From the NCBI GenBank assembly GCA_024710965.1, contig JANJTU010000314.1, forward strand, positions 25,222 to 65,221: DNA of 40,000 nucleotides, in the 5' to 3' direction. Below are positions 1-40,000 of the stretch, in pieces (positions within the stretch are counted from its first letter, which is position 1; each line of letters starts with the position of its first letter). Source of the stretch: Thauera sp. GTDB lineage: Bacteria > Pseudomonadota > Gammaproteobacteria > Burkholderiales > Rhodocyclaceae. The translations under genes were made by a program, and so were the position numbers. The notes below the pieces were generated by a model. That model had not been told where the DNA came from and ran no database searches. It was given only the letters and a program-made list of their open reading frames with translations.

Positions 1-699
1 CGCGGCGAGGGCCTCGCCCTCGAGCCGCGGCAGGCGCAGCACGCGCGGACGGTCGGCGACGCCGCCGACGCCGAGGCGGATCTCGTCGGCGCCGACCGCG
101 GCGGCGCAGGCGACGATGGCGAAGTCGCCGTGGCGCGCCGAGAACTCCTCGAAAGCGTAGCCCCAGCCCGGCGCGGCAAGCGGGTAGCGCACCTCCTCGA
201 CGAGCTCGTCGTCCTGCCGCGCCGTGGTCAGCATGCCCTGGAAGAAGTCGCCGGCCGGCAGCACGCGGCGGCCGCGGCGCGAGCGCAGCACGACCTCGCC
301 GCCGAGCAGGGCGAGGCACAGCGGCAGCTCGGCGCTCGGGTCGGCATGGGCGACCGAGCCGCACACGGTGCCGCGGTTGCGCACCTGGAAATGCGAGATG
401 TAGGGGAAGGCGTGGCCGAGCAGCGGCACCTCGGTGCTGAGCCCGGCGCGCCACTCGACGCTGGCCTGGGTCGCTGCAGCGCCCACCACCAGCCTGCCGC
501 CGTCGATGCGCACGTAGTCGAGCGGTGCCGTGCGCGAGATGTCGAGCAGCCGCGCCGGCTGGGCGAGACGCATGTTCAGCACCGTCACCAGCGACTGCCC
601 GCCGGCGAGGATGCGGGCGTCGTCGCCGTGCTCGGCGAGCAGCGCGCAGGCCTCCTCGGCGGAATCGATGCGGATGTAGTCGAAAGGAGCCGGCTTCAT
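1..699 (-). CDS. Molybdopterin-dehydrogenase FAD-binding subunit (CoxM/XdhB-like); the gene's 3' end runs off the window
   Basis: Absent from the ORF track because it leaves the window. My translation of the reverse strand from the ATG at 699 reads MKPAPFDYIRIDSAEEACALLAEHGDDARILAGGQSLVTVLNMRLAQPARLLD. It carries the AGGQSL motif typical of FAD-binding subunits of Mo hydroxylases. The ATG overlaps the stop of the upstream large subunit (ATGA at 696-699). Confidence 0.8.
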   Translation of the reverse strand, partial: MKPAPFDYIRIDSAEEACALLAEHGDDARILAGGQSLVTVLNMRLAQPARLLDISRTAPLDYVRIDGGRLVVGAAATQASVEWRAGLSTEVPLLGHAFPYISHFQVRNRGTVCGSVAHADPSAELPLCLALLGGEVVLRSRRGRRVLPAGDFFQGMLTTARQDDELVEEVRYPLAAPGWGYAFEEFSARHGDFAIVACAAAVGADEIRLGVGGVADRPRVLRLPRLEGEALAA

Positions 700-3698
700 T
701 TTTTCCACCCCAGCAGTCGCAACAGACGGGTCCACCACGGCGCCGGCCTCGTCGGCGCGCCGCCGGCCTGGCGGCCGAGCTGCTCGAAGAGCTGGGCGAG
801 GACGATGCGCGCCGCGCCTTCGAGCATGCGGCTGCCGACCGCGGCGACCTTGCCGCCGACCTCGGCGCGGTAGTCGTAGGACAAACGGGTGCCACCCGGC
901 ACCGCCTCGAGCCGCACGCGGCCGCTGCCGCGCGCGCTGCCAAGCGCCGACTGGCCGCTGCCGGCGAGCCGCAGCGCATGCGGCGGATCGAGCTCGGAGA
1001 GCGCGATCTCGGCCTCGTAGCGCGCCTTCACCAGGCCGACGCCGACGGTGACGTCGGCGCGGTAGCGGTGCTCGCCGACCGCCTGCAGGCCATGGCAGCC
1101 CGGGATCACGCGTGCCAGCGCCGCCGGGTCGAGCAGCACCCGGAACACCACCTCGGGCGGGGCGGCGATCTCGGTCGTGCCGCTGGCGCTCAGCGCGCGC
1201 CCGCCGCCCTCGCCCGCCGCCGGCTCGGGCGCCTGCGCGCGCGGCCGCGACGGTGCCGGATCGTCGAAGCCGATCAGCGCCATCAGCTTCGCCGGCGTCA
1301 GCGGCAGGCGCAGGTCGTGGCGGTCGCCGAGCGGTGACAGCGCATCGGCCACCGCGTTGGCGACGCACACCGGCGTGCTCATGTTGTTGCCCTCACCAAG
1401 GCCCTTCGCCCCCAGCGGCGTGAACGGCGACGGCGTCTCCAGGTGCAGGATCAGCGGCTCGGGCACTTCGCAGCTGGTCGGCACGAGGTAGTCGGCGAAG
1501 GTGCCGGACTGGAAGCCGCCGTCGTCGGCGTAGCGGAACTCCTCCATCAGCGCCGCCCCCAGGCCTTGGGCGAAAGCACCGCGGATCTGGCCGTCGGCCA
1601 GCGCCGGGTTCAGGATCCTGCCGGCGTCGTGGGCGGTGACGTAGCGGTCGATGCGCACGCGCCCGGTGTGGCGATCGATCTCGAGCGCGCAGATGTCGAA
1701 GGCGAAGCCGTAGGCCGCCGAGGTGTTGATGCGGTCGCCGGCGTCGGGCGCGGCGAGCGGCGCGGGCGTCCAGAACACGGTCTCGCGCAGGCCCGGGGCC
1801 TCGCCTTCGGGCAGCAGCGCCGGCGCCCAGTGCGCGCTGCCGCTGGCGCGGGCGAAGGCGAGCGCGCGTTCCGGCGCGCCGCGCGGGAAGACCTTGCCGC
1901 CGGCGAAGACGATCGCGTCCGCGGCGCAGCCGAACTGGTGCGCGGCGATGCGCGCGAGCTTGTCGCGCAGCTTCACCGCCGCCAGATGCACGGTGCCGGC
2001 GACCGCGCCGGCGAAGCGGCTCGAATAGTTGCCGGCGGCGACCGACCAGGCGTCCTTCTGGGTGTCGAACTCGACGTTGGTGACGATGTCGCCGGGCTGG
2101 AGGCCGAACACATCGGCTGCCACCTGGGCGCACACCGTCATGTGGCCCTGCCCCGCCGGCGCCGAGGCGACGACGACGCTGACGCTGCCGAGCAGGTCGA
2201 TGCTCACCGTGGCGCTGGCGATGGCACCGTTCTTGGGCCCGGCCTTGGCGCGCTGCTCGGCGGTGAGCACGGTGCTGATGTAGCCCATGTTCGAGATCGA
2301 GGGCTCGACGATGGCGGCGAAGCCGATGCCGTACAGCCGGCCCTCGGCGCGCGCGGCGTCGCGGCGCCGATACAGCTCGGCCAGCCCGCCCTCGCGCACG
2401 GCGAGCTCGAGCGCCGCCGGGTAGTCGCCCGAATCGAGCAGCGCGCCGGCCGCGGCGCGGTAGGGGAAGGCCGCGGTTTGGACGAAGTTGCGCCGATAGA
2501 CCGCCAGCGGATCGAGACCGAGCTCGACCGCGATGCGCTGCATCAGGCGCTCGAGGGCGAAGTACACCTGCGGCCCGCCGAAGCCGCGCACCAGCCCGGC
2601 GGGGGTCTTGTTCGTCAGCACGACGCGGTTGCGCACGGCCAGGTTCGCGATCGCATAGGCGCCGGTAAGCAGGCCGTGCATGCGGTAGAAGGTCGCCGGC
2701 TCGGGCGCGCGCAGGTAGCCGCCGACGTCGTCGAACTGGTCGTAGACGAGCGCGGTGATGCGGCCGTCGGCCTCGACCGCCGCCTCCAGCGTGGCCAGGC
2801 GGCCGGTCGCCGAAGTGGCGGCGGTAAGGTGCTCGAGGCGGTCCTCGACCCACTTCACCGGCGCGCCGGCCTTGCGCGCCGCCAGGCACATCAGCACGAC
2901 GTAGGGAAACACGCTCTGCTTGACGCCAAAGCTGCCGCCCGAATCGCGCGGCGACTTGTGGCGCAGGCGCGTGCCCGGCACCTTCAGCGCCAGCGCCATC
3001 ACCGCATGGAGCGAGAACGGCCCCATGAAGTTGGAGGTCACCTCGTAGCCCTCGTCGCCGGGCAGGTGCTCGGCGATGACGACCGCGCCTTCGATCGGGG
3101 TACAGGAGTTGCGCGGATAGCGCACCGTCACCGCGACGCGCCGCGCCGCCGCGGCGAAGGCGGCCTCCGGCTCGCCGTAGCGGAAGCTGCGGTCGCTGAC
3201 GACGTTGCTGCCGACCGCCGGATGCAGCAGCGGCGCGCCCTCGGCGGCCGCGGCCTCGATGTCGACCACCGCCGGCAGGGTCTCGTAATCGACGCGGATC
3301 AGGTCGAGGGCGTCCTCGGCGAGGTAGCGATCCTCGGCGACGACGACGGCGACCGGCTCGCCGACGTAGCGCACGCGCTCGACCGCGAGCGACCAGTGCT
3401 CCATCGGCTGCTTGACGCCGACGACGAAGGGCTGCGACCAGCGCCGCACGTCCTCGCCGGTGAGTACCGCGCGCACGCCGCACGCCGCCGCCGCCTGCGC
3501 GACGTCGATCGCCTTCAGCAGCGCATGAGCGTGCGGCGAGCGCAGCACCGCGGCGTGCAGCGTGCCGGGCTTGACGCCGAGGTCGTCGGCGTAGCGGCCG
3601 CGGCCACTCAACAGCGCGGCGTCCTCGACGCGCTCGAGCGCGCGGCCGACGAAGGGCGCCTGCCGCGCCGCCTCGACGGCGGGGGCGTCGCTCTTCAT
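696..3698 (-). CDS. Xanthine dehydrogenase/CO dehydrogenase-family molybdopterin-binding large subunit with a C-terminal CoxG-like SRPBCC domain (fusion, 1000 aa)
   Basis: The N-terminus FVGRALERVEDAALLSGRGRYADD and the internal GLVRGFGGPQ and GLGEGNNMSTPVCVANAV segments are typical of CoxL/XdhA-family large subunits. After a Pro/Ala/Gly linker (DDPAPSRPRAQAPEPAAGEGGG), the last ~170 aa (EIAAPPEVVFRVLLDPAALARVIPGC...VGGKVAAVGSRMLEGAARIVLAQLFEQL) look like CoxG. ATG at 3698 with GGAGGG upstream. Confidence 0.9.
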   Translation of the reverse strand: MKSDAPAVEAARQAPFVGRALERVEDAALLSGRGRYADDLGVKPGTLHAAVLRSPHAHALLKAIDVAQAAAACGVRAVLTGEDVRRWSQPFVVGVKQPMEHWSLAVERVRYVGEPVAVVVAEDRYLAEDALDLIRVDYETLPAVVDIEAAAAEGAPLLHPAVGSNVVSDRSFRYGEPEAAFAAAARRVAVTVRYPRNSCTPIEGAVVIAEHLPGDEGYEVTSNFMGPFSLHAVMALALKVPGTRLRHKSPRDSGGSFGVKQSVFPYVVLMCLAARKAGAPVKWVEDRLEHLTAATSATGRLATLEAAVEADGRITALVYDQFDDVGGYLRAPEPATFYRMHGLLTGAYAIANLAVRNRVVLTNKTPAGLVRGFGGPQVYFALERLMQRIAVELGLDPLAVYRRNFVQTAAFPYRAAAGALLDSGDYPAALELAVREGGLAELYRRRDAARAEGRLYGIGFAAIVEPSISNMGYISTVLTAEQRAKAGPKNGAIASATVSIDLLGSVSVVVASAPAGQGHMTVCAQVAADVFGLQPGDIVTNVEFDTQKDAWSVAAGNYSSRFAGAVAGTVHLAAVKLRDKLARIAAHQFGCAADAIVFAGGKVFPRGAPERALAFARASGSAHWAPALLPEGEAPGLRETVFWTPAPLAAPDAGDRINTSAAYGFAFDICALEIDRHTGRVRIDRYVTAHDAGRILNPALADGQIRGAFAQGLGAALMEEFRYADDGGFQSGTFADYLVPTSCEVPEPLILHLETPSPFTPLGAKGLGEGNNMSTPVCVANAVADALSPLGDRHDLRLPLTPAKLMALIGFDDPAPSRPRAQAPEPAAGEGGGRALSASGTTEIAAPPEVVFRVLLDPAALARVIPGCHGLQAVGEHRYRADVTVGVGLVKARYEAEIALSELDPPHALRLAGSGQSALGSARGSGRVRLEAVPGGTRLSYDYRAEVGGKVAAVGSRMLEGAARIVLAQLFEQLGRQAGGAPTRPAPWWTRLLRLLGWKK

Positions 3699-3969
3699 CG
3701 CCCGCCCTCCGCCGGTCCCTTCCCGCCCGCTCGCCGCGCATCAGCGCGGCCCGGACGACAGCTGTGCCTGTCCATGCTCCTCCTCCGTCTGTCGCGCCTC
3801 GCCGGGCGCTGCTGTTGCGCACCGATCGGCGTCGGCGCGTGAAGGGGAAGATAGGCGGGGACGGCGGCGCGACCCTTATCGCGGAGTCGGGGGAATTACC
3901 CTGGAGTCTGATTTTTCGCCGCTGCCGCGACGGCACGCAGTGGCCGCTAGCGCAGGTGCGCGGCGGTGC

Positions 3970-4845
3970 TCAACGCGGCAAGGGCTCCGCGCTCTCGGCC
4001 TCGACCACGTCGACGACCTTGCGGTACTCGCTCGGCGTGATGCCGAGATGCTCGCGGAAGAAGCGCGTAAAGTGGCTCTGCGCCGAAAAGCCGAGGTCGA
4101 GCGAGATGCCGGCGATCGCCTCGTTGCCGCTGCTGAGGTTGCGGATCGCCCCCTCCATGCGCAGCACATTCGCGTAGACGCCGGGCGTCAGGTTGGTACA
4201 GCGGCGGAACAGGGCGAAGAAGTGGGCGCGCGACAGGGCGCACTCGGCGGCGATGCGGTCGAAGTCGAGACCCTCGCCGAGGCCGTCGCGGATCAGCGCC
4301 ATCGCCCGCCGGATGCGCGGGTCCGCCGTCTGGCGCCGGGACGCGCGCAGCAACTCGCCGAAGTTGCGCCATTCCGAATTGCGGTCGATGACCGTGATCA
4401 TCAGCTCGAACAACTGCGTCTCCAGGCGCGCGGGCGGAATCGCGTCGGCCACCAGCATCTCGCCGGCGAGTTCGTCGGCGAGCCTGCGCGCATGAGCCGT
4501 GATCTCGACGCAGGGGTGCGGAAAGAACTGCGGATGGCCGCTGACCGCCAGCTGGCGCTGGATCTCGGCGAGCCAGGCCGGCTCGATGTAAAGCGCCAGC
4601 AGCACCGTACGCCCGACTTCTGGCTGGTGGCAGGCGTAGGCGTGCGGCTCCCAGGCATTGACCAGCACCGCGGTCGCGGCGGTCAGCGGCTGCAGCGCGC
4701 CGCGCACGGAAAAGAAAGTGTCCGGCCCGCTGAGCTTGATCAGCGCATGGCAGTGGTGATGGGCGTGCGCGATCAGGGGCTTGTCCATTTCGAGCAGGGC
4801 CACGCGGCCGAAGCGCCCCTGAAAGATCTTGATCGCACGTGACAT
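3970..4845 (-). CDS. AraC-family transcriptional regulator
   Basis: C-terminal double-HTH signature: FDRIAAECALSRAHFFALFRRCTNLTPGVY...ISLDLGFSAQSHFTRFFREHLGITPSEYR. The N-terminal region is His-rich and cupin-like (AHAHHHCH). Confidence 0.9.
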   Translation of the reverse strand: MSRAIKIFQGRFGRVALLEMDKPLIAHAHHHCHALIKLSGPDTFFSVRGALQPLTAATAVLVNAWEPHAYACHQPEVGRTVLLALYIEPAWLAEIQRQLAVSGHPQFFPHPCVEITAHARRLADELAGEMLVADAIPPARLETQLFELMITVIDRNSEWRNFGELLRASRRQTADPRIRRAMALIRDGLGEGLDFDRIAAECALSRAHFFALFRRCTNLTPGVYANVLRMEGAIRNLSSGNEAIAGISLDLGFSAQSHFTRFFREHLGITPSEYRKVVDVVEAESAEPLPR

Positions 4846-4872
4846 GCTGCGTCCTGGCTCGGTGATGGGAAA

Positions 4873-5556
4873 TCAGCGCCCGGACTTCGGGAGCGGCGTG
4901 CCCGCTTCCGTCCGCTCGTCCTGCGGCACCGCACCAATTCGACCGCCGTCTTCGTCCGCCGGTTGCACGTCGGCCGGCACATCGATGTCGGCGAGCACGC
5001 CGGCGTCGTCGCCGTCGATCCGCCGCAGCGCGGCGGCGTGGCGCTGGATCAGCTGGCGCGCGCCCTCGTCACCACGCAACGCGCACAGCTGCGCGCCGAA
5101 AGCGGCGCCGAAGCCGACCGGATGGCCGCGTCTTCCCGCGTGGAAGGGCGCGGCCAGCGGCGCCCCGGCGACGATCGCCTGCGCCACCGCGGCGATCGTC
5201 GCCGGCCGGACGTAGGGCATGTCGGCGAGCGCGATCAGCCAGCCGCGCGCGCCCGCAGTCGCGCCCACGCCGCAGGCGATGCTCGCCGCCATGCCGGCGC
5301 CCGCATCGGCGCACGGCAGCCAGTCGATGCCGGCGGCCGCCAGCGCGGCCTGCAAGGCATGGTCGTCGGGGCGCACCACGGCCAGCACCGCACCGGCCCC
5401 GGCGCGCAGGTTGAGCGCGCTGCGCACGCCCACCGGGCTGCCGTCGGGCAAGAGGTGGCAGAGCTTGTTGCTGCCAAAGCGCGTGCTGCGCCCGGCAGCG
5501 AGCAGGAGGCCGACCACACCGTCAGGGGATGCAGGCACGGCATCGACAGCGCTCAC
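4873..5556 (-). CDS. MocA-like nucleotidyltransferase (molybdenum cofactor cytidylyltransferase family)
   Basis: VVGLLLAAGRSTRFGSNKL matches the N-terminal LAAGxSxRxG..K nucleotide-binding motif of MobA/MocA enzymes. It also has ALADMPYV and FHAGRRGHPVGF. The track ORF extends to a GTG at 5640. I prefer the GTG at 5556, which is preceded by GGAG. The start remains uncertain. Confidence 0.75.
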   Translation of the reverse strand: MSAVDAVPASPDGVVGLLLAAGRSTRFGSNKLCHLLPDGSPVGVRSALNLRAGAGAVLAVVRPDDHALQAALAAAGIDWLPCADAGAGMAASIACGVGATAGARGWLIALADMPYVRPATIAAVAQAIVAGAPLAAPFHAGRRGHPVGFGAAFGAQLCALRGDEGARQLIQRHAAALRRIDGDDAGVLADIDVPADVQPADEDGGRIGAVPQDERTEAGTPLPKSGR

Positions 5557-5658
5557 GGGCGGCTCCAGCGAAAAGTCGGGACGCCGGCAGTGTAACGGCG
5601 GCGCAGGGTCGATGCAGCCTCGCACGTCCGGCGCGGACACGGTCGTGCCCGGCCCGGG

Positions 5659-6159
5659 TCACTCCAGGCGCAGGAAGTTCTCGGCCAGCGCATCCGCGCC
5701 GAAGCGCTCGATCAGGCCGTCGAGCTCGGCGAGCAGACCGTCGTCCTCGTCCTCCTCGAGCGCGCCCTCGCCCACCAGCCGGGTGAGCAGGCCGCCGGTC
5801 ATGGCCTCGCGCACGCTCACCAGCGTCGGCAGATACTCGCGGTTGTCGTCGTTGACGACGGCCTCGATCACGCGCGACAGCGGCTCGCTCGCGCTGACCT
5901 GGAGGAAGTCCACCGCCACCGCATCGTCACCGTACTCCTCGATCAGGGCATCGAGCTCGTCGAGATCGGACTCGGCGACATCGAAGCGGTGCATGCGCTC
6001 GGCCGCCTTCACCGACGGCGGCAGCAGATCGGCGACGAAGCGGCGCAGCTGGCCCAGGGTGATCGGCTGGTCGATGTCCGGATCATTGCAGCGGCTCTCG
6101 ATGAGTTCGCCCAGCCGGGTGCTGACGCGGACGGAAGCATCGATCGGGTTGCGTGCCAT
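5659..6159 (-). CDS. Hypothetical acidic protein with an internally duplicated ~22-aa module
   Basis: The composition is protein-like, not the Arg/Ala-rich shadow type. Two similar segments: DLDELDALIEEYGDDAVAVDFLQ and GLLAELDGLIERFGADALAENFLR. I recognise no family. Confidence 0.6.
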   Translation of the reverse strand: MARNPIDASVRVSTRLGELIESRCNDPDIDQPITLGQLRRFVADLLPPSVKAAERMHRFDVAESDLDELDALIEEYGDDAVAVDFLQVSASEPLSRVIEAVVNDDNREYLPTLVSVREAMTGGLLTRLVGEGALEEDEDDGLLAELDGLIERFGADALAENFLRLE

Positions 6160-6437
6160 GGCTCCTCCCGGGGTCGAAGTGCGGCGGTCATTGACGTTTC
6201 CAATCTATGCCGGATTCGCGCGGATTCAAGGACATCGCACGCGCGCCGGCGTACACCTGCCCGGCGGCGGACAGGCCCGCATCCCATATGCCGTCCAGCT
6301 CGCCCCTCGTCCTGCACCGCGCTTGAGCTTGAAGTGCGCCGCCCCCGGCGACGGTCTTGAAATCTCCCCGGCCCCACCCTAACTAGGTGTTCGGGGCGCC
6401 AGCGAGGGCGCCACCGGGATCACGACAGGAGGCTCGT

Positions 6438-6869
6438 ATGTACTACCGTTCCTTGTTCCCCCGCGACGTGTTCGCGGAACTGGACCGCCTGCAACGCGAG
6501 ATGCAGCAGGCTTTCGACGTCGGCCCCAGCATCCGCGGCCTCACACGCGGCTTTCCGGCGCTGAACGTGGGCGGCACGCCGCGCTCGGTCGACATCTACG
6601 CATTCGCGCCGGGGCTCGATCCGGCCACGCTCGAAGTGCAGCTCGAGAAGGGCACGCTGACGATCGCCGGCGAGCGCAAGGCCGCGCAGGTGCCGGAGAA
6701 GGCCACCGTGCATATCGGCGAGCGCTTTGCCGGCCGATTCCGCCGCGTCGTCTCCCTGCCCGACGACATCGACCCGAACACGATCGAGGCGAAGTACCGC
6801 GATGGCGTGCTGTATGTCCGCATCCAGCGCCGGGCCGAAGCGCAGCCGCGGCGCATCGCCATCCAATAA
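6438..6869 (+). CDS. Hsp20/alpha-crystallin small heat-shock protein
   Basis: ATG at 6438 preceded by AGGAGG (6427-6432). Alpha-crystallin domain features: VDIYAF...LEVQLEKGTLTIAGERK...FRRVVSLPDDIDPNTIEAKYRDGVLYVRI. Confidence 0.9.
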   Translation: MYYRSLFPRDVFAELDRLQREMQQAFDVGPSIRGLTRGFPALNVGGTPRSVDIYAFAPGLDPATLEVQLEKGTLTIAGERKAAQVPEKATVHIGERFAGRFRRVVSLPDDIDPNTIEAKYRDGVLYVRIQRRAEAQPRRIAIQ

Positions 6870-6888
6870 GCAGCGAGGAGGACAGACC

Positions 6889-7269
6889 ATGAACGACCAG
6901 ACCAGCGTTGCCAAGGCGCCCGAACAGGCGCGCGAGGAGGCGACCCTGCTGCCGCCGGTGGACGTCATCGAGGACGCCAGCGGCATCACCCTCTATGCCG
7001 ATCTGCCCGGCGTACCGAAGGACAGGCTGAGCCTGCAGGTGGAAGCCGACACCCTCACCATCGAGGGCGAACTCGGGCTCGACCTGCCCGAGGGCATGGA
7101 AGCGAGCCACGCCGAGGTCGGCCTGCCGCGCTTCCGCCGCGTGTTCACGCTGTCGCGCGAACTGGACGCGGGCAAGGTCAGCGCCGAGTTCAGGCACGGC
7201 CTGCTCACGCTGCGCATCCCGAAGGCCGAGCATGCGCAGCCGCGGCGCATCGAGGTCCAGGTGGCCTGA
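6889..7269 (+). CDS. Hsp20/alpha-crystallin small heat-shock protein (second tandem copy)
   Basis: ATG at 6889 preceded by GAGGAGG. PPVDVIEDASGITLYADLPGVPKDRLSLQVEADTLTIEGE...FRRVFTLSRELDAGKVSAEFRHGLLTLRIPK. Confidence 0.9.
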   Translation: MNDQTSVAKAPEQAREEATLLPPVDVIEDASGITLYADLPGVPKDRLSLQVEADTLTIEGELGLDLPEGMEASHAEVGLPRFRRVFTLSRELDAGKVSAEFRHGLLTLRIPKAEHAQPRRIEVQVA

Positions 7270-7286
7270 TCGGTGCAGCGCCGATC
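7268..7286. terminator. GC hairpin between the convergent hsp20 and vapC genes
   Basis: GATCGG (7268-7273), a 7-nt loop, then CCGATC (7281-7286). It starts inside the hsp20 stop codon. There is no U-tract, so any terminator function is speculative. Confidence 0.3.
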
Positions 7287-7293
7287 GGCCGCG

Positions 7294-7686
7294 CTAGGGC
7301 GGCGGGTCGGCGCGCCAGTCCACGACGTCGAGCCCGGGCACCGCCGCAAAACCGGGCTCGGCGGTGATCAGCGGGCAGTGGGCGGTGAGCGCGTGCGCCG
7401 CGATCAGCAGGTCGAGCGCACCGAGCGCCCTGCCCTCGGCTTCGAGCCGGGTGCGCAGCGCGGCGTAGGTTTCCGCGCAGGCGGCGGTCCACGGCAGGAT
7501 CTCGATCGTCGCCAGCAGGCCCTCGACCACCTGGCGCAGGCCCGGCCCGGCCGGCCGCGACGCCAGCGCGTGACGGATCTCGGCGGCGGTGATCGCCGAC
7601 ACGCACACCGGCCGCCGGCGTACGTAATGCTCCAGCGCCGGCGACTGGCCGCTGACCAGCGCCGCCACGGCATTGGTGTCGAGCAT
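7294..7686 (-). CDS. vapC: PIN-domain ribonuclease toxin VapC (type II TA)
   Basis: MLDTNAVAALV at the N-terminus supplies the conserved first acidic residue of PIN domains. Also TAAEIRHAL and LDLLIAAHALTAHCPLIT. The track ORF starts at a GTG at 7701. The ATG at 7686 gives the canonical MLDTN start. Confidence 0.85.
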   Translation of the reverse strand: MLDTNAVAALVSGQSPALEHYVRRRPVCVSAITAAEIRHALASRPAGPGLRQVVEGLLATIEILPWTAACAETYAALRTRLEAEGRALGALDLLIAAHALTAHCPLITAEPGFAAVPGLDVVDWRADPPP

Positions 7687-7759
7687 CACGCCGCTGCTCA
7701 CCGGAGCACCCGCGCCAGAGGAGAATCAGCGCCATCGCCGGACCGCCGGACCACGGCGC

Positions 7760-8014
7760 TCATGGCCAGTCCCGCTCGCCGTGCTCGCCGCCGTCGCGCG
7801 CAGCGAGGAAGCCGTCGAAGTCCTGCGGCGCATGCTGGCGCAGGCGGTCGCGCAGGCGGAAGAAGTCGTCCCACGAGGCCGGTTTCGGGCTCAGGATCAC
7901 CTCGCCGCTGAGCGGATCGCGACGGATCAACACCTCGTCGCCGGCGAAGCGGAACTCGTCGGGCAGGCGCACGGCCTGGCTGCGGCCCTGCATGAACAGT
8001 CTGGCGGTGAGCAT
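7760..8014 (-). CDS. vapB: AbrB/SpoVT-type antitoxin VapB
   Basis: The in-frame ATG at 8014 lies inside the artefactual 588-aa [46 protein letters not shown] is a typical SpoVT/AbrB looped-hinge-helix antitoxin N-terminus. It sits directly upstream of vapC. Confidence 0.8.
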
Positions 8015-8034
8015 GGCGGAGTCCGGGGTGGCTC

Positions 8035-8046
8035 GTACAGGTACAG
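8035..8046. promoter_or_regulatory. Tandem GTACAG-GTACAG hexamers just upstream of vapB (candidate VapB operator)
   Basis: A direct repeat GTACAGGTACAG lies 21-32 nt upstream of the vapB ATG. Each unit contains the palindromic core GTAC. This is a sequence observation only. Confidence 0.3.
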
Positions 8047-8220
8047 CATAGTCGATGGCAAACCCCTTTCCCGCTGCGCCCGCCTTCCGCCTACCGCCAA
8101 CCGCCAGCGCCTCCCGCGCAACCCCCGCCTCCCGCGCGCCCCTCGCGGCCCCCACCTCCCGCCCCACCCGCCGCGCACGCTCGCGCCCGGCGCCGGGACC
8201 ACAGCGCCGTCGACCACGGT

Positions 8221-9426
8221 TCAGGCAAGCGCGCCCAGCAGCCAGCCGCCGCCCGCGCAGGCGACGACGACCAGCCACGGCGGCAGCTTCCAGAACACCA
8301 GCGCGACCAGCGCCACCAGCGCCAGGGCGAAGTCCTGCGGGCGCAGGATCGCGCTCGTCCACACCGGCTGGTAGAGCGCGGCGACGAGCAGCCCGACCAC
8401 CGCCGCATTGACCCCGGCCAGTGCCGCCTGCGTGCGCCGGTGGCGGCGCAGCTGCTCCCAGAACGGCAGCGCGCCGACGACGAGCAGGAAGGACGGCGCA
8501 AACACCGCCACCAGGCAGAGCAGGCCGCCGGCCCAGCCGGAAGGGCCGCCGTTCATCGATGCACCGAGGAAGGCGGCGAAGGTGAACAAGGGGCCGGGCA
8601 CCGCCTGCGCCGCGCCGTAGCCGGCGAGGAAGGCCTCGTTGTCGACCCAGCCGGGGGGCACGACCTCGGCCTGCAGCAGCGGCAGCACGACGTGACCGCC
8701 GCCGAACACGAGGGCGCCGGCGCGGTAGAAGGCATCCACCAGCGCCAGGCCTTGGTCCGGAACCAGCCGCGCCAGCAGCGGCAGGCCGAGCAGCAGGACG
8801 AAGAACAGCGCCAGCGACGCCATGCCGGCACGCCGCCCGACCGCCACCGGCAGCGGGTCGTGGCCATCGCCCGCGGCCGGCTTGAACAGCGCCAGGCCGG
8901 CGAGGGCGGCGACGGCGATGACGCCCACCTGGGTCCAGGCACGCGGCGCGAGCAGCACGATGCAGGCCGCGATCGCCATGATGCTGACACGCGGCGCGTC
9001 CGCGCACAGGTTGCGCGCCATGCCCCACACCGCCTGCGCCACCACCGCCACCGCCACCACCTTCAGGCCGTGCAGCGCGCCGGGCGCGAGCGCCTCGCCG
9101 GAGCCGGCGACGCCAAGCGCGAACAGGATCAGCGCGACCGCCGACGGCAGCGTGAAGCCCGCCCAGGCCGCCAGCGCCCCGGCGTAGCCGGCACGCGACA
9201 GGCCGAGCGCGAGGCCCACCTGGCTGCTCGCCGGCCCGGGCAGGAACTGGCACAGCGCCACCAGATCGGCGTAGCTGCGCTCGGACAGCCAGCGCCGGCG
9301 CGCGACGAACTCGGCGCGGAAATAGCCCAGGTGCGCGACCGGGCCGCCGAAGGAGCTCAGCCCGAGGCGCAGGAAGATGAGGAACACCGCCCACGGGCTG
9401 CGGTCTTCGCTGCGGATGTCGGTCAT
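8221..9426 (-). CDS. chrA: Chromate ion transporter (CHR family), full-length two-domain ChrA
   Basis: The in-frame ATG at 9426 lies inside the artefactual 827-aa [30 protein letters not shown]...[14 protein letters not shown], then a second half with [15 protein letters not shown]...[16 protein letters not shown]. This is the duplicated CHR-domain signature. Confidence 0.9.
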
Positions 9427-9540
9427 GCGCGTGCCTTTGTCGTCGATGGCGGAAGCGGCGCATGATAATCGACCAAGCTCTGCGGGCACGCCCGCACCGC
9501 CCGGCCCCGATGGGCCGCGACCACAAGGATCGCCCAACGC

Positions 9541-10827
9541 ATGGACCGCCCCACCTCTCGCCCCACCTCCGTACTTCGCCCCGCCTCCGCCTCTCGCCCC
9601 GCCTCCCGCGCCGTCCCTGGCCGCCTCCGCCCCGCCGTCCTGCGCCGCGGCCTCGTCGCCCTGCTCGCCTGCCTGCCCCTGTTCGCCTTCGGCGCCGCGC
9701 CGCAGTGGCAGGGCGCGGCCTTCGAGGGCGACCGCGCCGCGCTGGCGAAGCTGGCGCGGGCCGGCGCCAGCGTGATCCGCGTCTATCGCGAGCCCGACGC
9801 CTGGGTGCTGGACGAAGCGGCGCGGCTCGGGCTGAAAGTCGTCATGGGCCTGTGGATGGCGCATCCGCGCCACGGCTTCCGCCTCGACGACGCCGCGGCC
9901 GTGCGCGCGCAGGAAGACGCGCTGCTCGCCTTCGTCGCCCGCCACCGCGACCACCCGGCGCTGCTCGCCTGGGGGGTGGGCAACGAGGTCGAGACCGGCG
10001 TCGCCGACCCGCTGCCGGTGTGGCGCGCGGTGAACCGGCTCGCCGCCCGCGTCAAAGCCGCCGACCCGACGCGGCCGACGCTGATGGTGGTGGCCGACAC
10101 CGGCATGGACGCGCTGAAGCAACTCGCCGGCTGCTGCCCGGACGTGGACATGCTCGGCATCAACGTCTATGCCGGCGCCGTGTTCGACCTGCCGCAGCGC
10201 CTGCGCACGGCCGGCATCGCCAAGCCGGTGGTGATCACCGAGCTCGGCCCGCTCGGCCAGTGGCAGGCCGGGCGCAAGCCGTGGGGCGCGCCGGTGGAGC
10301 CGACCAGCAGCGAGAAGGCCGCCTTCTTCCGCGACGCCCTCGCCTTCCTGCGCACGCAGCCGCAGATCGCCGGCGTGTTCCCCTTCCTGTGGGGGGCGAA
10401 GCAGGAGCAGACCGAGACCTGGCACGGCCTGCTGCTCGCCGACGGCAGCGAGACGGCGATGACCGACGCCCTGGCGGCGGCCTGGGGCCGCCCGGTGGCC
10501 GAGCCGGCGCCGGTGATCCGCGGCATCGGCATCGCCGCCGACGAGTTCGCCCCCGGCCAGACGATCGGCGCCGGCGTCGATGCCGCCGCCTTCGACGGCT
10601 CGGCGCTGACCACCGAATGGAAGGTGCTCGCCGAGGCCACCGATCTGCGCAAGGGCGGCGACACCGAAGCCGCACCCGCGCGCATCGCAGTCGCGATCGA
10701 GCACGCCGACGCCGCCAGCGTGCGCTTCGTCGCCCCGGCCCAGGCCGGCGCCTACCGCCTGTTCATCACCGTGCGCGACCGCAAGGGCAAGGCCGCCACC
10801 GCCAATCTGCCCTTCCGCGTGCGCTGA
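9541..10827 (+). CDS. Secreted glycoside-hydrolase-like protein (clan GH-A TIM-barrel type) with a C-terminal beta-sandwich-like region
   Basis: Signal-like stretch [28 protein letters not shown] (acid/base NE motif) and VVITELGP (candidate nucleophile Glu) are typical of clan GH-A. The first ~30 codons lie in a C-rich low-complexity tract, so the true start is uncertain. Confidence 0.65.
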
Positions 10828-10844
10828 GCGCGGTCGGCGCGCTC
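10826..10844. terminator. Hairpin spanning both stop codons of convergent genes
   Basis: GAGCGCG (10826-10832), loop GTCGG, CGCGCTC (10838-10844). This is a perfect 7-bp stem. It overlaps the TGA of the hydrolase-like gene and the TGA of the FRG gene. No U-tract. Confidence 0.35.
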
Positions 10845-11658
10845 ACGCGCTGCCGCTGCCCTGGCCGCCGTCCGCGGCGCGCGCCCGGTACTGGCGCGCG
10901 AGCCAGCGGCTGAGGCCGTCGAGGCCGGGAAAGAGCACGCGCTCGGTGACGTTGCACTGGTCGAGCTTGTCGCGGACTTCCCACTTCAGGGCGGCCGGGA
11001 TGACGATCTTGCGGCACAGCGCGGGGTGGTGCTCGATCCAGTCGTCGATGCGCGCGGTGGGCGCGGACATCACCGAGAACAGCGCGAACTGGTTGGCGAT
11101 GCGGTCGTCGATCGAGGGCGGCTCGAAAAAGAGCAGGAAGGGCTCCGCCGACATCGCCTCGAAGCCGTCGAGCGTGGTCACGGTGCGCTCGAGGAGCTCG
11201 GTCGTGAAGGCGTTCGCGCCTTCGCTGTCGAGCGCGTCGCGCACCCCGGCGGGCAGCAGCCGGTGCGCGCGCTCGTAGTTCACCGCCCAGATCGCGCCGT
11301 CGCGCGCCATCGCCTCGGCGCTGGCGGTGGCGAAATGCATCGCCACCAGCGGCGAGTGCGTCCAGTCCAGCAGCCGCGTCGGCAGGCCGTGGTGCTGCGC
11401 CACCGACAGCCAGTGCCAGAGCGAGTCGCGCTCGACGACGTCGCGGTGGGCGTACTTGGCGAAGTTGCGGATCAGATGGCGCTCGAGCCGCGCGCTGTCG
11501 CCGCCGAGGCGGGCGAGGCTGGTGGCGAGGCCGTGGCCGGCATCGTCCAGGCCGCGGAAGGCGCAGGGCGAGCGGTAGCGCAGGATGCGCTCGTTCCAGG
11601 CGCCCTCGAACAGCAGCGCCTGCAGCTGGCTCCAGGATTCCGCCACACAGACTTCCAT
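10843..11658 (-). CDS. FRG-domain protein
   Basis: The ATG at 11658 lies inside the artefactual 961-aa ORF. YRSPCAFRGLDD...QHHGLPTRLLDWTHSPLVAMHFA...ANQFALFSV matches what I recall of the FRG domain (FRG motif, HYGLPTRLLDWT block). An in-frame TTG at 11754 would add a Gly/Ala-repeat N-terminus (see findings). Confidence 0.8.
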   Translation of the reverse strand: MEVCVAESWSQLQALLFEGAWNERILRYRSPCAFRGLDDAGHGLATSLARLGGDSARLERHLIRNFAKYAHRDVVERDSLWHWLSVAQHHGLPTRLLDWTHSPLVAMHFATASAEAMARDGAIWAVNYERAHRLLPAGVRDALDSEGANAFTTELLERTVTTLDGFEAMSAEPFLLFFEPPSIDDRIANQFALFSVMSAPTARIDDWIEHHPALCRKIVIPAALKWEVRDKLDQCNVTERVLFPGLDGLSRWLARQYRARAADGGQGSGSA

Positions 11659-11685
11659 GCATTCCCCCTGGCTCACCGGCCCCTC

Positions 11686-11730
11686 GCCTGCCGCACCCTG
11701 GCCTGCCGCACCCTGGCCTGCCGCGCCCCC
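11686..11730. repeat. 15-bp tandem repeat GCCTGCCGCACCCTG (2 perfect copies plus 1 degenerate)
   Basis: Copies at 11686-11700 and 11701-11715 are identical. 11716-11730 (GCCTGCCGCGCCCCC) matches 12/15. The repeat lies between the reductase stop (11751) and the FRG ATG (11658). Confidence 0.85.
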
Positions 11731-11750
11731 GTCCGCCGCGCCCCACCCGC

Positions 11751-12722
11751 TCAAAGGTCGAGCACCAGGCGCGCGCCGCGGCAGCCCGACACGCACACCA
11801 TCATGCTCTTGTTCGCCGCGCGCTCGGCCTTGCTCAGCACCGAGTCGCGGTGCTCGGCCTCGCCCTCGAGGATGCGCGTCTCGCACGAGCCGCACACCCC
11901 CTCCTGGCAGTTGAACGGCACGTCGATGTGGTTCGCCTGCAGCACGCCGAGCAGCGATTCGCCCGCGCCCACCTGCAGCCTGCGCTGGCTGCGCTGCAGC
12001 ACGAGCTCGTAGGCGCCGCTGGCCGCGGCGGCCGGCTGGTCGGTGCGCGCGGCGAAGCGCTCGACATGGACGTTGGGGTAGCCGAGCGCCTCGCACACGG
12101 CCTCGAAGCGGTCGATCATCGGCGTCGGCCCGCAGCAGTAGAAGTGCGCCTTGGCGTCGAACTGCTGCAGGTAGGCCTGGAGCTCGGGCGGCCCGCCCGC
12201 TTCTTCGTCGACATGCCAGTCGACGCTGCCGCCGAGGCGGCCGATATCGCGCGCGAACGCGGCCTGGCGGCGCGAGCGCACGCTGTAGAGCAGGCGCACC
12301 GGGCGGCCGAGCTCGAGCAGGCGCGCGTACATGCTGTAGATCGGCGTGATGCCGATGCCGCCGGCGAGCAGCACGGTGTCGCCGGCCGTCTCGTCGAGGA
12401 CGAAGTGGTTGCGCGGGCGCGACACGGGCAGCAGCTGGCCGACGCGCAGCTGCTCGTGGATGTAGCGCGAGCCGCCGCGGCTGGCACGGTCGAGCAGGAC
12501 GCCGACGACGTAGGCGCGCGGCGAGGAGCGCGGCACCACCAGCGAGTAGCTGCGCGCGATGCCGTTGGGAAGGAAGAGGTCGACGTGCGCGCCCGCCGCC
12601 ACCGGCGCCAGCTCGGCGCCGTCGGGCGCGGCCAGTTCGACGCTGAGCACGCCGTCGGCCTCGTAGCGCATCGCCTCGACGCGCATCGTCATGGTGTCGT
12701 CTGTAGTCATTTCGGTTTCCAT
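11751..12722 (-). CDS. PDR/VanB-type oxygenase reductase (flavin/NAD-binding domains plus C-terminal plant-type 2Fe-2S ferredoxin)
   Basis: RSYSL (flavin-binding RxYS), LLAGGIGITP (NAD-binding GGxGxxP) and the C-terminal CQEGVCGSCETRIL...MVCVS cysteine cluster. Start uncertain: GTG 12743, ATG 12722, 12710 or 12692. Confidence 0.85.
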   Translation of the reverse strand: METEMTTDDTMTMRVEAMRYEADGVLSVELAAPDGAELAPVAAGAHVDLFLPNGIARSYSLVVPRSSPRAYVVGVLLDRASRGGSRYIHEQLRVGQLLPVSRPRNHFVLDETAGDTVLLAGGIGITPIYSMYARLLELGRPVRLLYSVRSRRQAAFARDIGRLGGSVDWHVDEEAGGPPELQAYLQQFDAKAHFYCCGPTPMIDRFEAVCEALGYPNVHVERFAARTDQPAAAASGAYELVLQRSQRRLQVGAGESLLGVLQANHIDVPFNCQEGVCGSCETRILEGEAEHRDSVLSKAERAANKSMMVCVSGCRGARLVLDL

Positions 12723-12821
12723 CGCTGCGGCCCCGTCCGCCACGCGGACGGCGCCGTGAATCCGTGAGCCCCGGCCGCGGCCGGCGGCGCGAGGCGGACA
12801 GTGCCCCGCGCCGCGCGCCGC

Positions 12822-13865
12822 TCAGCGGGCTGCGTGGGCGGTGTCGAGCTGCGCGGCCTCGAGTTGCGCGGCCGCGATGCCGCGCAGGTAGCGCCGCTGG
12901 CGCACCAGACCCATGTCGTGCTGGTAGAGGAACTCGCGCTGGCAGGCGTCGGGCTCCATCAGCTCGAGCGTCCTGCGGTCCTGCTCGACCACCTCCCAGT
13001 GCCGCGCCTCGAGGCGGTTCTTGTACAGGAAGCGCCACACGTCGCGCTGCCAGCCGCCCACCTTGCGGCAGCGCCAGAAGACGACGCCGCAGGTCTCGCG
13101 CGTGATCGGCACGTACATGCCGATGATGGTGAAGTTGCCGCCGGGGCCGCCGGTCTTCGGGTAGGGGATCTCCAGGCGGTGGTACATCAGCTTGCCGTCG
13201 TCGTAGAGCTCGGTCCAGTCGAAGTTCACGTTGCGCTGGCCCTTCTTCTCGAAGAAGAAGCCGTGGTCGGTGTCGCGGATGACGAAGTCGGCCGAGATGT
13301 CGCCCTCGGCCATCGAGTGCGACTGCTTGTGCAGGTACACGCCGTGCATCGGGTCCATGACGTTGTCGGCGACGTAGCGGTAGTCGCTCTGCCACTCCAT
13401 GTAGGAGTGGAAGTGGCTCCACTCGGGCGAGGCGAGGTATTCGGGCAGCGCCAGCGCCGGCGGCGCGTCGACGGGCGTGGCCGCGTTGTAGAGGAAGATC
13501 ATGCCGGCGGCGTCCTGCACGTGGAAGGCGCGCGTCGTGCGCGAGCCTTCGAGCTTGCACCCCGGGCTGCCGGGCACGCGCGTGACGCGGCCGTCGCAGC
13601 GCACCTCGACGCCGTGGTAGGCGCAGGCGATGCGGTCGCCGAGCACGACGCCCACCGACAGCGGCGCGCCGCGGTGCGGGCAGTGGTCCTCGAGGCAGTG
13701 GATCTGGCCGCTCGCCGGATCGCGCCACAGCGCGAGCTTGAGGCCGAGGCGGCGCAGGCTGATCGCGCGGTCGGTGACGAAGCTCGAGGGGCAGATCGCG
13801 TACCAGCGGTCCTTCAGGCCGTCGGCGAGGTAGTCGTCGATGGGGTCGATGTCCTTGGTGTTCAT
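12822..13865 (-). CDS. Rieske 2Fe-2S aromatic-ring oxygenase, alpha subunit only (VanA/phthalate-family type)
   Basis: The ATG at 13865 with GGAGA upstream lies inside the artefactual 726-aa ORF. Rieske motif CLEDHCPHRGAPL...ACAYHG. Non-heme-iron region DNVMDPMHGVYLH. Confidence 0.9.
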   Translation of the reverse strand: MNTKDIDPIDDYLADGLKDRWYAICPSSFVTDRAISLRRLGLKLALWRDPASGQIHCLEDHCPHRGAPLSVGVVLGDRIACAYHGVEVRCDGRVTRVPGSPGCKLEGSRTTRAFHVQDAAGMIFLYNAATPVDAPPALALPEYLASPEWSHFHSYMEWQSDYRYVADNVMDPMHGVYLHKQSHSMAEGDISADFVIRDTDHGFFFEKKGQRNVNFDWTELYDDGKLMYHRLEIPYPKTGGPGGNFTIIGMYVPITRETCGVVFWRCRKVGGWQRDVWRFLYKNRLEARHWEVVEQDRRTLELMEPDACQREFLYQHDMGLVRQRRYLRGIAAAQLEAAQLDTAHAAR

Positions 13866-13915
13866 GCTGCTGTCTCCAGATGCTCGTTGTGTCGCTTGTC
13901 GTGGTCTGGTCGCGC

Positions 13916-14146
13916 TCAGGCGCCCAGGCGCGCCATCTCGGCGCAGAACAGCTCGGGCGTCCACGGCGCGCCGTTCGGCGCGCTCGGGCCGGACTGGTTC
14001 AGGTAGGCGACCAGGGGCGCCAGCTCGTGGATGCCCTGCGCGTAGGCGCGCTCGATCGCGTCGCCGAGCAGGTCCTCGAACGGGGTTGGCGCCGCGACGC
14101 GGGCCTGGTGCGGCTCGAGGTAAAGGGGCCGGTTGGTGGTGCTCAT
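13916..14146 (-). CDS. Small hypothetical protein (76 aa) wedged between the dioxygenase and the Rieske oxygenase
   Basis: Strong AGGAGA Shine-Dalgarno upstream of the ATG at 14146. The composition is protein-like (MSTTNRPLYLEPHQARVAAPTPFEDLLGDAIERAYAQGIHELAPLVAYLN...). From memory it resembles small proteins sometimes annotated as recombinase-like HTH domain proteins next to Rieske oxygenases. This is unverified. Confidence 0.6.
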   Translation of the reverse strand: MSTTNRPLYLEPHQARVAAPTPFEDLLGDAIERAYAQGIHELAPLVAYLNQSGPSAPNGAPWTPELFCAEMARLGA

Positions 14147-14218
14147 GTCTGACTGTCTCCTCTTGAAGGCTTCGCAGCGCCGTTGGTCGCTGCGCTCGAA
14201 TGAAATCCGGCTGCGGCG

Positions 14219-15217
14219 TCAGCGCGCGGCGCTGCGCTCGCCGGGCTTGTCGCGCTCGCCGCTGCGGTCGCTGAGAAAGCCGCTGCGCGGGGCGTCGGCG
14301 CCGTGCGGCCGGCGGCTGACGCCGTCGATGCCGCCCTCCACCGCCCACTCGGCGAACACGGTTGGGCCGGGCTCGAACTCGCGCGGCACCCACTCGCCGG
14401 TGAGCTCGTCCTCGTCGGCGTAGTACTCGGCCAGCCCCCCGGCGGGGTTGTCGAAATACCAGAAGTAGGCCGAGGACACCGGGTGACGGCCCGGCCCGAG
14501 CTGGGTGCGCCAGCCGCAGCGGTCCATCGCCATGCCGCCGCCGATCACCTCGTGGATGTCGCGCACGGTGAAGGCGACGTGGTTGAGGCCGTTCTTGCCG
14601 CTCGGCAGCTGCAGCAGGAAGAGGTCGTGGTGGCCGCCGTGCGGCGCGCAGCGCAGGAAGCTGCCGCGGCCCGGGTACTGGTCGGAGAGCGCGAAGCCGA
14701 GCTTCTCGGTGTAGAAGCGCACCGCCTCCTCGCGCCGCGCGGCGAAGAAGACGACGTGACCGACCTCGATCGGCACCGCGCGCTCGTAGATCGGCGCCGG
14801 CCGGTTCACGCGCGGGCGCCGGTTCCAGGTGTTGAACTCGGCGCCCTCGACCGCGACCGCGCGCTTGCGGCTGACCTGCAGCCCGAGCGCGATGCCGTTG
14901 GGGTCGATGCAGCGCAGCCGGCCGTCGGCCACCGCATAGCCGGGCGCATCGCGCAGGCCTTCGGCGTAGCTCGCCAGGTCCGCTTCGCTGTCGACGCCCC
15001 ACACCACCTCGACCAGGGTCGGGCCGTCCTCGATGCCGGCCGGCAGGCCGGGGCGCGACGGGTGCGCGACGCGCACGACGCAGTCGTTCAGGGTGTGGAA
15101 CACGAGTTCGTCGGCGCGCTCGGCGACGAGGCGCAGGCCCCAGTCGGTGAAGAACTTCCTGCAGCGCGCGAGATCCGCGGCGCGATAGGTGATCTCGTCG
15201 ATGCCCAGTACCGCCAT
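14219..15217 (-). CDS. Two-domain VOC (glyoxalase/extradiol ring-cleavage dioxygenase) family protein
   Basis: ATG at 15217 with AGGAGA upstream. Two VOC-like halves: LGIDEITYRAADLARCRKFFTDWGL and IEVGHVVFFAARREEAVRFYTEKLGFALSD...HHDLFL...LNHVAFTV. Confidence 0.8.
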   Translation of the reverse strand: MAVLGIDEITYRAADLARCRKFFTDWGLRLVAERADELVFHTLNDCVVRVAHPSRPGLPAGIEDGPTLVEVVWGVDSEADLASYAEGLRDAPGYAVADGRLRCIDPNGIALGLQVSRKRAVAVEGAEFNTWNRRPRVNRPAPIYERAVPIEVGHVVFFAARREEAVRFYTEKLGFALSDQYPGRGSFLRCAPHGGHHDLFLLQLPSGKNGLNHVAFTVRDIHEVIGGGMAMDRCGWRTQLGPGRHPVSSAYFWYFDNPAGGLAEYYADEDELTGEWVPREFEPGPTVFAEWAVEGGIDGVSRRPHGADAPRSGFLSDRSGERDKPGERSAAR

Positions 15218-15261
15218 GTTGCTGTCTCCTCTCACTCTGTCGGTATTGTTTCGGGGCCGCT

Positions 15262-16758
15262 TCAGGCAGCCGCCGTGCGCGGCGTGGCCCAGGCCAGGGG
15301 CGCCTCGTTGAGGCCCCAGTAGACGCCCTTCTGCTCCATGTACTGCAGGATCCCCTGCCGCCCCTTCTCGCGCCCGAGGCCGCTGTCGCGCCAGCCGCCG
15401 AAGGGCGTCGCGGCGGAGAACTGCTTGTAGGTGTTGATCCACACCGTGCCCGCCTGCACCGCGCGCGCGACGCGCCAGGCGCGCTTGTAGTCGCGCGTCC
15501 AGATGCCGGCGGCGAGCGCGTAGACGCTGTCGTTGGCCTGCGCGATCAGGTCGGCCTCGTCGTCGAAGGGCAGCGCCACCAGCACCGGGCCGAAGATCTC
15601 CTCCTGGCAGACGCGCGCGCGGTTGTCGAGGCCGTCGAGGATGGTCGGGCGGTAGTAGTAGCCGCGCGCGAAGGCCGCGCCCTGCGGCCGTTCGCCGCCG
15701 CACAGCAGGCGCCCGCCTTCCTCGCGCCCGAGCGCGACATAGCGCTCGACCGCGTCGCGGTGCTGGGCGGTGATCAGCGGCCCCATCTGGGTGCGCTCGC
15801 TGGCCGGGTCGCCGACGGCGAGCGCCTCGGCACCGGCCACCAGCCGCGCCATGAACTCGTCGTAGCGGCGGCGGGCGACGAAGAGCCGCGAGCCGGCGAT
15901 GCAGGACTCGCCCGAGGAGCTGAAAATGCCGTACAGCACGCCCTTGAGCGCGTGCTCGAGCTCGGCGTCGTCGAACACCATCGTCGGCGACTTGCCGCCG
16001 AGCTCGAGCGACACCGGCATGCACTTGTCGGCGGCGATGTGGGCGATGTGGCGGCCGGTCCGGGTGCCGCCGGTGAAGGACACGCGGCGCACGAGCGGAT
16101 GGCGGGTGATCGCGTCGCCGATCACCGAGCCCTTGCCCGGCAGCACGCTCACCAGGCCGCGCGGCACGCCGGCTTCCTCGCAGATGCGGGCGAGCTCGAG
16201 CGCGAGCAGCGGCGTCACTTCGGCGGGCTTGACCACCACCGCGTTGCCGGCGGCGAGCGCCGGCGCCATCTTCTGCGCCTCGCTCGCGATCGGCGAGTTC
16301 CACGGCGTGATCGCGGCGACCACGCCCATCGGCTCGTACACGCTGATCGACAGGTAGTCGCCGCGCGCCGGCGTGATCGCCTCCTCGAGCGTCTCGCAGG
16401 CGGCGGCGAAGAACTGGAAGGTGGCCGCGGCGCTCGCCACCAGCGCGCGCGTCTCGAGGATGGGCTTGCCGTTGTCGAGGCGCTGCTTGTGCGCGAGCGC
16501 CTCGCCGCGGGCACGGATCAGCTCGGCGACGCGGTAGAGCACGAGCGCGCGCTCGTGCGGCTTCTGTTGCGCCCAGCCGCTGGTGTCGAAGGCGCGCTGC
16601 GCGCCGGCGATCGCCTCCTCGACGTCGGCGAGGCTCGCCGCATTGAGGCGGGCGACGACTTCGCCGCTGGCCGGGTAGAGCGAGGCGTAGGGGTCGCCGC
16701 CGCCGCGGCGCCATTCGCCGGCGATGCAGATGGGCAGGATCTGGTCGGGGTCGTACAT
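15262..16758 (-). CDS. NAD(P)-dependent aldehyde dehydrogenase
   Basis: ATG at 16758 with AGGAG upstream. ITPWNSP, VSLELGGKSP (catalytic Glu motif) and FSSSGESCIAGSR (catalytic Cys), plus EEIFGPV. Confidence 0.9.
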   Translation of the reverse strand: MYDPDQILPICIAGEWRRGGGDPYASLYPASGEVVARLNAASLADVEEAIAGAQRAFDTSGWAQQKPHERALVLYRVAELIRARGEALAHKQRLDNGKPILETRALVASAAATFQFFAAACETLEEAITPARGDYLSISVYEPMGVVAAITPWNSPIASEAQKMAPALAAGNAVVVKPAEVTPLLALELARICEEAGVPRGLVSVLPGKGSVIGDAITRHPLVRRVSFTGGTRTGRHIAHIAADKCMPVSLELGGKSPTMVFDDAELEHALKGVLYGIFSSSGESCIAGSRLFVARRRYDEFMARLVAGAEALAVGDPASERTQMGPLITAQHRDAVERYVALGREEGGRLLCGGERPQGAAFARGYYYRPTILDGLDNRARVCQEEIFGPVLVALPFDDEADLIAQANDSVYALAAGIWTRDYKRAWRVARAVQAGTVWINTYKQFSAATPFGGWRDSGLGREKGRQGILQYMEQKGVYWGLNEAPLAWATPRTAAA

Positions 16759-16766
16759 GGCGGCTC

Positions 16767-17591
16767 CTAGATCGTGATCGCGTGCGCGCTGTTCGTCAGC
16801 GCCCGCGCGACGCAGAACACCGTCAGCGCGGAGGTCTTGGGGTTGGCGCGCAGCGGCTTGCCGCTCATCGTCAGCTCGAGGCGGCCGAAGGCGCCCTGGG
16901 CGTCGATGTGGTGCTGGTTCTCCTCGACGCGCGGGTCGGCCCACAGCTCGACGCGGGTCGCGTCCAGCCCCAGGCCGGCGAGCGCGACGGTGGCCGCGAC
17001 GTTGGCGTTCTTCGGGAAGCGGCGCGCGGCCTCGCGCGCCGTGCCTTCGAAGATGCGCACCGGCTCGACCACCGCGTCGAGCGCGAGCTCGGCCTCGGCC
17101 GGCGTGCCCTGCCAGGCGCGCGGCGGCTTGCGGCCGACGTAGCACACCGTCTCCAGCCCGCCGAGGCGGGCGGCGGCGAGCGCGTCGATGGCGCCGATCG
17201 CACCGGGCAGCAGCTGCGCCTGCGTGCCGCCGCGCCGCGCCGCCTCCTCCAGGCGTTCGGCGAGCCCGTCCTCGGACAGCGCGCCGACCGAGATCACGAG
17301 GCAGGGAATGCCGCGCTCGAGCGCCGGGATCACGTGCTGCCCGATCGCGGAATGGCCGGCGCACTCGACGATCAGGTCGGGGCGGCCGGCGCCGAGCTCG
17401 ACCGCCGCGGCGAGCCGCGCGCCCGGCGCAGCGCGCTCCAGCGCCGCGCGCACCGCCGCATCCTCCGGATGCGGCACCACCACCGCGTCGACCGCGATCT
17501 CCGGATTGCCGCGCACCAGCTCCAGCACCCCGGCGCCGATTGCGCCGAAGCCGATCATGGTCACGCGCTTGACCTGCTGGTGCCCGTTCAT
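16767..17591 (-). CDS. Aspartate dehydrogenase (NadX-like) family protein
   Basis: VTMIGFGAIGAGV (Rossmann GxGxxG), ECAGHSAI, LPGAIGAIDAL and C-terminal NQHHIDAQGAFGRLELTMSGKPLRANPKTSALTV match the L-aspartate dehydrogenase family as I recall it. The ATG at 17591 overlaps the upstream stop (ATGA). Confidence 0.8.
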   Translation of the reverse strand: MNGHQQVKRVTMIGFGAIGAGVLELVRGNPEIAVDAVVVPHPEDAAVRAALERAAPGARLAAAVELGAGRPDLIVECAGHSAIGQHVIPALERGIPCLVISVGALSEDGLAERLEEAARRGGTQAQLLPGAIGAIDALAAARLGGLETVCYVGRKPPRAWQGTPAEAELALDAVVEPVRIFEGTAREAARRFPKNANVAATVALAGLGLDATRVELWADPRVEENQHHIDAQGAFGRLELTMSGKPLRANPKTSALTVFCVARALTNSAHAITI

Positions 17592-19273
17592 GCCGCGCTC
17601 TCTTCGAGGTCGCTCTTCTGGCTCACCGGCGGGCCGGCGAACACGGTCTTGAAGCTGCCAATCGACAGCATGTCGATCTCGAGCAGGTAGGGCCCCTTCC
17701 TCGCCAGCGCGGCGTCGAGCGCGGCCTCGAGGCCGTCGAGCTGGCTCACCCGCGCGTGGCGCAGGCCGAGCGCCGCGGCGAGCTGGGCGTAGTCGGGCGT
17801 GTGCAGGTCCACGTAGCAGCGGCGGCCGCCATAGTAGGTGTCCTGGATGTTCTTGATGACGCCATAGCCCTTGTCGTTCATCAGCACGATCAGCAGGTCG
17901 GCCTCCTCCTGCACCGCGGCGGCGAGCTCGCCGAGGTTGAGGATGAAGCCGCCGTCGCCGGCGAGGCACAGGGTCTTGCGCCCGGAGCCGCTCACCGCGG
18001 CCGCGACCGCGGCGCCGATGCCCATCGCCAGGCCCTGGCCGATGCCGCCGCCGAGCGCATGCACGCCGGCGGTCGGCTCGAACACGCGCAGCTCGCGGTT
18101 GCCCCAGGTGCTGTTGGAGACGGTGACGTCGCGCACCCAGTTGAACTTGCGCCCGATGCGCGCCTGCAGCGTCGCCACCAGCCGGGCATAGGGACCGAGG
18201 CCGTCGACCAGGCCGCGCACGGCCTCGTCGTGGGCGCGGCGCAGCGCCACGGCATGCGCCGGATCGACCTTCATGCGGCCTTCGAGGCGGTCGGCGAGGC
18301 CTTCGAGGGCGAGCGTGGCGTCGCCCGTGACGAAGTAGTCGCTGTTGTAGCAGCGCCCTTCCGCCGAGGGGTCGGCGTCGATGCGGAACAGCGGGCGCGG
18401 CAGCTGCAGCTCGTACTTCAGCGTCTCGTTGCTGCGCAGGCGCGAGCCGACCACCAGCATCGCGTCGCACTCGCGGTAGAAGGCCTGCACCGGCGCGTGC
18501 AGGTTGTAGGCGCCGAGCGAGCGCGGGTCGTCCTCGGGGACGATGCCGCGGCCCTGGGTGCTGGTGACGACGCCGAAGCCCAGATCGAGCAGGCGCTGCA
18601 CCGCGGCACCGGCCTGGCGCGCGCCGCCGCCGAGCCACAGCAGCGGGCGGCGCGCACCGGCGAGGCGCTCGGCGAGCTGGTCGAGCGCCTCGGGCGCGGG
18701 CGCCAGGGTCTTCAGCGGCAGCGGCGCGAGGTCCTCGGGCAGAGGGATCAGCGCACTCTGGATGTCGATCGGGATCTCGACGCTGACCGGGCCGGTCGGC
18801 GCGCTCAGCGCGGTCTGCACCGCGAGCTTGAGCGTGCTGAGCGCGGTCTCGGCGCTGCGCACGCGGAACGCGGCCTTGGACACCGCCTTCAGCATCGTCA
18901 GCTGGTCGGGCGCCTCGTGGATGTAGGCGAGGTTGCGGTCGAGGTAGGGGCTCTCGATCTGGCCGGTGATGTGCAGCAGCGGCGTGCCCGCGGTGAGCGC
19001 CTCGACCATCGCGCCCGAGGCGTTGCCGGCGGCGGTGCCGGTGCTGGTGAGGCACACGCCCAGGCCGGCGGTGGTGCGCGCAGCGGCGTCGGCCATGTTG
19101 GTGGCGCCGGCCTCGCCGCGCGCCGGGACGAAGCGGATGCGGCCGCGCGCATGGAAGGCGTCGAGGATCGGCATGTTGTGGATCGAGATCACGCCGAAGG
19201 CCGTGCGCACGCCGCAGCGCTCGAGGAAGGCGGCGATGGCGGCGCCGACGGTGACGGTGTTCTTATCTTGCAT
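17588..19273 (-). CDS. Thiamine-diphosphate-dependent enzyme (acetolactate-synthase-like decarboxylase/carboligase family)
   Basis: N-terminal PYR domain (FGVISIHNMPILDAF...RGEAGATNMADAAAR) and a C-terminal ThDP-binding motif GDGGFILNLGELAAAV...VLMNDKGYG (GDG-X24-27-N). Confidence 0.9.
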   Translation of the reverse strand: MQDKNTVTVGAAIAAFLERCGVRTAFGVISIHNMPILDAFHARGRIRFVPARGEAGATNMADAAARTTAGLGVCLTSTGTAAGNASGAMVEALTAGTPLLHITGQIESPYLDRNLAYIHEAPDQLTMLKAVSKAAFRVRSAETALSTLKLAVQTALSAPTGPVSVEIPIDIQSALIPLPEDLAPLPLKTLAPAPEALDQLAERLAGARRPLLWLGGGARQAGAAVQRLLDLGFGVVTSTQGRGIVPEDDPRSLGAYNLHAPVQAFYRECDAMLVVGSRLRSNETLKYELQLPRPLFRIDADPSAEGRCYNSDYFVTGDATLALEGLADRLEGRMKVDPAHAVALRRAHDEAVRGLVDGLGPYARLVATLQARIGRKFNWVRDVTVSNSTWGNRELRVFEPTAGVHALGGGIGQGLAMGIGAAVAAAVSGSGRKTLCLAGDGGFILNLGELAAAVQEEADLLIVLMNDKGYGVIKNIQDTYYGGRRCYVDLHTPDYAQLAAALGLRHARVSQLDGLEAALDAALARKGPYLLEIDMLSIGSFKTVFAGPPVSQKSDLEESAA

Positions 19274-20066
19274 GGCGGGACAAACCTCCGGAAATATCGA
19301 TGTGGCTGCCGGTCGTGTATGACGACAGCGGCGAAGCGAGGAAGAAGACGGCGCGGGCGGCCTCTTCGGGGCGCCCCAGGCGCCCGAGTGGAATCTGCTT
19401 GGTGCGCGCGAGCTCGGCGCTCCAGTCGTCCCAGCTCTGTTCGGTGTTGGCGCGCTGCTCGTAGCGGCGGCGCCACTGGCCGGACTCGACGAGGCCGATG
19501 AGGATGCCGTTCACGCGCACGCCCTTGGGCGCGAACTCGACGGCCATCGAGCGCACCAGGTTGGCGATGCCGGCGCGCGCGGCCGAGGTCGCCACCATGT
19601 GCGGCTCGGGCTGCAGCGCGAGGAGCGAATTGACGCAGACGATCGCAGCCTCGGGGCGGCGCTCGAGCTGCGGCAGGAAGGCGCGGGTCGGGTGCAGCAC
19701 CGAGAAGAACTTCAGCTGCAGCTCCTCGGTCCAGGCCGCGTCGCTGGTGTCGGCGAAGGTCGACACGCGGCCCTGGCCGGCGTTGTTCACCAGGATCGAG
19801 GCCGGGCCGAAGGCGGCCTCGGTGCGCGCGGCGAAGTCGCGCACCGAAGCCGCGTCGAGCACATCGCAGGGCGCGGCGAGCAGGCGCGCGGCGGGAAAGC
19901 GCGCGTGCAGCTGGGCCTCGGCATGGGCGAGGCGGGCCTGGTCGCGGCCGCAGAAGGCCACCGCGGCACCGGCGGCGAGGAACTCGCCGACGCAGGCGAG
20001 GCCGATGCCGGACGAGCCGCCGGTGACGACCGCGACCGAGTGTTCGAGGTTGCACATTGCCATCAT
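19263..20066 (-). CDS. SDR-family oxidoreductase
   Basis: VTGGSSGIGLA (TGxxxGxG), NNAG and the A-x3-AG region. GAGGAGG lies just upstream of the tandem ATGs. The 3' end overlaps the ThDP gene start by 11 nt. Confidence 0.9.
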   Translation of the reverse strand: MMAMCNLEHSVAVVTGGSSGIGLACVGEFLAAGAAVAFCGRDQARLAHAEAQLHARFPAARLLAAPCDVLDAASVRDFAARTEAAFGPASILVNNAGQGRVSTFADTSDAAWTEELQLKFFSVLHPTRAFLPQLERRPEAAIVCVNSLLALQPEPHMVATSAARAGIANLVRSMAVEFAPKGVRVNGILIGLVESGQWRRRYEQRANTEQSWDDWSAELARTKQIPLGRLGRPEEAARAVFFLASPLSSYTTGSHIDISGGLSRHAR

Positions 20067-20076
20067 CGCCTCCTCG

Positions 20077-20904
20077 TCACAGCGCGATGACTTTGGCCGA
20101 GCGCGCGCGGCGCTGCGAGTAGCCGAGGGCGGACGACAGCTCGATCGCGGCGGCGCGGATGTGCGTCACCAGATTCTCGCGCAGCCCTTGCTCGATCTGG
20201 CCGAAGGGCACGGTGGCGCCGAGCGCGGCGATCACCTGACCCTCGCGGTCGCGCACCGGCGCCGCGACGGTGGAGATGCTGGGCTCGAAGAAGCCTTCGC
20301 CGACGACGCAGTCCTGGCCCTTGTCGTGCTGCAGCAGGTTGAACAGATCGATCACCGTCGCCGGCGTCTGCGCGCTGTGGCGCTCGAGGCGGTCCTCGGG
20401 ATAGAGCTCGCGCAGCTGCTCGAGGCTCATGTCCGACAGCAGGATGCGGCCGAACACGGTCGCGTGCGCCGGCAGCCGCGTGCCGACGGTGACCGAGGAG
20501 GCGATCCACGACGCCGGCGTGACCTTCGCCACATAGACGATGGAGCGGCCGTCGCGCACGACGAGGTTGCTCGCATAGCCGATCTCGTCGCGCAGGCGGC
20601 CGAGGATGGGCATGCCCAGTTCGGTCAGCTCGAGCGAGGACAGGTACTCGAAGCCCAGGCGCAGCACCGCGATGCCGAGGCGGAAGTCGCGCCCGCCCTC
20701 GGCGCGCTCGACGAAGCCGAGCTCTTCCAGCGTCGCCAGCATGCGGAACACGGTCGAGCGCGGCAGGTCCAGCCGGCGCGCGAGCTCGGGCGCCGACAGC
20801 ACCGGGTCGTGGCGGCTGAACTCGCCGAGCAGGCGCAGGCCGCGCTCGAGCGCCGGCACGGTGTACTTGTTGCCGGCGGTGTCCAGGGAATCGTCCTTAC
20901 TCAC
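20077..20904 (-). CDS. IclR-family transcriptional regulator
   Basis: GTG at 20904 with AGGAGA upstream. ALERGLRLLGEFSRHDPVLSAPELARRLDLPRSTVFRMLATLEELGFV (winged HTH), followed by an IclR effector domain. Confidence 0.9.
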   Translation of the reverse strand: MSKDDSLDTAGNKYTVPALERGLRLLGEFSRHDPVLSAPELARRLDLPRSTVFRMLATLEELGFVERAEGGRDFRLGIAVLRLGFEYLSSLELTELGMPILGRLRDEIGYASNLVVRDGRSIVYVAKVTPASWIASSVTVGTRLPAHATVFGRILLSDMSLEQLRELYPEDRLERHSAQTPATVIDLFNLLQHDKGQDCVVGEGFFEPSISTVAAPVRDREGQVIAALGATVPFGQIEQGLRENLVTHIRAAAIELSSALGYSQRRARSAKVIAL

Positions 20905-21772
20905 AGCGCTCTCCTTGCGTTTCGATGAACTCCCGCAGCGTGGCCGCGAGGAGTTGGGGGATCTCGACCGGGCTGGCGTGACCGCCGCCCGGCAACAGCA
21001 GCAGTGGCACGCCGAAGGCGGCGGCGACCGCCGCGCAGGCCGCCGGCGGCGTGACCACGTCGTCGGCGCCGCAGAAGCAGGCCACCGGCAGCGCGGCGGG
21101 CGCATGGCGGCCGATGTCGTCGGCGCACAGCAGCTCGGTGGCCTGGCGGTAGCCGTCGGCGTCCAGGTTCGCCATGTTCCAGCGCACCCAGTCGCGCGCC
21201 GCCGCGTCCGCCGCCGGCGACAGCAGCCGGCCCGCGCGCTCGGCCGCCATGCCGGCCACGCCGAGCGCAGCGAGCACCTGCAGGCGGGCGGCGCGCACCG
21301 CTTCGCGCTCGGCATCGAAGGCCGGTGCGCCGTAGCCGCGCGCCGGCGACACCAGCAGCAGCTGCGCCGCGCGGCCCTGCGGGTAGCGGGCGACGTAGGC
21401 CGCCGCCATCAGTGCGCCGAGCGAATGGCCGACCAGCACGCAGCGCGCGATGCCGAGCGCGGCGAGGAAGGCTTCGAGCGCCTCGGCGTAGTCGGTCGCG
21501 CGCGGGCGGGCCGCCGCGAGCGGGCTCGAGCCGCCGTAGCCGGGGGCGTCCCAGGCGACGATGCGGTAGTGCGCGCCCGCTTCCTGCGCCACGTCCAGCC
21601 AGGACGCCGAGGTCGAGCCGATGCCGTGCAGCAGCACCAGCGTGGTGTCGCCGCGCCCGGCGCCGCGCCAGGTCCAGCGCCGCGCCCCGGCCCTCAGTTC
21701 GCGTAGCGGGAAATGCGCGTCGAGGGCGGCGAGGCGTTGTTCGTGCGAGGTCATCTTCGGTCTCATCTCCAT
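20897..21772 (-). CDS. Alpha/beta-fold hydrolase
   Basis: LVLLHGIGSTSASW, nucleophile elbow VGHSLGA, and C-terminal GGGHASPVE (catalytic His region). The stop overlaps the iclR start by 8 nt. Confidence 0.85.
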   Translation of the reverse strand: MEMRPKMTSHEQRLAALDAHFPLRELRAGARRWTWRGAGRGDTTLVLLHGIGSTSASWLDVAQEAGAHYRIVAWDAPGYGGSSPLAAARPRATDYAEALEAFLAALGIARCVLVGHSLGALMAAAYVARYPQGRAAQLLLVSPARGYGAPAFDAEREAVRAARLQVLAALGVAGMAAERAGRLLSPAADAAARDWVRWNMANLDADGYRQATELLCADDIGRHAPAALPVACFCGADDVVTPPAACAAVAAAFGVPLLLLPGGGHASPVEIPQLLAATLREFIETQGERCE

Positions 21773-21778
21773 CGCCCC

Positions 21779-22543
21779 TCAGTGCATGACGAAGCCGCCA
21801 TTGACGGCAAGGAGCTGGCCGGTGGTGAAGCGCGACAGCTCGGACAGGCAGTAGAGCACCGCGCCGCACACGTCCTCGGGCAGTTGCTCGCGCTGCAGCG
21901 CGCGCTGCTCGACGTAGAGGCGGTGGCGCGCCTCGGGCACGTAGGCGGTCGCCTCGACCAGGGTCAGGCCGGGCGCCACCGCATTGACGGTGACGTTGCC
22001 GTCGCCGAGCTCGCGCGCCAGGCTGCGCGTCATGGCGACGATCGCGCCCTTGCTCGCGACGTAGGCGAGCAGGCGCGGCGCGCCCCACAGCGCGGTGTCG
22101 GAGGCGAGGTTCACCACCGCGCCGCGGCCGCTCGCGCGCAGCGCCGGAGCGCAGGCCACCGTCATCAGCCAGGTGCCGCGCACATTGACGTTCATGACGC
22201 GGTCCCAGGTGGCGAGGTCGAGCTCGTCGGCGGCCACGCCGCCGGAGTCGGTCACGGCGCCGTTGTTCACCAGGCCGTCGAGGCCGCCGAGGCATTCCAC
22301 CGCGGCGCGGGCGCAGGCCTCGATCGACGCCGGATCGGCGAGATCGAGCGCCAGCGCGTGCACCGCCAGCCCTTGCGCGGCGAGGCGCGCGGCCGCGGCC
22401 GTGGCGAGCTCGTGGCGCAGGTCGGCGATCACCACCGCGCCGCCTTCGCGCGCGATACGCTCGGCGAAGGCGAGCCCCAGGCCGCGTGCGCCGCCGGTGA
22501 CGAGCACGCGCTTTCCTGCCAGCAATTGAGTCATGGTCTTCAT
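21779..22543 (-). CDS. SDR-family oxidoreductase
   Basis: The ATG at 22543 lies inside the artefactual 506-aa ORF. VTGGARGLGLA, NNGA and YVASKGA (YxxxK). Confidence 0.9.
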   Translation of the reverse strand: MKTMTQLLAGKRVLVTGGARGLGLAFAERIAREGGAVVIADLRHELATAAAARLAAQGLAVHALALDLADPASIEACARAAVECLGGLDGLVNNGAVTDSGGVAADELDLATWDRVMNVNVRGTWLMTVACAPALRASGRGAVVNLASDTALWGAPRLLAYVASKGAIVAMTRSLARELGDGNVTVNAVAPGLTLVEATAYVPEARHRLYVEQRALQREQLPEDVCGAVLYCLSELSRFTTGQLLAVNGGFVMH

Positions 22544-22545
22544 CC

Positions 22546-23319
22546 TCACACCGTGGTCCGGGCTGCCTTGGGCAGGTAGTGCAGCACCTTCTTCTCGATC
22601 AGGATCACCGCCGCGTAGGCGGCAATGCCGATCACCGTGAGGCCGGTGATGGCGACGAAGACGCCGGCGGTGTTGCCCTGCCCTTCGGAGGCGACGAGCA
22701 GGAAGCCGAGGCCGAGGTTGCCGCCGACGAGCTCGCCGACGGTGACGCCGATCACCGCCAGCGTCGAGGCGATGCGCAGGCCGGAGAACAGGTTCGGCAG
22801 CGCCGAGGGGAACTCGAGCAGGGTGAAGATCTGCCAGCGCGTGGCGTTGAGCGTGCGCACCAGGTTCACCATGTCCGGATCGACGGTGCGGATCGCGGCG
22901 AGCACGTTGATCATCACCGGGAAGAACACGATCAGGATCGCGACCAGGATCTTCGGGTAGATCGTGTAGCCGAGCCACATCACGAACAGCGGCGCGAAGG
23001 CGACCTTGGGCGCGATCTGCAGGGCGAGGATGTAGGGCGACAGCACCGCCTCGGCGGTCGGCGACAGGCCGAGCGCGACGCCGACCGCGATGCCCAGCAG
23101 CGAGCCGAGCACGAAGCCGAGGAAGACCTCCACCGCGGTGATGCCGGTGTGGTGGAGGAGCTGGCTTTCGGTCCACATCCGCGCGCCTTCCGCGACGGTG
23201 CTGGTGAAGGTCGGGAAGATGTACTCGGGCAGGCCGATCCAGCCCGGCGCCCACTGCCACAGGATCAGGGTCAGGGCGAGCAGCGCGGCGCTGCCCCACA
23301 GCGTGGAAGAGTTGTTCAT
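22546..23319 (-). CDS. ABC transporter permease (NitT/TauT aliphatic-sulfonate/nitrate/taurine-type)
   Basis: About six hydrophobic segments and an EAA-like loop (TVDPDMVNLVRTLNATRWQIFTLLEFPSALPNLFSGLRIA). Confidence 0.9.
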   Translation of the reverse strand: MNNSSTLWGSAALLALTLILWQWAPGWIGLPEYIFPTFTSTVAEGARMWTESQLLHHTGITAVEVFLGFVLGSLLGIAVGVALGLSPTAEAVLSPYILALQIAPKVAFAPLFVMWLGYTIYPKILVAILIVFFPVMINVLAAIRTVDPDMVNLVRTLNATRWQIFTLLEFPSALPNLFSGLRIASTLAVIGVTVGELVGGNLGLGFLLVASEGQGNTAGVFVAITGLTVIGIAAYAAVILIEKKVLHYLPKAARTTV

Positions 23320-23338
23320 GATCTGGCGCGTCCTGCGA

Positions 23339-24331
23339 TCACTGTGCGGCTTGCACGAACTGGTTGGTGTAAAGCTCGTCGAGCGGCGTCGCGCGCGTGA
23401 CGATGCCCTCGGCGAGGTAGAAGTCCTGCACCGCCTTCAGGCGTTCGGCGTCGATCAGGCCGAGCGTCGGCTGCCCCGGATAGACATGCTTGCCATAGAG
23501 CTCGAAGGTCGCGACGAGCGCGGCTTCCTTGCCCTGGTAGGCGGGCACGGCGGCGGCGAAGGCCTTCGCGGCGGCGGCCGGGTCGTCCATGACGTCCTTC
23601 ATGCCGTGCAGCGTCGCCTGGACGAGCTTGCGCAGCAGCTCGGGCTGCTTCGCGATCGCCTCGTCCGAGGCGAGGATCGCCTGCGCCATGCTCTTGAACT
23701 GCTGCTCGGCCGGCAGCAGGTGGATGTCGCCGCCCGCCTCCCGCGCGCTGACGACCCAGTCGGGCACGCCCGCCATCGCCGCGACCTGGCCGCCGGCGAG
23801 CATCTGCCACACGCCGGCGGGGCCGGAGGCCTGCACCGCGACCTTCTGCTTGTCGAGGCCGGCGAGCTTGAGCGAGCCGAGCAGCGCGTAGTAGGTGGTG
23901 TCGGCGTAGGACATCACCGTCATCGTCTTGCCGGCGAGGTCGGCGACGTTGTTGACGCCGGAGGCCTTGGTCGCCGCGATCATCGTCAGCGAGCCGCCGC
24001 CGAGCACCGCGACCGCGCGCACCGGCACGCCATTGGCGCGGACGATGATCGGCGTGTCGCCGATCGCACCACCGACGATGGCGTTGCCCGAACCGATCTG
24101 CTTGGCGACATCGACGCCACCGCGCGCGGCGACGAAGGTCACGTTGAGGCCGGCGGCGTCGTAGTAGCCGTTCTGCTTGGCGACGATCCAGGGCGCGAAC
24201 GCGGGCAGGGTCGGCGGCGCCGGCAGCAGGTAGGTGACGTCTTCCTTGGCGAGCGCCGCGTCGGGCAGCAGCGCCATCAGGCTCGCCGCGGCGAGGGCGG
24301 CGCGGGCGAACTTGCGCAGGGGGATGCTCAT
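23339..24331 (-). CDS. Periplasmic ABC substrate-binding protein (NMT1/THI5-like, NitT/TauT family)
   Basis: Signal peptide MSIPLRKFARAALAAASLMALLPDAALA. The body resembles NMT1-like binding proteins. AGGAGA lies upstream of the ATG at 24331. Confidence 0.85.
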   Translation of the reverse strand: MSIPLRKFARAALAAASLMALLPDAALAKEDVTYLLPAPPTLPAFAPWIVAKQNGYYDAAGLNVTFVAARGGVDVAKQIGSGNAIVGGAIGDTPIIVRANGVPVRAVAVLGGGSLTMIAATKASGVNNVADLAGKTMTVMSYADTTYYALLGSLKLAGLDKQKVAVQASGPAGVWQMLAGGQVAAMAGVPDWVVSAREAGGDIHLLPAEQQFKSMAQAILASDEAIAKQPELLRKLVQATLHGMKDVMDDPAAAAKAFAAAVPAYQGKEAALVATFELYGKHVYPGQPTLGLIDAERLKAVQDFYLAEGIVTRATPLDELYTNQFVQAAQ

Positions 24332-24371
24332 GCTTGTCTCCTGTGGGGTGTCTTTATGTCTTGTCCGGCGT

Positions 24372-24426
24372 GTTCAGTGGCCGTTCAGTGGCCGTTCAGT
24401 GGCCACTCAGTGGCCACTCAGTGGCC
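24372..24426. repeat. 11-bp tandem repeat, 5 units (3x GTTCAGTGGCC, 2x ACTCAGTGGCC)
   Basis: Read directly at 24372-24382, 24383-24393, 24394-24404, 24405-24415 and 24416-24426. The last unit contains the ATPase stop codon (24418-24420) and its final Gly-His codons. Confidence 0.9.
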
Positions 24427-25296
24427 ATCGAGGCCGTCCTGGCCGACCCGCAGCAGCTCCATCAGGCGGCTCACCAGGGGGCCGACTTCGGGCAGCTTGC
24501 GGCGCTCGAGCGGGTTGTTGCGATGCGGCAGCGGCACCGTGATCTCCTCGATGATGGTGCCGGGGCGGTGGCTCATGACCAGCAGGCGGTCGGAGAGCGC
24601 GATCGCCTCGACGAGGTCGTGGGTGATGAAGAGCGCGGTCTTCTTCTGCTCGTGGAGCATCTGCGCCAGATCCTGCTGCAGCACCATCTTGGTCTGCGCG
24701 TCGAGCGCCGAGAACGGCTCGTCGAGCAGCAGCACCTGCGGGTCGGTGGCGAGCGTGCGCGCGAGCGCGGCGCGCTGGCGCATGCCACCGGAGAGCTGAT
24801 AGGGGTAGTGGTTCTCGAAGCCGGCGAGGTGGCACTTCGCGATCAGCTCGAGGGCGATCTGGCGGCGGCGCTGGCGGGCGACGCCGTCGATCTCGAGGCC
24901 GAGCTCGACGTTCTCGCGGATCGTGCGCCAGGGCATCAGCAGATCCTTCTGCAGCATGAAGGAGGTCTGCTTCACCGGCCGGGTGACGCGCTCCTTGCCG
25001 ACATAGACTTCGCCCTCGCTTGGCAGGTAGAGCCCGGCGCCCATGTTCAGCAGCGTGCTCTTGCCGCAGCCGCTGGGGCCGACGATGGAGACGACCTCGC
25101 CGCGGCGGATCTGGATGTTCAGGTGGCGCACCGCGTAGGGCGGGTTCGGCTCGCGCTTCGAGGGGAAGCGCTTGCTCACGTTGCGGAACTCGATCTGGAT
25201 TTCCTCCAGCGCTTTCTCGGCGCACGCGGGCGGCGTCGTGCCGATGGCGGCGACGCGCTTGATGGTGCTGGTACTGCGGGTTTCGGTCTCGATCAC
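24418..25296 (-). CDS. ABC transporter ATP-binding protein
   Basis: Walker A GPSGCGKST, signature LSGGMRQR, Walker B LLLDEPFSALD and H-loop FITHD. I prefer the GTG at 25296 (AGGAAA upstream) over the longer 339-aa ORF. Confidence 0.9.
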   Translation of the reverse strand: MIETETRSTSTIKRVAAIGTTPPACAEKALEEIQIEFRNVSKRFPSKREPNPPYAVRHLNIQIRRGEVVSIVGPSGCGKSTLLNMGAGLYLPSEGEVYVGKERVTRPVKQTSFMLQKDLLMPWRTIRENVELGLEIDGVARQRRRQIALELIAKCHLAGFENHYPYQLSGGMRQRAALARTLATDPQVLLLDEPFSALDAQTKMVLQQDLAQMLHEQKKTALFITHDLVEAIALSDRLLVMSHRPGTIIEEITVPLPHRNNPLERRKLPEVGPLVSRLMELLRVGQDGLDGH

Positions 25297-25402
25297 GGCT
25301 TTTCCTTGTACACGGCGGCGAGGTGGAGACGGGACGGGGCGCTGCCGCCCCACGGCTCCGACCGGCCACCGGGACGCATATGCGGCCCTGGCGAAGCAGG
25401 GG

Positions 25403-26266
25403 TCAGAAGTGGAACTCCAGGTTGAGCGTGGCGGCATCGGTGTCGACGCCGGGAATGCCGTGGTTGCCGAACTTGTTGCGCCACAGTTCGTAGCCGACCC
25501 CCATCAGGAAGGTATTCTTCCTGCCGAACGCCAGCTGGCCGACGTCGAGCATCAGGGCCGACCGGAACAGGGTCTCGCTGGCGGTCTCCTTGTTGAAATA
25601 ATCCTTGCCCTTCTTGCCGTTGTAGGCCAGAAAGCCCTGGTATTTCAGCGGCAGGCTGGCGAGCTGGAACGGAATCCCCCACGCCGCCTCGAGGCGCGCA
25701 TAGGGGTCGAAGCGGATGTCGGTGTTGAAGCCCGGCACCGTGCCGCAGGCCGGCAGGCCACAGTGGTTCCATTCCTGCGTGTACAGCAGGCTGACGTCGA
25801 GAAAGCCGGGCACGTCGAACTTGAAGGTGGGGCCGACGACGAGCATGCGCTTGCGCGGCGCGAAGGCGGAGTTCTTGGTCTGCAGGTCGAAGCCGGCGCT
25901 GATCGCGACGTCCTTCACCGGGCCGAAGGCGAGCGGCGCCGCGCGCAGCTTGCCGAGGTGAAGCTGGTGGCGATAGGCGAGGTAGAACTCGGTGGCGCCG
26001 TTGCTGCTGCCGTTGGCCGGGTCGGCGCTGTCGGAGTTCAGCACGTCGAGGTTGAAGAAGTTCTGCCCATAGGTGTAGCCGCCGACGTAGCTGAACTGGA
26101 CGATGTGCTTGCGCGTGTCTTCGCCGTTGCCGGGGTCGTGAAAATCCGTGCCGACGCGGTAGCCGATCAGGGCATCGGACCAGGTGGCGGCAGCAGCGGG
26201 CATCGACGCCATGGCGCCAAGGCCCAGCAGCACGGCGCAGGTAAGGTTCTTCGGATTGATTGCCAT
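25403..26266 (-). CDS. Outer-membrane beta-barrel channel (Tsx/OmpK-like guess)
   Basis: Signal peptide MAINPKNLTCAVLLGLGAMASMPAAA, alternating amphipathic strands rich in Tyr/Gly/Asn, and a C-terminal ...LNLEFHF ending in Phe. AGGAGA lies upstream of the ATG at 26266. The subfamily assignment is a guess. Confidence 0.7.
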   Translation of the reverse strand: MAINPKNLTCAVLLGLGAMASMPAAAATWSDALIGYRVGTDFHDPGNGEDTRKHIVQFSYVGGYTYGQNFFNLDVLNSDSADPANGSSNGATEFYLAYRHQLHLGKLRAAPLAFGPVKDVAISAGFDLQTKNSAFAPRKRMLVVGPTFKFDVPGFLDVSLLYTQEWNHCGLPACGTVPGFNTDIRFDPYARLEAAWGIPFQLASLPLKYQGFLAYNGKKGKDYFNKETASETLFRSALMLDVGQLAFGRKNTFLMGVGYELWRNKFGNHGIPGVDTDAATLNLEFHF

Positions 26267-26351
26267 CGTCTCCTCTCTCGGGCGGGACCGGCATTCTTCC
26301 GATGCCGGTTCGGCAGCCTTGTCGCTGCCGGTTGTTTTACCTATGAAACGT

Positions 26352-26369
26352 CGTTCCCTTTTTGGAACG
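26352..26369. promoter_or_regulatory. Inverted repeat CGTTCC-N6-GGAACG in the divergent control region
   Basis: CGTTCC (26352-26357), CTTTTT, GGAACG (26364-26369). It shares the CGTTCCCT and TGGAAC words with the 26592-26628 site. Confidence 0.3.
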
Positions 26370-26610
26370 AAGCGAACCGTACTCGCCGATCTGCGCCATC
26401 AGCAATAAGGGTTTACCCCTATTCAAGATCGGATGCAGATGAGGCATGCGCGCAAGCGTGTCGCCGACCGCCCGGTCGCGACCCGCACCTGGCCAAGCCC
26501 GGCATCGAATTTCTGGATCACATCAATCAACAGGCGTCAATCCGTAATTTCCCTAATTACGCCGCCTCATCATGCGCACCTAAGGTTGCCGCGTTCCCTA
26601 TATAACTCAC

Positions 26611-26628
26611 TGTTTCATATATGGAACA
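26611..26628. promoter_or_regulatory. 18-bp near-palindrome TGTTTCATATATGGAACA (candidate operator)
   Basis: 8 of 9 positions pair (TGTT.CATA/TATG.AACA). It lies in the most AT-rich part of the 26267-26773 intergenic region, between the divergent outer-membrane/ABC operon and the cupin gene. Confidence 0.35.
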
Positions 26629-26773
26629 TCAACTGCCTGCCGGCGCCGCCGACGTCTTCCTGGCGCCGGACGCACCGCAACCCGGCCCAGGAAGCCAGGC
26701 CGCCCGCTGCGCGTGACGTCGGCGACGGACGCGCAAGAACGAGAGGCCAGACCAATACACGTGGAGGATCACG

Positions 26774-27319
26774 ATGAACGAGCACATCGCAGGACTGGCG
26801 GCCGACGCCAGCCATACCCTTGAACGCCCGAGCGGCGCGTCATTCGACGAGTGGATGAACTCGCGCTGCGTGCTGCGCTCGACGCGCAGGTACGACTGGG
26901 ATGCGCTGAAGTTCCAGACCGAGGTCGACCCGACCTACGCGCGGGCGCAGATGCGCTATGTGGGCACCGGCGGCACCGGCGTAAACAGCGACGCCAACGT
27001 CGTCCCGGCCGTCCATTTCACCTTCTCGACGATGAAGATTCCGGTCGGCCACACCGGCCCGCTGCACCTGCACACCGATACCGAGGAGATCTTCTTCGTG
27101 CTGCGCGGCAAGGTGAAGGTGTTCTGCGAGTCGCTCGAAGGCGAGCAGTGGGAGACCGTCGTCGGCGAGCGCGACCTGATCTCCGTGCCGCCCGGCGTCT
27201 ATCGCGGCGAGCAGAACGTCGGCGACGAGGAAGCGCTGATGTGTGTCATGCTCGGCTCGCCCCGGCCGGTGACGCCGACCTACAAGCCCGGCGACCCGCT
27301 CGCCGCGATCAAGCGCTGA
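26774..27319 (+). CDS. Cupin-domain protein
   Basis: GGAGGA lies upstream of the ATG. Cupin motif 1: GHTGPLHLHTDTEEIFFVLRG (G-x5-HxH-x3-E-x6-G). Confidence 0.8.
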   Translation: MNEHIAGLAADASHTLERPSGASFDEWMNSRCVLRSTRRYDWDALKFQTEVDPTYARAQMRYVGTGGTGVNSDANVVPAVHFTFSTMKIPVGHTGPLHLHTDTEEIFFVLRGKVKVFCESLEGEQWETVVGERDLISVPPGVYRGEQNVGDEEALMCVMLGSPRPVTPTYKPGDPLAAIKR

Positions 27320-27456
27320 GCGGCGCGTCGCGGCCCACCCGAGTCGCGCCGGCGAGCCGGCAGCAAGACCCCGCCCCGCCCGGCCCGCCGGGCATGCCGC
27401 GCGGCGCGGCTGCCGGCCCCGCGCGGGCGCCCACAACCCGCCCACCGGAGGTGTCC

Positions 27457-28002
27457 ATGCCCATCCAGCCCTACCGCGACGTCGAGCCGGCACTCGCAGC
27501 CGGCGTCTATGTGCACCCGTCGGCACAGCTGATCGGCAACGTCGAGCTCGGCCGCGACTGCTCGATCTGGTGCAACAGCGTGCTGCGCGGCGACGTCAAC
27601 CGCATCGTCGTCGGCGCCTTCAGCAACATTCAGGACCTGTCGATGTGCCACGTCTCGCACCGGCACGCGGCGAAGCCCGACGGCTCGCCGCTCGTCATCG
27701 GCAGTTACGTCACCGTCGGCCATGGGGTGATCCTGCACGGCGGCACGATCGGCGACGCCTGCCTGATCGGCATGGGCTCGATCGTCATGGACGACGCCGT
27801 GATCGGGCCCGAGGTGATCCTCGGCGCGGGCAGCCTCGTGCCACCGGGCAAGGTCCTCGAAGGCGGCCATCTGTACGTCGGCCGCCCGGCGCTCGCGGTG
27901 CGTCCGCTGCGCGCCGACGAACGCGCGTACCTGCGCTACTCCGCCGAGCACTACGTCCGCCTCAAGGACGACTACCTCGCGCAGGCCGCGGGCGGGCGCT
28001 GA
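27457..28002 (+). CDS. Gamma-carbonic-anhydrase-like / left-handed beta-helix (hexapeptide) protein (YrdA/PaaY type)
   Basis: ATG at 27457 with GGAGG upstream. IWCNSVLRGDVNRIVVGAFSNIQDLSMCH...IGSYVTVGHGVILHGGTIGDACLIGMGSIVMDDAVIG shows hexapeptide repeats with the His ligand pattern. Confidence 0.85.
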   Translation: MPIQPYRDVEPALAAGVYVHPSAQLIGNVELGRDCSIWCNSVLRGDVNRIVVGAFSNIQDLSMCHVSHRHAAKPDGSPLVIGSYVTVGHGVILHGGTIGDACLIGMGSIVMDDAVIGPEVILGAGSLVPPGKVLEGGHLYVGRPALAVRPLRADERAYLRYSAEHYVRLKDDYLAQAAGGR

Positions 28003-28188
28003 GCGGCACCACCGGACTGCGGCGCGCCGGCGTGCGACGGCGGGCAAGTTTCGCGCGCGCGGGAATAAACGCCGGGCTGCAAACGTATACCTCCTTGCAG
28101 CCCGACCCCGCTGCCGACCCCACTGCCCGAACAAGGCGGCGCCGACCGCCGCCCGCCCGCGGCAGCCCCCAGCGCGAAAGGAACCCCG

Positions 28189-29193
28189 ATGAAGAAGATC
28201 ACCCCCGCCCTCGCCGCCTGCCTGGCGCTCGCCGCCACGCCGGCTCCGGCCGCCGATCCAGCCGCCGCCCCGGCGCCGGGCGCGACGCAGGTCGTCGACG
28301 CCCTCGAAGCCGCCTTCGGCGTCACGCCGGGCGAGCGCCGCAATCACACGAAGGGCAGCTGTGCGCGCGGCGAGTTCGTCGGCACGCCGGAGGCCGCGGC
28401 CTACTCGCGCTCGCTGCTCTTTTCCGGCACGCCGGTGCCGGTCATCGCCCGCTTCTCGCTCTCGGGCGGCAATCCGAAGGCGCCGGACACCGCCAGGAGC
28501 GGGCGCGGCATGGCTCTGCAGTTCCGCCTGCCCGACGGCGGCCTGCATCACATCACGATGCTCAACACGCCGATGTTCGGCGCGGCGCAGCCGCAGACCT
28601 TCCTCGACCTGATGCAGGCACTGCGGCCGGACCCGGCCACCGGCAAGCCCGACCCGGAGCGGATGAAGGCCTTCCGCGCCAGCCATCCGGACAGCCTCGC
28701 GCAGGCCGACTTCCTCGCCAGCAACAACCCGCCGGCGAGCTACAGCAGCAGCTCGTACTGGGGCATCCACACCTTCAGGTTCATCGACCGGGACGGCAAG
28801 GTGACGCCGGTGCGCTGGCGCTTCGTGCCGCGCGACGGCGACAAGCGCCTGAGCGATGCGGAACTGCGGACGGCCGGCGCCAACTTTCTCGAGCAGGCCC
28901 TGATCGCGCGCACGCAGCAGGGCCCGGTGGAATGGGACATGATGGTCTCGATCGGCCGGCCGGGCGACCCCGAGGACGATCCGACCCGGCTCTGGCCCGA
29001 CGACCGCGAGCTGATCAAGGCCGGGACGCTGCGCATCACCGCCGCCCGCGCGCAGAAGGGCGCCGAATGCGAGCCGATCAACTTCGACCCGCTGGTGATG
29101 GCCGACGGCATCGCGCCGAGCGACGACCCGGTGCTCCGCTTCCGCTCCCCGGCCTACGCGGTGTCCTTCGGCAGGCGCGCGAGCGGACAGTAG
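28189..29193 (+). CDS. Periplasmic catalase-related (small, catalase-core-like) heme protein
   Basis: Signal peptide MKKITPALAACLALAATPAPAA. RRNHTKGSCARGEF parallels the catalase distal-His block. VIARFSLSGGNPKAPDTARSGRGMALQF parallels the VRFSTV...RDPRGFA block. At 334 aa it is far shorter than a canonical catalase. Confidence 0.75.
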   Translation: MKKITPALAACLALAATPAPAADPAAAPAPGATQVVDALEAAFGVTPGERRNHTKGSCARGEFVGTPEAAAYSRSLLFSGTPVPVIARFSLSGGNPKAPDTARSGRGMALQFRLPDGGLHHITMLNTPMFGAAQPQTFLDLMQALRPDPATGKPDPERMKAFRASHPDSLAQADFLASNNPPASYSSSSYWGIHTFRFIDRDGKVTPVRWRFVPRDGDKRLSDAELRTAGANFLEQALIARTQQGPVEWDMMVSIGRPGDPEDDPTRLWPDDRELIKAGTLRITAARAQKGAECEPINFDPLVMADGIAPSDDPVLRFRSPAYAVSFGRRASGQ

Positions 29194-29410
29194 CGTCGAC
29201 CGCCGCCGGGTGCTTGGCGGGCTGCTCGCCGGCCTGTCCGCATCGCTCCGGCAAGCGGCTTGGCGCTGCCTGCGAGCCCCGTCCGGCGCGGCGGACCGGC
29301 GCCCGCGCCTCCCGGCCGGCACTCGAGCGGATGAGGAACTTCGCTCGGTCCCTGGCTTCACAGACAAGTGTCGCCGCGGGTGAGCGGCCGCAGGCCGGCG
29401 AAGTGAAATC

Positions 29411-30052
29411 ATGGCGCAGGAAATCAACCGCTGGAGCAGCTCGGACGTCTTGCCGATGTTCCCGACCCTGGTGTGGAAGGTGCAGCTGCAGCCTGCACTT
29501 CACGCAGCGATCGACGCGAAGCTCCTCGCCGTGCTGGAGCAGCTGCGGCGCGACGAGGCGCCGCTCGGCGCCGGCGAGGGCTGGCAGTCGGAGCAAACGC
29601 TGCATCGACGGGCGGAATTCGGCGAGCTGGAGGCGTGCATCGGCACCCTGGCGAAGAGCGTGCTGCGCTTCCTGCGCGTGGGTTACGACGCACTCGAGAT
29701 CACCGGCTGCTGGGCCAACGTCCTGGCCCCGGGCGCCGCCCACCGGGTCCATGCGCACCCGAACAACTTCCTGAGCGGCGTCTATTACCTCCGCGCGCAG
29801 CCGGGCGCGGACACGATCAGTTTCCACGACCCCAGGCCCCAGACGGCCATCATCCGGCCACCGGTCGTGGAACTCACGGCCGAGAACACCGACCAGGTGG
29901 TGGTGAGCGTGCGCGGCGGCACCCTGCTGATGTTTCCGTCCTACCTGCCGCACTCGGTCGATTCCAACCGCAGCGACCAGGATCGGGTGAGCATCAGCTT
30001 CAACCTCATGTTCGCCGCCTTCGCCGAGAAGGTGAGCAAGCCCCAGTGGTGA
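29411..30052 (+). CDS. TIGR02466-like putative 2OG-Fe(II) oxygenase family protein
   Basis: HRVHAHPNNFLSGVYYL, and later FPSYLPHSV...RVSISFN, fit the 2OG-FeII_Oxy_5/TIGR02466 pattern as I recall it. Confidence 0.7.
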   Translation: MAQEINRWSSSDVLPMFPTLVWKVQLQPALHAAIDAKLLAVLEQLRRDEAPLGAGEGWQSEQTLHRRAEFGELEACIGTLAKSVLRFLRVGYDALEITGCWANVLAPGAAHRVHAHPNNFLSGVYYLRAQPGADTISFHDPRPQTAIIRPPVVELTAENTDQVVVSVRGGTLLMFPSYLPHSVDSNRSDQDRVSISFNLMFAAFAEKVSKPQW

Positions 30053-30094
30053 TGCTGACCGGCGCACCGCCCCCACCGGGCGGCCAGCCACGCC

Positions 30095-31513
30095 TCAACC
30101 TGGCGGCCCCGAGGGCGCCGCGGGGGATGCCGGCTTCGCCTTGCGCAAGCCGCACAAACTGGCCATGAAGCCGCCCTGCGGAAGGTTCGCGGCCTCGAAG
30201 CGCCCGCCGTGCAACTCCATGATGCGGGCGACGATTGCCAGACCAAGACCATTGCCTTCCACCGTGCTGTCGCGCCCGCGGTAGAAGCGCTCCCCGAGGC
30301 GGGCAAGCGTCGCCGCCGGCACGCCCGGGCCATCGTCGCGCACCACCAGCCGGACACGGTCTTCGCCCTCGGGGTCGAGCCCGACCACAATCCGGCTCTG
30401 CGCCGGCGTGTAACGCACGGCGTTATCGACCAGGTTCCGCAGCGCGATCTGCAGCAGATCGGGATCGCCGATCACGGCCGGGGCGGCGGGCGGCAAGCGG
30501 TGGGCGACGTCCTGCGTCGCGGCAGGGTTGGCGCTGCGCACGGCGTCGATCGCGCCCTCGACCAGCGCCCGCAGATCGACCGCACGCGGATTGGGGAGCA
30601 CGTTGAGCGGGTCCAGGCGCGCCAGGCGCAGCAACTGCTCGACAAGGCGGGTGGCGCGGTCCACGCCGCATTCGATCTGCAGCAGCGCCCGCTCCCGCTG
30701 GCGGGCATCGGCACTCAGGCGCGCGACCTGGGTTTGCACCTTGACTGCCGCGAGCGGCGTGCGCAGTTCGTGCGCGGCATCGGCGGTAAAGCGGCGCTCG
30801 TTCTCCAGCGCGCGGCCGACGCGCACCATCAGGCGATTGATCGCCAGCACCAGCGGCCCGACCTCGGTGGGTACGCTGCGCCCGGACAGCGGCGCGAGGT
30901 TGTCCGGGCTGCGGGACGACACCTCCCGCGCCAGGCGGATGAGCGGGCGCAGAGCCCGCACCACCGACAGGTATATCAGCAGCAGCAGCAGCGGCGCGAT
31001 GATCGCCAGCGGCAGAACGGTCTGTCCGGCCACTTCCAGTGCCGCGCGATCGCGCAGCCCGATGGACTGGGACACCTGCACGCGGTGGCGGCCGTCGGCC
31101 GACACCGCGTTCAACACCCGCCACGACTGATCCTTGCGCAGGATGTCGCTGTAGCCGGGAACACCGAGCACGGGCAGATCCGGCGCGCCGATCGAGCGCG
31201 CCAGGATCGTGCCATCGCCTCGGCCAATCTGGAATTCGAGCGGTGGTTCGTAGATGTTGTCGGCAGCCCCCCTGACGGTGACGAGCCGGCTGGCGAGTTC
31301 GCCCAGGTCGTCCTCGTTGTCGTGCAGGATGGCCAGCAGCAGGCGCCCCGTCTGCGCGAGGTTGCCGTCCATGAGTTCCTCGGCCTCGTGTTGCGCCTGG
31401 GTGTAGCTGAGCCAGCCGGTGAGCAACCACAGCAGCGACACCGCCGCGCACACCGCCGCCAGCAGGCGCCAGCGCAGCGACCGCACGCCCGCAGCGAGCG
31501 GCAGGCGCCTCAC
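30095..31513 (-). CDS. Sensor histidine kinase (two transmembrane segments, periplasmic sensor, HAMP, HisKA, HATPase; QseC/PmrB-like architecture)
   Basis: H-box FTADAAHELRTPL, N-box LRNLVDNAVRYTP, G-boxes VRDDGPGV and GLGLAIV. Hydrophobic segments at ~aa 15-35 and ~165-185. The GTG start overlaps the regulator stop (GTGA). Confidence 0.9.
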   Translation of the reverse strand: MRRLPLAAGVRSLRWRLLAAVCAAVSLLWLLTGWLSYTQAQHEAEELMDGNLAQTGRLLLAILHDNEDDLGELASRLVTVRGAADNIYEPPLEFQIGRGDGTILARSIGAPDLPVLGVPGYSDILRKDQSWRVLNAVSADGRHRVQVSQSIGLRDRAALEVAGQTVLPLAIIAPLLLLLIYLSVVRALRPLIRLAREVSSRSPDNLAPLSGRSVPTEVGPLVLAINRLMVRVGRALENERRFTADAAHELRTPLAAVKVQTQVARLSADARQRERALLQIECGVDRATRLVEQLLRLARLDPLNVLPNPRAVDLRALVEGAIDAVRSANPAATQDVAHRLPPAAPAVIGDPDLLQIALRNLVDNAVRYTPAQSRIVVGLDPEGEDRVRLVVRDDGPGVPAATLARLGERFYRGRDSTVEGNGLGLAIVARIMELHGGRFEAANLPQGGFMASLCGLRKAKPASPAAPSGPPG

Positions 31514-32172
31514 TCCCCGCCCCCCAGCTGGTAGCCAAAGCCGCGGACCGTGCGGATGAAATCGGCGCCCAGCTTCTTGCGCAGATGGTGGATGTAGACT
31601 TCCACCGTATTGCTGCCCCGCTCGTCGCCCCAGGGGTACAGACTTTCCTCCAGCTGGCTGCGGCTGCGGATGTGGTTGGGGTGACTGAGCAGGTCATACA
31701 GGACGGCGTACTCGCGCGCGGACAAGAGCACCTCGCGCTCCTCGCAGCTCACGCGCTTGGTGGCCGGATCGAGGGTCACGCCACGATGCTCGAGCACCGG
31801 GCGCGCAAGCCCGCTGGCGCGGCGCACCAGTGCCCGGATGCGCGCCTGCAGTTCGCCCAGATCGAAGGGTTTGCCGAGGTAGTCGTCGGCGCCGGCATCC
31901 AGCCCGCCGATCTTGTCCTCCGGCGTGTCACGCGCGGTCAGCACGAGCACCGGGGTGCGGTCGCCGCCGCGACGCGCCTCCTTCAGGACCGCCAGCCCAT
32001 CCTTGCCCGGCAGGCCGAGGTCGAGAATGCAGGCGTCGTAGCTGTGACCGGCGAGGGCGAGCAGGGCCTGTTCGCCGCTCCTCACCCAGTCGACGGCGTA
32101 GGTGGCCAGTTCCAGTCCGGCACGGATGCCATCGCCGAGCAGGGCGTCGTCTTCGACCAGCAGGATCCTCAA
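31510..32172 (-). CDS. OmpR/PhoB-family response regulator
   Basis: (M)RILLVEDD...DACILDLGLPGKDG...VLVLTARD...GADDYLGKPF receiver domain, plus a winged-helix C-terminus (VEVYIHHLRKKLG...IRTVRGFGYQL). The start is taken as the TTG at 32172, preceded by GGAAGGAAAG. The long 268-aa ORF overlaps the upstream gene. Confidence 0.9.
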   Translation of the reverse strand: MRILLVEDDALLGDGIRAGLELATYAVDWVRSGEQALLALAGHSYDACILDLGLPGKDGLAVLKEARRGGDRTPVLVLTARDTPEDKIGGLDAGADDYLGKPFDLGELQARIRALVRRASGLARPVLEHRGVTLDPATKRVSCEEREVLLSAREYAVLYDLLSHPNHIRSRSQLEESLYPWGDERGSNTVEVYIHHLRKKLGADFIRTVRGFGYQLGGGE

Positions 32173-32173
32173 A

Positions 32174-32836
32174 TCACTTTCCTTCCGTGGCGATACGGTC
32201 GAGCAGCGCCTGGATCTCCTCTCGCCGCCCCGCATCGGCGAGCTCACGACCGGGCCGCGCCGGCGCCCTGAGCGCCTTCTGCAGGAATTGACGCCCCTCC
32301 GGCACCCGGCCGGCATCGATCAGATACTCGCCGTAGAAGAAGTTCGGGTCAATCCCGTCGGGGTTGATGGCGAGCGACTTGCGGAAAAGCGCCTCGGCCC
32401 GCTCCTTGTCGCCGAAGCCGAGCGGCCAGCCCGGCACCTTGGCATAGAGCGTGGCCAGGCTCGTATAGGCCGAGCCATTGAGTGCCGTCTCGTTGAGCTT
32501 GAGGCTTTCCTCCAGCAGCTGCCGGGCCTCCTTGGCGAGCGACAGCGCCCCCAGCCCGCCGCGGGCACCGGCTTCGCTGGACAGCACGATACCCTCCCAG
32601 ACCAGCGCCGCCGCCAGGTTCGGATGGGACTCCGACAGCTGGCGGGCCTGCTCGGCGAGGTCCCGATAGAGCCGGGCCTGCTCCTTCTCGGGTTGGCGGT
32701 ACTTGATCTCGGCCCATTGGCGCTGGATCGGGAGCACGATTTCGTCCGGCGCACTCGGCTGGGCCGCGGCGGGAAGACCGAAACTGATGGCGGTGACTGC
32801 GAGCAGACTGCCAATGATGGCGGTACGGAATGACAT
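32174..32836 (-). CDS. Periplasmic TPR-like repeat protein
   Basis: ATG at 32836 preceded by AGGAGA (32845-32850). Signal peptide MSFRTAIIGSLLAVTAISFGLPAAA. The body has helical repeats with TPR-like A/L/Y/G spacing (GSAYTSLATLYAKV...AEALFRKSLAINP...FFYGEYLIDAG). The stop lies 1 nt before the regulator's TTG. Confidence 0.7.
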   Translation of the reverse strand: MSFRTAIIGSLLAVTAISFGLPAAAQPSAPDEIVLPIQRQWAEIKYRQPEKEQARLYRDLAEQARQLSESHPNLAAALVWEGIVLSSEAGARGGLGALSLAKEARQLLEESLKLNETALNGSAYTSLATLYAKVPGWPLGFGDKERAEALFRKSLAINPDGIDPNFFYGEYLIDAGRVPEGRQFLQKALRAPARPGRELADAGRREEIQALLDRIATEGK

Positions 32837-32869
32837 GGATGGGTTCTCCTTCATGCTTGGGCGGGGAAT

Positions 32870-33667
32870 TCAGAGCCCGTCCCGGCGCGATCGGGCGTGC
32901 TGTTTGATGGTGGGCAGCTTGCCGCGCAGCCCTTGGTCGATCAGGCCGGGCGCGACGCCGTTGAGCCAGGCGAACAGGCGCTCGGGGAAACCGATGTGGC
33001 GCTCGACCGCGCCGCGCTCGATCATGCGGACGATGCGTCGCGCAACCGCCTCCGGGCGATCGCTGGCGTTACCCAGCGCGTGGTTCAGGGCCCTCACGGC
33101 CGGCGAGTTGAGCGGCGTGTCGATCGCCCGGGGCGAGACGTGCAGCACTCGCACCGAGCTATCTGCCAGCTCGCGCCGAAGGGCCTGGGAGAAGGCGTGC
33201 AGGCCGCCCTTGGCCGCGGAGTAGGCCGCGAAGCCGGCGAACGGAAGGCTGCCGAAGGCCGAGCCGATGTTCACGACCAGCGCACTGCGCTGCGCGCGCA
33301 GCAAGGGCAGCAAGGCCTGCGTGAGGCGCACCGGCGCGGACAGGTTGGTGGCGATGACGTGCTCCACGGTGCCCCAGTCCTGCTCTTCCAGCAGGCCAAA
33401 GCCGCCCACTCCGGCGTTGTTGATCAAGGCGTTGGCACGAAATTCGCGCGCGGCGGCCGTAAGTCTGGCGACGCCCTCTTCGGTCGTGAGCTCGGTGGCG
33501 AGGGTGTGGTACTCGCAGCCCGCGGGCATGGCGATGCGCGCCAGACGCCCGCCGTCCCGGCCGCTGAGCAGCACAGCCGCGCCGGCGCGGGCGAGCTGGC
33601 TGGCCAGCGCCGCGCCCAGACCGCCGCTGGCGCCGGTGAGGACGATGCGCGCGTCCGTCAGGCGCAT
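32870..33667 (-). CDS. SDR-family oxidoreductase
   Basis: LTGASGGLGAAL (TGxxxGxG), NNAG and YSAAKGG (YxxxK). The start overlaps the upstream gene stop by 10 nt. Confidence 0.9.
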   Translation of the reverse strand: MRLTDARIVLTGASGGLGAALASQLARAGAAVLLSGRDGGRLARIAMPAGCEYHTLATELTTEEGVARLTAAAREFRANALINNAGVGGFGLLEEQDWGTVEHVIATNLSAPVRLTQALLPLLRAQRSALVVNIGSAFGSLPFAGFAAYSAAKGGLHAFSQALRRELADSSVRVLHVSPRAIDTPLNSPAVRALNHALGNASDRPEAVARRIVRMIERGAVERHIGFPERLFAWLNGVAPGLIDQGLRGKLPTIKQHARSRRDGL

Positions 33668-34320
33668 GGCACGGCCTCGGTCGGCAGCGCCCGGAACACG
33701 TCGCCATACAGCTTGAAGAACACGTTCGCCGCATGCCGCACATCGGCCTGGTCCTCCGCGGTCATGCGTTCCAGCAGACGCGCGAGATGGTGGACGTGCT
33801 CGCGGTCCAGCGTGCCGTGCGAGCGCAGGTAGGAGAACGCGCTGTGCGGCAGATCCAGCGCCTGCTGGATGCGGTCCGCCGCAGTCAGGGCCAGCGCCAC
33901 GCTGGTGCCTTCGAGCACGAACACCATGCCGAAGAAGGCTGCCGGATTGCCCCGGTTGATGAGGTCATAGGCATAGGCCACCATCACCTCGGCGGGCAAC
34001 TCGGGACGGCTGCGGCGCACGGCGTCCGCGTCGCCGCCCGCCGCCGCGATGTCGTTGAGGATCCATTGCTCATGGCCGATCTCCTCCTCGATGTACTCGG
34101 CCACGGCGCCGCGCAGCCAGGCCAGACGCTCGGGCAGGCGCCCGCCCAGGCTCATCAGCAGCGGGGTGGTGTGACGGACGTGGTGGTAGGCCTGGGCGAG
34201 AAAGGCGAGATAGGCTTCCCGGCTCGCCCGTCCTTCCAGGCAGGCGGCGATGATGGGCGAGCTCACCAGGTGCTGGCGCGCCGGCGCGGTCGCCTGCGTG
34301 AGTTCCTCATAGAAAGACAT
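33658..34320 (-). CDS. Heme-oxygenase-like fold protein (TenA/PqqC-like; iron-containing redox enzyme family candidate)
   Basis: The ATG at 34320 lies inside the artefactual 291-aa ORF. All-helical sequence with YLAFLAQAYHHVRHT...EYIEEEIGHEQW...FVLEGTS...YLRSHGTLDREH. The E..H and E-x2-H spacing is reminiscent of heme-oxygenase-like di-iron (HDO) enzymes and TenA-annotated proteins. The assignment is from memory. Confidence 0.7.
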   Translation of the reverse strand: MSFYEELTQATAPARQHLVSSPIIAACLEGRASREAYLAFLAQAYHHVRHTTPLLMSLGGRLPERLAWLRGAVAEYIEEEIGHEQWILNDIAAAGGDADAVRRSRPELPAEVMVAYAYDLINRGNPAAFFGMVFVLEGTSVALALTAADRIQQALDLPHSAFSYLRSHGTLDREHVHHLARLLERMTAEDQADVRHAANVFFKLYGDVFRALPTEAVPCA

Positions 34321-35794
34321 CGTGGGGGTCCTTTGAAGTGGGGGGTTCGGCATAGAGCGCGGCAATCCGTTCGGCATAGCGCTCGGCGATGCGGGCACGC
34401 ACCGGGCGGCCGTTGCCGGTCGCCAGGCCGTCGGCAGGGGAAAATGGCGCAACCACCGTCCAGTGCGCGAGGCGGGCGTAGTCCGGCAAGGAGGCGTTGA
34501 TGTCCGCAATGCGCGACGCAAGGGCGCTGGCATCGGCGCCGGCCGCGGGCACGAGGAGCGCGCTCAGCGCCGGGCGGCCGTCGCCGACCACGACTGCCTG
34601 CGCGATGAGCGGCTCGGCCAACAGCAGGGCTTCGATCCATTCGGGCGAGACATTCCGGCCGAACGAGGTGATGAGCAGGTTGCCCCGCCGGCCATCGAGG
34701 TTCAGGTGGCCGCGCGCATCGAGGTGGCCGAGATCGCCCGTCGCGAACTCGGCCGCAGCGGCCGCCGGTGCGCCGACGTAGCCGAGGAAGGCGCGGGTGC
34801 TGACGCGCACCTCGCCGTCCGCGATGCGCAGTTGCGCGTGTCGCAAGGGGGCGCCCGCGTCGTCACCATCGTCCCCGGGCAGGTTCAGGCACACCACCGA
34901 ACCGGCCTCGGTCAGGCCGTAGCCCTGATAGGCCGGAATGGCGCGCGCGCGCGCCTGCACGATCAGTCCGGGCGCCACGCGTGCGCCACCGACGGCGACG
35001 AAGCGCAGCCCTGGAGCGGCCTGACGCCCGGTCGCGCTCAGCCACGCCGCCCATGCCTTGAGCAGCTCGGGCACCAGGATCAGGCTCGACGCGGCGCTTT
35101 CGCGCACCGTCCTATCCAGGCACGCCGGGTCGAAGCCCGCCGCGCCGCGCCAGCCGATCGCCTCGAGCGGCCGCAGATGGACGGCAATGCCCCGCAACAG
35201 CGGCGCATACACGCCGGCCACGTTCTCCAGCAGCAGCGCGAGCGGCAGTGCCGAGAGATGGCTCGCCAGCGGCACGTCGAGCAGTCGCGCCCCCACCGCG
35301 CGCGCGGTATCCATCAGGCCCGCGTGCGCGAGACACACCCCCTTGGGGGTGCCGGTGCTGCCGGAGGTGAAGGAGATCTTCGTCGTGCCGGGCGGCAGAG
35401 GTGCCGCATCGACGACGCGGCGCATCCAGTGCAGCCCCTGCCAGCGCGCCGTGACGCAGAAGCCGAGATCCAGCGCGCCGATGCGTTCGGGCTGATCGGT
35501 GATGACGGTATCGGCGCCGCTGCGCCCGAGCGCGTGACGCAACTGGGCCGGGGTGAAGAAGCCCGGCAGCGGCAGGTGAACCTTGCCGGCGACCTGGCTG
35601 CCGATGTCTGCCAGCACCCACGCGGGGCTGTTGTCCGCCAGCACGCCGATCACCCGGCTTTCGGCCAGGAGTTCCTGCAGGCGCAGGAGTTCGGCCCGCA
35701 GCTCGCCTGCGCGCCAGCAACGCTGCGCCGAGAGCAGCATGGGGGTGTCCGCCGGATGCCGCGCAAACTCGTCGAGCCAGGAGAACTCAGCCAC
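34307..35794 (-). CDS. AMP-binding (adenylate-forming, acyl-CoA-synthetase-like) enzyme
   Basis: ISFTSGSTGTPKGV (A3 core motif), GYGLTEAG (A5) and ATGDLG (A7). GTG start at 35794. It overlaps the upstream gene by 8 nt and the downstream gene by 14 nt. Confidence 0.9.
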   Translation of the reverse strand: MAEFSWLDEFARHPADTPMLLSAQRCWRAGELRAELLRLQELLAESRVIGVLADNSPAWVLADIGSQVAGKVHLPLPGFFTPAQLRHALGRSGADTVITDQPERIGALDLGFCVTARWQGLHWMRRVVDAAPLPPGTTKISFTSGSTGTPKGVCLAHAGLMDTARAVGARLLDVPLASHLSALPLALLLENVAGVYAPLLRGIAVHLRPLEAIGWRGAAGFDPACLDRTVRESAASSLILVPELLKAWAAWLSATGRQAAPGLRFVAVGGARVAPGLIVQARARAIPAYQGYGLTEAGSVVCLNLPGDDGDDAGAPLRHAQLRIADGEVRVSTRAFLGYVGAPAAAAAEFATGDLGHLDARGHLNLDGRRGNLLITSFGRNVSPEWIEALLLAEPLIAQAVVVGDGRPALSALLVPAAGADASALASRIADINASLPDYARLAHWTVVAPFSPADGLATGNGRPVRARIAERYAERIAALYAEPPTSKDPHDVFL

Positions 35795-36389
35795 GCCACG
35801 CCCCCCTCTCCAGGGCGAGGCCGACCTTCCCTGCGACGACGACCGGCTTCGTTTCGTAGTAGCGCCCCCACGCCCGCGCCTGTTCTCCCAGGCGCAAGGG
35901 GTCGGCCGGCGCGAGCGCCAGCAGCGGCAGGCCCAGGCGGCGGAACAGGCCGATCAGCTCACTCGTCGCGGTGAAAGCCACCCATTCGAAGCCCAGCCGA
36001 TGCAGGTGCGCGGCCAGGCAGAGAATCACGTCCATGCTGCTGCCGCGACGCTCCGCCGCCAGGTTGCCCACCTCGACAATGCGCGCCCGCGGCACGGGCT
36101 GGCCGGCCAGCCGGCTGACTGCCGCCTCGACCGGCACATCCAGGTAGTTCTCCAGCAGCAAGCCGTCGTCGACCGCACTGCGCCAACCCACCGCCGCCAC
36201 GATGCGCGGCTCGTGCTCGAGCAGCATCAGGTTCGGCGCAAACGCCGGCACGTCGGCAGCGTATGCATGCCGGAAGATGGCGCGGATGAAGTGCTCGGCC
36301 TCCTCGCGGCGAGGATGTCCCGCCACGACATGGCGCACGCTCGGCCGACGATGCGATGCGGAAAGTGTGCGTTGAAGCGCGCCCGACAT
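35787..36389 (-). CDS. Thermostable-hemolysin-family (T_hemolysin-like, probable acyltransferase fold) protein
   Basis: ~200 aa. EAEHFIRAIFRHAYAADVPAFAPNLMLLE...IVEVGNLAAERRGSSMDVILCLAAHLHRLGFEWVAFTATSELIGLFRRLG resembles proteins annotated as thermostable hemolysin in proteobacteria, by my recollection only. Start ATG 36389 preferred; TTG 36419 is possible. Confidence 0.65.
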   Translation of the reverse strand: MSGALQRTLSASHRRPSVRHVVAGHPRREEAEHFIRAIFRHAYAADVPAFAPNLMLLEHEPRIVAAVGWRSAVDDGLLLENYLDVPVEAAVSRLAGQPVPRARIVEVGNLAAERRGSSMDVILCLAAHLHRLGFEWVAFTATSELIGLFRRLGLPLLALAPADPLRLGEQARAWGRYYETKPVVVAGKVGLALERGAWRG

Positions 36390-36570
36390 GATGACCCTTG
36401 GGAAACGATGTGTCGCCAAGGTACGGGGCGCGGATTAAGTTGAGCTTAAGCGCGCTGTCCGGCGTGCTCGCCGTGCATTGGCCGGCCCCATCTGCGCGGC
36501 CGCCACGGCGCGGCAGGCGCCGGGCTGGCGGGGCCGGCCGCTGCCGAGCCGGTCGTTACGAAGTGAAAAT

Positions 36571-36633
36571 GTTGCACCGCATATAGCACCAACCCATAGA
36601 TATACCTTATAGTTGCATTGGGTGCTCACACAA
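36571..36633. promoter_or_regulatory. AT-rich divergent promoter/operator region
   Basis: This is the lowest-GC stretch of the locus. Minus-strand sigma70-like pair: TTGTGT (36633-36628), 16 nt, TATAAG (36611-36606). Overlapping plus-strand -10-like TATAGT (36608-36613). Inverted repeat AGCACC (36585-36590) / GGTGCT (36621-36626). Direct repeat GTTGCA (36571-36576 and 36612-36617). Confidence 0.35.
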
Positions 36634-36689
36634 TTCGGTGTGGCAGGTGTATGCGATGGTCGGGCCGCCACGCAGCTTCTGCACGACCT

Positions 36690-37952
36690 ATGAGCACACC
36701 GACATCGATTCAGATTGTCGCCACCGCGCTGTTCGCCGTGGCCATCCTCCACACCTTCTCCACCCGGATCTTTCAACGCCTGGCGCACACGCAGCCCAGG
36801 CACGCCGGGGTCTGGCATCTCCTCGGCGAGATCGAAGTCGTGTTCGGCTTCTGGGCGCTGGTCCTGGCGCTTTCCATGTTCGCGATCGAAGGGCCGTTGG
36901 TCGCCATCGATTACATCGACTCACGAAACTTCACCGAGCCACTGTTCGTCTTCGCGATCATGGTGATCGCAGCCACCCGGCCGATCCTGCAGACGACGAT
37001 GAACGGGGTGAGCCTGATCGCACGCCAGCTCCCCCTGCCGGGCAGCCTGGGCTACTACCTCACGATAATGGCCGTGGTGCCGCTGCTCGGCTCGTTCATC
37101 ACCGAGCCGGCCGCGATGACGCTGGCCGCCCTGATGCTGGCCGACCAGTTCTTCGCCCGCGGCATCTCGTCCCGCCTCAAGTACGTGACGCTGGGCGTGC
37201 TGTTCGTGAACGTCTCGATCGGGGGCACGCTGACGCCCTTCGCGGCGCCGCCCGTCCTGATGGTCGCGGGGAAGTGGGGCTGGGACACGAGCTTCATGAT
37301 GGCGACCTTCGGCTGGAAGGCGGCCATCGCGTGCTGCATCAATGCGCTCTGCGTTGCCCTGGCCTTCCGCAAGGAGCTGGCGAGGCTGCCCCTGGCGGCC
37401 CCCAACGGCGATGCCGTCAGGGTGCCGACGGTACTCACCCTCGCCCATCTGGGCTTCCTCAGCGGGGTGGTGATCTTCGCTCACCACCCGGCGATCTTCA
37501 TGGGCCTGTTCCTGTTCTTTCTCGGCGTGGCGAACGCCTACCCTCAGCATCAGGACCGCCTGATCCTGCGCGAAGGACTGCTGGTGGCATTCTTCCTCGC
37601 GGGGCTGGTGATGCTGGGCGGACAGCAGCAATGGTGGCTGGAGCCGGTCCTGATGGGCATGAGCAGCGAGGCGGTGTACTTCGGCGCCACCGCGCTGACG
37701 GCCGTGACCGACAATGCGGCGCTGACCTACCTGGGCTCCCTGGTCAACGGTTTGTCCGACGACTTCAAGTACGCCCTGGTCGCCGGCGCAGTGACCGGCG
37801 GCGGCCTCACCGTGATCGCCAACGCGCCCAACCCGGCCGGCGTTTCCATCCTGAAGGCGCACCTCGACGATCAGGCGGTCAACCCGCTCAGCCTTCTGCT
37901 GTCGGCGCTGCCGCCGACCTTGGTCGCCATGTTCGCCTTCAGCATTCTTTAG
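36690..37952 (+). CDS. Polytopic inner-membrane protein, DUF1504 / putative Na+/H+ antiporter-type family
   Basis: About 11-12 hydrophobic segments. IQIVATALFAVAILHTFS...LGSFITEPAAMTLAA...AVTDNAALTYLG...GGGLTVIANAPNPAG resembles the family annotated as putative Na+/H+ antiporter (DUF1504) as I recall it. The ATG at 36690 is preferred over the 36618 start, whose extra residues are Arg/Cys-rich. Confidence 0.7.
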   Translation: MSTPTSIQIVATALFAVAILHTFSTRIFQRLAHTQPRHAGVWHLLGEIEVVFGFWALVLALSMFAIEGPLVAIDYIDSRNFTEPLFVFAIMVIAATRPILQTTMNGVSLIARQLPLPGSLGYYLTIMAVVPLLGSFITEPAAMTLAALMLADQFFARGISSRLKYVTLGVLFVNVSIGGTLTPFAAPPVLMVAGKWGWDTSFMMATFGWKAAIACCINALCVALAFRKELARLPLAAPNGDAVRVPTVLTLAHLGFLSGVVIFAHHPAIFMGLFLFFLGVANAYPQHQDRLILREGLLVAFFLAGLVMLGGQQQWWLEPVLMGMSSEAVYFGATALTAVTDNAALTYLGSLVNGLSDDFKYALVAGAVTGGGLTVIANAPNPAGVSILKAHLDDQAVNPLSLLLSALPPTLVAMFAFSIL

Positions 37953-38160
37953 GCGGGAGGCGGGCACGGCGCGAAGGGCGTGCTTGCGCCGGCCAGGGCT
38001 GCGGCCAACAGGGCATACGGGACGCTGCGCTGCATCGATCTACGTCCGGCCAGGGCCGCCCGGCGAGGCCCCCTCACGTCTTCGGTGGCCGGTTGTGCGA
38101 CTCGCTCGGTCGGTCCCAAGCAGGTTCGCCCCCAACCCGAAGGCGGGCATGCGGCCAGGC

Positions 38161-38760
38161 TCAGAGCACGCGTTCGATCTGCCCGTAGTCTCCGCGGGTC
38201 TGCAGCGTGATGGTGACCTCGGCGCCCGAGCGGTTGCGCCAGTACCACCCGTGCTTGCCATCGAAGGCGGCCTGCAGGGTACCGGCAGCGGCGGTTTCGT
38301 TCTTGCCCTTGCCATAGCCGTGGTAGAAGCCGTCGGGTGCTTTGACCGGATCGCCGTGGGTATCGTAGCTGACCGGGCCGCCGACCGTGGACCACGCGTA
38401 GCCGACGCTGGCGTCCTTTTGCATGGTCAGCTTGATCTCCGCAGCCTCACCGGGCTTGAGGCTGATCGTCACGGTATGTTGCCGCGCCGGCGCCACCTCG
38501 GCGGCTGCGGGTTCGGAGCGCGGTGTCACCGCGGGCGCCAGTGCCCCGGCGTTGGCCGCGGTCGCGAGCGAAATCTTGATCTCACCCATCTGGGTCAGGC
38601 CGAGGGCGCGACCGACGCCGGTCGGATCGATGCCGTACTCCGCCGGCAGGATGGTCGTAACGAGCAGGCCGGTCGCGATCAGCGCGGCGACGGCGGTGGA
38701 ACGCAGCAATTTGCCCGTGCTCGGCAGTTCGGCGCGGGCAGGAAGCTCGGTGTTGTACAT
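38161..38760 (-). CDS. Hypothetical membrane-anchored periplasmic protein
   Basis: ATG at 38760 preceded by GGAG. N-terminal anchor LLRSTAVAALIATGLLVTTIL, an Ala/Pro linker, then a beta-rich domain (HTVTISLKPGEAAEIKLTMQKDASVGYAWS...GAEVTITLQTRGDY). It lies 20 nt downstream of the HupE/UreJ gene. Confidence 0.6.
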   Translation of the reverse strand: MYNTELPARAELPSTGKLLRSTAVAALIATGLLVTTILPAEYGIDPTGVGRALGLTQMGEIKISLATAANAGALAPAVTPRSEPAAAEVAPARQHTVTISLKPGEAAEIKLTMQKDASVGYAWSTVGGPVSYDTHGDPVKAPDGFYHGYGKGKNETAAAGTLQAAFDGKHGWYWRNRSGAEVTITLQTRGDYGQIERVL

Positions 38761-38780
38761 GGGTCGGGACTCCGCGGAAT

Positions 38781-39515
38781 TCAGGAAAGGAAGAGTCCGG
38801 TCAGCTGATGGCCGATCAGCATGAAGCCGGCGCACATCATGGCGACGTTGACGGTGTAGGCATGCTTCAGGAACGCGGCGGTACGCCGCCAGTAGCCCAT
38901 CGCAAGCAGGATCGTGCCGAGCGCGAGCAACTGCCCAATCTCGACGCCGACATTGAACGCCAGCAGGTTGGGCAGCAGGCCGTCACGCGCAAGCTCGAAT
39001 TCCTGGAGCTTCGCCGCCAGGCCAAAGCCGTGAAACAGCCCGAAAACCAGGGTCGCGAGCTTGGTGTCGGGCTGCACGCCGAACCAGCGCTGGTAGGCCC
39101 CCAGGTTGTCGAGGGCCTTGTAGACGACGGACAGGCCGATGATCGCGTCGATCAGATAGGCATTGACGCTGACCCCGGCATAGACGCCGTACAGCATGGT
39201 GACCGAGTGCCCGATCGCGAACAGGCTGACGTAGAGCGCGATGTCCTTGAGCCGGTAGAGGAAGAAGATCACGCCGGCGAGAAACAGCAGATGGTCGTAG
39301 CAGGTGACCATGTGCTTGGCGCCGAGATAGATGAAGGGCAACAGCTGCGTGCCCGAGATCTCCTGGATATAGCCCTTGTCGCCTTCGGCCACGCCGTGGG
39401 CCTGCGCAGCGGCGCTGAAGAGCAGGTGGAGCAGCACGCCGGCGACGGCGTGCGGAAATGCTCCGAGATGGAGCAGCCGTGCAGGCTGCCCCCGGTCGGG
39501 AAACCGTCGAGTCAT
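38781..39515 (-). CDS. HupE/UreJ-family (HupE_UreJ_2-type) membrane protein, putative Ni/Co or other metal transporter
   Basis: The signal-like N-terminus ends AAQA-HG, giving a His near the mature N-terminus as in HupE/UreJ proteins. Also HLLFLAGVIFF, FAIGHSVT, GLFHGFGLA and VGVEIGQL membrane motifs. Confidence 0.75.
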   Translation of the reverse strand: MTRRFPDRGQPARLLHLGAFPHAVAGVLLHLLFSAAAQAHGVAEGDKGYIQEISGTQLLPFIYLGAKHMVTCYDHLLFLAGVIFFLYRLKDIALYVSLFAIGHSVTMLYGVYAGVSVNAYLIDAIIGLSVVYKALDNLGAYQRWFGVQPDTKLATLVFGLFHGFGLAAKLQEFELARDGLLPNLLAFNVGVEIGQLLALGTILLAMGYWRRTAAFLKHAYTVNVAMMCAGFMLIGHQLTGLFLS

Positions 39516-39911
39516 GTGTCAGTTCCGATCAAATTGAGCACGGGCCACTTTGTCATGCAAACAACGGGCCAGCTTCGTTAGAAGATCGGAACGGTCTGGG
39601 GCGGACGCTCGGAGGGGAAATGGGAGCCGGGATGGGAGACCCATCGATCAGATGCGATTGCGGGAACTGCGTCATGAACGAGTTCACCACCTCGCGGCAA
39701 CGCACCGCAATGCTTCCTTGCCGCGACCTCGCTGCACCTACGGAGCTCTCGCGCTTGGCTCCGTCGTTGTCGCGCGGCCGCTCCGACATCCAGGGCATCT
39801 GCGACAGGCGCTATCGAACATCGATGACGAATGGCCGCAGATGGCCGGACTGAGCCTGGCGGGAGCTCACATGACTCGACGCGTTCGGCGCGACGGCGCG
39901 CTATCTGGCGA

Positions 39912-40000
39912 TCACTGCTCCACCACGTAGCCGGCCTCCTTCCAGGCCTTCATGCCGCCGTCCAGCGCAGCGGCGCGGCCATAGCCCAGGTCACGCAGGG
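39912..40000 (-). CDS. C-terminal end of a rhodanese-like domain protein; the gene's 5' part lies beyond the window edge
   Basis: My reverse-strand translation reads ...LRDLGYGRAAALDGGMKAWKEAGYVVEQ*, with the stop at 39912-39914. L.GG..AW...G is the typical rhodanese-domain C-terminus. Confidence 0.55.
   Translation of the reverse strand, partial: LRDLGYGRAAALDGGMKAWKEAGYVVEQ

Follow-up and report, generated by a model that had tools for sequence, protein, structure and literature searches.

Which compound is taken up and degraded by the products of a long run of co-directional genes in Thauera sp.? The run lies in the window, as the whole analysed stretch of 40,000 nucleotides is called here. 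The initial annotation described an unbroken minus-strand unit, with gaps mostly of 2-50 nt. All 16 minus-strand open reading frames from 26266 down to 10843 are present (GC3 0.91-0.98), the gene list agrees with the domain calls, and the three overlaps come out exactly as given (-8 at 20897-20904, -11 at 19263-19273 and -4, ATGA, at 17588-17591). The account of the gaps holds in outline and is somewhat generous, the 15 junctions comprising seven gaps of 2-50 nt, three overlaps and five gaps of 72-111 nt. The unit itself needs redrawing: a divergent cupin gene, left out by the initial annotation, is a core member, and the FRG-domain gene is a passenger, with one close copy (88%, only in the Aromatoleum locus L002) and two distant ones (32-33%) among 80 related loci. 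The window's CoxL-type molybdenum enzyme (696-3698) is not counted as a member, since no operator accompanies it and the related loci contain nothing closely homologous. Two starts are ambiguous, that of the ATPase (25296 is preferred by the ribosome-binding site, and 25437 is possible) and that of the reductase (12692-12722). The features are listed in Table 1.

Table 1. Genes and operator sites of the redrawn locus and the adjoining FRG-domain gene, in window coordinates
Feature	Position	Strand	Basis or remark
Cupin, core member, candidate pyridine (dihydroxypicolinate)-ring-opening dioxygenase	26774..27319	+	Pfam Cupin_2
Single palindromic operator site, cupin side of divergent promoter	26612..26627	.	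0 mismatches to pattern
Tandem operator, two 16-bp palindromes, starts 26334 and 26353	26334..26368	.	consensus GTTTCA-N4-TGAAAC
Tsx/OmpK-like outer-membrane channel	25403..26266	-	first gene behind operator; Atlas neighbours OmpK/Tsx 0.97-0.99
ABC importer ATPase, start uncertain	24418..25296	-	PF00005
NMT1/THI5-like substrate-binding protein	23339..24331	-	PF09084
ABC permease	22546..23319	-	PF00528
SDR1, classical NAD-type dehydrogenase, candidate cis-dihydrodiol dehydrogenase	21779..22543	-	conserved residues
Alpha/beta hydrolase, candidate amide hydrolase after ring opening	20897..21772	-	conserved residues
IclR-family regulator	20077..20904	-	PF09339 and PF01614
SDR2, atypical NADP-type SDR without catalytic Tyr, candidate C=C reductase	19263..20066	-	PRK07062 above cut-off
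ThDP enzyme, candidate 2-oxo-acid decarboxylase	17588..19273	-	PRK07064 above cut-off
Aspartate dehydrogenase (AspDH) homologue, candidate iminoaspartate reductase	16767..17591	-	PRK13303.1-2
Aldehyde dehydrogenase (ALDH)	15262..16758	-	PF00171; catalytic motifs present
Two-domain VOC protein, full type I extradiol dioxygenase site	14219..15217	-	conserved residues
76-aa PF20552 protein, probable small Rieske partner subunit	13916..14146	-	co-occurrence and complex model
Rieske oxygenase, alpha3 structural class, candidate kynurenate 7,8-dioxygenase	12822..13865	-	ligands invariant
PDR/VanB-type reductase, start uncertain	11751..12710	-	NAD-binding and Fer2 domains
FRG-domain gene	10843..11658	-	PF08867; co-directional passenger, outside conserved unit

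Hundreds of proteobacterial species, and also Streptomyces, have the enzyme set, in many cases reshuffled, and the genome matches number at least 553. The core set is found together, in varying order, in beta-, gamma- and alphaproteobacteria and in Streptomyces, whose locus gave no IclR match. The Rieske gene of the cluster occurs in P. aeruginosa relatives, A. baumannii, Klebsiella, Burkholderia and soil and freshwater bacteria. In A. baumannii, the order is Rieske, SDR1, VOC, then cupin, hydrolase, SDR2, AspDH, ALDH and ThDP, which is near the pathway order proposed below. The P. aeruginosa genes, including an SDR, a regulator and an ABC transporter, have been described as a single operon (10.1101/2025.04.03.646983). 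Where papers mention the PAO1 cluster genes, the subject is phage sensitivity, a glpR mutant or an intergenic mutation; no function or substrate of the gene set was found in the full-text literature searched, which covers few subscription journals.

The divergent promoter contains an operator that the initial annotation overlooked. An initial pattern, GTTCCA-N4-TGGAAC, was too strict and gave few matches. With the consensus of Table 1, the tandem site is the only such pair in the 4.19-Mb genome and 39 tandem pairs were found in the related loci, the spacing being 19 bp in every one; these counts are partly fitted, since the pattern was refined on the fetched related loci. The site on the cupin side is the sole exact genome match to a stricter version of the pattern. 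A fairer test is given by whole-genome searches (18 sites, 10 genomes), in which 14 of the 18 sites precede cluster-type genes and four are off-target, with two control matches; two of the 10 genomes have no site. The tandem operator is probably bound by the IclR protein, whose nearest NCBIfam family, PcaR/PcaU/PobR, scores below the cut-off. Scans for sigma-70 promoters and terminators gave chance-level results only.

In other genomes, the operator marks scattered pieces of the cluster and a molybdenum hydroxylase operon, which it precedes in Hydrogenophaga and also in genome G219, there on a separate contig. The hydroxylase promoter also serves a divergent MarR gene, and the closest solved relative of the enzyme is 4-hydroxybenzoyl-CoA reductase. 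Molybdenum hydroxylases typically hydroxylate N-heterocycles. An accessory monooxygenase, closest to 6-hydroxynicotinate 3-monooxygenase (NicC; E 3e-83), occurs in 27 of the 80 loci, and RidA in 24. The company of these three proteins in relatives supports the earlier suggestion of an unusual, probably N-containing aromatic substrate.

Ring hydroxylation followed by extradiol cleavage, also proposed at the outset, is supported, as the metal ligands of the Rieske and extradiol enzymes are intact and invariant. In the Rieske oxygenase these are C62, H64, C81, H84, D171, H174, H179 and D296, and the enzyme has all the marks of the alpha3 class: CxH/CxxH ligands, a bridging Asp, a 2-His-1-carboxylate site and a VanA-like fold. 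It is 17-22% identical to its solved relatives, which are mostly monooxygenases or demethylases. The Rieske enzyme might instead demethylate or hydroxylate an N-free aromatic compound (methoxylated, sulfonated, or of the chromone or coumarin type), which would then be meta-cleaved, and AspDH would be incidental. The C-terminal domain is VanA_C and the nearest structures are dicamba and guaiacol O-demethylases, the cupin resembles quercetinase, and the binding protein weakly matches SsuA. However, identity to the demethylases is only ~21%, AspDH is retained in every distant, reshuffled copy, with RidA added in some loci, and the hydratase and aldolase of the standard meta pathway are absent, so that a substrate of this kind is very improbable.

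The Rieske enzyme had been read as single-component. The cluster has no beta subunit gene, and a complex model places the 76-aa protein on the oxygenase as a partner (score 0.62, best control 0.01). Of 301 genomes, 12 carry the Rieske gene; strong PF20552 matches are confined to these 12, and each lies no more than 260 nt from that gene. On the model and this co-occurrence, the protein is probably a small partner subunit of the oxygenase. No solved homologue of it was found. PF20552 carries the label of a serine recombinase DNA-binding domain ("recombinase-like HTH"), but the protein stands alone, lies beside the Rieske gene in 12/12 cases and is not linked to a recombinase; it is net acidic (8 D/E versus 4 K/R), and Atlas gives only a fold-level likeness to PF07508. 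It seems that the protein is currently mislabelled. A search for Rieske-PF20552 fusions among longer proteins found none, which weighs little; one 280-aa sequence looks like a read-through of VOC, a 105-aa gene and PF20552. The PDR/VanB-type reductase is present in 73 of the 80 loci, and in A. baumannii a ferredoxin and a flavoprotein stand in for it.

The VOC protein has the complete type I extradiol site, with H154, H213, E264, H197, H245 and Y254 each conserved in 79/79 sequences, and distant matches to catechol and homoprotocatechuate 2,3-dioxygenases. SDR1 has Y161-x3-K165 in 28/28 sequences and Asp41 in 26, and in A. baumannii, Pseudosulfitobacter and Nitratireductor its gene comes straight after that of the Rieske enzyme. 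SDR2 is an orthologue of P. aeruginosa Q9HYA2 (PDB 3LF1, E 2e-124), and its third PDB match is the trans-2-enoyl-CoA reductase 1YXM. The Tyr-x3-Lys pair of classical SDRs is replaced by T160-x3-R164 (motif T160-S-A-A-R164); T160, R164 and R41 are found in 37/37 sequences. Judged by these motifs, SDR2 looks like an NADPH-dependent C=C reductase.

The ThDP enzyme has an invariant E54 and a GDG motif at 439. No named NCBIfam family was above the cut-off for ALDH among the matches listed. The AspDH homologue, the only copy found in the genome, belongs to the NadX family by profile (PRK13303.1-2, 407 bits against a cut-off of 226); its neighbours, here and in relatives, are the ThDP enzyme and ALDH instead of nadA and nadC of NAD biosynthesis. 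Human ASPDH reduces 2-aminomuconate and not iminoaspartate (10.64898/2026.06.05.730449), so the family is not tied to aspartate.

Here and in most loci these three genes sit side by side and are translationally coupled, an arrangement which could mean that the substrate is an amino acid with an aromatic or heteroaromatic ring, and that AspDH, ThDP and ALDH shorten its side chain, by way of the 2-oxo acid and the aldehyde to the acid, before the ring is attacked. The nearest named family of the ThDP enzyme, 5-guanidino-2-oxopentanoate decarboxylase of an arginine pathway, is in line with this, albeit below cut-off, and the three A. baumannii genes are up 2.2-2.4-fold on mucin (PMC5757984). This route is nevertheless improbable: in Streptomyces, A. 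baumannii and G219, AspDH has left its place beside ThDP, while the Tyr-less NADP-type SDR stays; transporters across the related clusters are NMT1-type, Bug-type or MFS and not of the amino-acid type; and SDR2 and the cupin are left without roles.

The cupin is present in 49 of the 80 loci (median 63%); in most of them its gene stands either between those of the first SDR and the hydrolase or ahead of the dioxygenase gene. Quercetinase is a heterocycle-cleaving dioxygenase, and the Ni-quercetinase QueD is the best solved match of the cupin by both sequence and fold, if a weak one (26-27%). H98, H100, E104 and E105 are invariant; of the 3-His-1-Glu metal site of quercetinase, two His and the Glu are present, and the fourth His is replaced by R144 in 46/46 sequences. 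The hydrolase, which adjoins the cupin in most relatives, has S117 and D238 in 51/51 sequences and H265 in 50, and no close solved relative was found (best E 2.5e-15).

As to uptake, the outer-membrane channel has no Pfam or NCBIfam match. A 64% paralogue lies elsewhere in the genome, and no match was found in the fetched related loci, most of which end short of that position. The binding protein has only distant solved relatives (E 4e-8 or weaker).

The initial annotation held that the substrate cannot be deduced from sequence. The enzyme set allows a specific one to be proposed, and the claim stands insofar as sequence gives no proof. It appears somewhat probable that the locus is one IclR-controlled regulon importing and mineralising kynurenic acid (4-hydroxyquinoline-2-carboxylate). 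The classical kynurenate ("quinoline") pathway of pseudomonads (EC 1.14.99.2, 1.3.1.18 and 1.13.11.10) was reportedly worked out in the Hayaishi laboratory in 1961-63; its steps are said to be dihydrodiol formation, NAD dehydrogenation, extradiol cleavage, NADPH reduction, decarboxylation and aldehyde oxidation, with a C5 product leading to glutamate. The cluster encodes the right enzyme class for each of these six steps, including the NAD dehydrogenase and the NADPH reductase. On their motifs, the two SDRs are split as this pathway needs, into NAD/Tyr-Lys and NADP/no-Tyr forms, the latter with a trans-2-enoyl-CoA reductase-like motif. Imine chemistry is indicated by the core AspDH and the occasional RidA. 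A fused benzo ring combined with an N-C4-dicarboxylate fragment is, we infer, a description of kynurenate. Glutamate, alanine and organic acids are reported as products of kynurenic acid in pseudomonads (PMC11354673).

In the proposed route, the channel and the ABC importer would take up kynurenic acid, and the Rieske oxygenase with its partner and reductase would form the 7,8-cis-dihydrodiol, which SDR1 would oxidise to the 7,8-catechol. The VOC enzyme would cleave the 8,8a bond to give 4,6-dihydroxypicolinate bearing a 2-oxo-alkenoate side chain; SDR2 would reduce the side-chain C=C bond, the ThDP enzyme would decarboxylate the 2-oxo acid and ALDH would yield the carboxyethyl compound. Beyond the classical pathway, we suggest that the cupin may open the pyridine ring oxidatively, the hydrolase may release 2-oxoglutarate and iminoaspartate, and AspDH may reduce the latter, the released C4-N fragment, to aspartate. 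RidA, where present, would hydrolyse iminoaspartate to oxaloacetate; in relatives, the molybdenum hydroxylase may feed in quinaldate and the flavin monooxygenase xanthurenate. The fuller proposal, that the cluster holds the genes of bacterial kynurenic acid breakdown with an undescribed cupin/hydrolase/AspDH pyridine opening and a Rieske dioxygenase requiring PF20552, is more tentative.

The same logic could serve another fused N-heterocycle (a quinoline or quinolone acid, quinoxaline, benzimidazole or plant alkaloid fragment), with the benzo ring dihydroxylated and cleaved, the side chain shortened and AspDH acting on another imino or enamino acid. We know of no other described pathway with the reduction-decarboxylation-oxidation trio and a NadX-type enzyme, and this trio and the above-cut-off NadX-type enzyme fully fit the classical kynurenate route. 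Such a substrate thus seems rather unlikely, even if the NicC-like monooxygenase, RidA and molybdenum hydroxylase are not kynurenate-specific and ASPDH can act on 2-aminomuconate (10.64898/2026.06.05.730449). In the riboflavin pathway, a ThDP enzyme, xanthine oxidase and Rieske and catechol dioxygenases act on a quinoxaline (PMC12746152), but its P450 and several amidases are absent here.

Several points are counted against kynurenate: the monooxygenase and demethylase relatives of the Rieske enzyme, the cupin's missing fourth His and weak quercetinase match, the 4-hydroxybenzoyl-CoA reductase likeness of the molybdenum enzyme and its promoter shared with MarR, and the action of ASPDH on 2-aminomuconate. 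No kynurenine-pathway genes were seen beside the cluster or behind the operator in the loci and genomes examined. Tryptophan dioxygenase occurs in 10 of 12 cluster genomes and 50 of 289 others; this co-occurrence was rejected as evidence and is non-specific, because the control homogentisate dioxygenase (HmgA) is also enriched (8/12 versus 56/289), and kin are not independent. For the vitamin B6, nicotinate and standard catechol meta routes, no family cut-off was reached and key enzymes are missing, and all three were discarded.

Kynurenic acid, a metabolite of tryptophan, acts on both the immune and the nervous system. If it is the substrate, the cluster provides candidate genes for three enzyme activities described about 60 years ago, would let one ask whether microbes remove the kynurenic acid signal, and would explain an aspartate dehydrogenase away from NAD synthesis genes in many proteobacteria. 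Whatever the substrate, the present label of PF20552 would give way to that of a Rieske partner, and the inducer could be sought by means of the operator.

Compared with known systems, the proposed reactions follow the classical kynurenate pathway in order and type; that work was done without genes, so sequences cannot be compared, and the cupin/hydrolase/AspDH ending is our addition. The PA3504-PA3514 operon of P. aeruginosa PAO1 and the A1S_0954-0958 region of A. baumannii hold an orthologous gene set, the correspondence of individual genes to PA numbers being in part presumed; here, unlike there, the cupin is divergent and the Tsx-like channel and FRG gene are extra. The naphthalene upper pathway (NahA, NahB, NahC, NahD and NahE) shares the fused-ring attack, the dihydrodiol dehydrogenase and extradiol cleavage to an arylidene-pyruvate, whereas the cluster lacks a hydratase-aldolase and a beta subunit and has the atypical SDR, the ThDP enzyme and ALDH. 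The lumichrome (riboflavin) cluster of Nocardioides simplex, compared by description, shares ThDP, molybdenum hydroxylase, Rieske and catechol dioxygenase enzymes acting on an N-heterobicycle but needs a P450, several amidases and a two-subunit ThDP enzyme (PMC12746152). The alpha3 Rieske oxygenases (dicamba monooxygenase, SxtT/GxtA, carbazole 1,9a-dioxygenase and KshA) agree with the cluster enzyme in fold (TM 0.54-0.67) and in all eight metal-binding and bridging residues, at 17-22% identity. A Rieske dioxygenase with a small helical PF20552 subunit would be an architecture without a solved example, and the cluster enzyme is distinguished from its alpha3 relatives by the accompanying helical PF20552 protein of 70-100 aa, modelled as binding to the catalytic domain.

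Sixteen successive genes of the minus strand, from 26266 to 10843, were recognised by GC content at the codon positions, and Pfam and NCBIfam searches matched the functions listed for them in the initial annotation. The first gene has no family match, yet it clusters with OmpK/Tsx channels in the Atlas; a second Tsx/OmpK-like channel, 64% identical to it, lies elsewhere in the same genome (G000:C125:5887-6687). The three gene overlaps reported earlier are exact, and the description of the gaps as mostly 2-50 nt stands with the qualification that five of the 15 measure 72-111 nt. The inclusion of the FRG gene in the unit was not sustained: among 80 fetched loci it is kept only in the nearest, that of an Aromatoleum MAG (88% identity across 12 kb). 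Its stop converges with that of the glycoside-hydrolase-2-like gene, with 15 nt between them. The CoxL-type large subunit comprises 1000 aa, about 200 aa beyond the family profile length, and the medium and small subunits run past the window edge.

Coordinates of the operator and of features within and beside the cluster
Feature	Position	Strand	Remark
CoxL-type molybdenum hydroxylase large subunit, AraC regulator, MocA	696-5640	-	
Chromate efflux transporter; glycoside-hydrolase-2-like secreted protein	8221-10827	-; +	
15-bp repeat, about 2.8 copies	11686-11727		Between reductase stop and FRG start
11-bp repeat, five units	24372-24426		Covers ATPase stop codon and spacer ahead of binding-protein gene
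Operator palindromes, 16-bp pair	26334 and 26353		Divergent region; 19 bp apart
Third palindrome	26612		Divergent region
Cupin	26774-27319	+	
Hexapeptide-repeat (gamma carbonic anhydrase-like), short catalase-family and 2OG-Fe(II) oxygenase genes	27481-30052	+	After cupin

The usual order in the fetched loci is SDR1, cupin, alpha/beta hydrolase, IclR, SDR2, ThDP enzyme, aspartate dehydrogenase homologue (AspDH), aldehyde dehydrogenase, VOC extradiol dioxygenase, 76-aa protein, Rieske oxygenase and reductase, whereas the cupin gene of the window sits on the opposite side of the promoter. None of the three genes after it recurs in related loci, and this cupin was not found in the 24 genomes of the same genus searched. 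That the enzyme set occurs together, though in changed order, in Streptomyces chartreusis, Pseudosulfitobacter, Novosphingobium, Nitratireductor and A. baumannii speaks for a single pathway. Relatives of the Rieske protein number at least 553 in species-representative genomes, and 2,295 protein clusters match at E 1e-60 or better. Within the order the Rieske gene is unevenly spread, with 12 of 301 genomes carrying it.

The palindrome pair occurs once in the genome. Related loci, on which the operator pattern itself was refined, contain 39 pairs, every one at 19 bp although 15-30 was permitted, and nearly all immediately upstream of the leading gene in one of the cluster's transcription units. 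A search of ten whole cluster-bearing genomes gave 18 sites, versus 2 for the reversed control. Fourteen of the 18 lie ahead of genes of the cluster, of a gene for a Bug-type binding protein or of a Bug-molybdenum hydroxylase operon, and some of these mark cluster pieces megabases distant or on separate contigs; this supports a single predicted regulon with the cupin included. We infer that the IclR protein binds the operator. No operator of this type is present at the CoxL-type genes of the window. The cupin gene is duplicated in Hydrogenophaga sp. ANAO-22 (L113:5429-5956 and locus L112), with one copy standing alone beside a catalase gene, yet behind an operator pair. In locus L098 a pair with two mismatches (G327:C1:5485829-5485863) precedes an uncharacterised lipoprotein-like ORF divergent from an apparent threonyl-tRNA synthetase gene, and may be either a regulon member or chance.

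The Rieske ligands and the extradiol metal site of the VOC protein are complete and invariant among the aligned homologues, and the hydrolase has a Ser-Asp-His triad. SDR1 carries Tyr-x3-Lys and an Asp marking NAD use; its gene directly follows the Rieske gene in three distant genomes, and dihydrodiol dehydrogenase genes often occupy that place. In SDR2, Thr-x3-Arg replaces Tyr-x3-Lys, with an Arg marking NADP use (37/37 sequences); since this motif aligns with peroxisomal trans-2-enoyl-CoA reductase, SDR2 is likely a C=C reductase. In many Comamonadaceae loci a third SDR, likewise without the Tyr, stands instead. The cupin is closest to Ni-quercetinase, with Arg at the fourth ligand position. 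In Pseudosulfitobacter and Nitratireductor (L083:11765-12709, L085:10592-11539) a 315-aa cupin with about 30% identity and the fourth His replaces the 180-aa cupin beside the cluster, and the operon ends with flavodoxin-domain and pentapeptide-repeat genes.

The 76-aa PF20552 protein is a probable physical partner of the Rieske oxygenase. Strong matches occur in exactly the 12 genomes having this Rieske clade, each at most 260 nt upstream of the Rieske gene; in two alphaproteobacteria the distance is 2.7 kb within the same operon. A model of two Rieske chains with one 76-aa chain scored 0.62, versus 0.01 for the best control, with at least 58% of contacts common to runs and partner pLDDT of at least 80, which supports predicted binding; among 80 solved complexes 58 reach the mark applied, as do 2 of 110 mismatched pairs, and these rates transfer only roughly to the present model. 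No solved homologue of the 76-aa protein was found, so recall of a known complex by the model is unlikely. Its interface residues are 75% conserved, versus 56% for the remainder. On the Rieske side, conservation of the interface overall is not above average, and an RFLY patch is retained in distant copies; the contact region is poorly ordered when the Rieske protein is modelled alone.

The regulon is real, intact, widespread, catabolic and apparently uncharacterised: the full-text literature searched gave no function assignment. P. aeruginosa Q9HYA2 is the orthologue of SDR2, which ties the cluster to the PA3504-PA3514 operon. Accessory genes in relatives encode a monooxygenase closest to 6-hydroxynicotinate 3-monooxygenase (27/80 loci), RidA (24/80), a 105-aa protein (24/80) and a molybdenum hydroxylase (11/80); close copies were not found in this genome. 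The 105-aa protein (L063:9432-9749, plus strand) has no Pfam or NCBIfam match and occurs at nearly the RidA loci. Together with AspDH, these genes point to ring nitrogen, and the substrate is very probably an N-heterobicyclic compound. The dedicated importer suggests an external source.

Kynurenate itself is slightly more likely than not to be the substrate. A review describes pseudomonads converting kynurenic acid to glutamate, alanine and organic acids (PMC11354673). No kynurenine-pathway genes were seen adjacent to the cluster at the loci examined. TDO accompanies the Rieske gene in 10 of 12 genomes, versus 50 of 289 others; the control HmgA gave 8/12 versus 56/289, so the enrichment is non-specific. 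In the classical kynurenate pathway a dihydrodiol is formed and converted to a catechol, which is cleaved at the 8,8a bond; the product is reduced with NADPH and decarboxylated, the aldehyde is oxidised, and ring opening then gives 2-oxoglutarate and a C4-N fragment. The residual pyridine carbons would form iminoaspartate, on which aspartate dehydrogenase acts and which RidA could plausibly use as well. For each step of this pathway the cluster has one enzyme of the right class.

Follow-up and report, generated by a model that had tools for sequence, protein, structure and literature searches.

A putative self-regulated operon joining four enzymes, a TPR protein and a PmrA/QseB-type two-component system in Thauera

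The window analysed here, a 40-kb stretch of Thauera sp. DNA, contains seven tightly packed genes that, in the explanation we favour, form one transcription unit: a self-regulated operon whose enzymes would make an N-acylated amphiphile bound by a periplasmic TPR protein. Taken as a whole, this explanation has in our judgment an even chance of being right. Comparison of related loci shows a conserved putative promoter box through which a regulator of the PmrA/QseB type is predicted to drive the operon, and we infer that the operon's own regulator binds this box; the sequence of reactions, the kind of compound that they yield and its binding by the TPR protein are proposed below in conditional terms. 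The features, in the order of transcription, are as follows.

Box: 36434..36450, minus strand; putative PmrA/QseB-type box CTTAAG-CTCAA-CTTAAT, 45-61 nt upstream of the thl ATG
thl: 35787..36389, minus strand; T_hemolysin (PF12261, 3.5e-54), 200 aa, predicted acyltransferase of LuxI/FeeM fold
amp: 34307..35794, minus strand; PF00501 (9.6e-38) and PF23562 (AMP-binding_C_3), ANL adenylating/acyl-CoA-ligase-like enzyme, 495 aa
hox: 33658..34320, minus strand; Haem_oxygenas_2 (PF14518, 1.2e-28), heme-oxygenase-like dimetal oxidase (HDO), 220 aa
sdr: 32870..33667, minus strand; adh_short (4.6e-39), short-chain dehydrogenase/reductase (SDR), 265 aa
tpr: 32174..32836, minus strand; TPR_19 with weak TAtT and BstC profile matches, secreted protein of the TatT/BstC family, 220 aa
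rr: 31510..32172, minus strand; Response_reg and Trans_reg_C, OmpR-family regulator, QseB/PmrA-like, 220 aa, TTG start
kin: 30095..31513, minus strand; 2CSK_N, HisKA and HATPase_c, QseC/PmrB-like kinase, 472 aa

Operon architecture and conservation

The initial annotation described seven minus-strand genes with essentially no space between them, and re-measurement bears this out: the ORFs (30095-36389) all lie at the coordinates it gave, with GC3 of 0.84-0.90 in the coding frame, and every junction that it reported was recovered. The overlaps are 8 nt between thl and amp, 14 nt between amp and hox, and 10 nt between hox and sdr. The gap between sdr and tpr is 33 nt to the ATG at 32836 or 15 nt to an upstream ATG at 32854; the AAGGAGA immediately 5' of the former and the 220-aa length of the orthologues favour 32836. 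A single nucleotide separates tpr from rr, which starts with TTG at 32172, and rr and kin overlap by GTGA. The profile families that the annotation had anticipated were found for all seven products in Pfam and NCBIfam. Its extent of 30095-36419 holds for the ORFs but not for the 36419 end, which belongs to a TTG-extended thl ORF; judged against the orthologues, also of 200 aa, the ATG at 36389 is the likely start.

Among 56 betaproteobacterial loci with at least 8 kb of sequence after thl, 48 carry all seven genes in order, so that the two-component genes are indeed syntenic with the enzyme genes in most relatives, as the annotation had supposed. A scan of the coding strand found no terminator-like sites within the operon and, given this together with the conserved order, the arrangement does not appear to be due to chance. 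The seven genes also recur in distant T_hemolysin clades. In addition, Photobacterium sp. DA100 and Aeromonas caviae, represented by one locus each, have the same seven genes, order and box, with proteins 27-59% identical to those of the window. Most hosts of thl loci are free-living bacteria of sludge and freshwater, for example, Accumulibacter, Thauera, Sulfuritalea and Polaromonas. In Variovorax, a VIT gene adjoins the two-component genes.

In the δ-VPH locus of Vibrio parahaemolyticus, VP1729 encodes the T_hemolysin, VP1731 is annotated as an iron-containing redox enzyme, and the kinase VP1735 is of the qseC type (PMC10469919). Judging from these locus tags, the founding δ-VPH gene appears to sit in the same cluster, VP1729-VP1735, where the identities of VP1730 and VP1732-1734 are read from the numbering alone. 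In Pseudoalteromonas (P. carrageenovora), QseBC, an acyl-CoA synthetase and a hemolysin receive a brief mention as a 'potential virulence cluster' (PMC6262041), which also includes an iron transporter.

The enzymes, the TPR protein and a proposed pathway

That the first four genes specify a small-molecule pathway, as initially proposed, is supported by the predicted fold of the thl product, the metal ligands of the HDO and the catalytic motifs of the ligase and the SDR, with the ligands and motifs at least 95% conserved. The GNAT/LuxI-like fold anticipated for the 35787-36389 product is recovered in its AF2 model (pLDDT 87), for which the best Foldseek matches in the PDB are MesI, LasI, BjaI, TofI, RpaI and FeeM (E 7e-7 to 2e-5, TMq 0.49-0.58). 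The likeness to LuxI and FeeM is confined to the fold (identity 12-14%), and thl has no Pfam match to the LuxI (Autoind_synth) or FeeM families. Although the family has long gone by the name 'thermostable hemolysin', the protein of the window lacks a signal peptide and appears, as modelled, to be a GNAT whose fold is that of enzymes making signals or lipids rather than that of a toxin. A stand-alone thl occurs on a P. damselae plasmid, with the box present and the partner enzymes absent.

The ligase retains the TSGSTGxPKG and GYGxTE motifs; by eye, GR takes the place of the catalytic A10 GK of ANL enzymes. The HDO is the most conserved of the seven proteins (orthologues average 76% identity to the window protein), and the check for a metal site in the 33658-34320 product found the complete ExxH…E…HxxxDxxH ligand set: E80xxH83, E137 and H168xxxD172xxH175 each reach 95% conservation or more among 66 orthologues. 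Its nearest PDB sequence is 3dde (7.8e-18), of unknown function. The SDR exceeds the cut-off of NCBIfam PRK09072 (2.6e-91; 305.9 bits against 238) and keeps TGxxGGLG and YSAAK. Further support for a joint pathway comes from the in-frame fusion of amp and the HDO gene in two genomes (Thauera sp. CAU 1555 and Pseudothauera lacus), the presence of the thl and AMP-ligase pair within a type II PKS cluster of Streptomyces, and the radical-SAM gene that separates thl from amp in some Sulfuritalea loci.

The tpr orthologues match PF16811 and carry the NCBI name 'TRAP transporter TatT component family protein'. In the AF2 model (pLDDT 88; residues 4-26 disordered), the three best Foldseek hits in the PDB are two chains of BstC (7t1s) and the TPAT-family 8g52, whereas TatT (3u64) ranks 33rd with a TMq of 0.65. 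Conservation is 20% in the signal-peptide region versus 73% in the mature part, and because the lipobox Cys is absent, the protein is expected to be soluble in the periplasm rather than lipid-anchored; we predict that it binds a hydrophobic ligand there. The initial annotation grouped it with the sensor, a placement that the neighbourhoods contradict: tpr stays beside the enzymes in loci without two-component genes, namely six loci of Polaromonas, Rhodoferax and other Burkholderiales, a Citrobacter plasmid and one further locus (L089), and thus appears to belong to the core for synthesis and handling of the product.

The pathway that we propose would begin with the QseB/PmrA-type regulator binding the CTTAAG-N5-CTTAAT box before thl and switching the operon on; because the regulator and kinase genes close the operon in this genome, the system would drive its own expression. 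A carboxylic acid would then be activated by the ANL enzyme, as an adenylate or CoA thioester, and the T_hemolysin GNAT would move the acyl group onto an amine acceptor, for which amino acids and SAM-like donors are candidates. The HDO could oxidise the product, possibly by decarboxylation or desaturation, with the SDR performing keto/alcohol redox, and the resulting amphiphilic amide may be bound or ferried in the periplasm by the TatT/BstC-like TPR protein. A weakness of this scheme is that the seven genes include none for a carrier protein, a thioesterase or an exporter, which leaves it without an account of how the product would reach the periplasm. The fold-level limit of the thl likeness, the GR of the ligase, the stand-alone thl of the P. 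damselae plasmid and the cytotoxin δVFH, discussed below, also count against it.

Regulation and rival explanations

YTTAAK-N5-YTTAAK has a single match in the 40-kb window, at 36434-36450, with 0.00 expected by chance. Of 78 related loci, 75 have a TTAA-N7-TTAA repeat between -95 and -40, most often at -61, where chance would give 0.005 per locus. In six loci of 16-18 kb, there is just one such repeat each, always directly upstream of thl, and the box is present in the Photobacterium and Aeromonas loci as well. The verified Salmonella PmrA box consists of the half-sites CTTAAG and xTTAAT separated by 5 bp (PMC3973317), with which the window box agrees. The regulator scores 1.1e-69 against the QseB model and 2.8e-68 against that of PmrA, both under the equivalog cut-offs; the kinase, which has two TM segments and some 125 aa in its periplasmic domain, scores 5e-95 against QseC, also under the cut-off.

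What the kinase senses bears on a rival model, along the lines of the initial proposal, in which the product of the four enzymes is a diffusible, lipid-like autoinducer that the periplasmic TPR protein presents to the QseC-like kinase, and the regulator activates the operon via the box in positive feedback. If true, such a closed loop would be a new quorum-sensing-type system, but we hold it to be rather doubtful. It is consistent with autoinducer synthases being the nearest structural relatives of thl, with the 1-nt gap between tpr and rr, with a gene order kept from Rhodocyclales to Vibrionaceae and Aeromonas, with retention of the box even without adjacent two-component genes, and with a layout like that of agrBDCA, an autoregulated operon with the synthase first and the sensor last. 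The periplasmic domain of the kinase is also conserved like the catalytic domain (mean identity 62% vs 56%), as expected with a conserved ligand. Yet tpr keeps company with the enzymes in loci that lack the two-component pair, and the fold of thl is not specific to signalling, being shared with FeeM/OlsB-type lipid synthases. The regulator and box are, moreover, of the PmrA/QseB type, whose characterised relatives answer to Fe3+, pH, or catecholamines with iron, and iron-related neighbours occur (the VIT gene in Variovorax and the iron transporter of the P. carrageenovora cluster). Because such relatives sense metals, pH, and host or other signals, a pmrCAB-like stress-response logic fits the regulator and box equally well. 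That the kinase senses an external cue of the envelope, metal or pH type by this logic falls a little short of an even chance; autoinduction by the operon's own product, which we regard as no likelier, ranks slightly lower, and a smaller share of the probability falls to neither.

Two further readings were considered. The operon could serve uptake, catabolism or detoxification, with the TPR protein and kinase detecting an exogenous hydrophobic acid that the ligase activates, the HDO and SDR oxidise and the GNAT conjugates. Acid activation followed by oxidation is catabolic logic too, two-component control by substrate is common, and TatT-family proteins, after which the tpr orthologues are named, are partners of TRAP uptake systems. 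We consider this reading improbable: neither the operon nor its flanks contain transporter, beta-oxidation or ring-cleavage genes, thl and the ligase gene are found together in a cluster for polyketide biosynthesis, and a lone thl gene is reportedly enough for a haemolytic clone phenotype, which argues for production, not consumption. More improbable still is a literal virulence cluster, in which T_hemolysin is itself a membrane-damaging toxin under the control of QseBC, with accessory or unrelated functions for the remaining genes. The P. carrageenovora cluster has been read so (PMC6262041), the stand-alone thl with a box on the P. damselae plasmid fits, and recombinant δVFH of V. fluvialis, a member of the same family, was described in 2024 as a secreted, lipid-binding cytotoxin present in supernatants (PMC11033176). 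Bound amphiphilic products could, however, cause the cytotoxicity of the recombinant protein, and the window thl lacks a signal peptide, has a confidently predicted GNAT enzyme fold and is translationally coupled to an acyl-activating enzyme. This reading also sits poorly with mostly free-living hosts (Accumulibacter, Thauera, Sulfuritalea, Polaromonas) and leaves four co-conserved enzymes with intact active sites unexplained.

Comparison with known systems

The novelty suggested initially stands in part. In the literature, we found neither a characterised system of this seven-gene composition nor a functional study of it, but the cluster appears to be present at the δ-VPH locus and has been noted in Pseudoalteromonas; work on δ-VPH-type loci has dealt with the first gene alone, as a protein toxin, and not with the cluster as a unit of biosynthesis or regulation.

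Among lipid A modification systems, a parallel is pmrCAB (eptA-pmrA-pmrB) which, like the operon, has enzyme genes first, a PmrA-type two-component pair last and a PmrA box in the promoter, although the operon regulator and kinase score under the PmrA/PmrB and QseB/QseC equivalog cut-offs. In almEFG, another such system, controlled by VprAB/CarRS, an adenylating enzyme and an acyltransferase modify a lipid. The enzymes of both systems are unrelated to those of the operon, which lacks EptA, AlmEFG and a carrier protein.

BstC, a component of Methylococcus sterol transport, is among the best structural matches of the TPR protein, with TatT, the T component of TPR-associated TRAP transporters, further down the list; unlike either, tpr lacks the lipobox Cys, is shorter (220 aa) and is not accompanied by TRAP, RND or substrate-binding genes. 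The HDO shares its Pfam family or fold with UndA, BesC, CADD and SznF, and its ligand pattern is also theirs, but it is only remotely like known HDOs (25.5 bits against the CADD model, with a cut-off of 200).

For thl, the best structural matches include the LuxI-type, CoA-dependent AHL synthases RpaI, BjaI and MesI, which use acyl-CoA, and the operon resembles them in pairing an acyl-activating enzyme with a putative acyl-CoA-using synthase of the GNAT fold. It differs from LuxI systems in having a two-component system as the partner instead of a LuxR-type receptor, and in the additional HDO, SDR and TPR protein. FeeM, from the Fee cluster of soil eDNA, is likewise among the top matches and, with OlsB of ornithine-lipid synthesis, belongs to a different sequence family from thl. 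Clones that carry FeeM/OlsB-type synthases show antibacterial or haemolytic phenotypes and produce amphiphiles; in the Fee cluster, too, an N-acyl amino acid undergoes oxidative tailoring. These synthases take acyl-ACP, whereas the acyl donor here probably comes from a dedicated ligase, and tailoring would fall to the HDO and SDR in place of the other enzymes used by the Fee cluster.

Operon architecture and the promoter box

The seven minus-strand ORFs of the operon (30095-36389), with a coding-frame GC3 of 0.84-0.90 in a window of 72% G+C, encode, from 5' to 3', a T_hemolysin protein (thl), an AMP-ligase of the ANL type (amp), an HDO (hox), an SDR (sdr), a TatT/BstC-like TPR protein (tpr), an OmpR-type regulator (rr) and a sensor kinase (kin). 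The tight junctions described in the initial annotation were all re-measured and hold:

thl/amp, overlap of 8 nt
amp/hox, overlap of 14 nt
hox/sdr, overlap of 10 nt
sdr/tpr, gap of 33 nt to the ATG at 32836, with AAGGAGA before this ATG (15 nt if the alternative ATG at 32854 is used)
tpr/rr, 1 nt
rr/kin, GTGA overlap

The upstream end originally placed at 36419 reflects a TTG-extended ORF, whereas the start of thl at the ATG at 36389 is backed by 200-aa orthologues. No terminator-like site was found on the coding strand within the operon, the sole such site being on the non-coding strand. A scan for the sigma-70 consensus found no promoter, which is uninformative because the promoter is 72% GC and activator-dependent. 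The Pfam-tested ORFs that flank the operon are unrelated genes in other orientations:

36620-36672, plus strand, nhaA-I riboswitch (Rfam RF03057, 50.5 bits against a gathering threshold of 37), directly upstream of the Na_H_antiport_3 gene
upstream side, plus strand, Na_H_antiport_3 gene, divergent from the operon
29411-30052, convergent, 2OG-FeII_Oxy_5 gene, downstream of kin
28189-29193, convergent, catalase-like gene, downstream of kin
26774-27319, cupin gene, downstream of kin
22546-25437, minus strand, NMT1/ABC transporter set

None of the genes of 22546-30052 recurs beside the operon in relatives. The location of the riboswitch indicates that the antiporter ORF start listed at 36618 is too early and that this neighbour is under its own control; a connection between operon and antiporter was rejected, since the antiporter gene adjoins the operon in near-identical contigs only and carries an nhaA-I riboswitch of its own.

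Upstream of thl lies a repeat:

36434-36450, CTTAAG-CTCAA-CTTAAT box, 45-61 nt upstream of the thl ATG

Nowhere else in the 40 kb of the window is there a match to YTTAAK-N5-YTTAAK (chance expectation 0.00), and the box equals the experimentally verified Salmonella PmrA box, in which the half-site CTTAAG is followed, after 5 bp, by xTTAAT (PMC3973317). At the same position (mode -61), 75 of the 78 related loci have a TTAA-N7-TTAA repeat, for which chance alone would give 0.005 per locus; its consensus is cTTAAG-N5-tTTAA(G/T). Each of six 16-18-kb loci (Photobacterium and Aeromonas among them), as well as the window, contains only one such repeat. Given that five-gene loci without adjacent two-component genes retain the box, control by a PmrA-type regulator appears to be a conserved property of the operon. 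The regulator encoded by rr, at the 3' end of the operon, is the obvious candidate for binding the box, in which case the unit would be autoregulated.

The rr product combines Response_reg and Trans_reg_C domains and scores 234.6 bits against QseB (cut-off 345) and 229.8 against PmrA (cut-off 330); kin, with the domains 2CSK_N, HisKA and HATPase_c, scores 318.7 bits against QseC (cut-off 475) and 193.2 against PmrB (cut-off 314). Judged by the NCBI thresholds, the two are relatives of QseB/PmrA and QseC/PmrB, respectively, and not orthologues. Right after TM1, at the start of the periplasmic domain of kin (residues about 40-50), there is a semi-conserved H-E-x-x-E-x-x-D stretch that resembles the iron-sensing HExxE of PmrB but may be a general feature of 2CSK_N. 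Thauera sp. CAU 1555 carries, besides the operon's own pair, a second unit consisting of PepSY, an OmpR-type regulator and a kinase, directly upstream of thl (7369-9721 in locus L004).

Predicted enzymes and a predicted periplasmic binding protein

All seven family assignments proposed from the sequence were confirmed by HMM searches. The thl product matches T_hemolysin (PF12261) with 183.7 bits against a cut-off of 27 (E 3.5e-54) over profile positions 3-171 of 174, and no other Pfam family appears at E<=10, so that neither PF00765 nor PF13444 is among its matches. The T_hemolysin family comprises about 2,080 clusters at 50% identity. An AlphaFold model of thl built from 20 homologues (pLDDT 87, pTM 0.83) bears out, at the fold level, the GNAT/LuxI-like fold that had been predicted: the best PDB structure matches found with Foldseek are the LuxI-type synthases MesI, LasI, BjaI, TofI and RpaI, followed by FeeM (2g0b; E 2e-5, TMq 0.49-0.53), with general GNATs ranking lower. 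Among these matches, MesI, BjaI and RpaI are CoA-dependent AHL synthases. The resemblance to LuxI and FeeM is confined to the fold (TMq 0.49-0.58, identity 12-14%), and when thl was compared by profile with PDB sequences, neither a LuxI-type protein nor any other meaningful match came up (best E 0.19). Membership of thl in the LuxI or FeeM family was rejected because these sequence-membership tests were negative. No signal peptide was found in thl. On the strength of the model, thl is predicted to be an acyltransferase with a LuxI/FeeM-type fold.

The amp product matches AMP-binding (PF00501, 130.4 bits) along with AMP-binding_C_3, and its core motifs A3 (FTSGSTGTPKG) and A5 (GYGLTE) are conserved; a conserved C-terminal TGNGRP motif has Arg where the A10 Lys is expected, in an alignment to A10 that was made by eye and is approximate. 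The hox product matches Haem_oxygenas_2 (PF14518) with 100.5 bits against a cut-off of 28.9 (E 1.2e-28), and the putative ligands of the di-iron site suggested for it are present as the six-residue ExxH/E/HxxxDxxH set E80xxH83, E137 and H168xxxD172xxH175, which is at least 95% conserved in 66 orthologues. These three His and three carboxylates correspond, by motif and not by a structure, to the ligand pattern of the di-iron HDOs UndA, SznF and CADD. Members of the HDO superfamily have been repeatedly found to perform unusual oxidative C-C or C-N chemistry. In sequence, the solved structure nearest to hox is 3dde, a structural-genomics entry to which no function has been assigned. Of the seven proteins, hox is the best conserved: its mean identity across 65 orthologues is 76%, and half of its residues are at least 95% conserved across 66 aligned sequences. 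The sdr product belongs to adh_short (PF00106), scores above the cut-off for NCBIfam PRK09072 and keeps the conserved cofactor motif LTGASGGLG and the catalytic YSAAK.

The tpr product matches TPR and falls below the cut-offs for TAtT (PF16811; 17.1 bits against 26.5) and BstC (NF045602; 25.6 bits against 350). Many of its orthologues have precomputed PF16811 matches and the NCBI name 'TatT component family protein', and its model structure matches BstC (7t1s), the TPAT-family structures 8g52/8g53 and TatT (3u64) with TMq 0.62-0.65, ranks 1-3 being 7t1s (two chains) and 8g52, with TatT further down. Taken together, the structure matches and the orthologue names point to a TPR subfamily of periplasmic hydrophobic-ligand binders, not a generic scaffold, and a ligand-binding role would follow from this placement. 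The N-terminal signal-like segment is 20% identical among orthologues and has low model confidence, against 73% identity for the mature part. No partner transporter genes (TRAP TatP/Q/M or BstA/BstB) were found among the tested flanking ORFs of the window or the called genes of related loci. A role of tpr as an accessory of the kinase was rejected because tpr remains with the enzyme genes where the two-component genes are absent.

Conservation and gene context

A thl-anchored genome scan yielded 80 loci from Rhodocyclales, Nitrosomonadales and Burkholderiales, and gene order was counted in the 56 of these with at least 8 kb after thl. The synteny between the two-component pair and the enzyme genes that had been expected holds in 48 of the 56 loci, which contain all seven genes in the same order, but not in six (Polaromonas, Rhodoferax and other Burkholderiales), which have only the five-gene core thl-amp-hox-sdr-tpr; one further locus lacks tpr as well, and one has thl alone. 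No cognate regulator or kinase was found within 10 kb of the five-gene loci. In Variovorax paradoxus, a regulator and a 2CSK_N kinase come after the five genes in convergent orientation (12321-15117 in locus L093); these two-component genes, as a unit of their own, adjoin a VIT-family (iron/manganese transport) gene. An iron-related neighbour is present also in the plasmid cluster of P. carrageenovora (PMC6262041). Such neighbours hint that the sensor may be connected with iron.

Distant T_hemolysin clades (about 40-55% identity) share the same layout; for two distant representatives, the contigs were too short for gene context. Photobacterium sp. DA100 and Aeromonas caviae have the seven genes in order, at 27-59% identity, and a Citrobacter freundii plasmid has the five-gene core only. 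In V. parahaemolyticus, VP1729, the founding T_hemolysin (δ-VPH), and VP1731, an 'iron-containing redox enzyme', are STRING-linked to VP1735, a qseC-type kinase (PMC10469919). Going by the locus tags rather than the DNA, the numbering VP1729-VP1735 fits the same seven genes.

Several loci depart from this layout. In Thauera sp. CAU 1555 (10596-12767 in L004) and Pseudothauera lacus (same offsets in locus L005), amp and hox are fused in frame into one uninterrupted protein of 723 aa, unlike the window, where they are separate frames with the 14-nt overlap. In some Sulfuritalea loci (L013, 11140-12105; L025, 10930-12117), a radical-SAM gene and a 151-aa ORF without a Pfam match are inserted between thl and amp. 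A plasmid of Streptomyces sp. NBC_00536 (8010-11237 in L097) encodes a T_hemolysin and AMP-binding pair, followed by a TauD/TfdA dioxygenase, within a type II polyketide cluster with ketosynthases, cyclases and MFS exporters. Plasmid p1 of Photobacterium damselae carries a stand-alone thl (7917-8510 in L096) with no partner genes and CTTAAG-N5-CTTAAG at -63.

Proposed pathway, sensor input and known systems

We propose a pathway in which amp would activate an acid, thl, through its LuxI/FeeM-type fold, would move the acyl group onto an amine acceptor, hox and sdr would tailor the product, and the periplasmic tpr would bind or ferry the resulting amphiphile, with transcription of the operon driven through the PmrA-type box. 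The amp-hox fusion in two genomes, the Streptomyces polyketide-cluster pair and the radical-SAM insertion of Sulfuritalea favour an enzyme over a toxin for thl; biosynthetic clusters that gain tailoring steps acquire genes in the manner of this insertion. A literal toxin, that is, a hemolysin under QseBC control, has some published support, given that recombinant δVFH, the V. fluvialis member of the family, has been reported to be cytotoxic and lipid-binding (PMC11033176) and that the P. carrageenovora cluster has been called a potential virulence cluster (PMC6262041). This explanation does not account for a GNAT-fold protein that is cytoplasmic and coupled to four partners conserved along with it, in hosts that are mostly free-living bacteria of sludge and freshwater. 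The genes may instead form a module for catabolism or detoxification, but neither a transporter nor downstream catabolic genes are present.

As the input of kin, an external cue has close to an even chance, in keeping with the PmrA/QseB ancestry of the regulators, the pmrCAB-like operon layout, the iron-related neighbours in Variovorax and P. carrageenovora, and the loci where the sensor has moved away. Sensing of the operon's own product is a less probable but serious option, to which the autoinducer-synthase-like fold of thl, the deeply conserved gene order from synthase to sensor, and a periplasmic sensor domain of kin that equals the catalytic domain in conservation (62% versus 56%) all point. 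The complete signalling scheme, a widespread and undescribed mode of cell-cell communication in Beta- and Gammaproteobacteria in which thl, amp, the di-iron hox and sdr would make a lipid-like autoinducer of a new class, tpr would capture it and hand it to kin, and rr would close a positive feedback loop via the box, is unlikely in our estimation. If true, it would make the 35-year-old haemolysin phenotype of δ-VPH a by-product of a signal molecule, which would also be the true ligand of the 'QseC' of the Vibrio and Aeromonas operons.

The importance of this widespread, strongly conserved cluster lies in its HDO, in a changed reading of a long-standing 'hemolysin' family and in a testable regulatory circuit. 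Should thl be an acyltransferase, a family that genome surveys of Vibrio and Aeromonas list under hemolysins or virulence factors would be reassigned to the head of a conserved pathway. The hox product, predicted to be a dimetal oxidase of unassigned chemistry and in some genomes fused to its acyl-activating partner, offers new chemistry to find. The circuit is compact: it has a defined box in the promoter, a regulator and kinase of its own and a putative binder in the periplasm. It can therefore be tested directly which of two inputs a QseC/PmrB-type kinase responds to, a lipid-like product of the cell itself or a cue from the environment. Among the hosts are phosphate accumulators and denitrifiers of wastewater (Accumulibacter, Thauera, Dechloromonas) as well as pathogens of aquatic habitats, and any signal or envelope lipid common to them would matter for floc biology as well as for virulence.

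The presumed novelty of the system stands in that no functional study of the cluster was found in the literature, but its existence had already been noted in passing (PMC10469919, PMC6262041). By tests of sequence and composition, the operon falls outside the LuxI, FeeM, DSF, Cqs and Phc systems. Its thl shares the fold of LuxI (PF00765) and of FeeM/OlsB (PF13444) but not sequence membership in either. It is accompanied by an OmpR-type regulator and a kinase of the 2CSK_N type in place of a LuxR-type gene, of which there is none among the Pfam-tested flanking ORFs. The likeness to DSF, CqsA/CqsS and PhcBSR that the initial annotation had drawn extends to the logic only: the crotonase RpfF, the PLP-dependent CqsA and the methyltransferase PhcB are all absent from the seven proteins. 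The layout itself, in which a biosynthetic operon is joined to a two-component system under autoregulation, has precedents in pmrCAB and agrBDCA.
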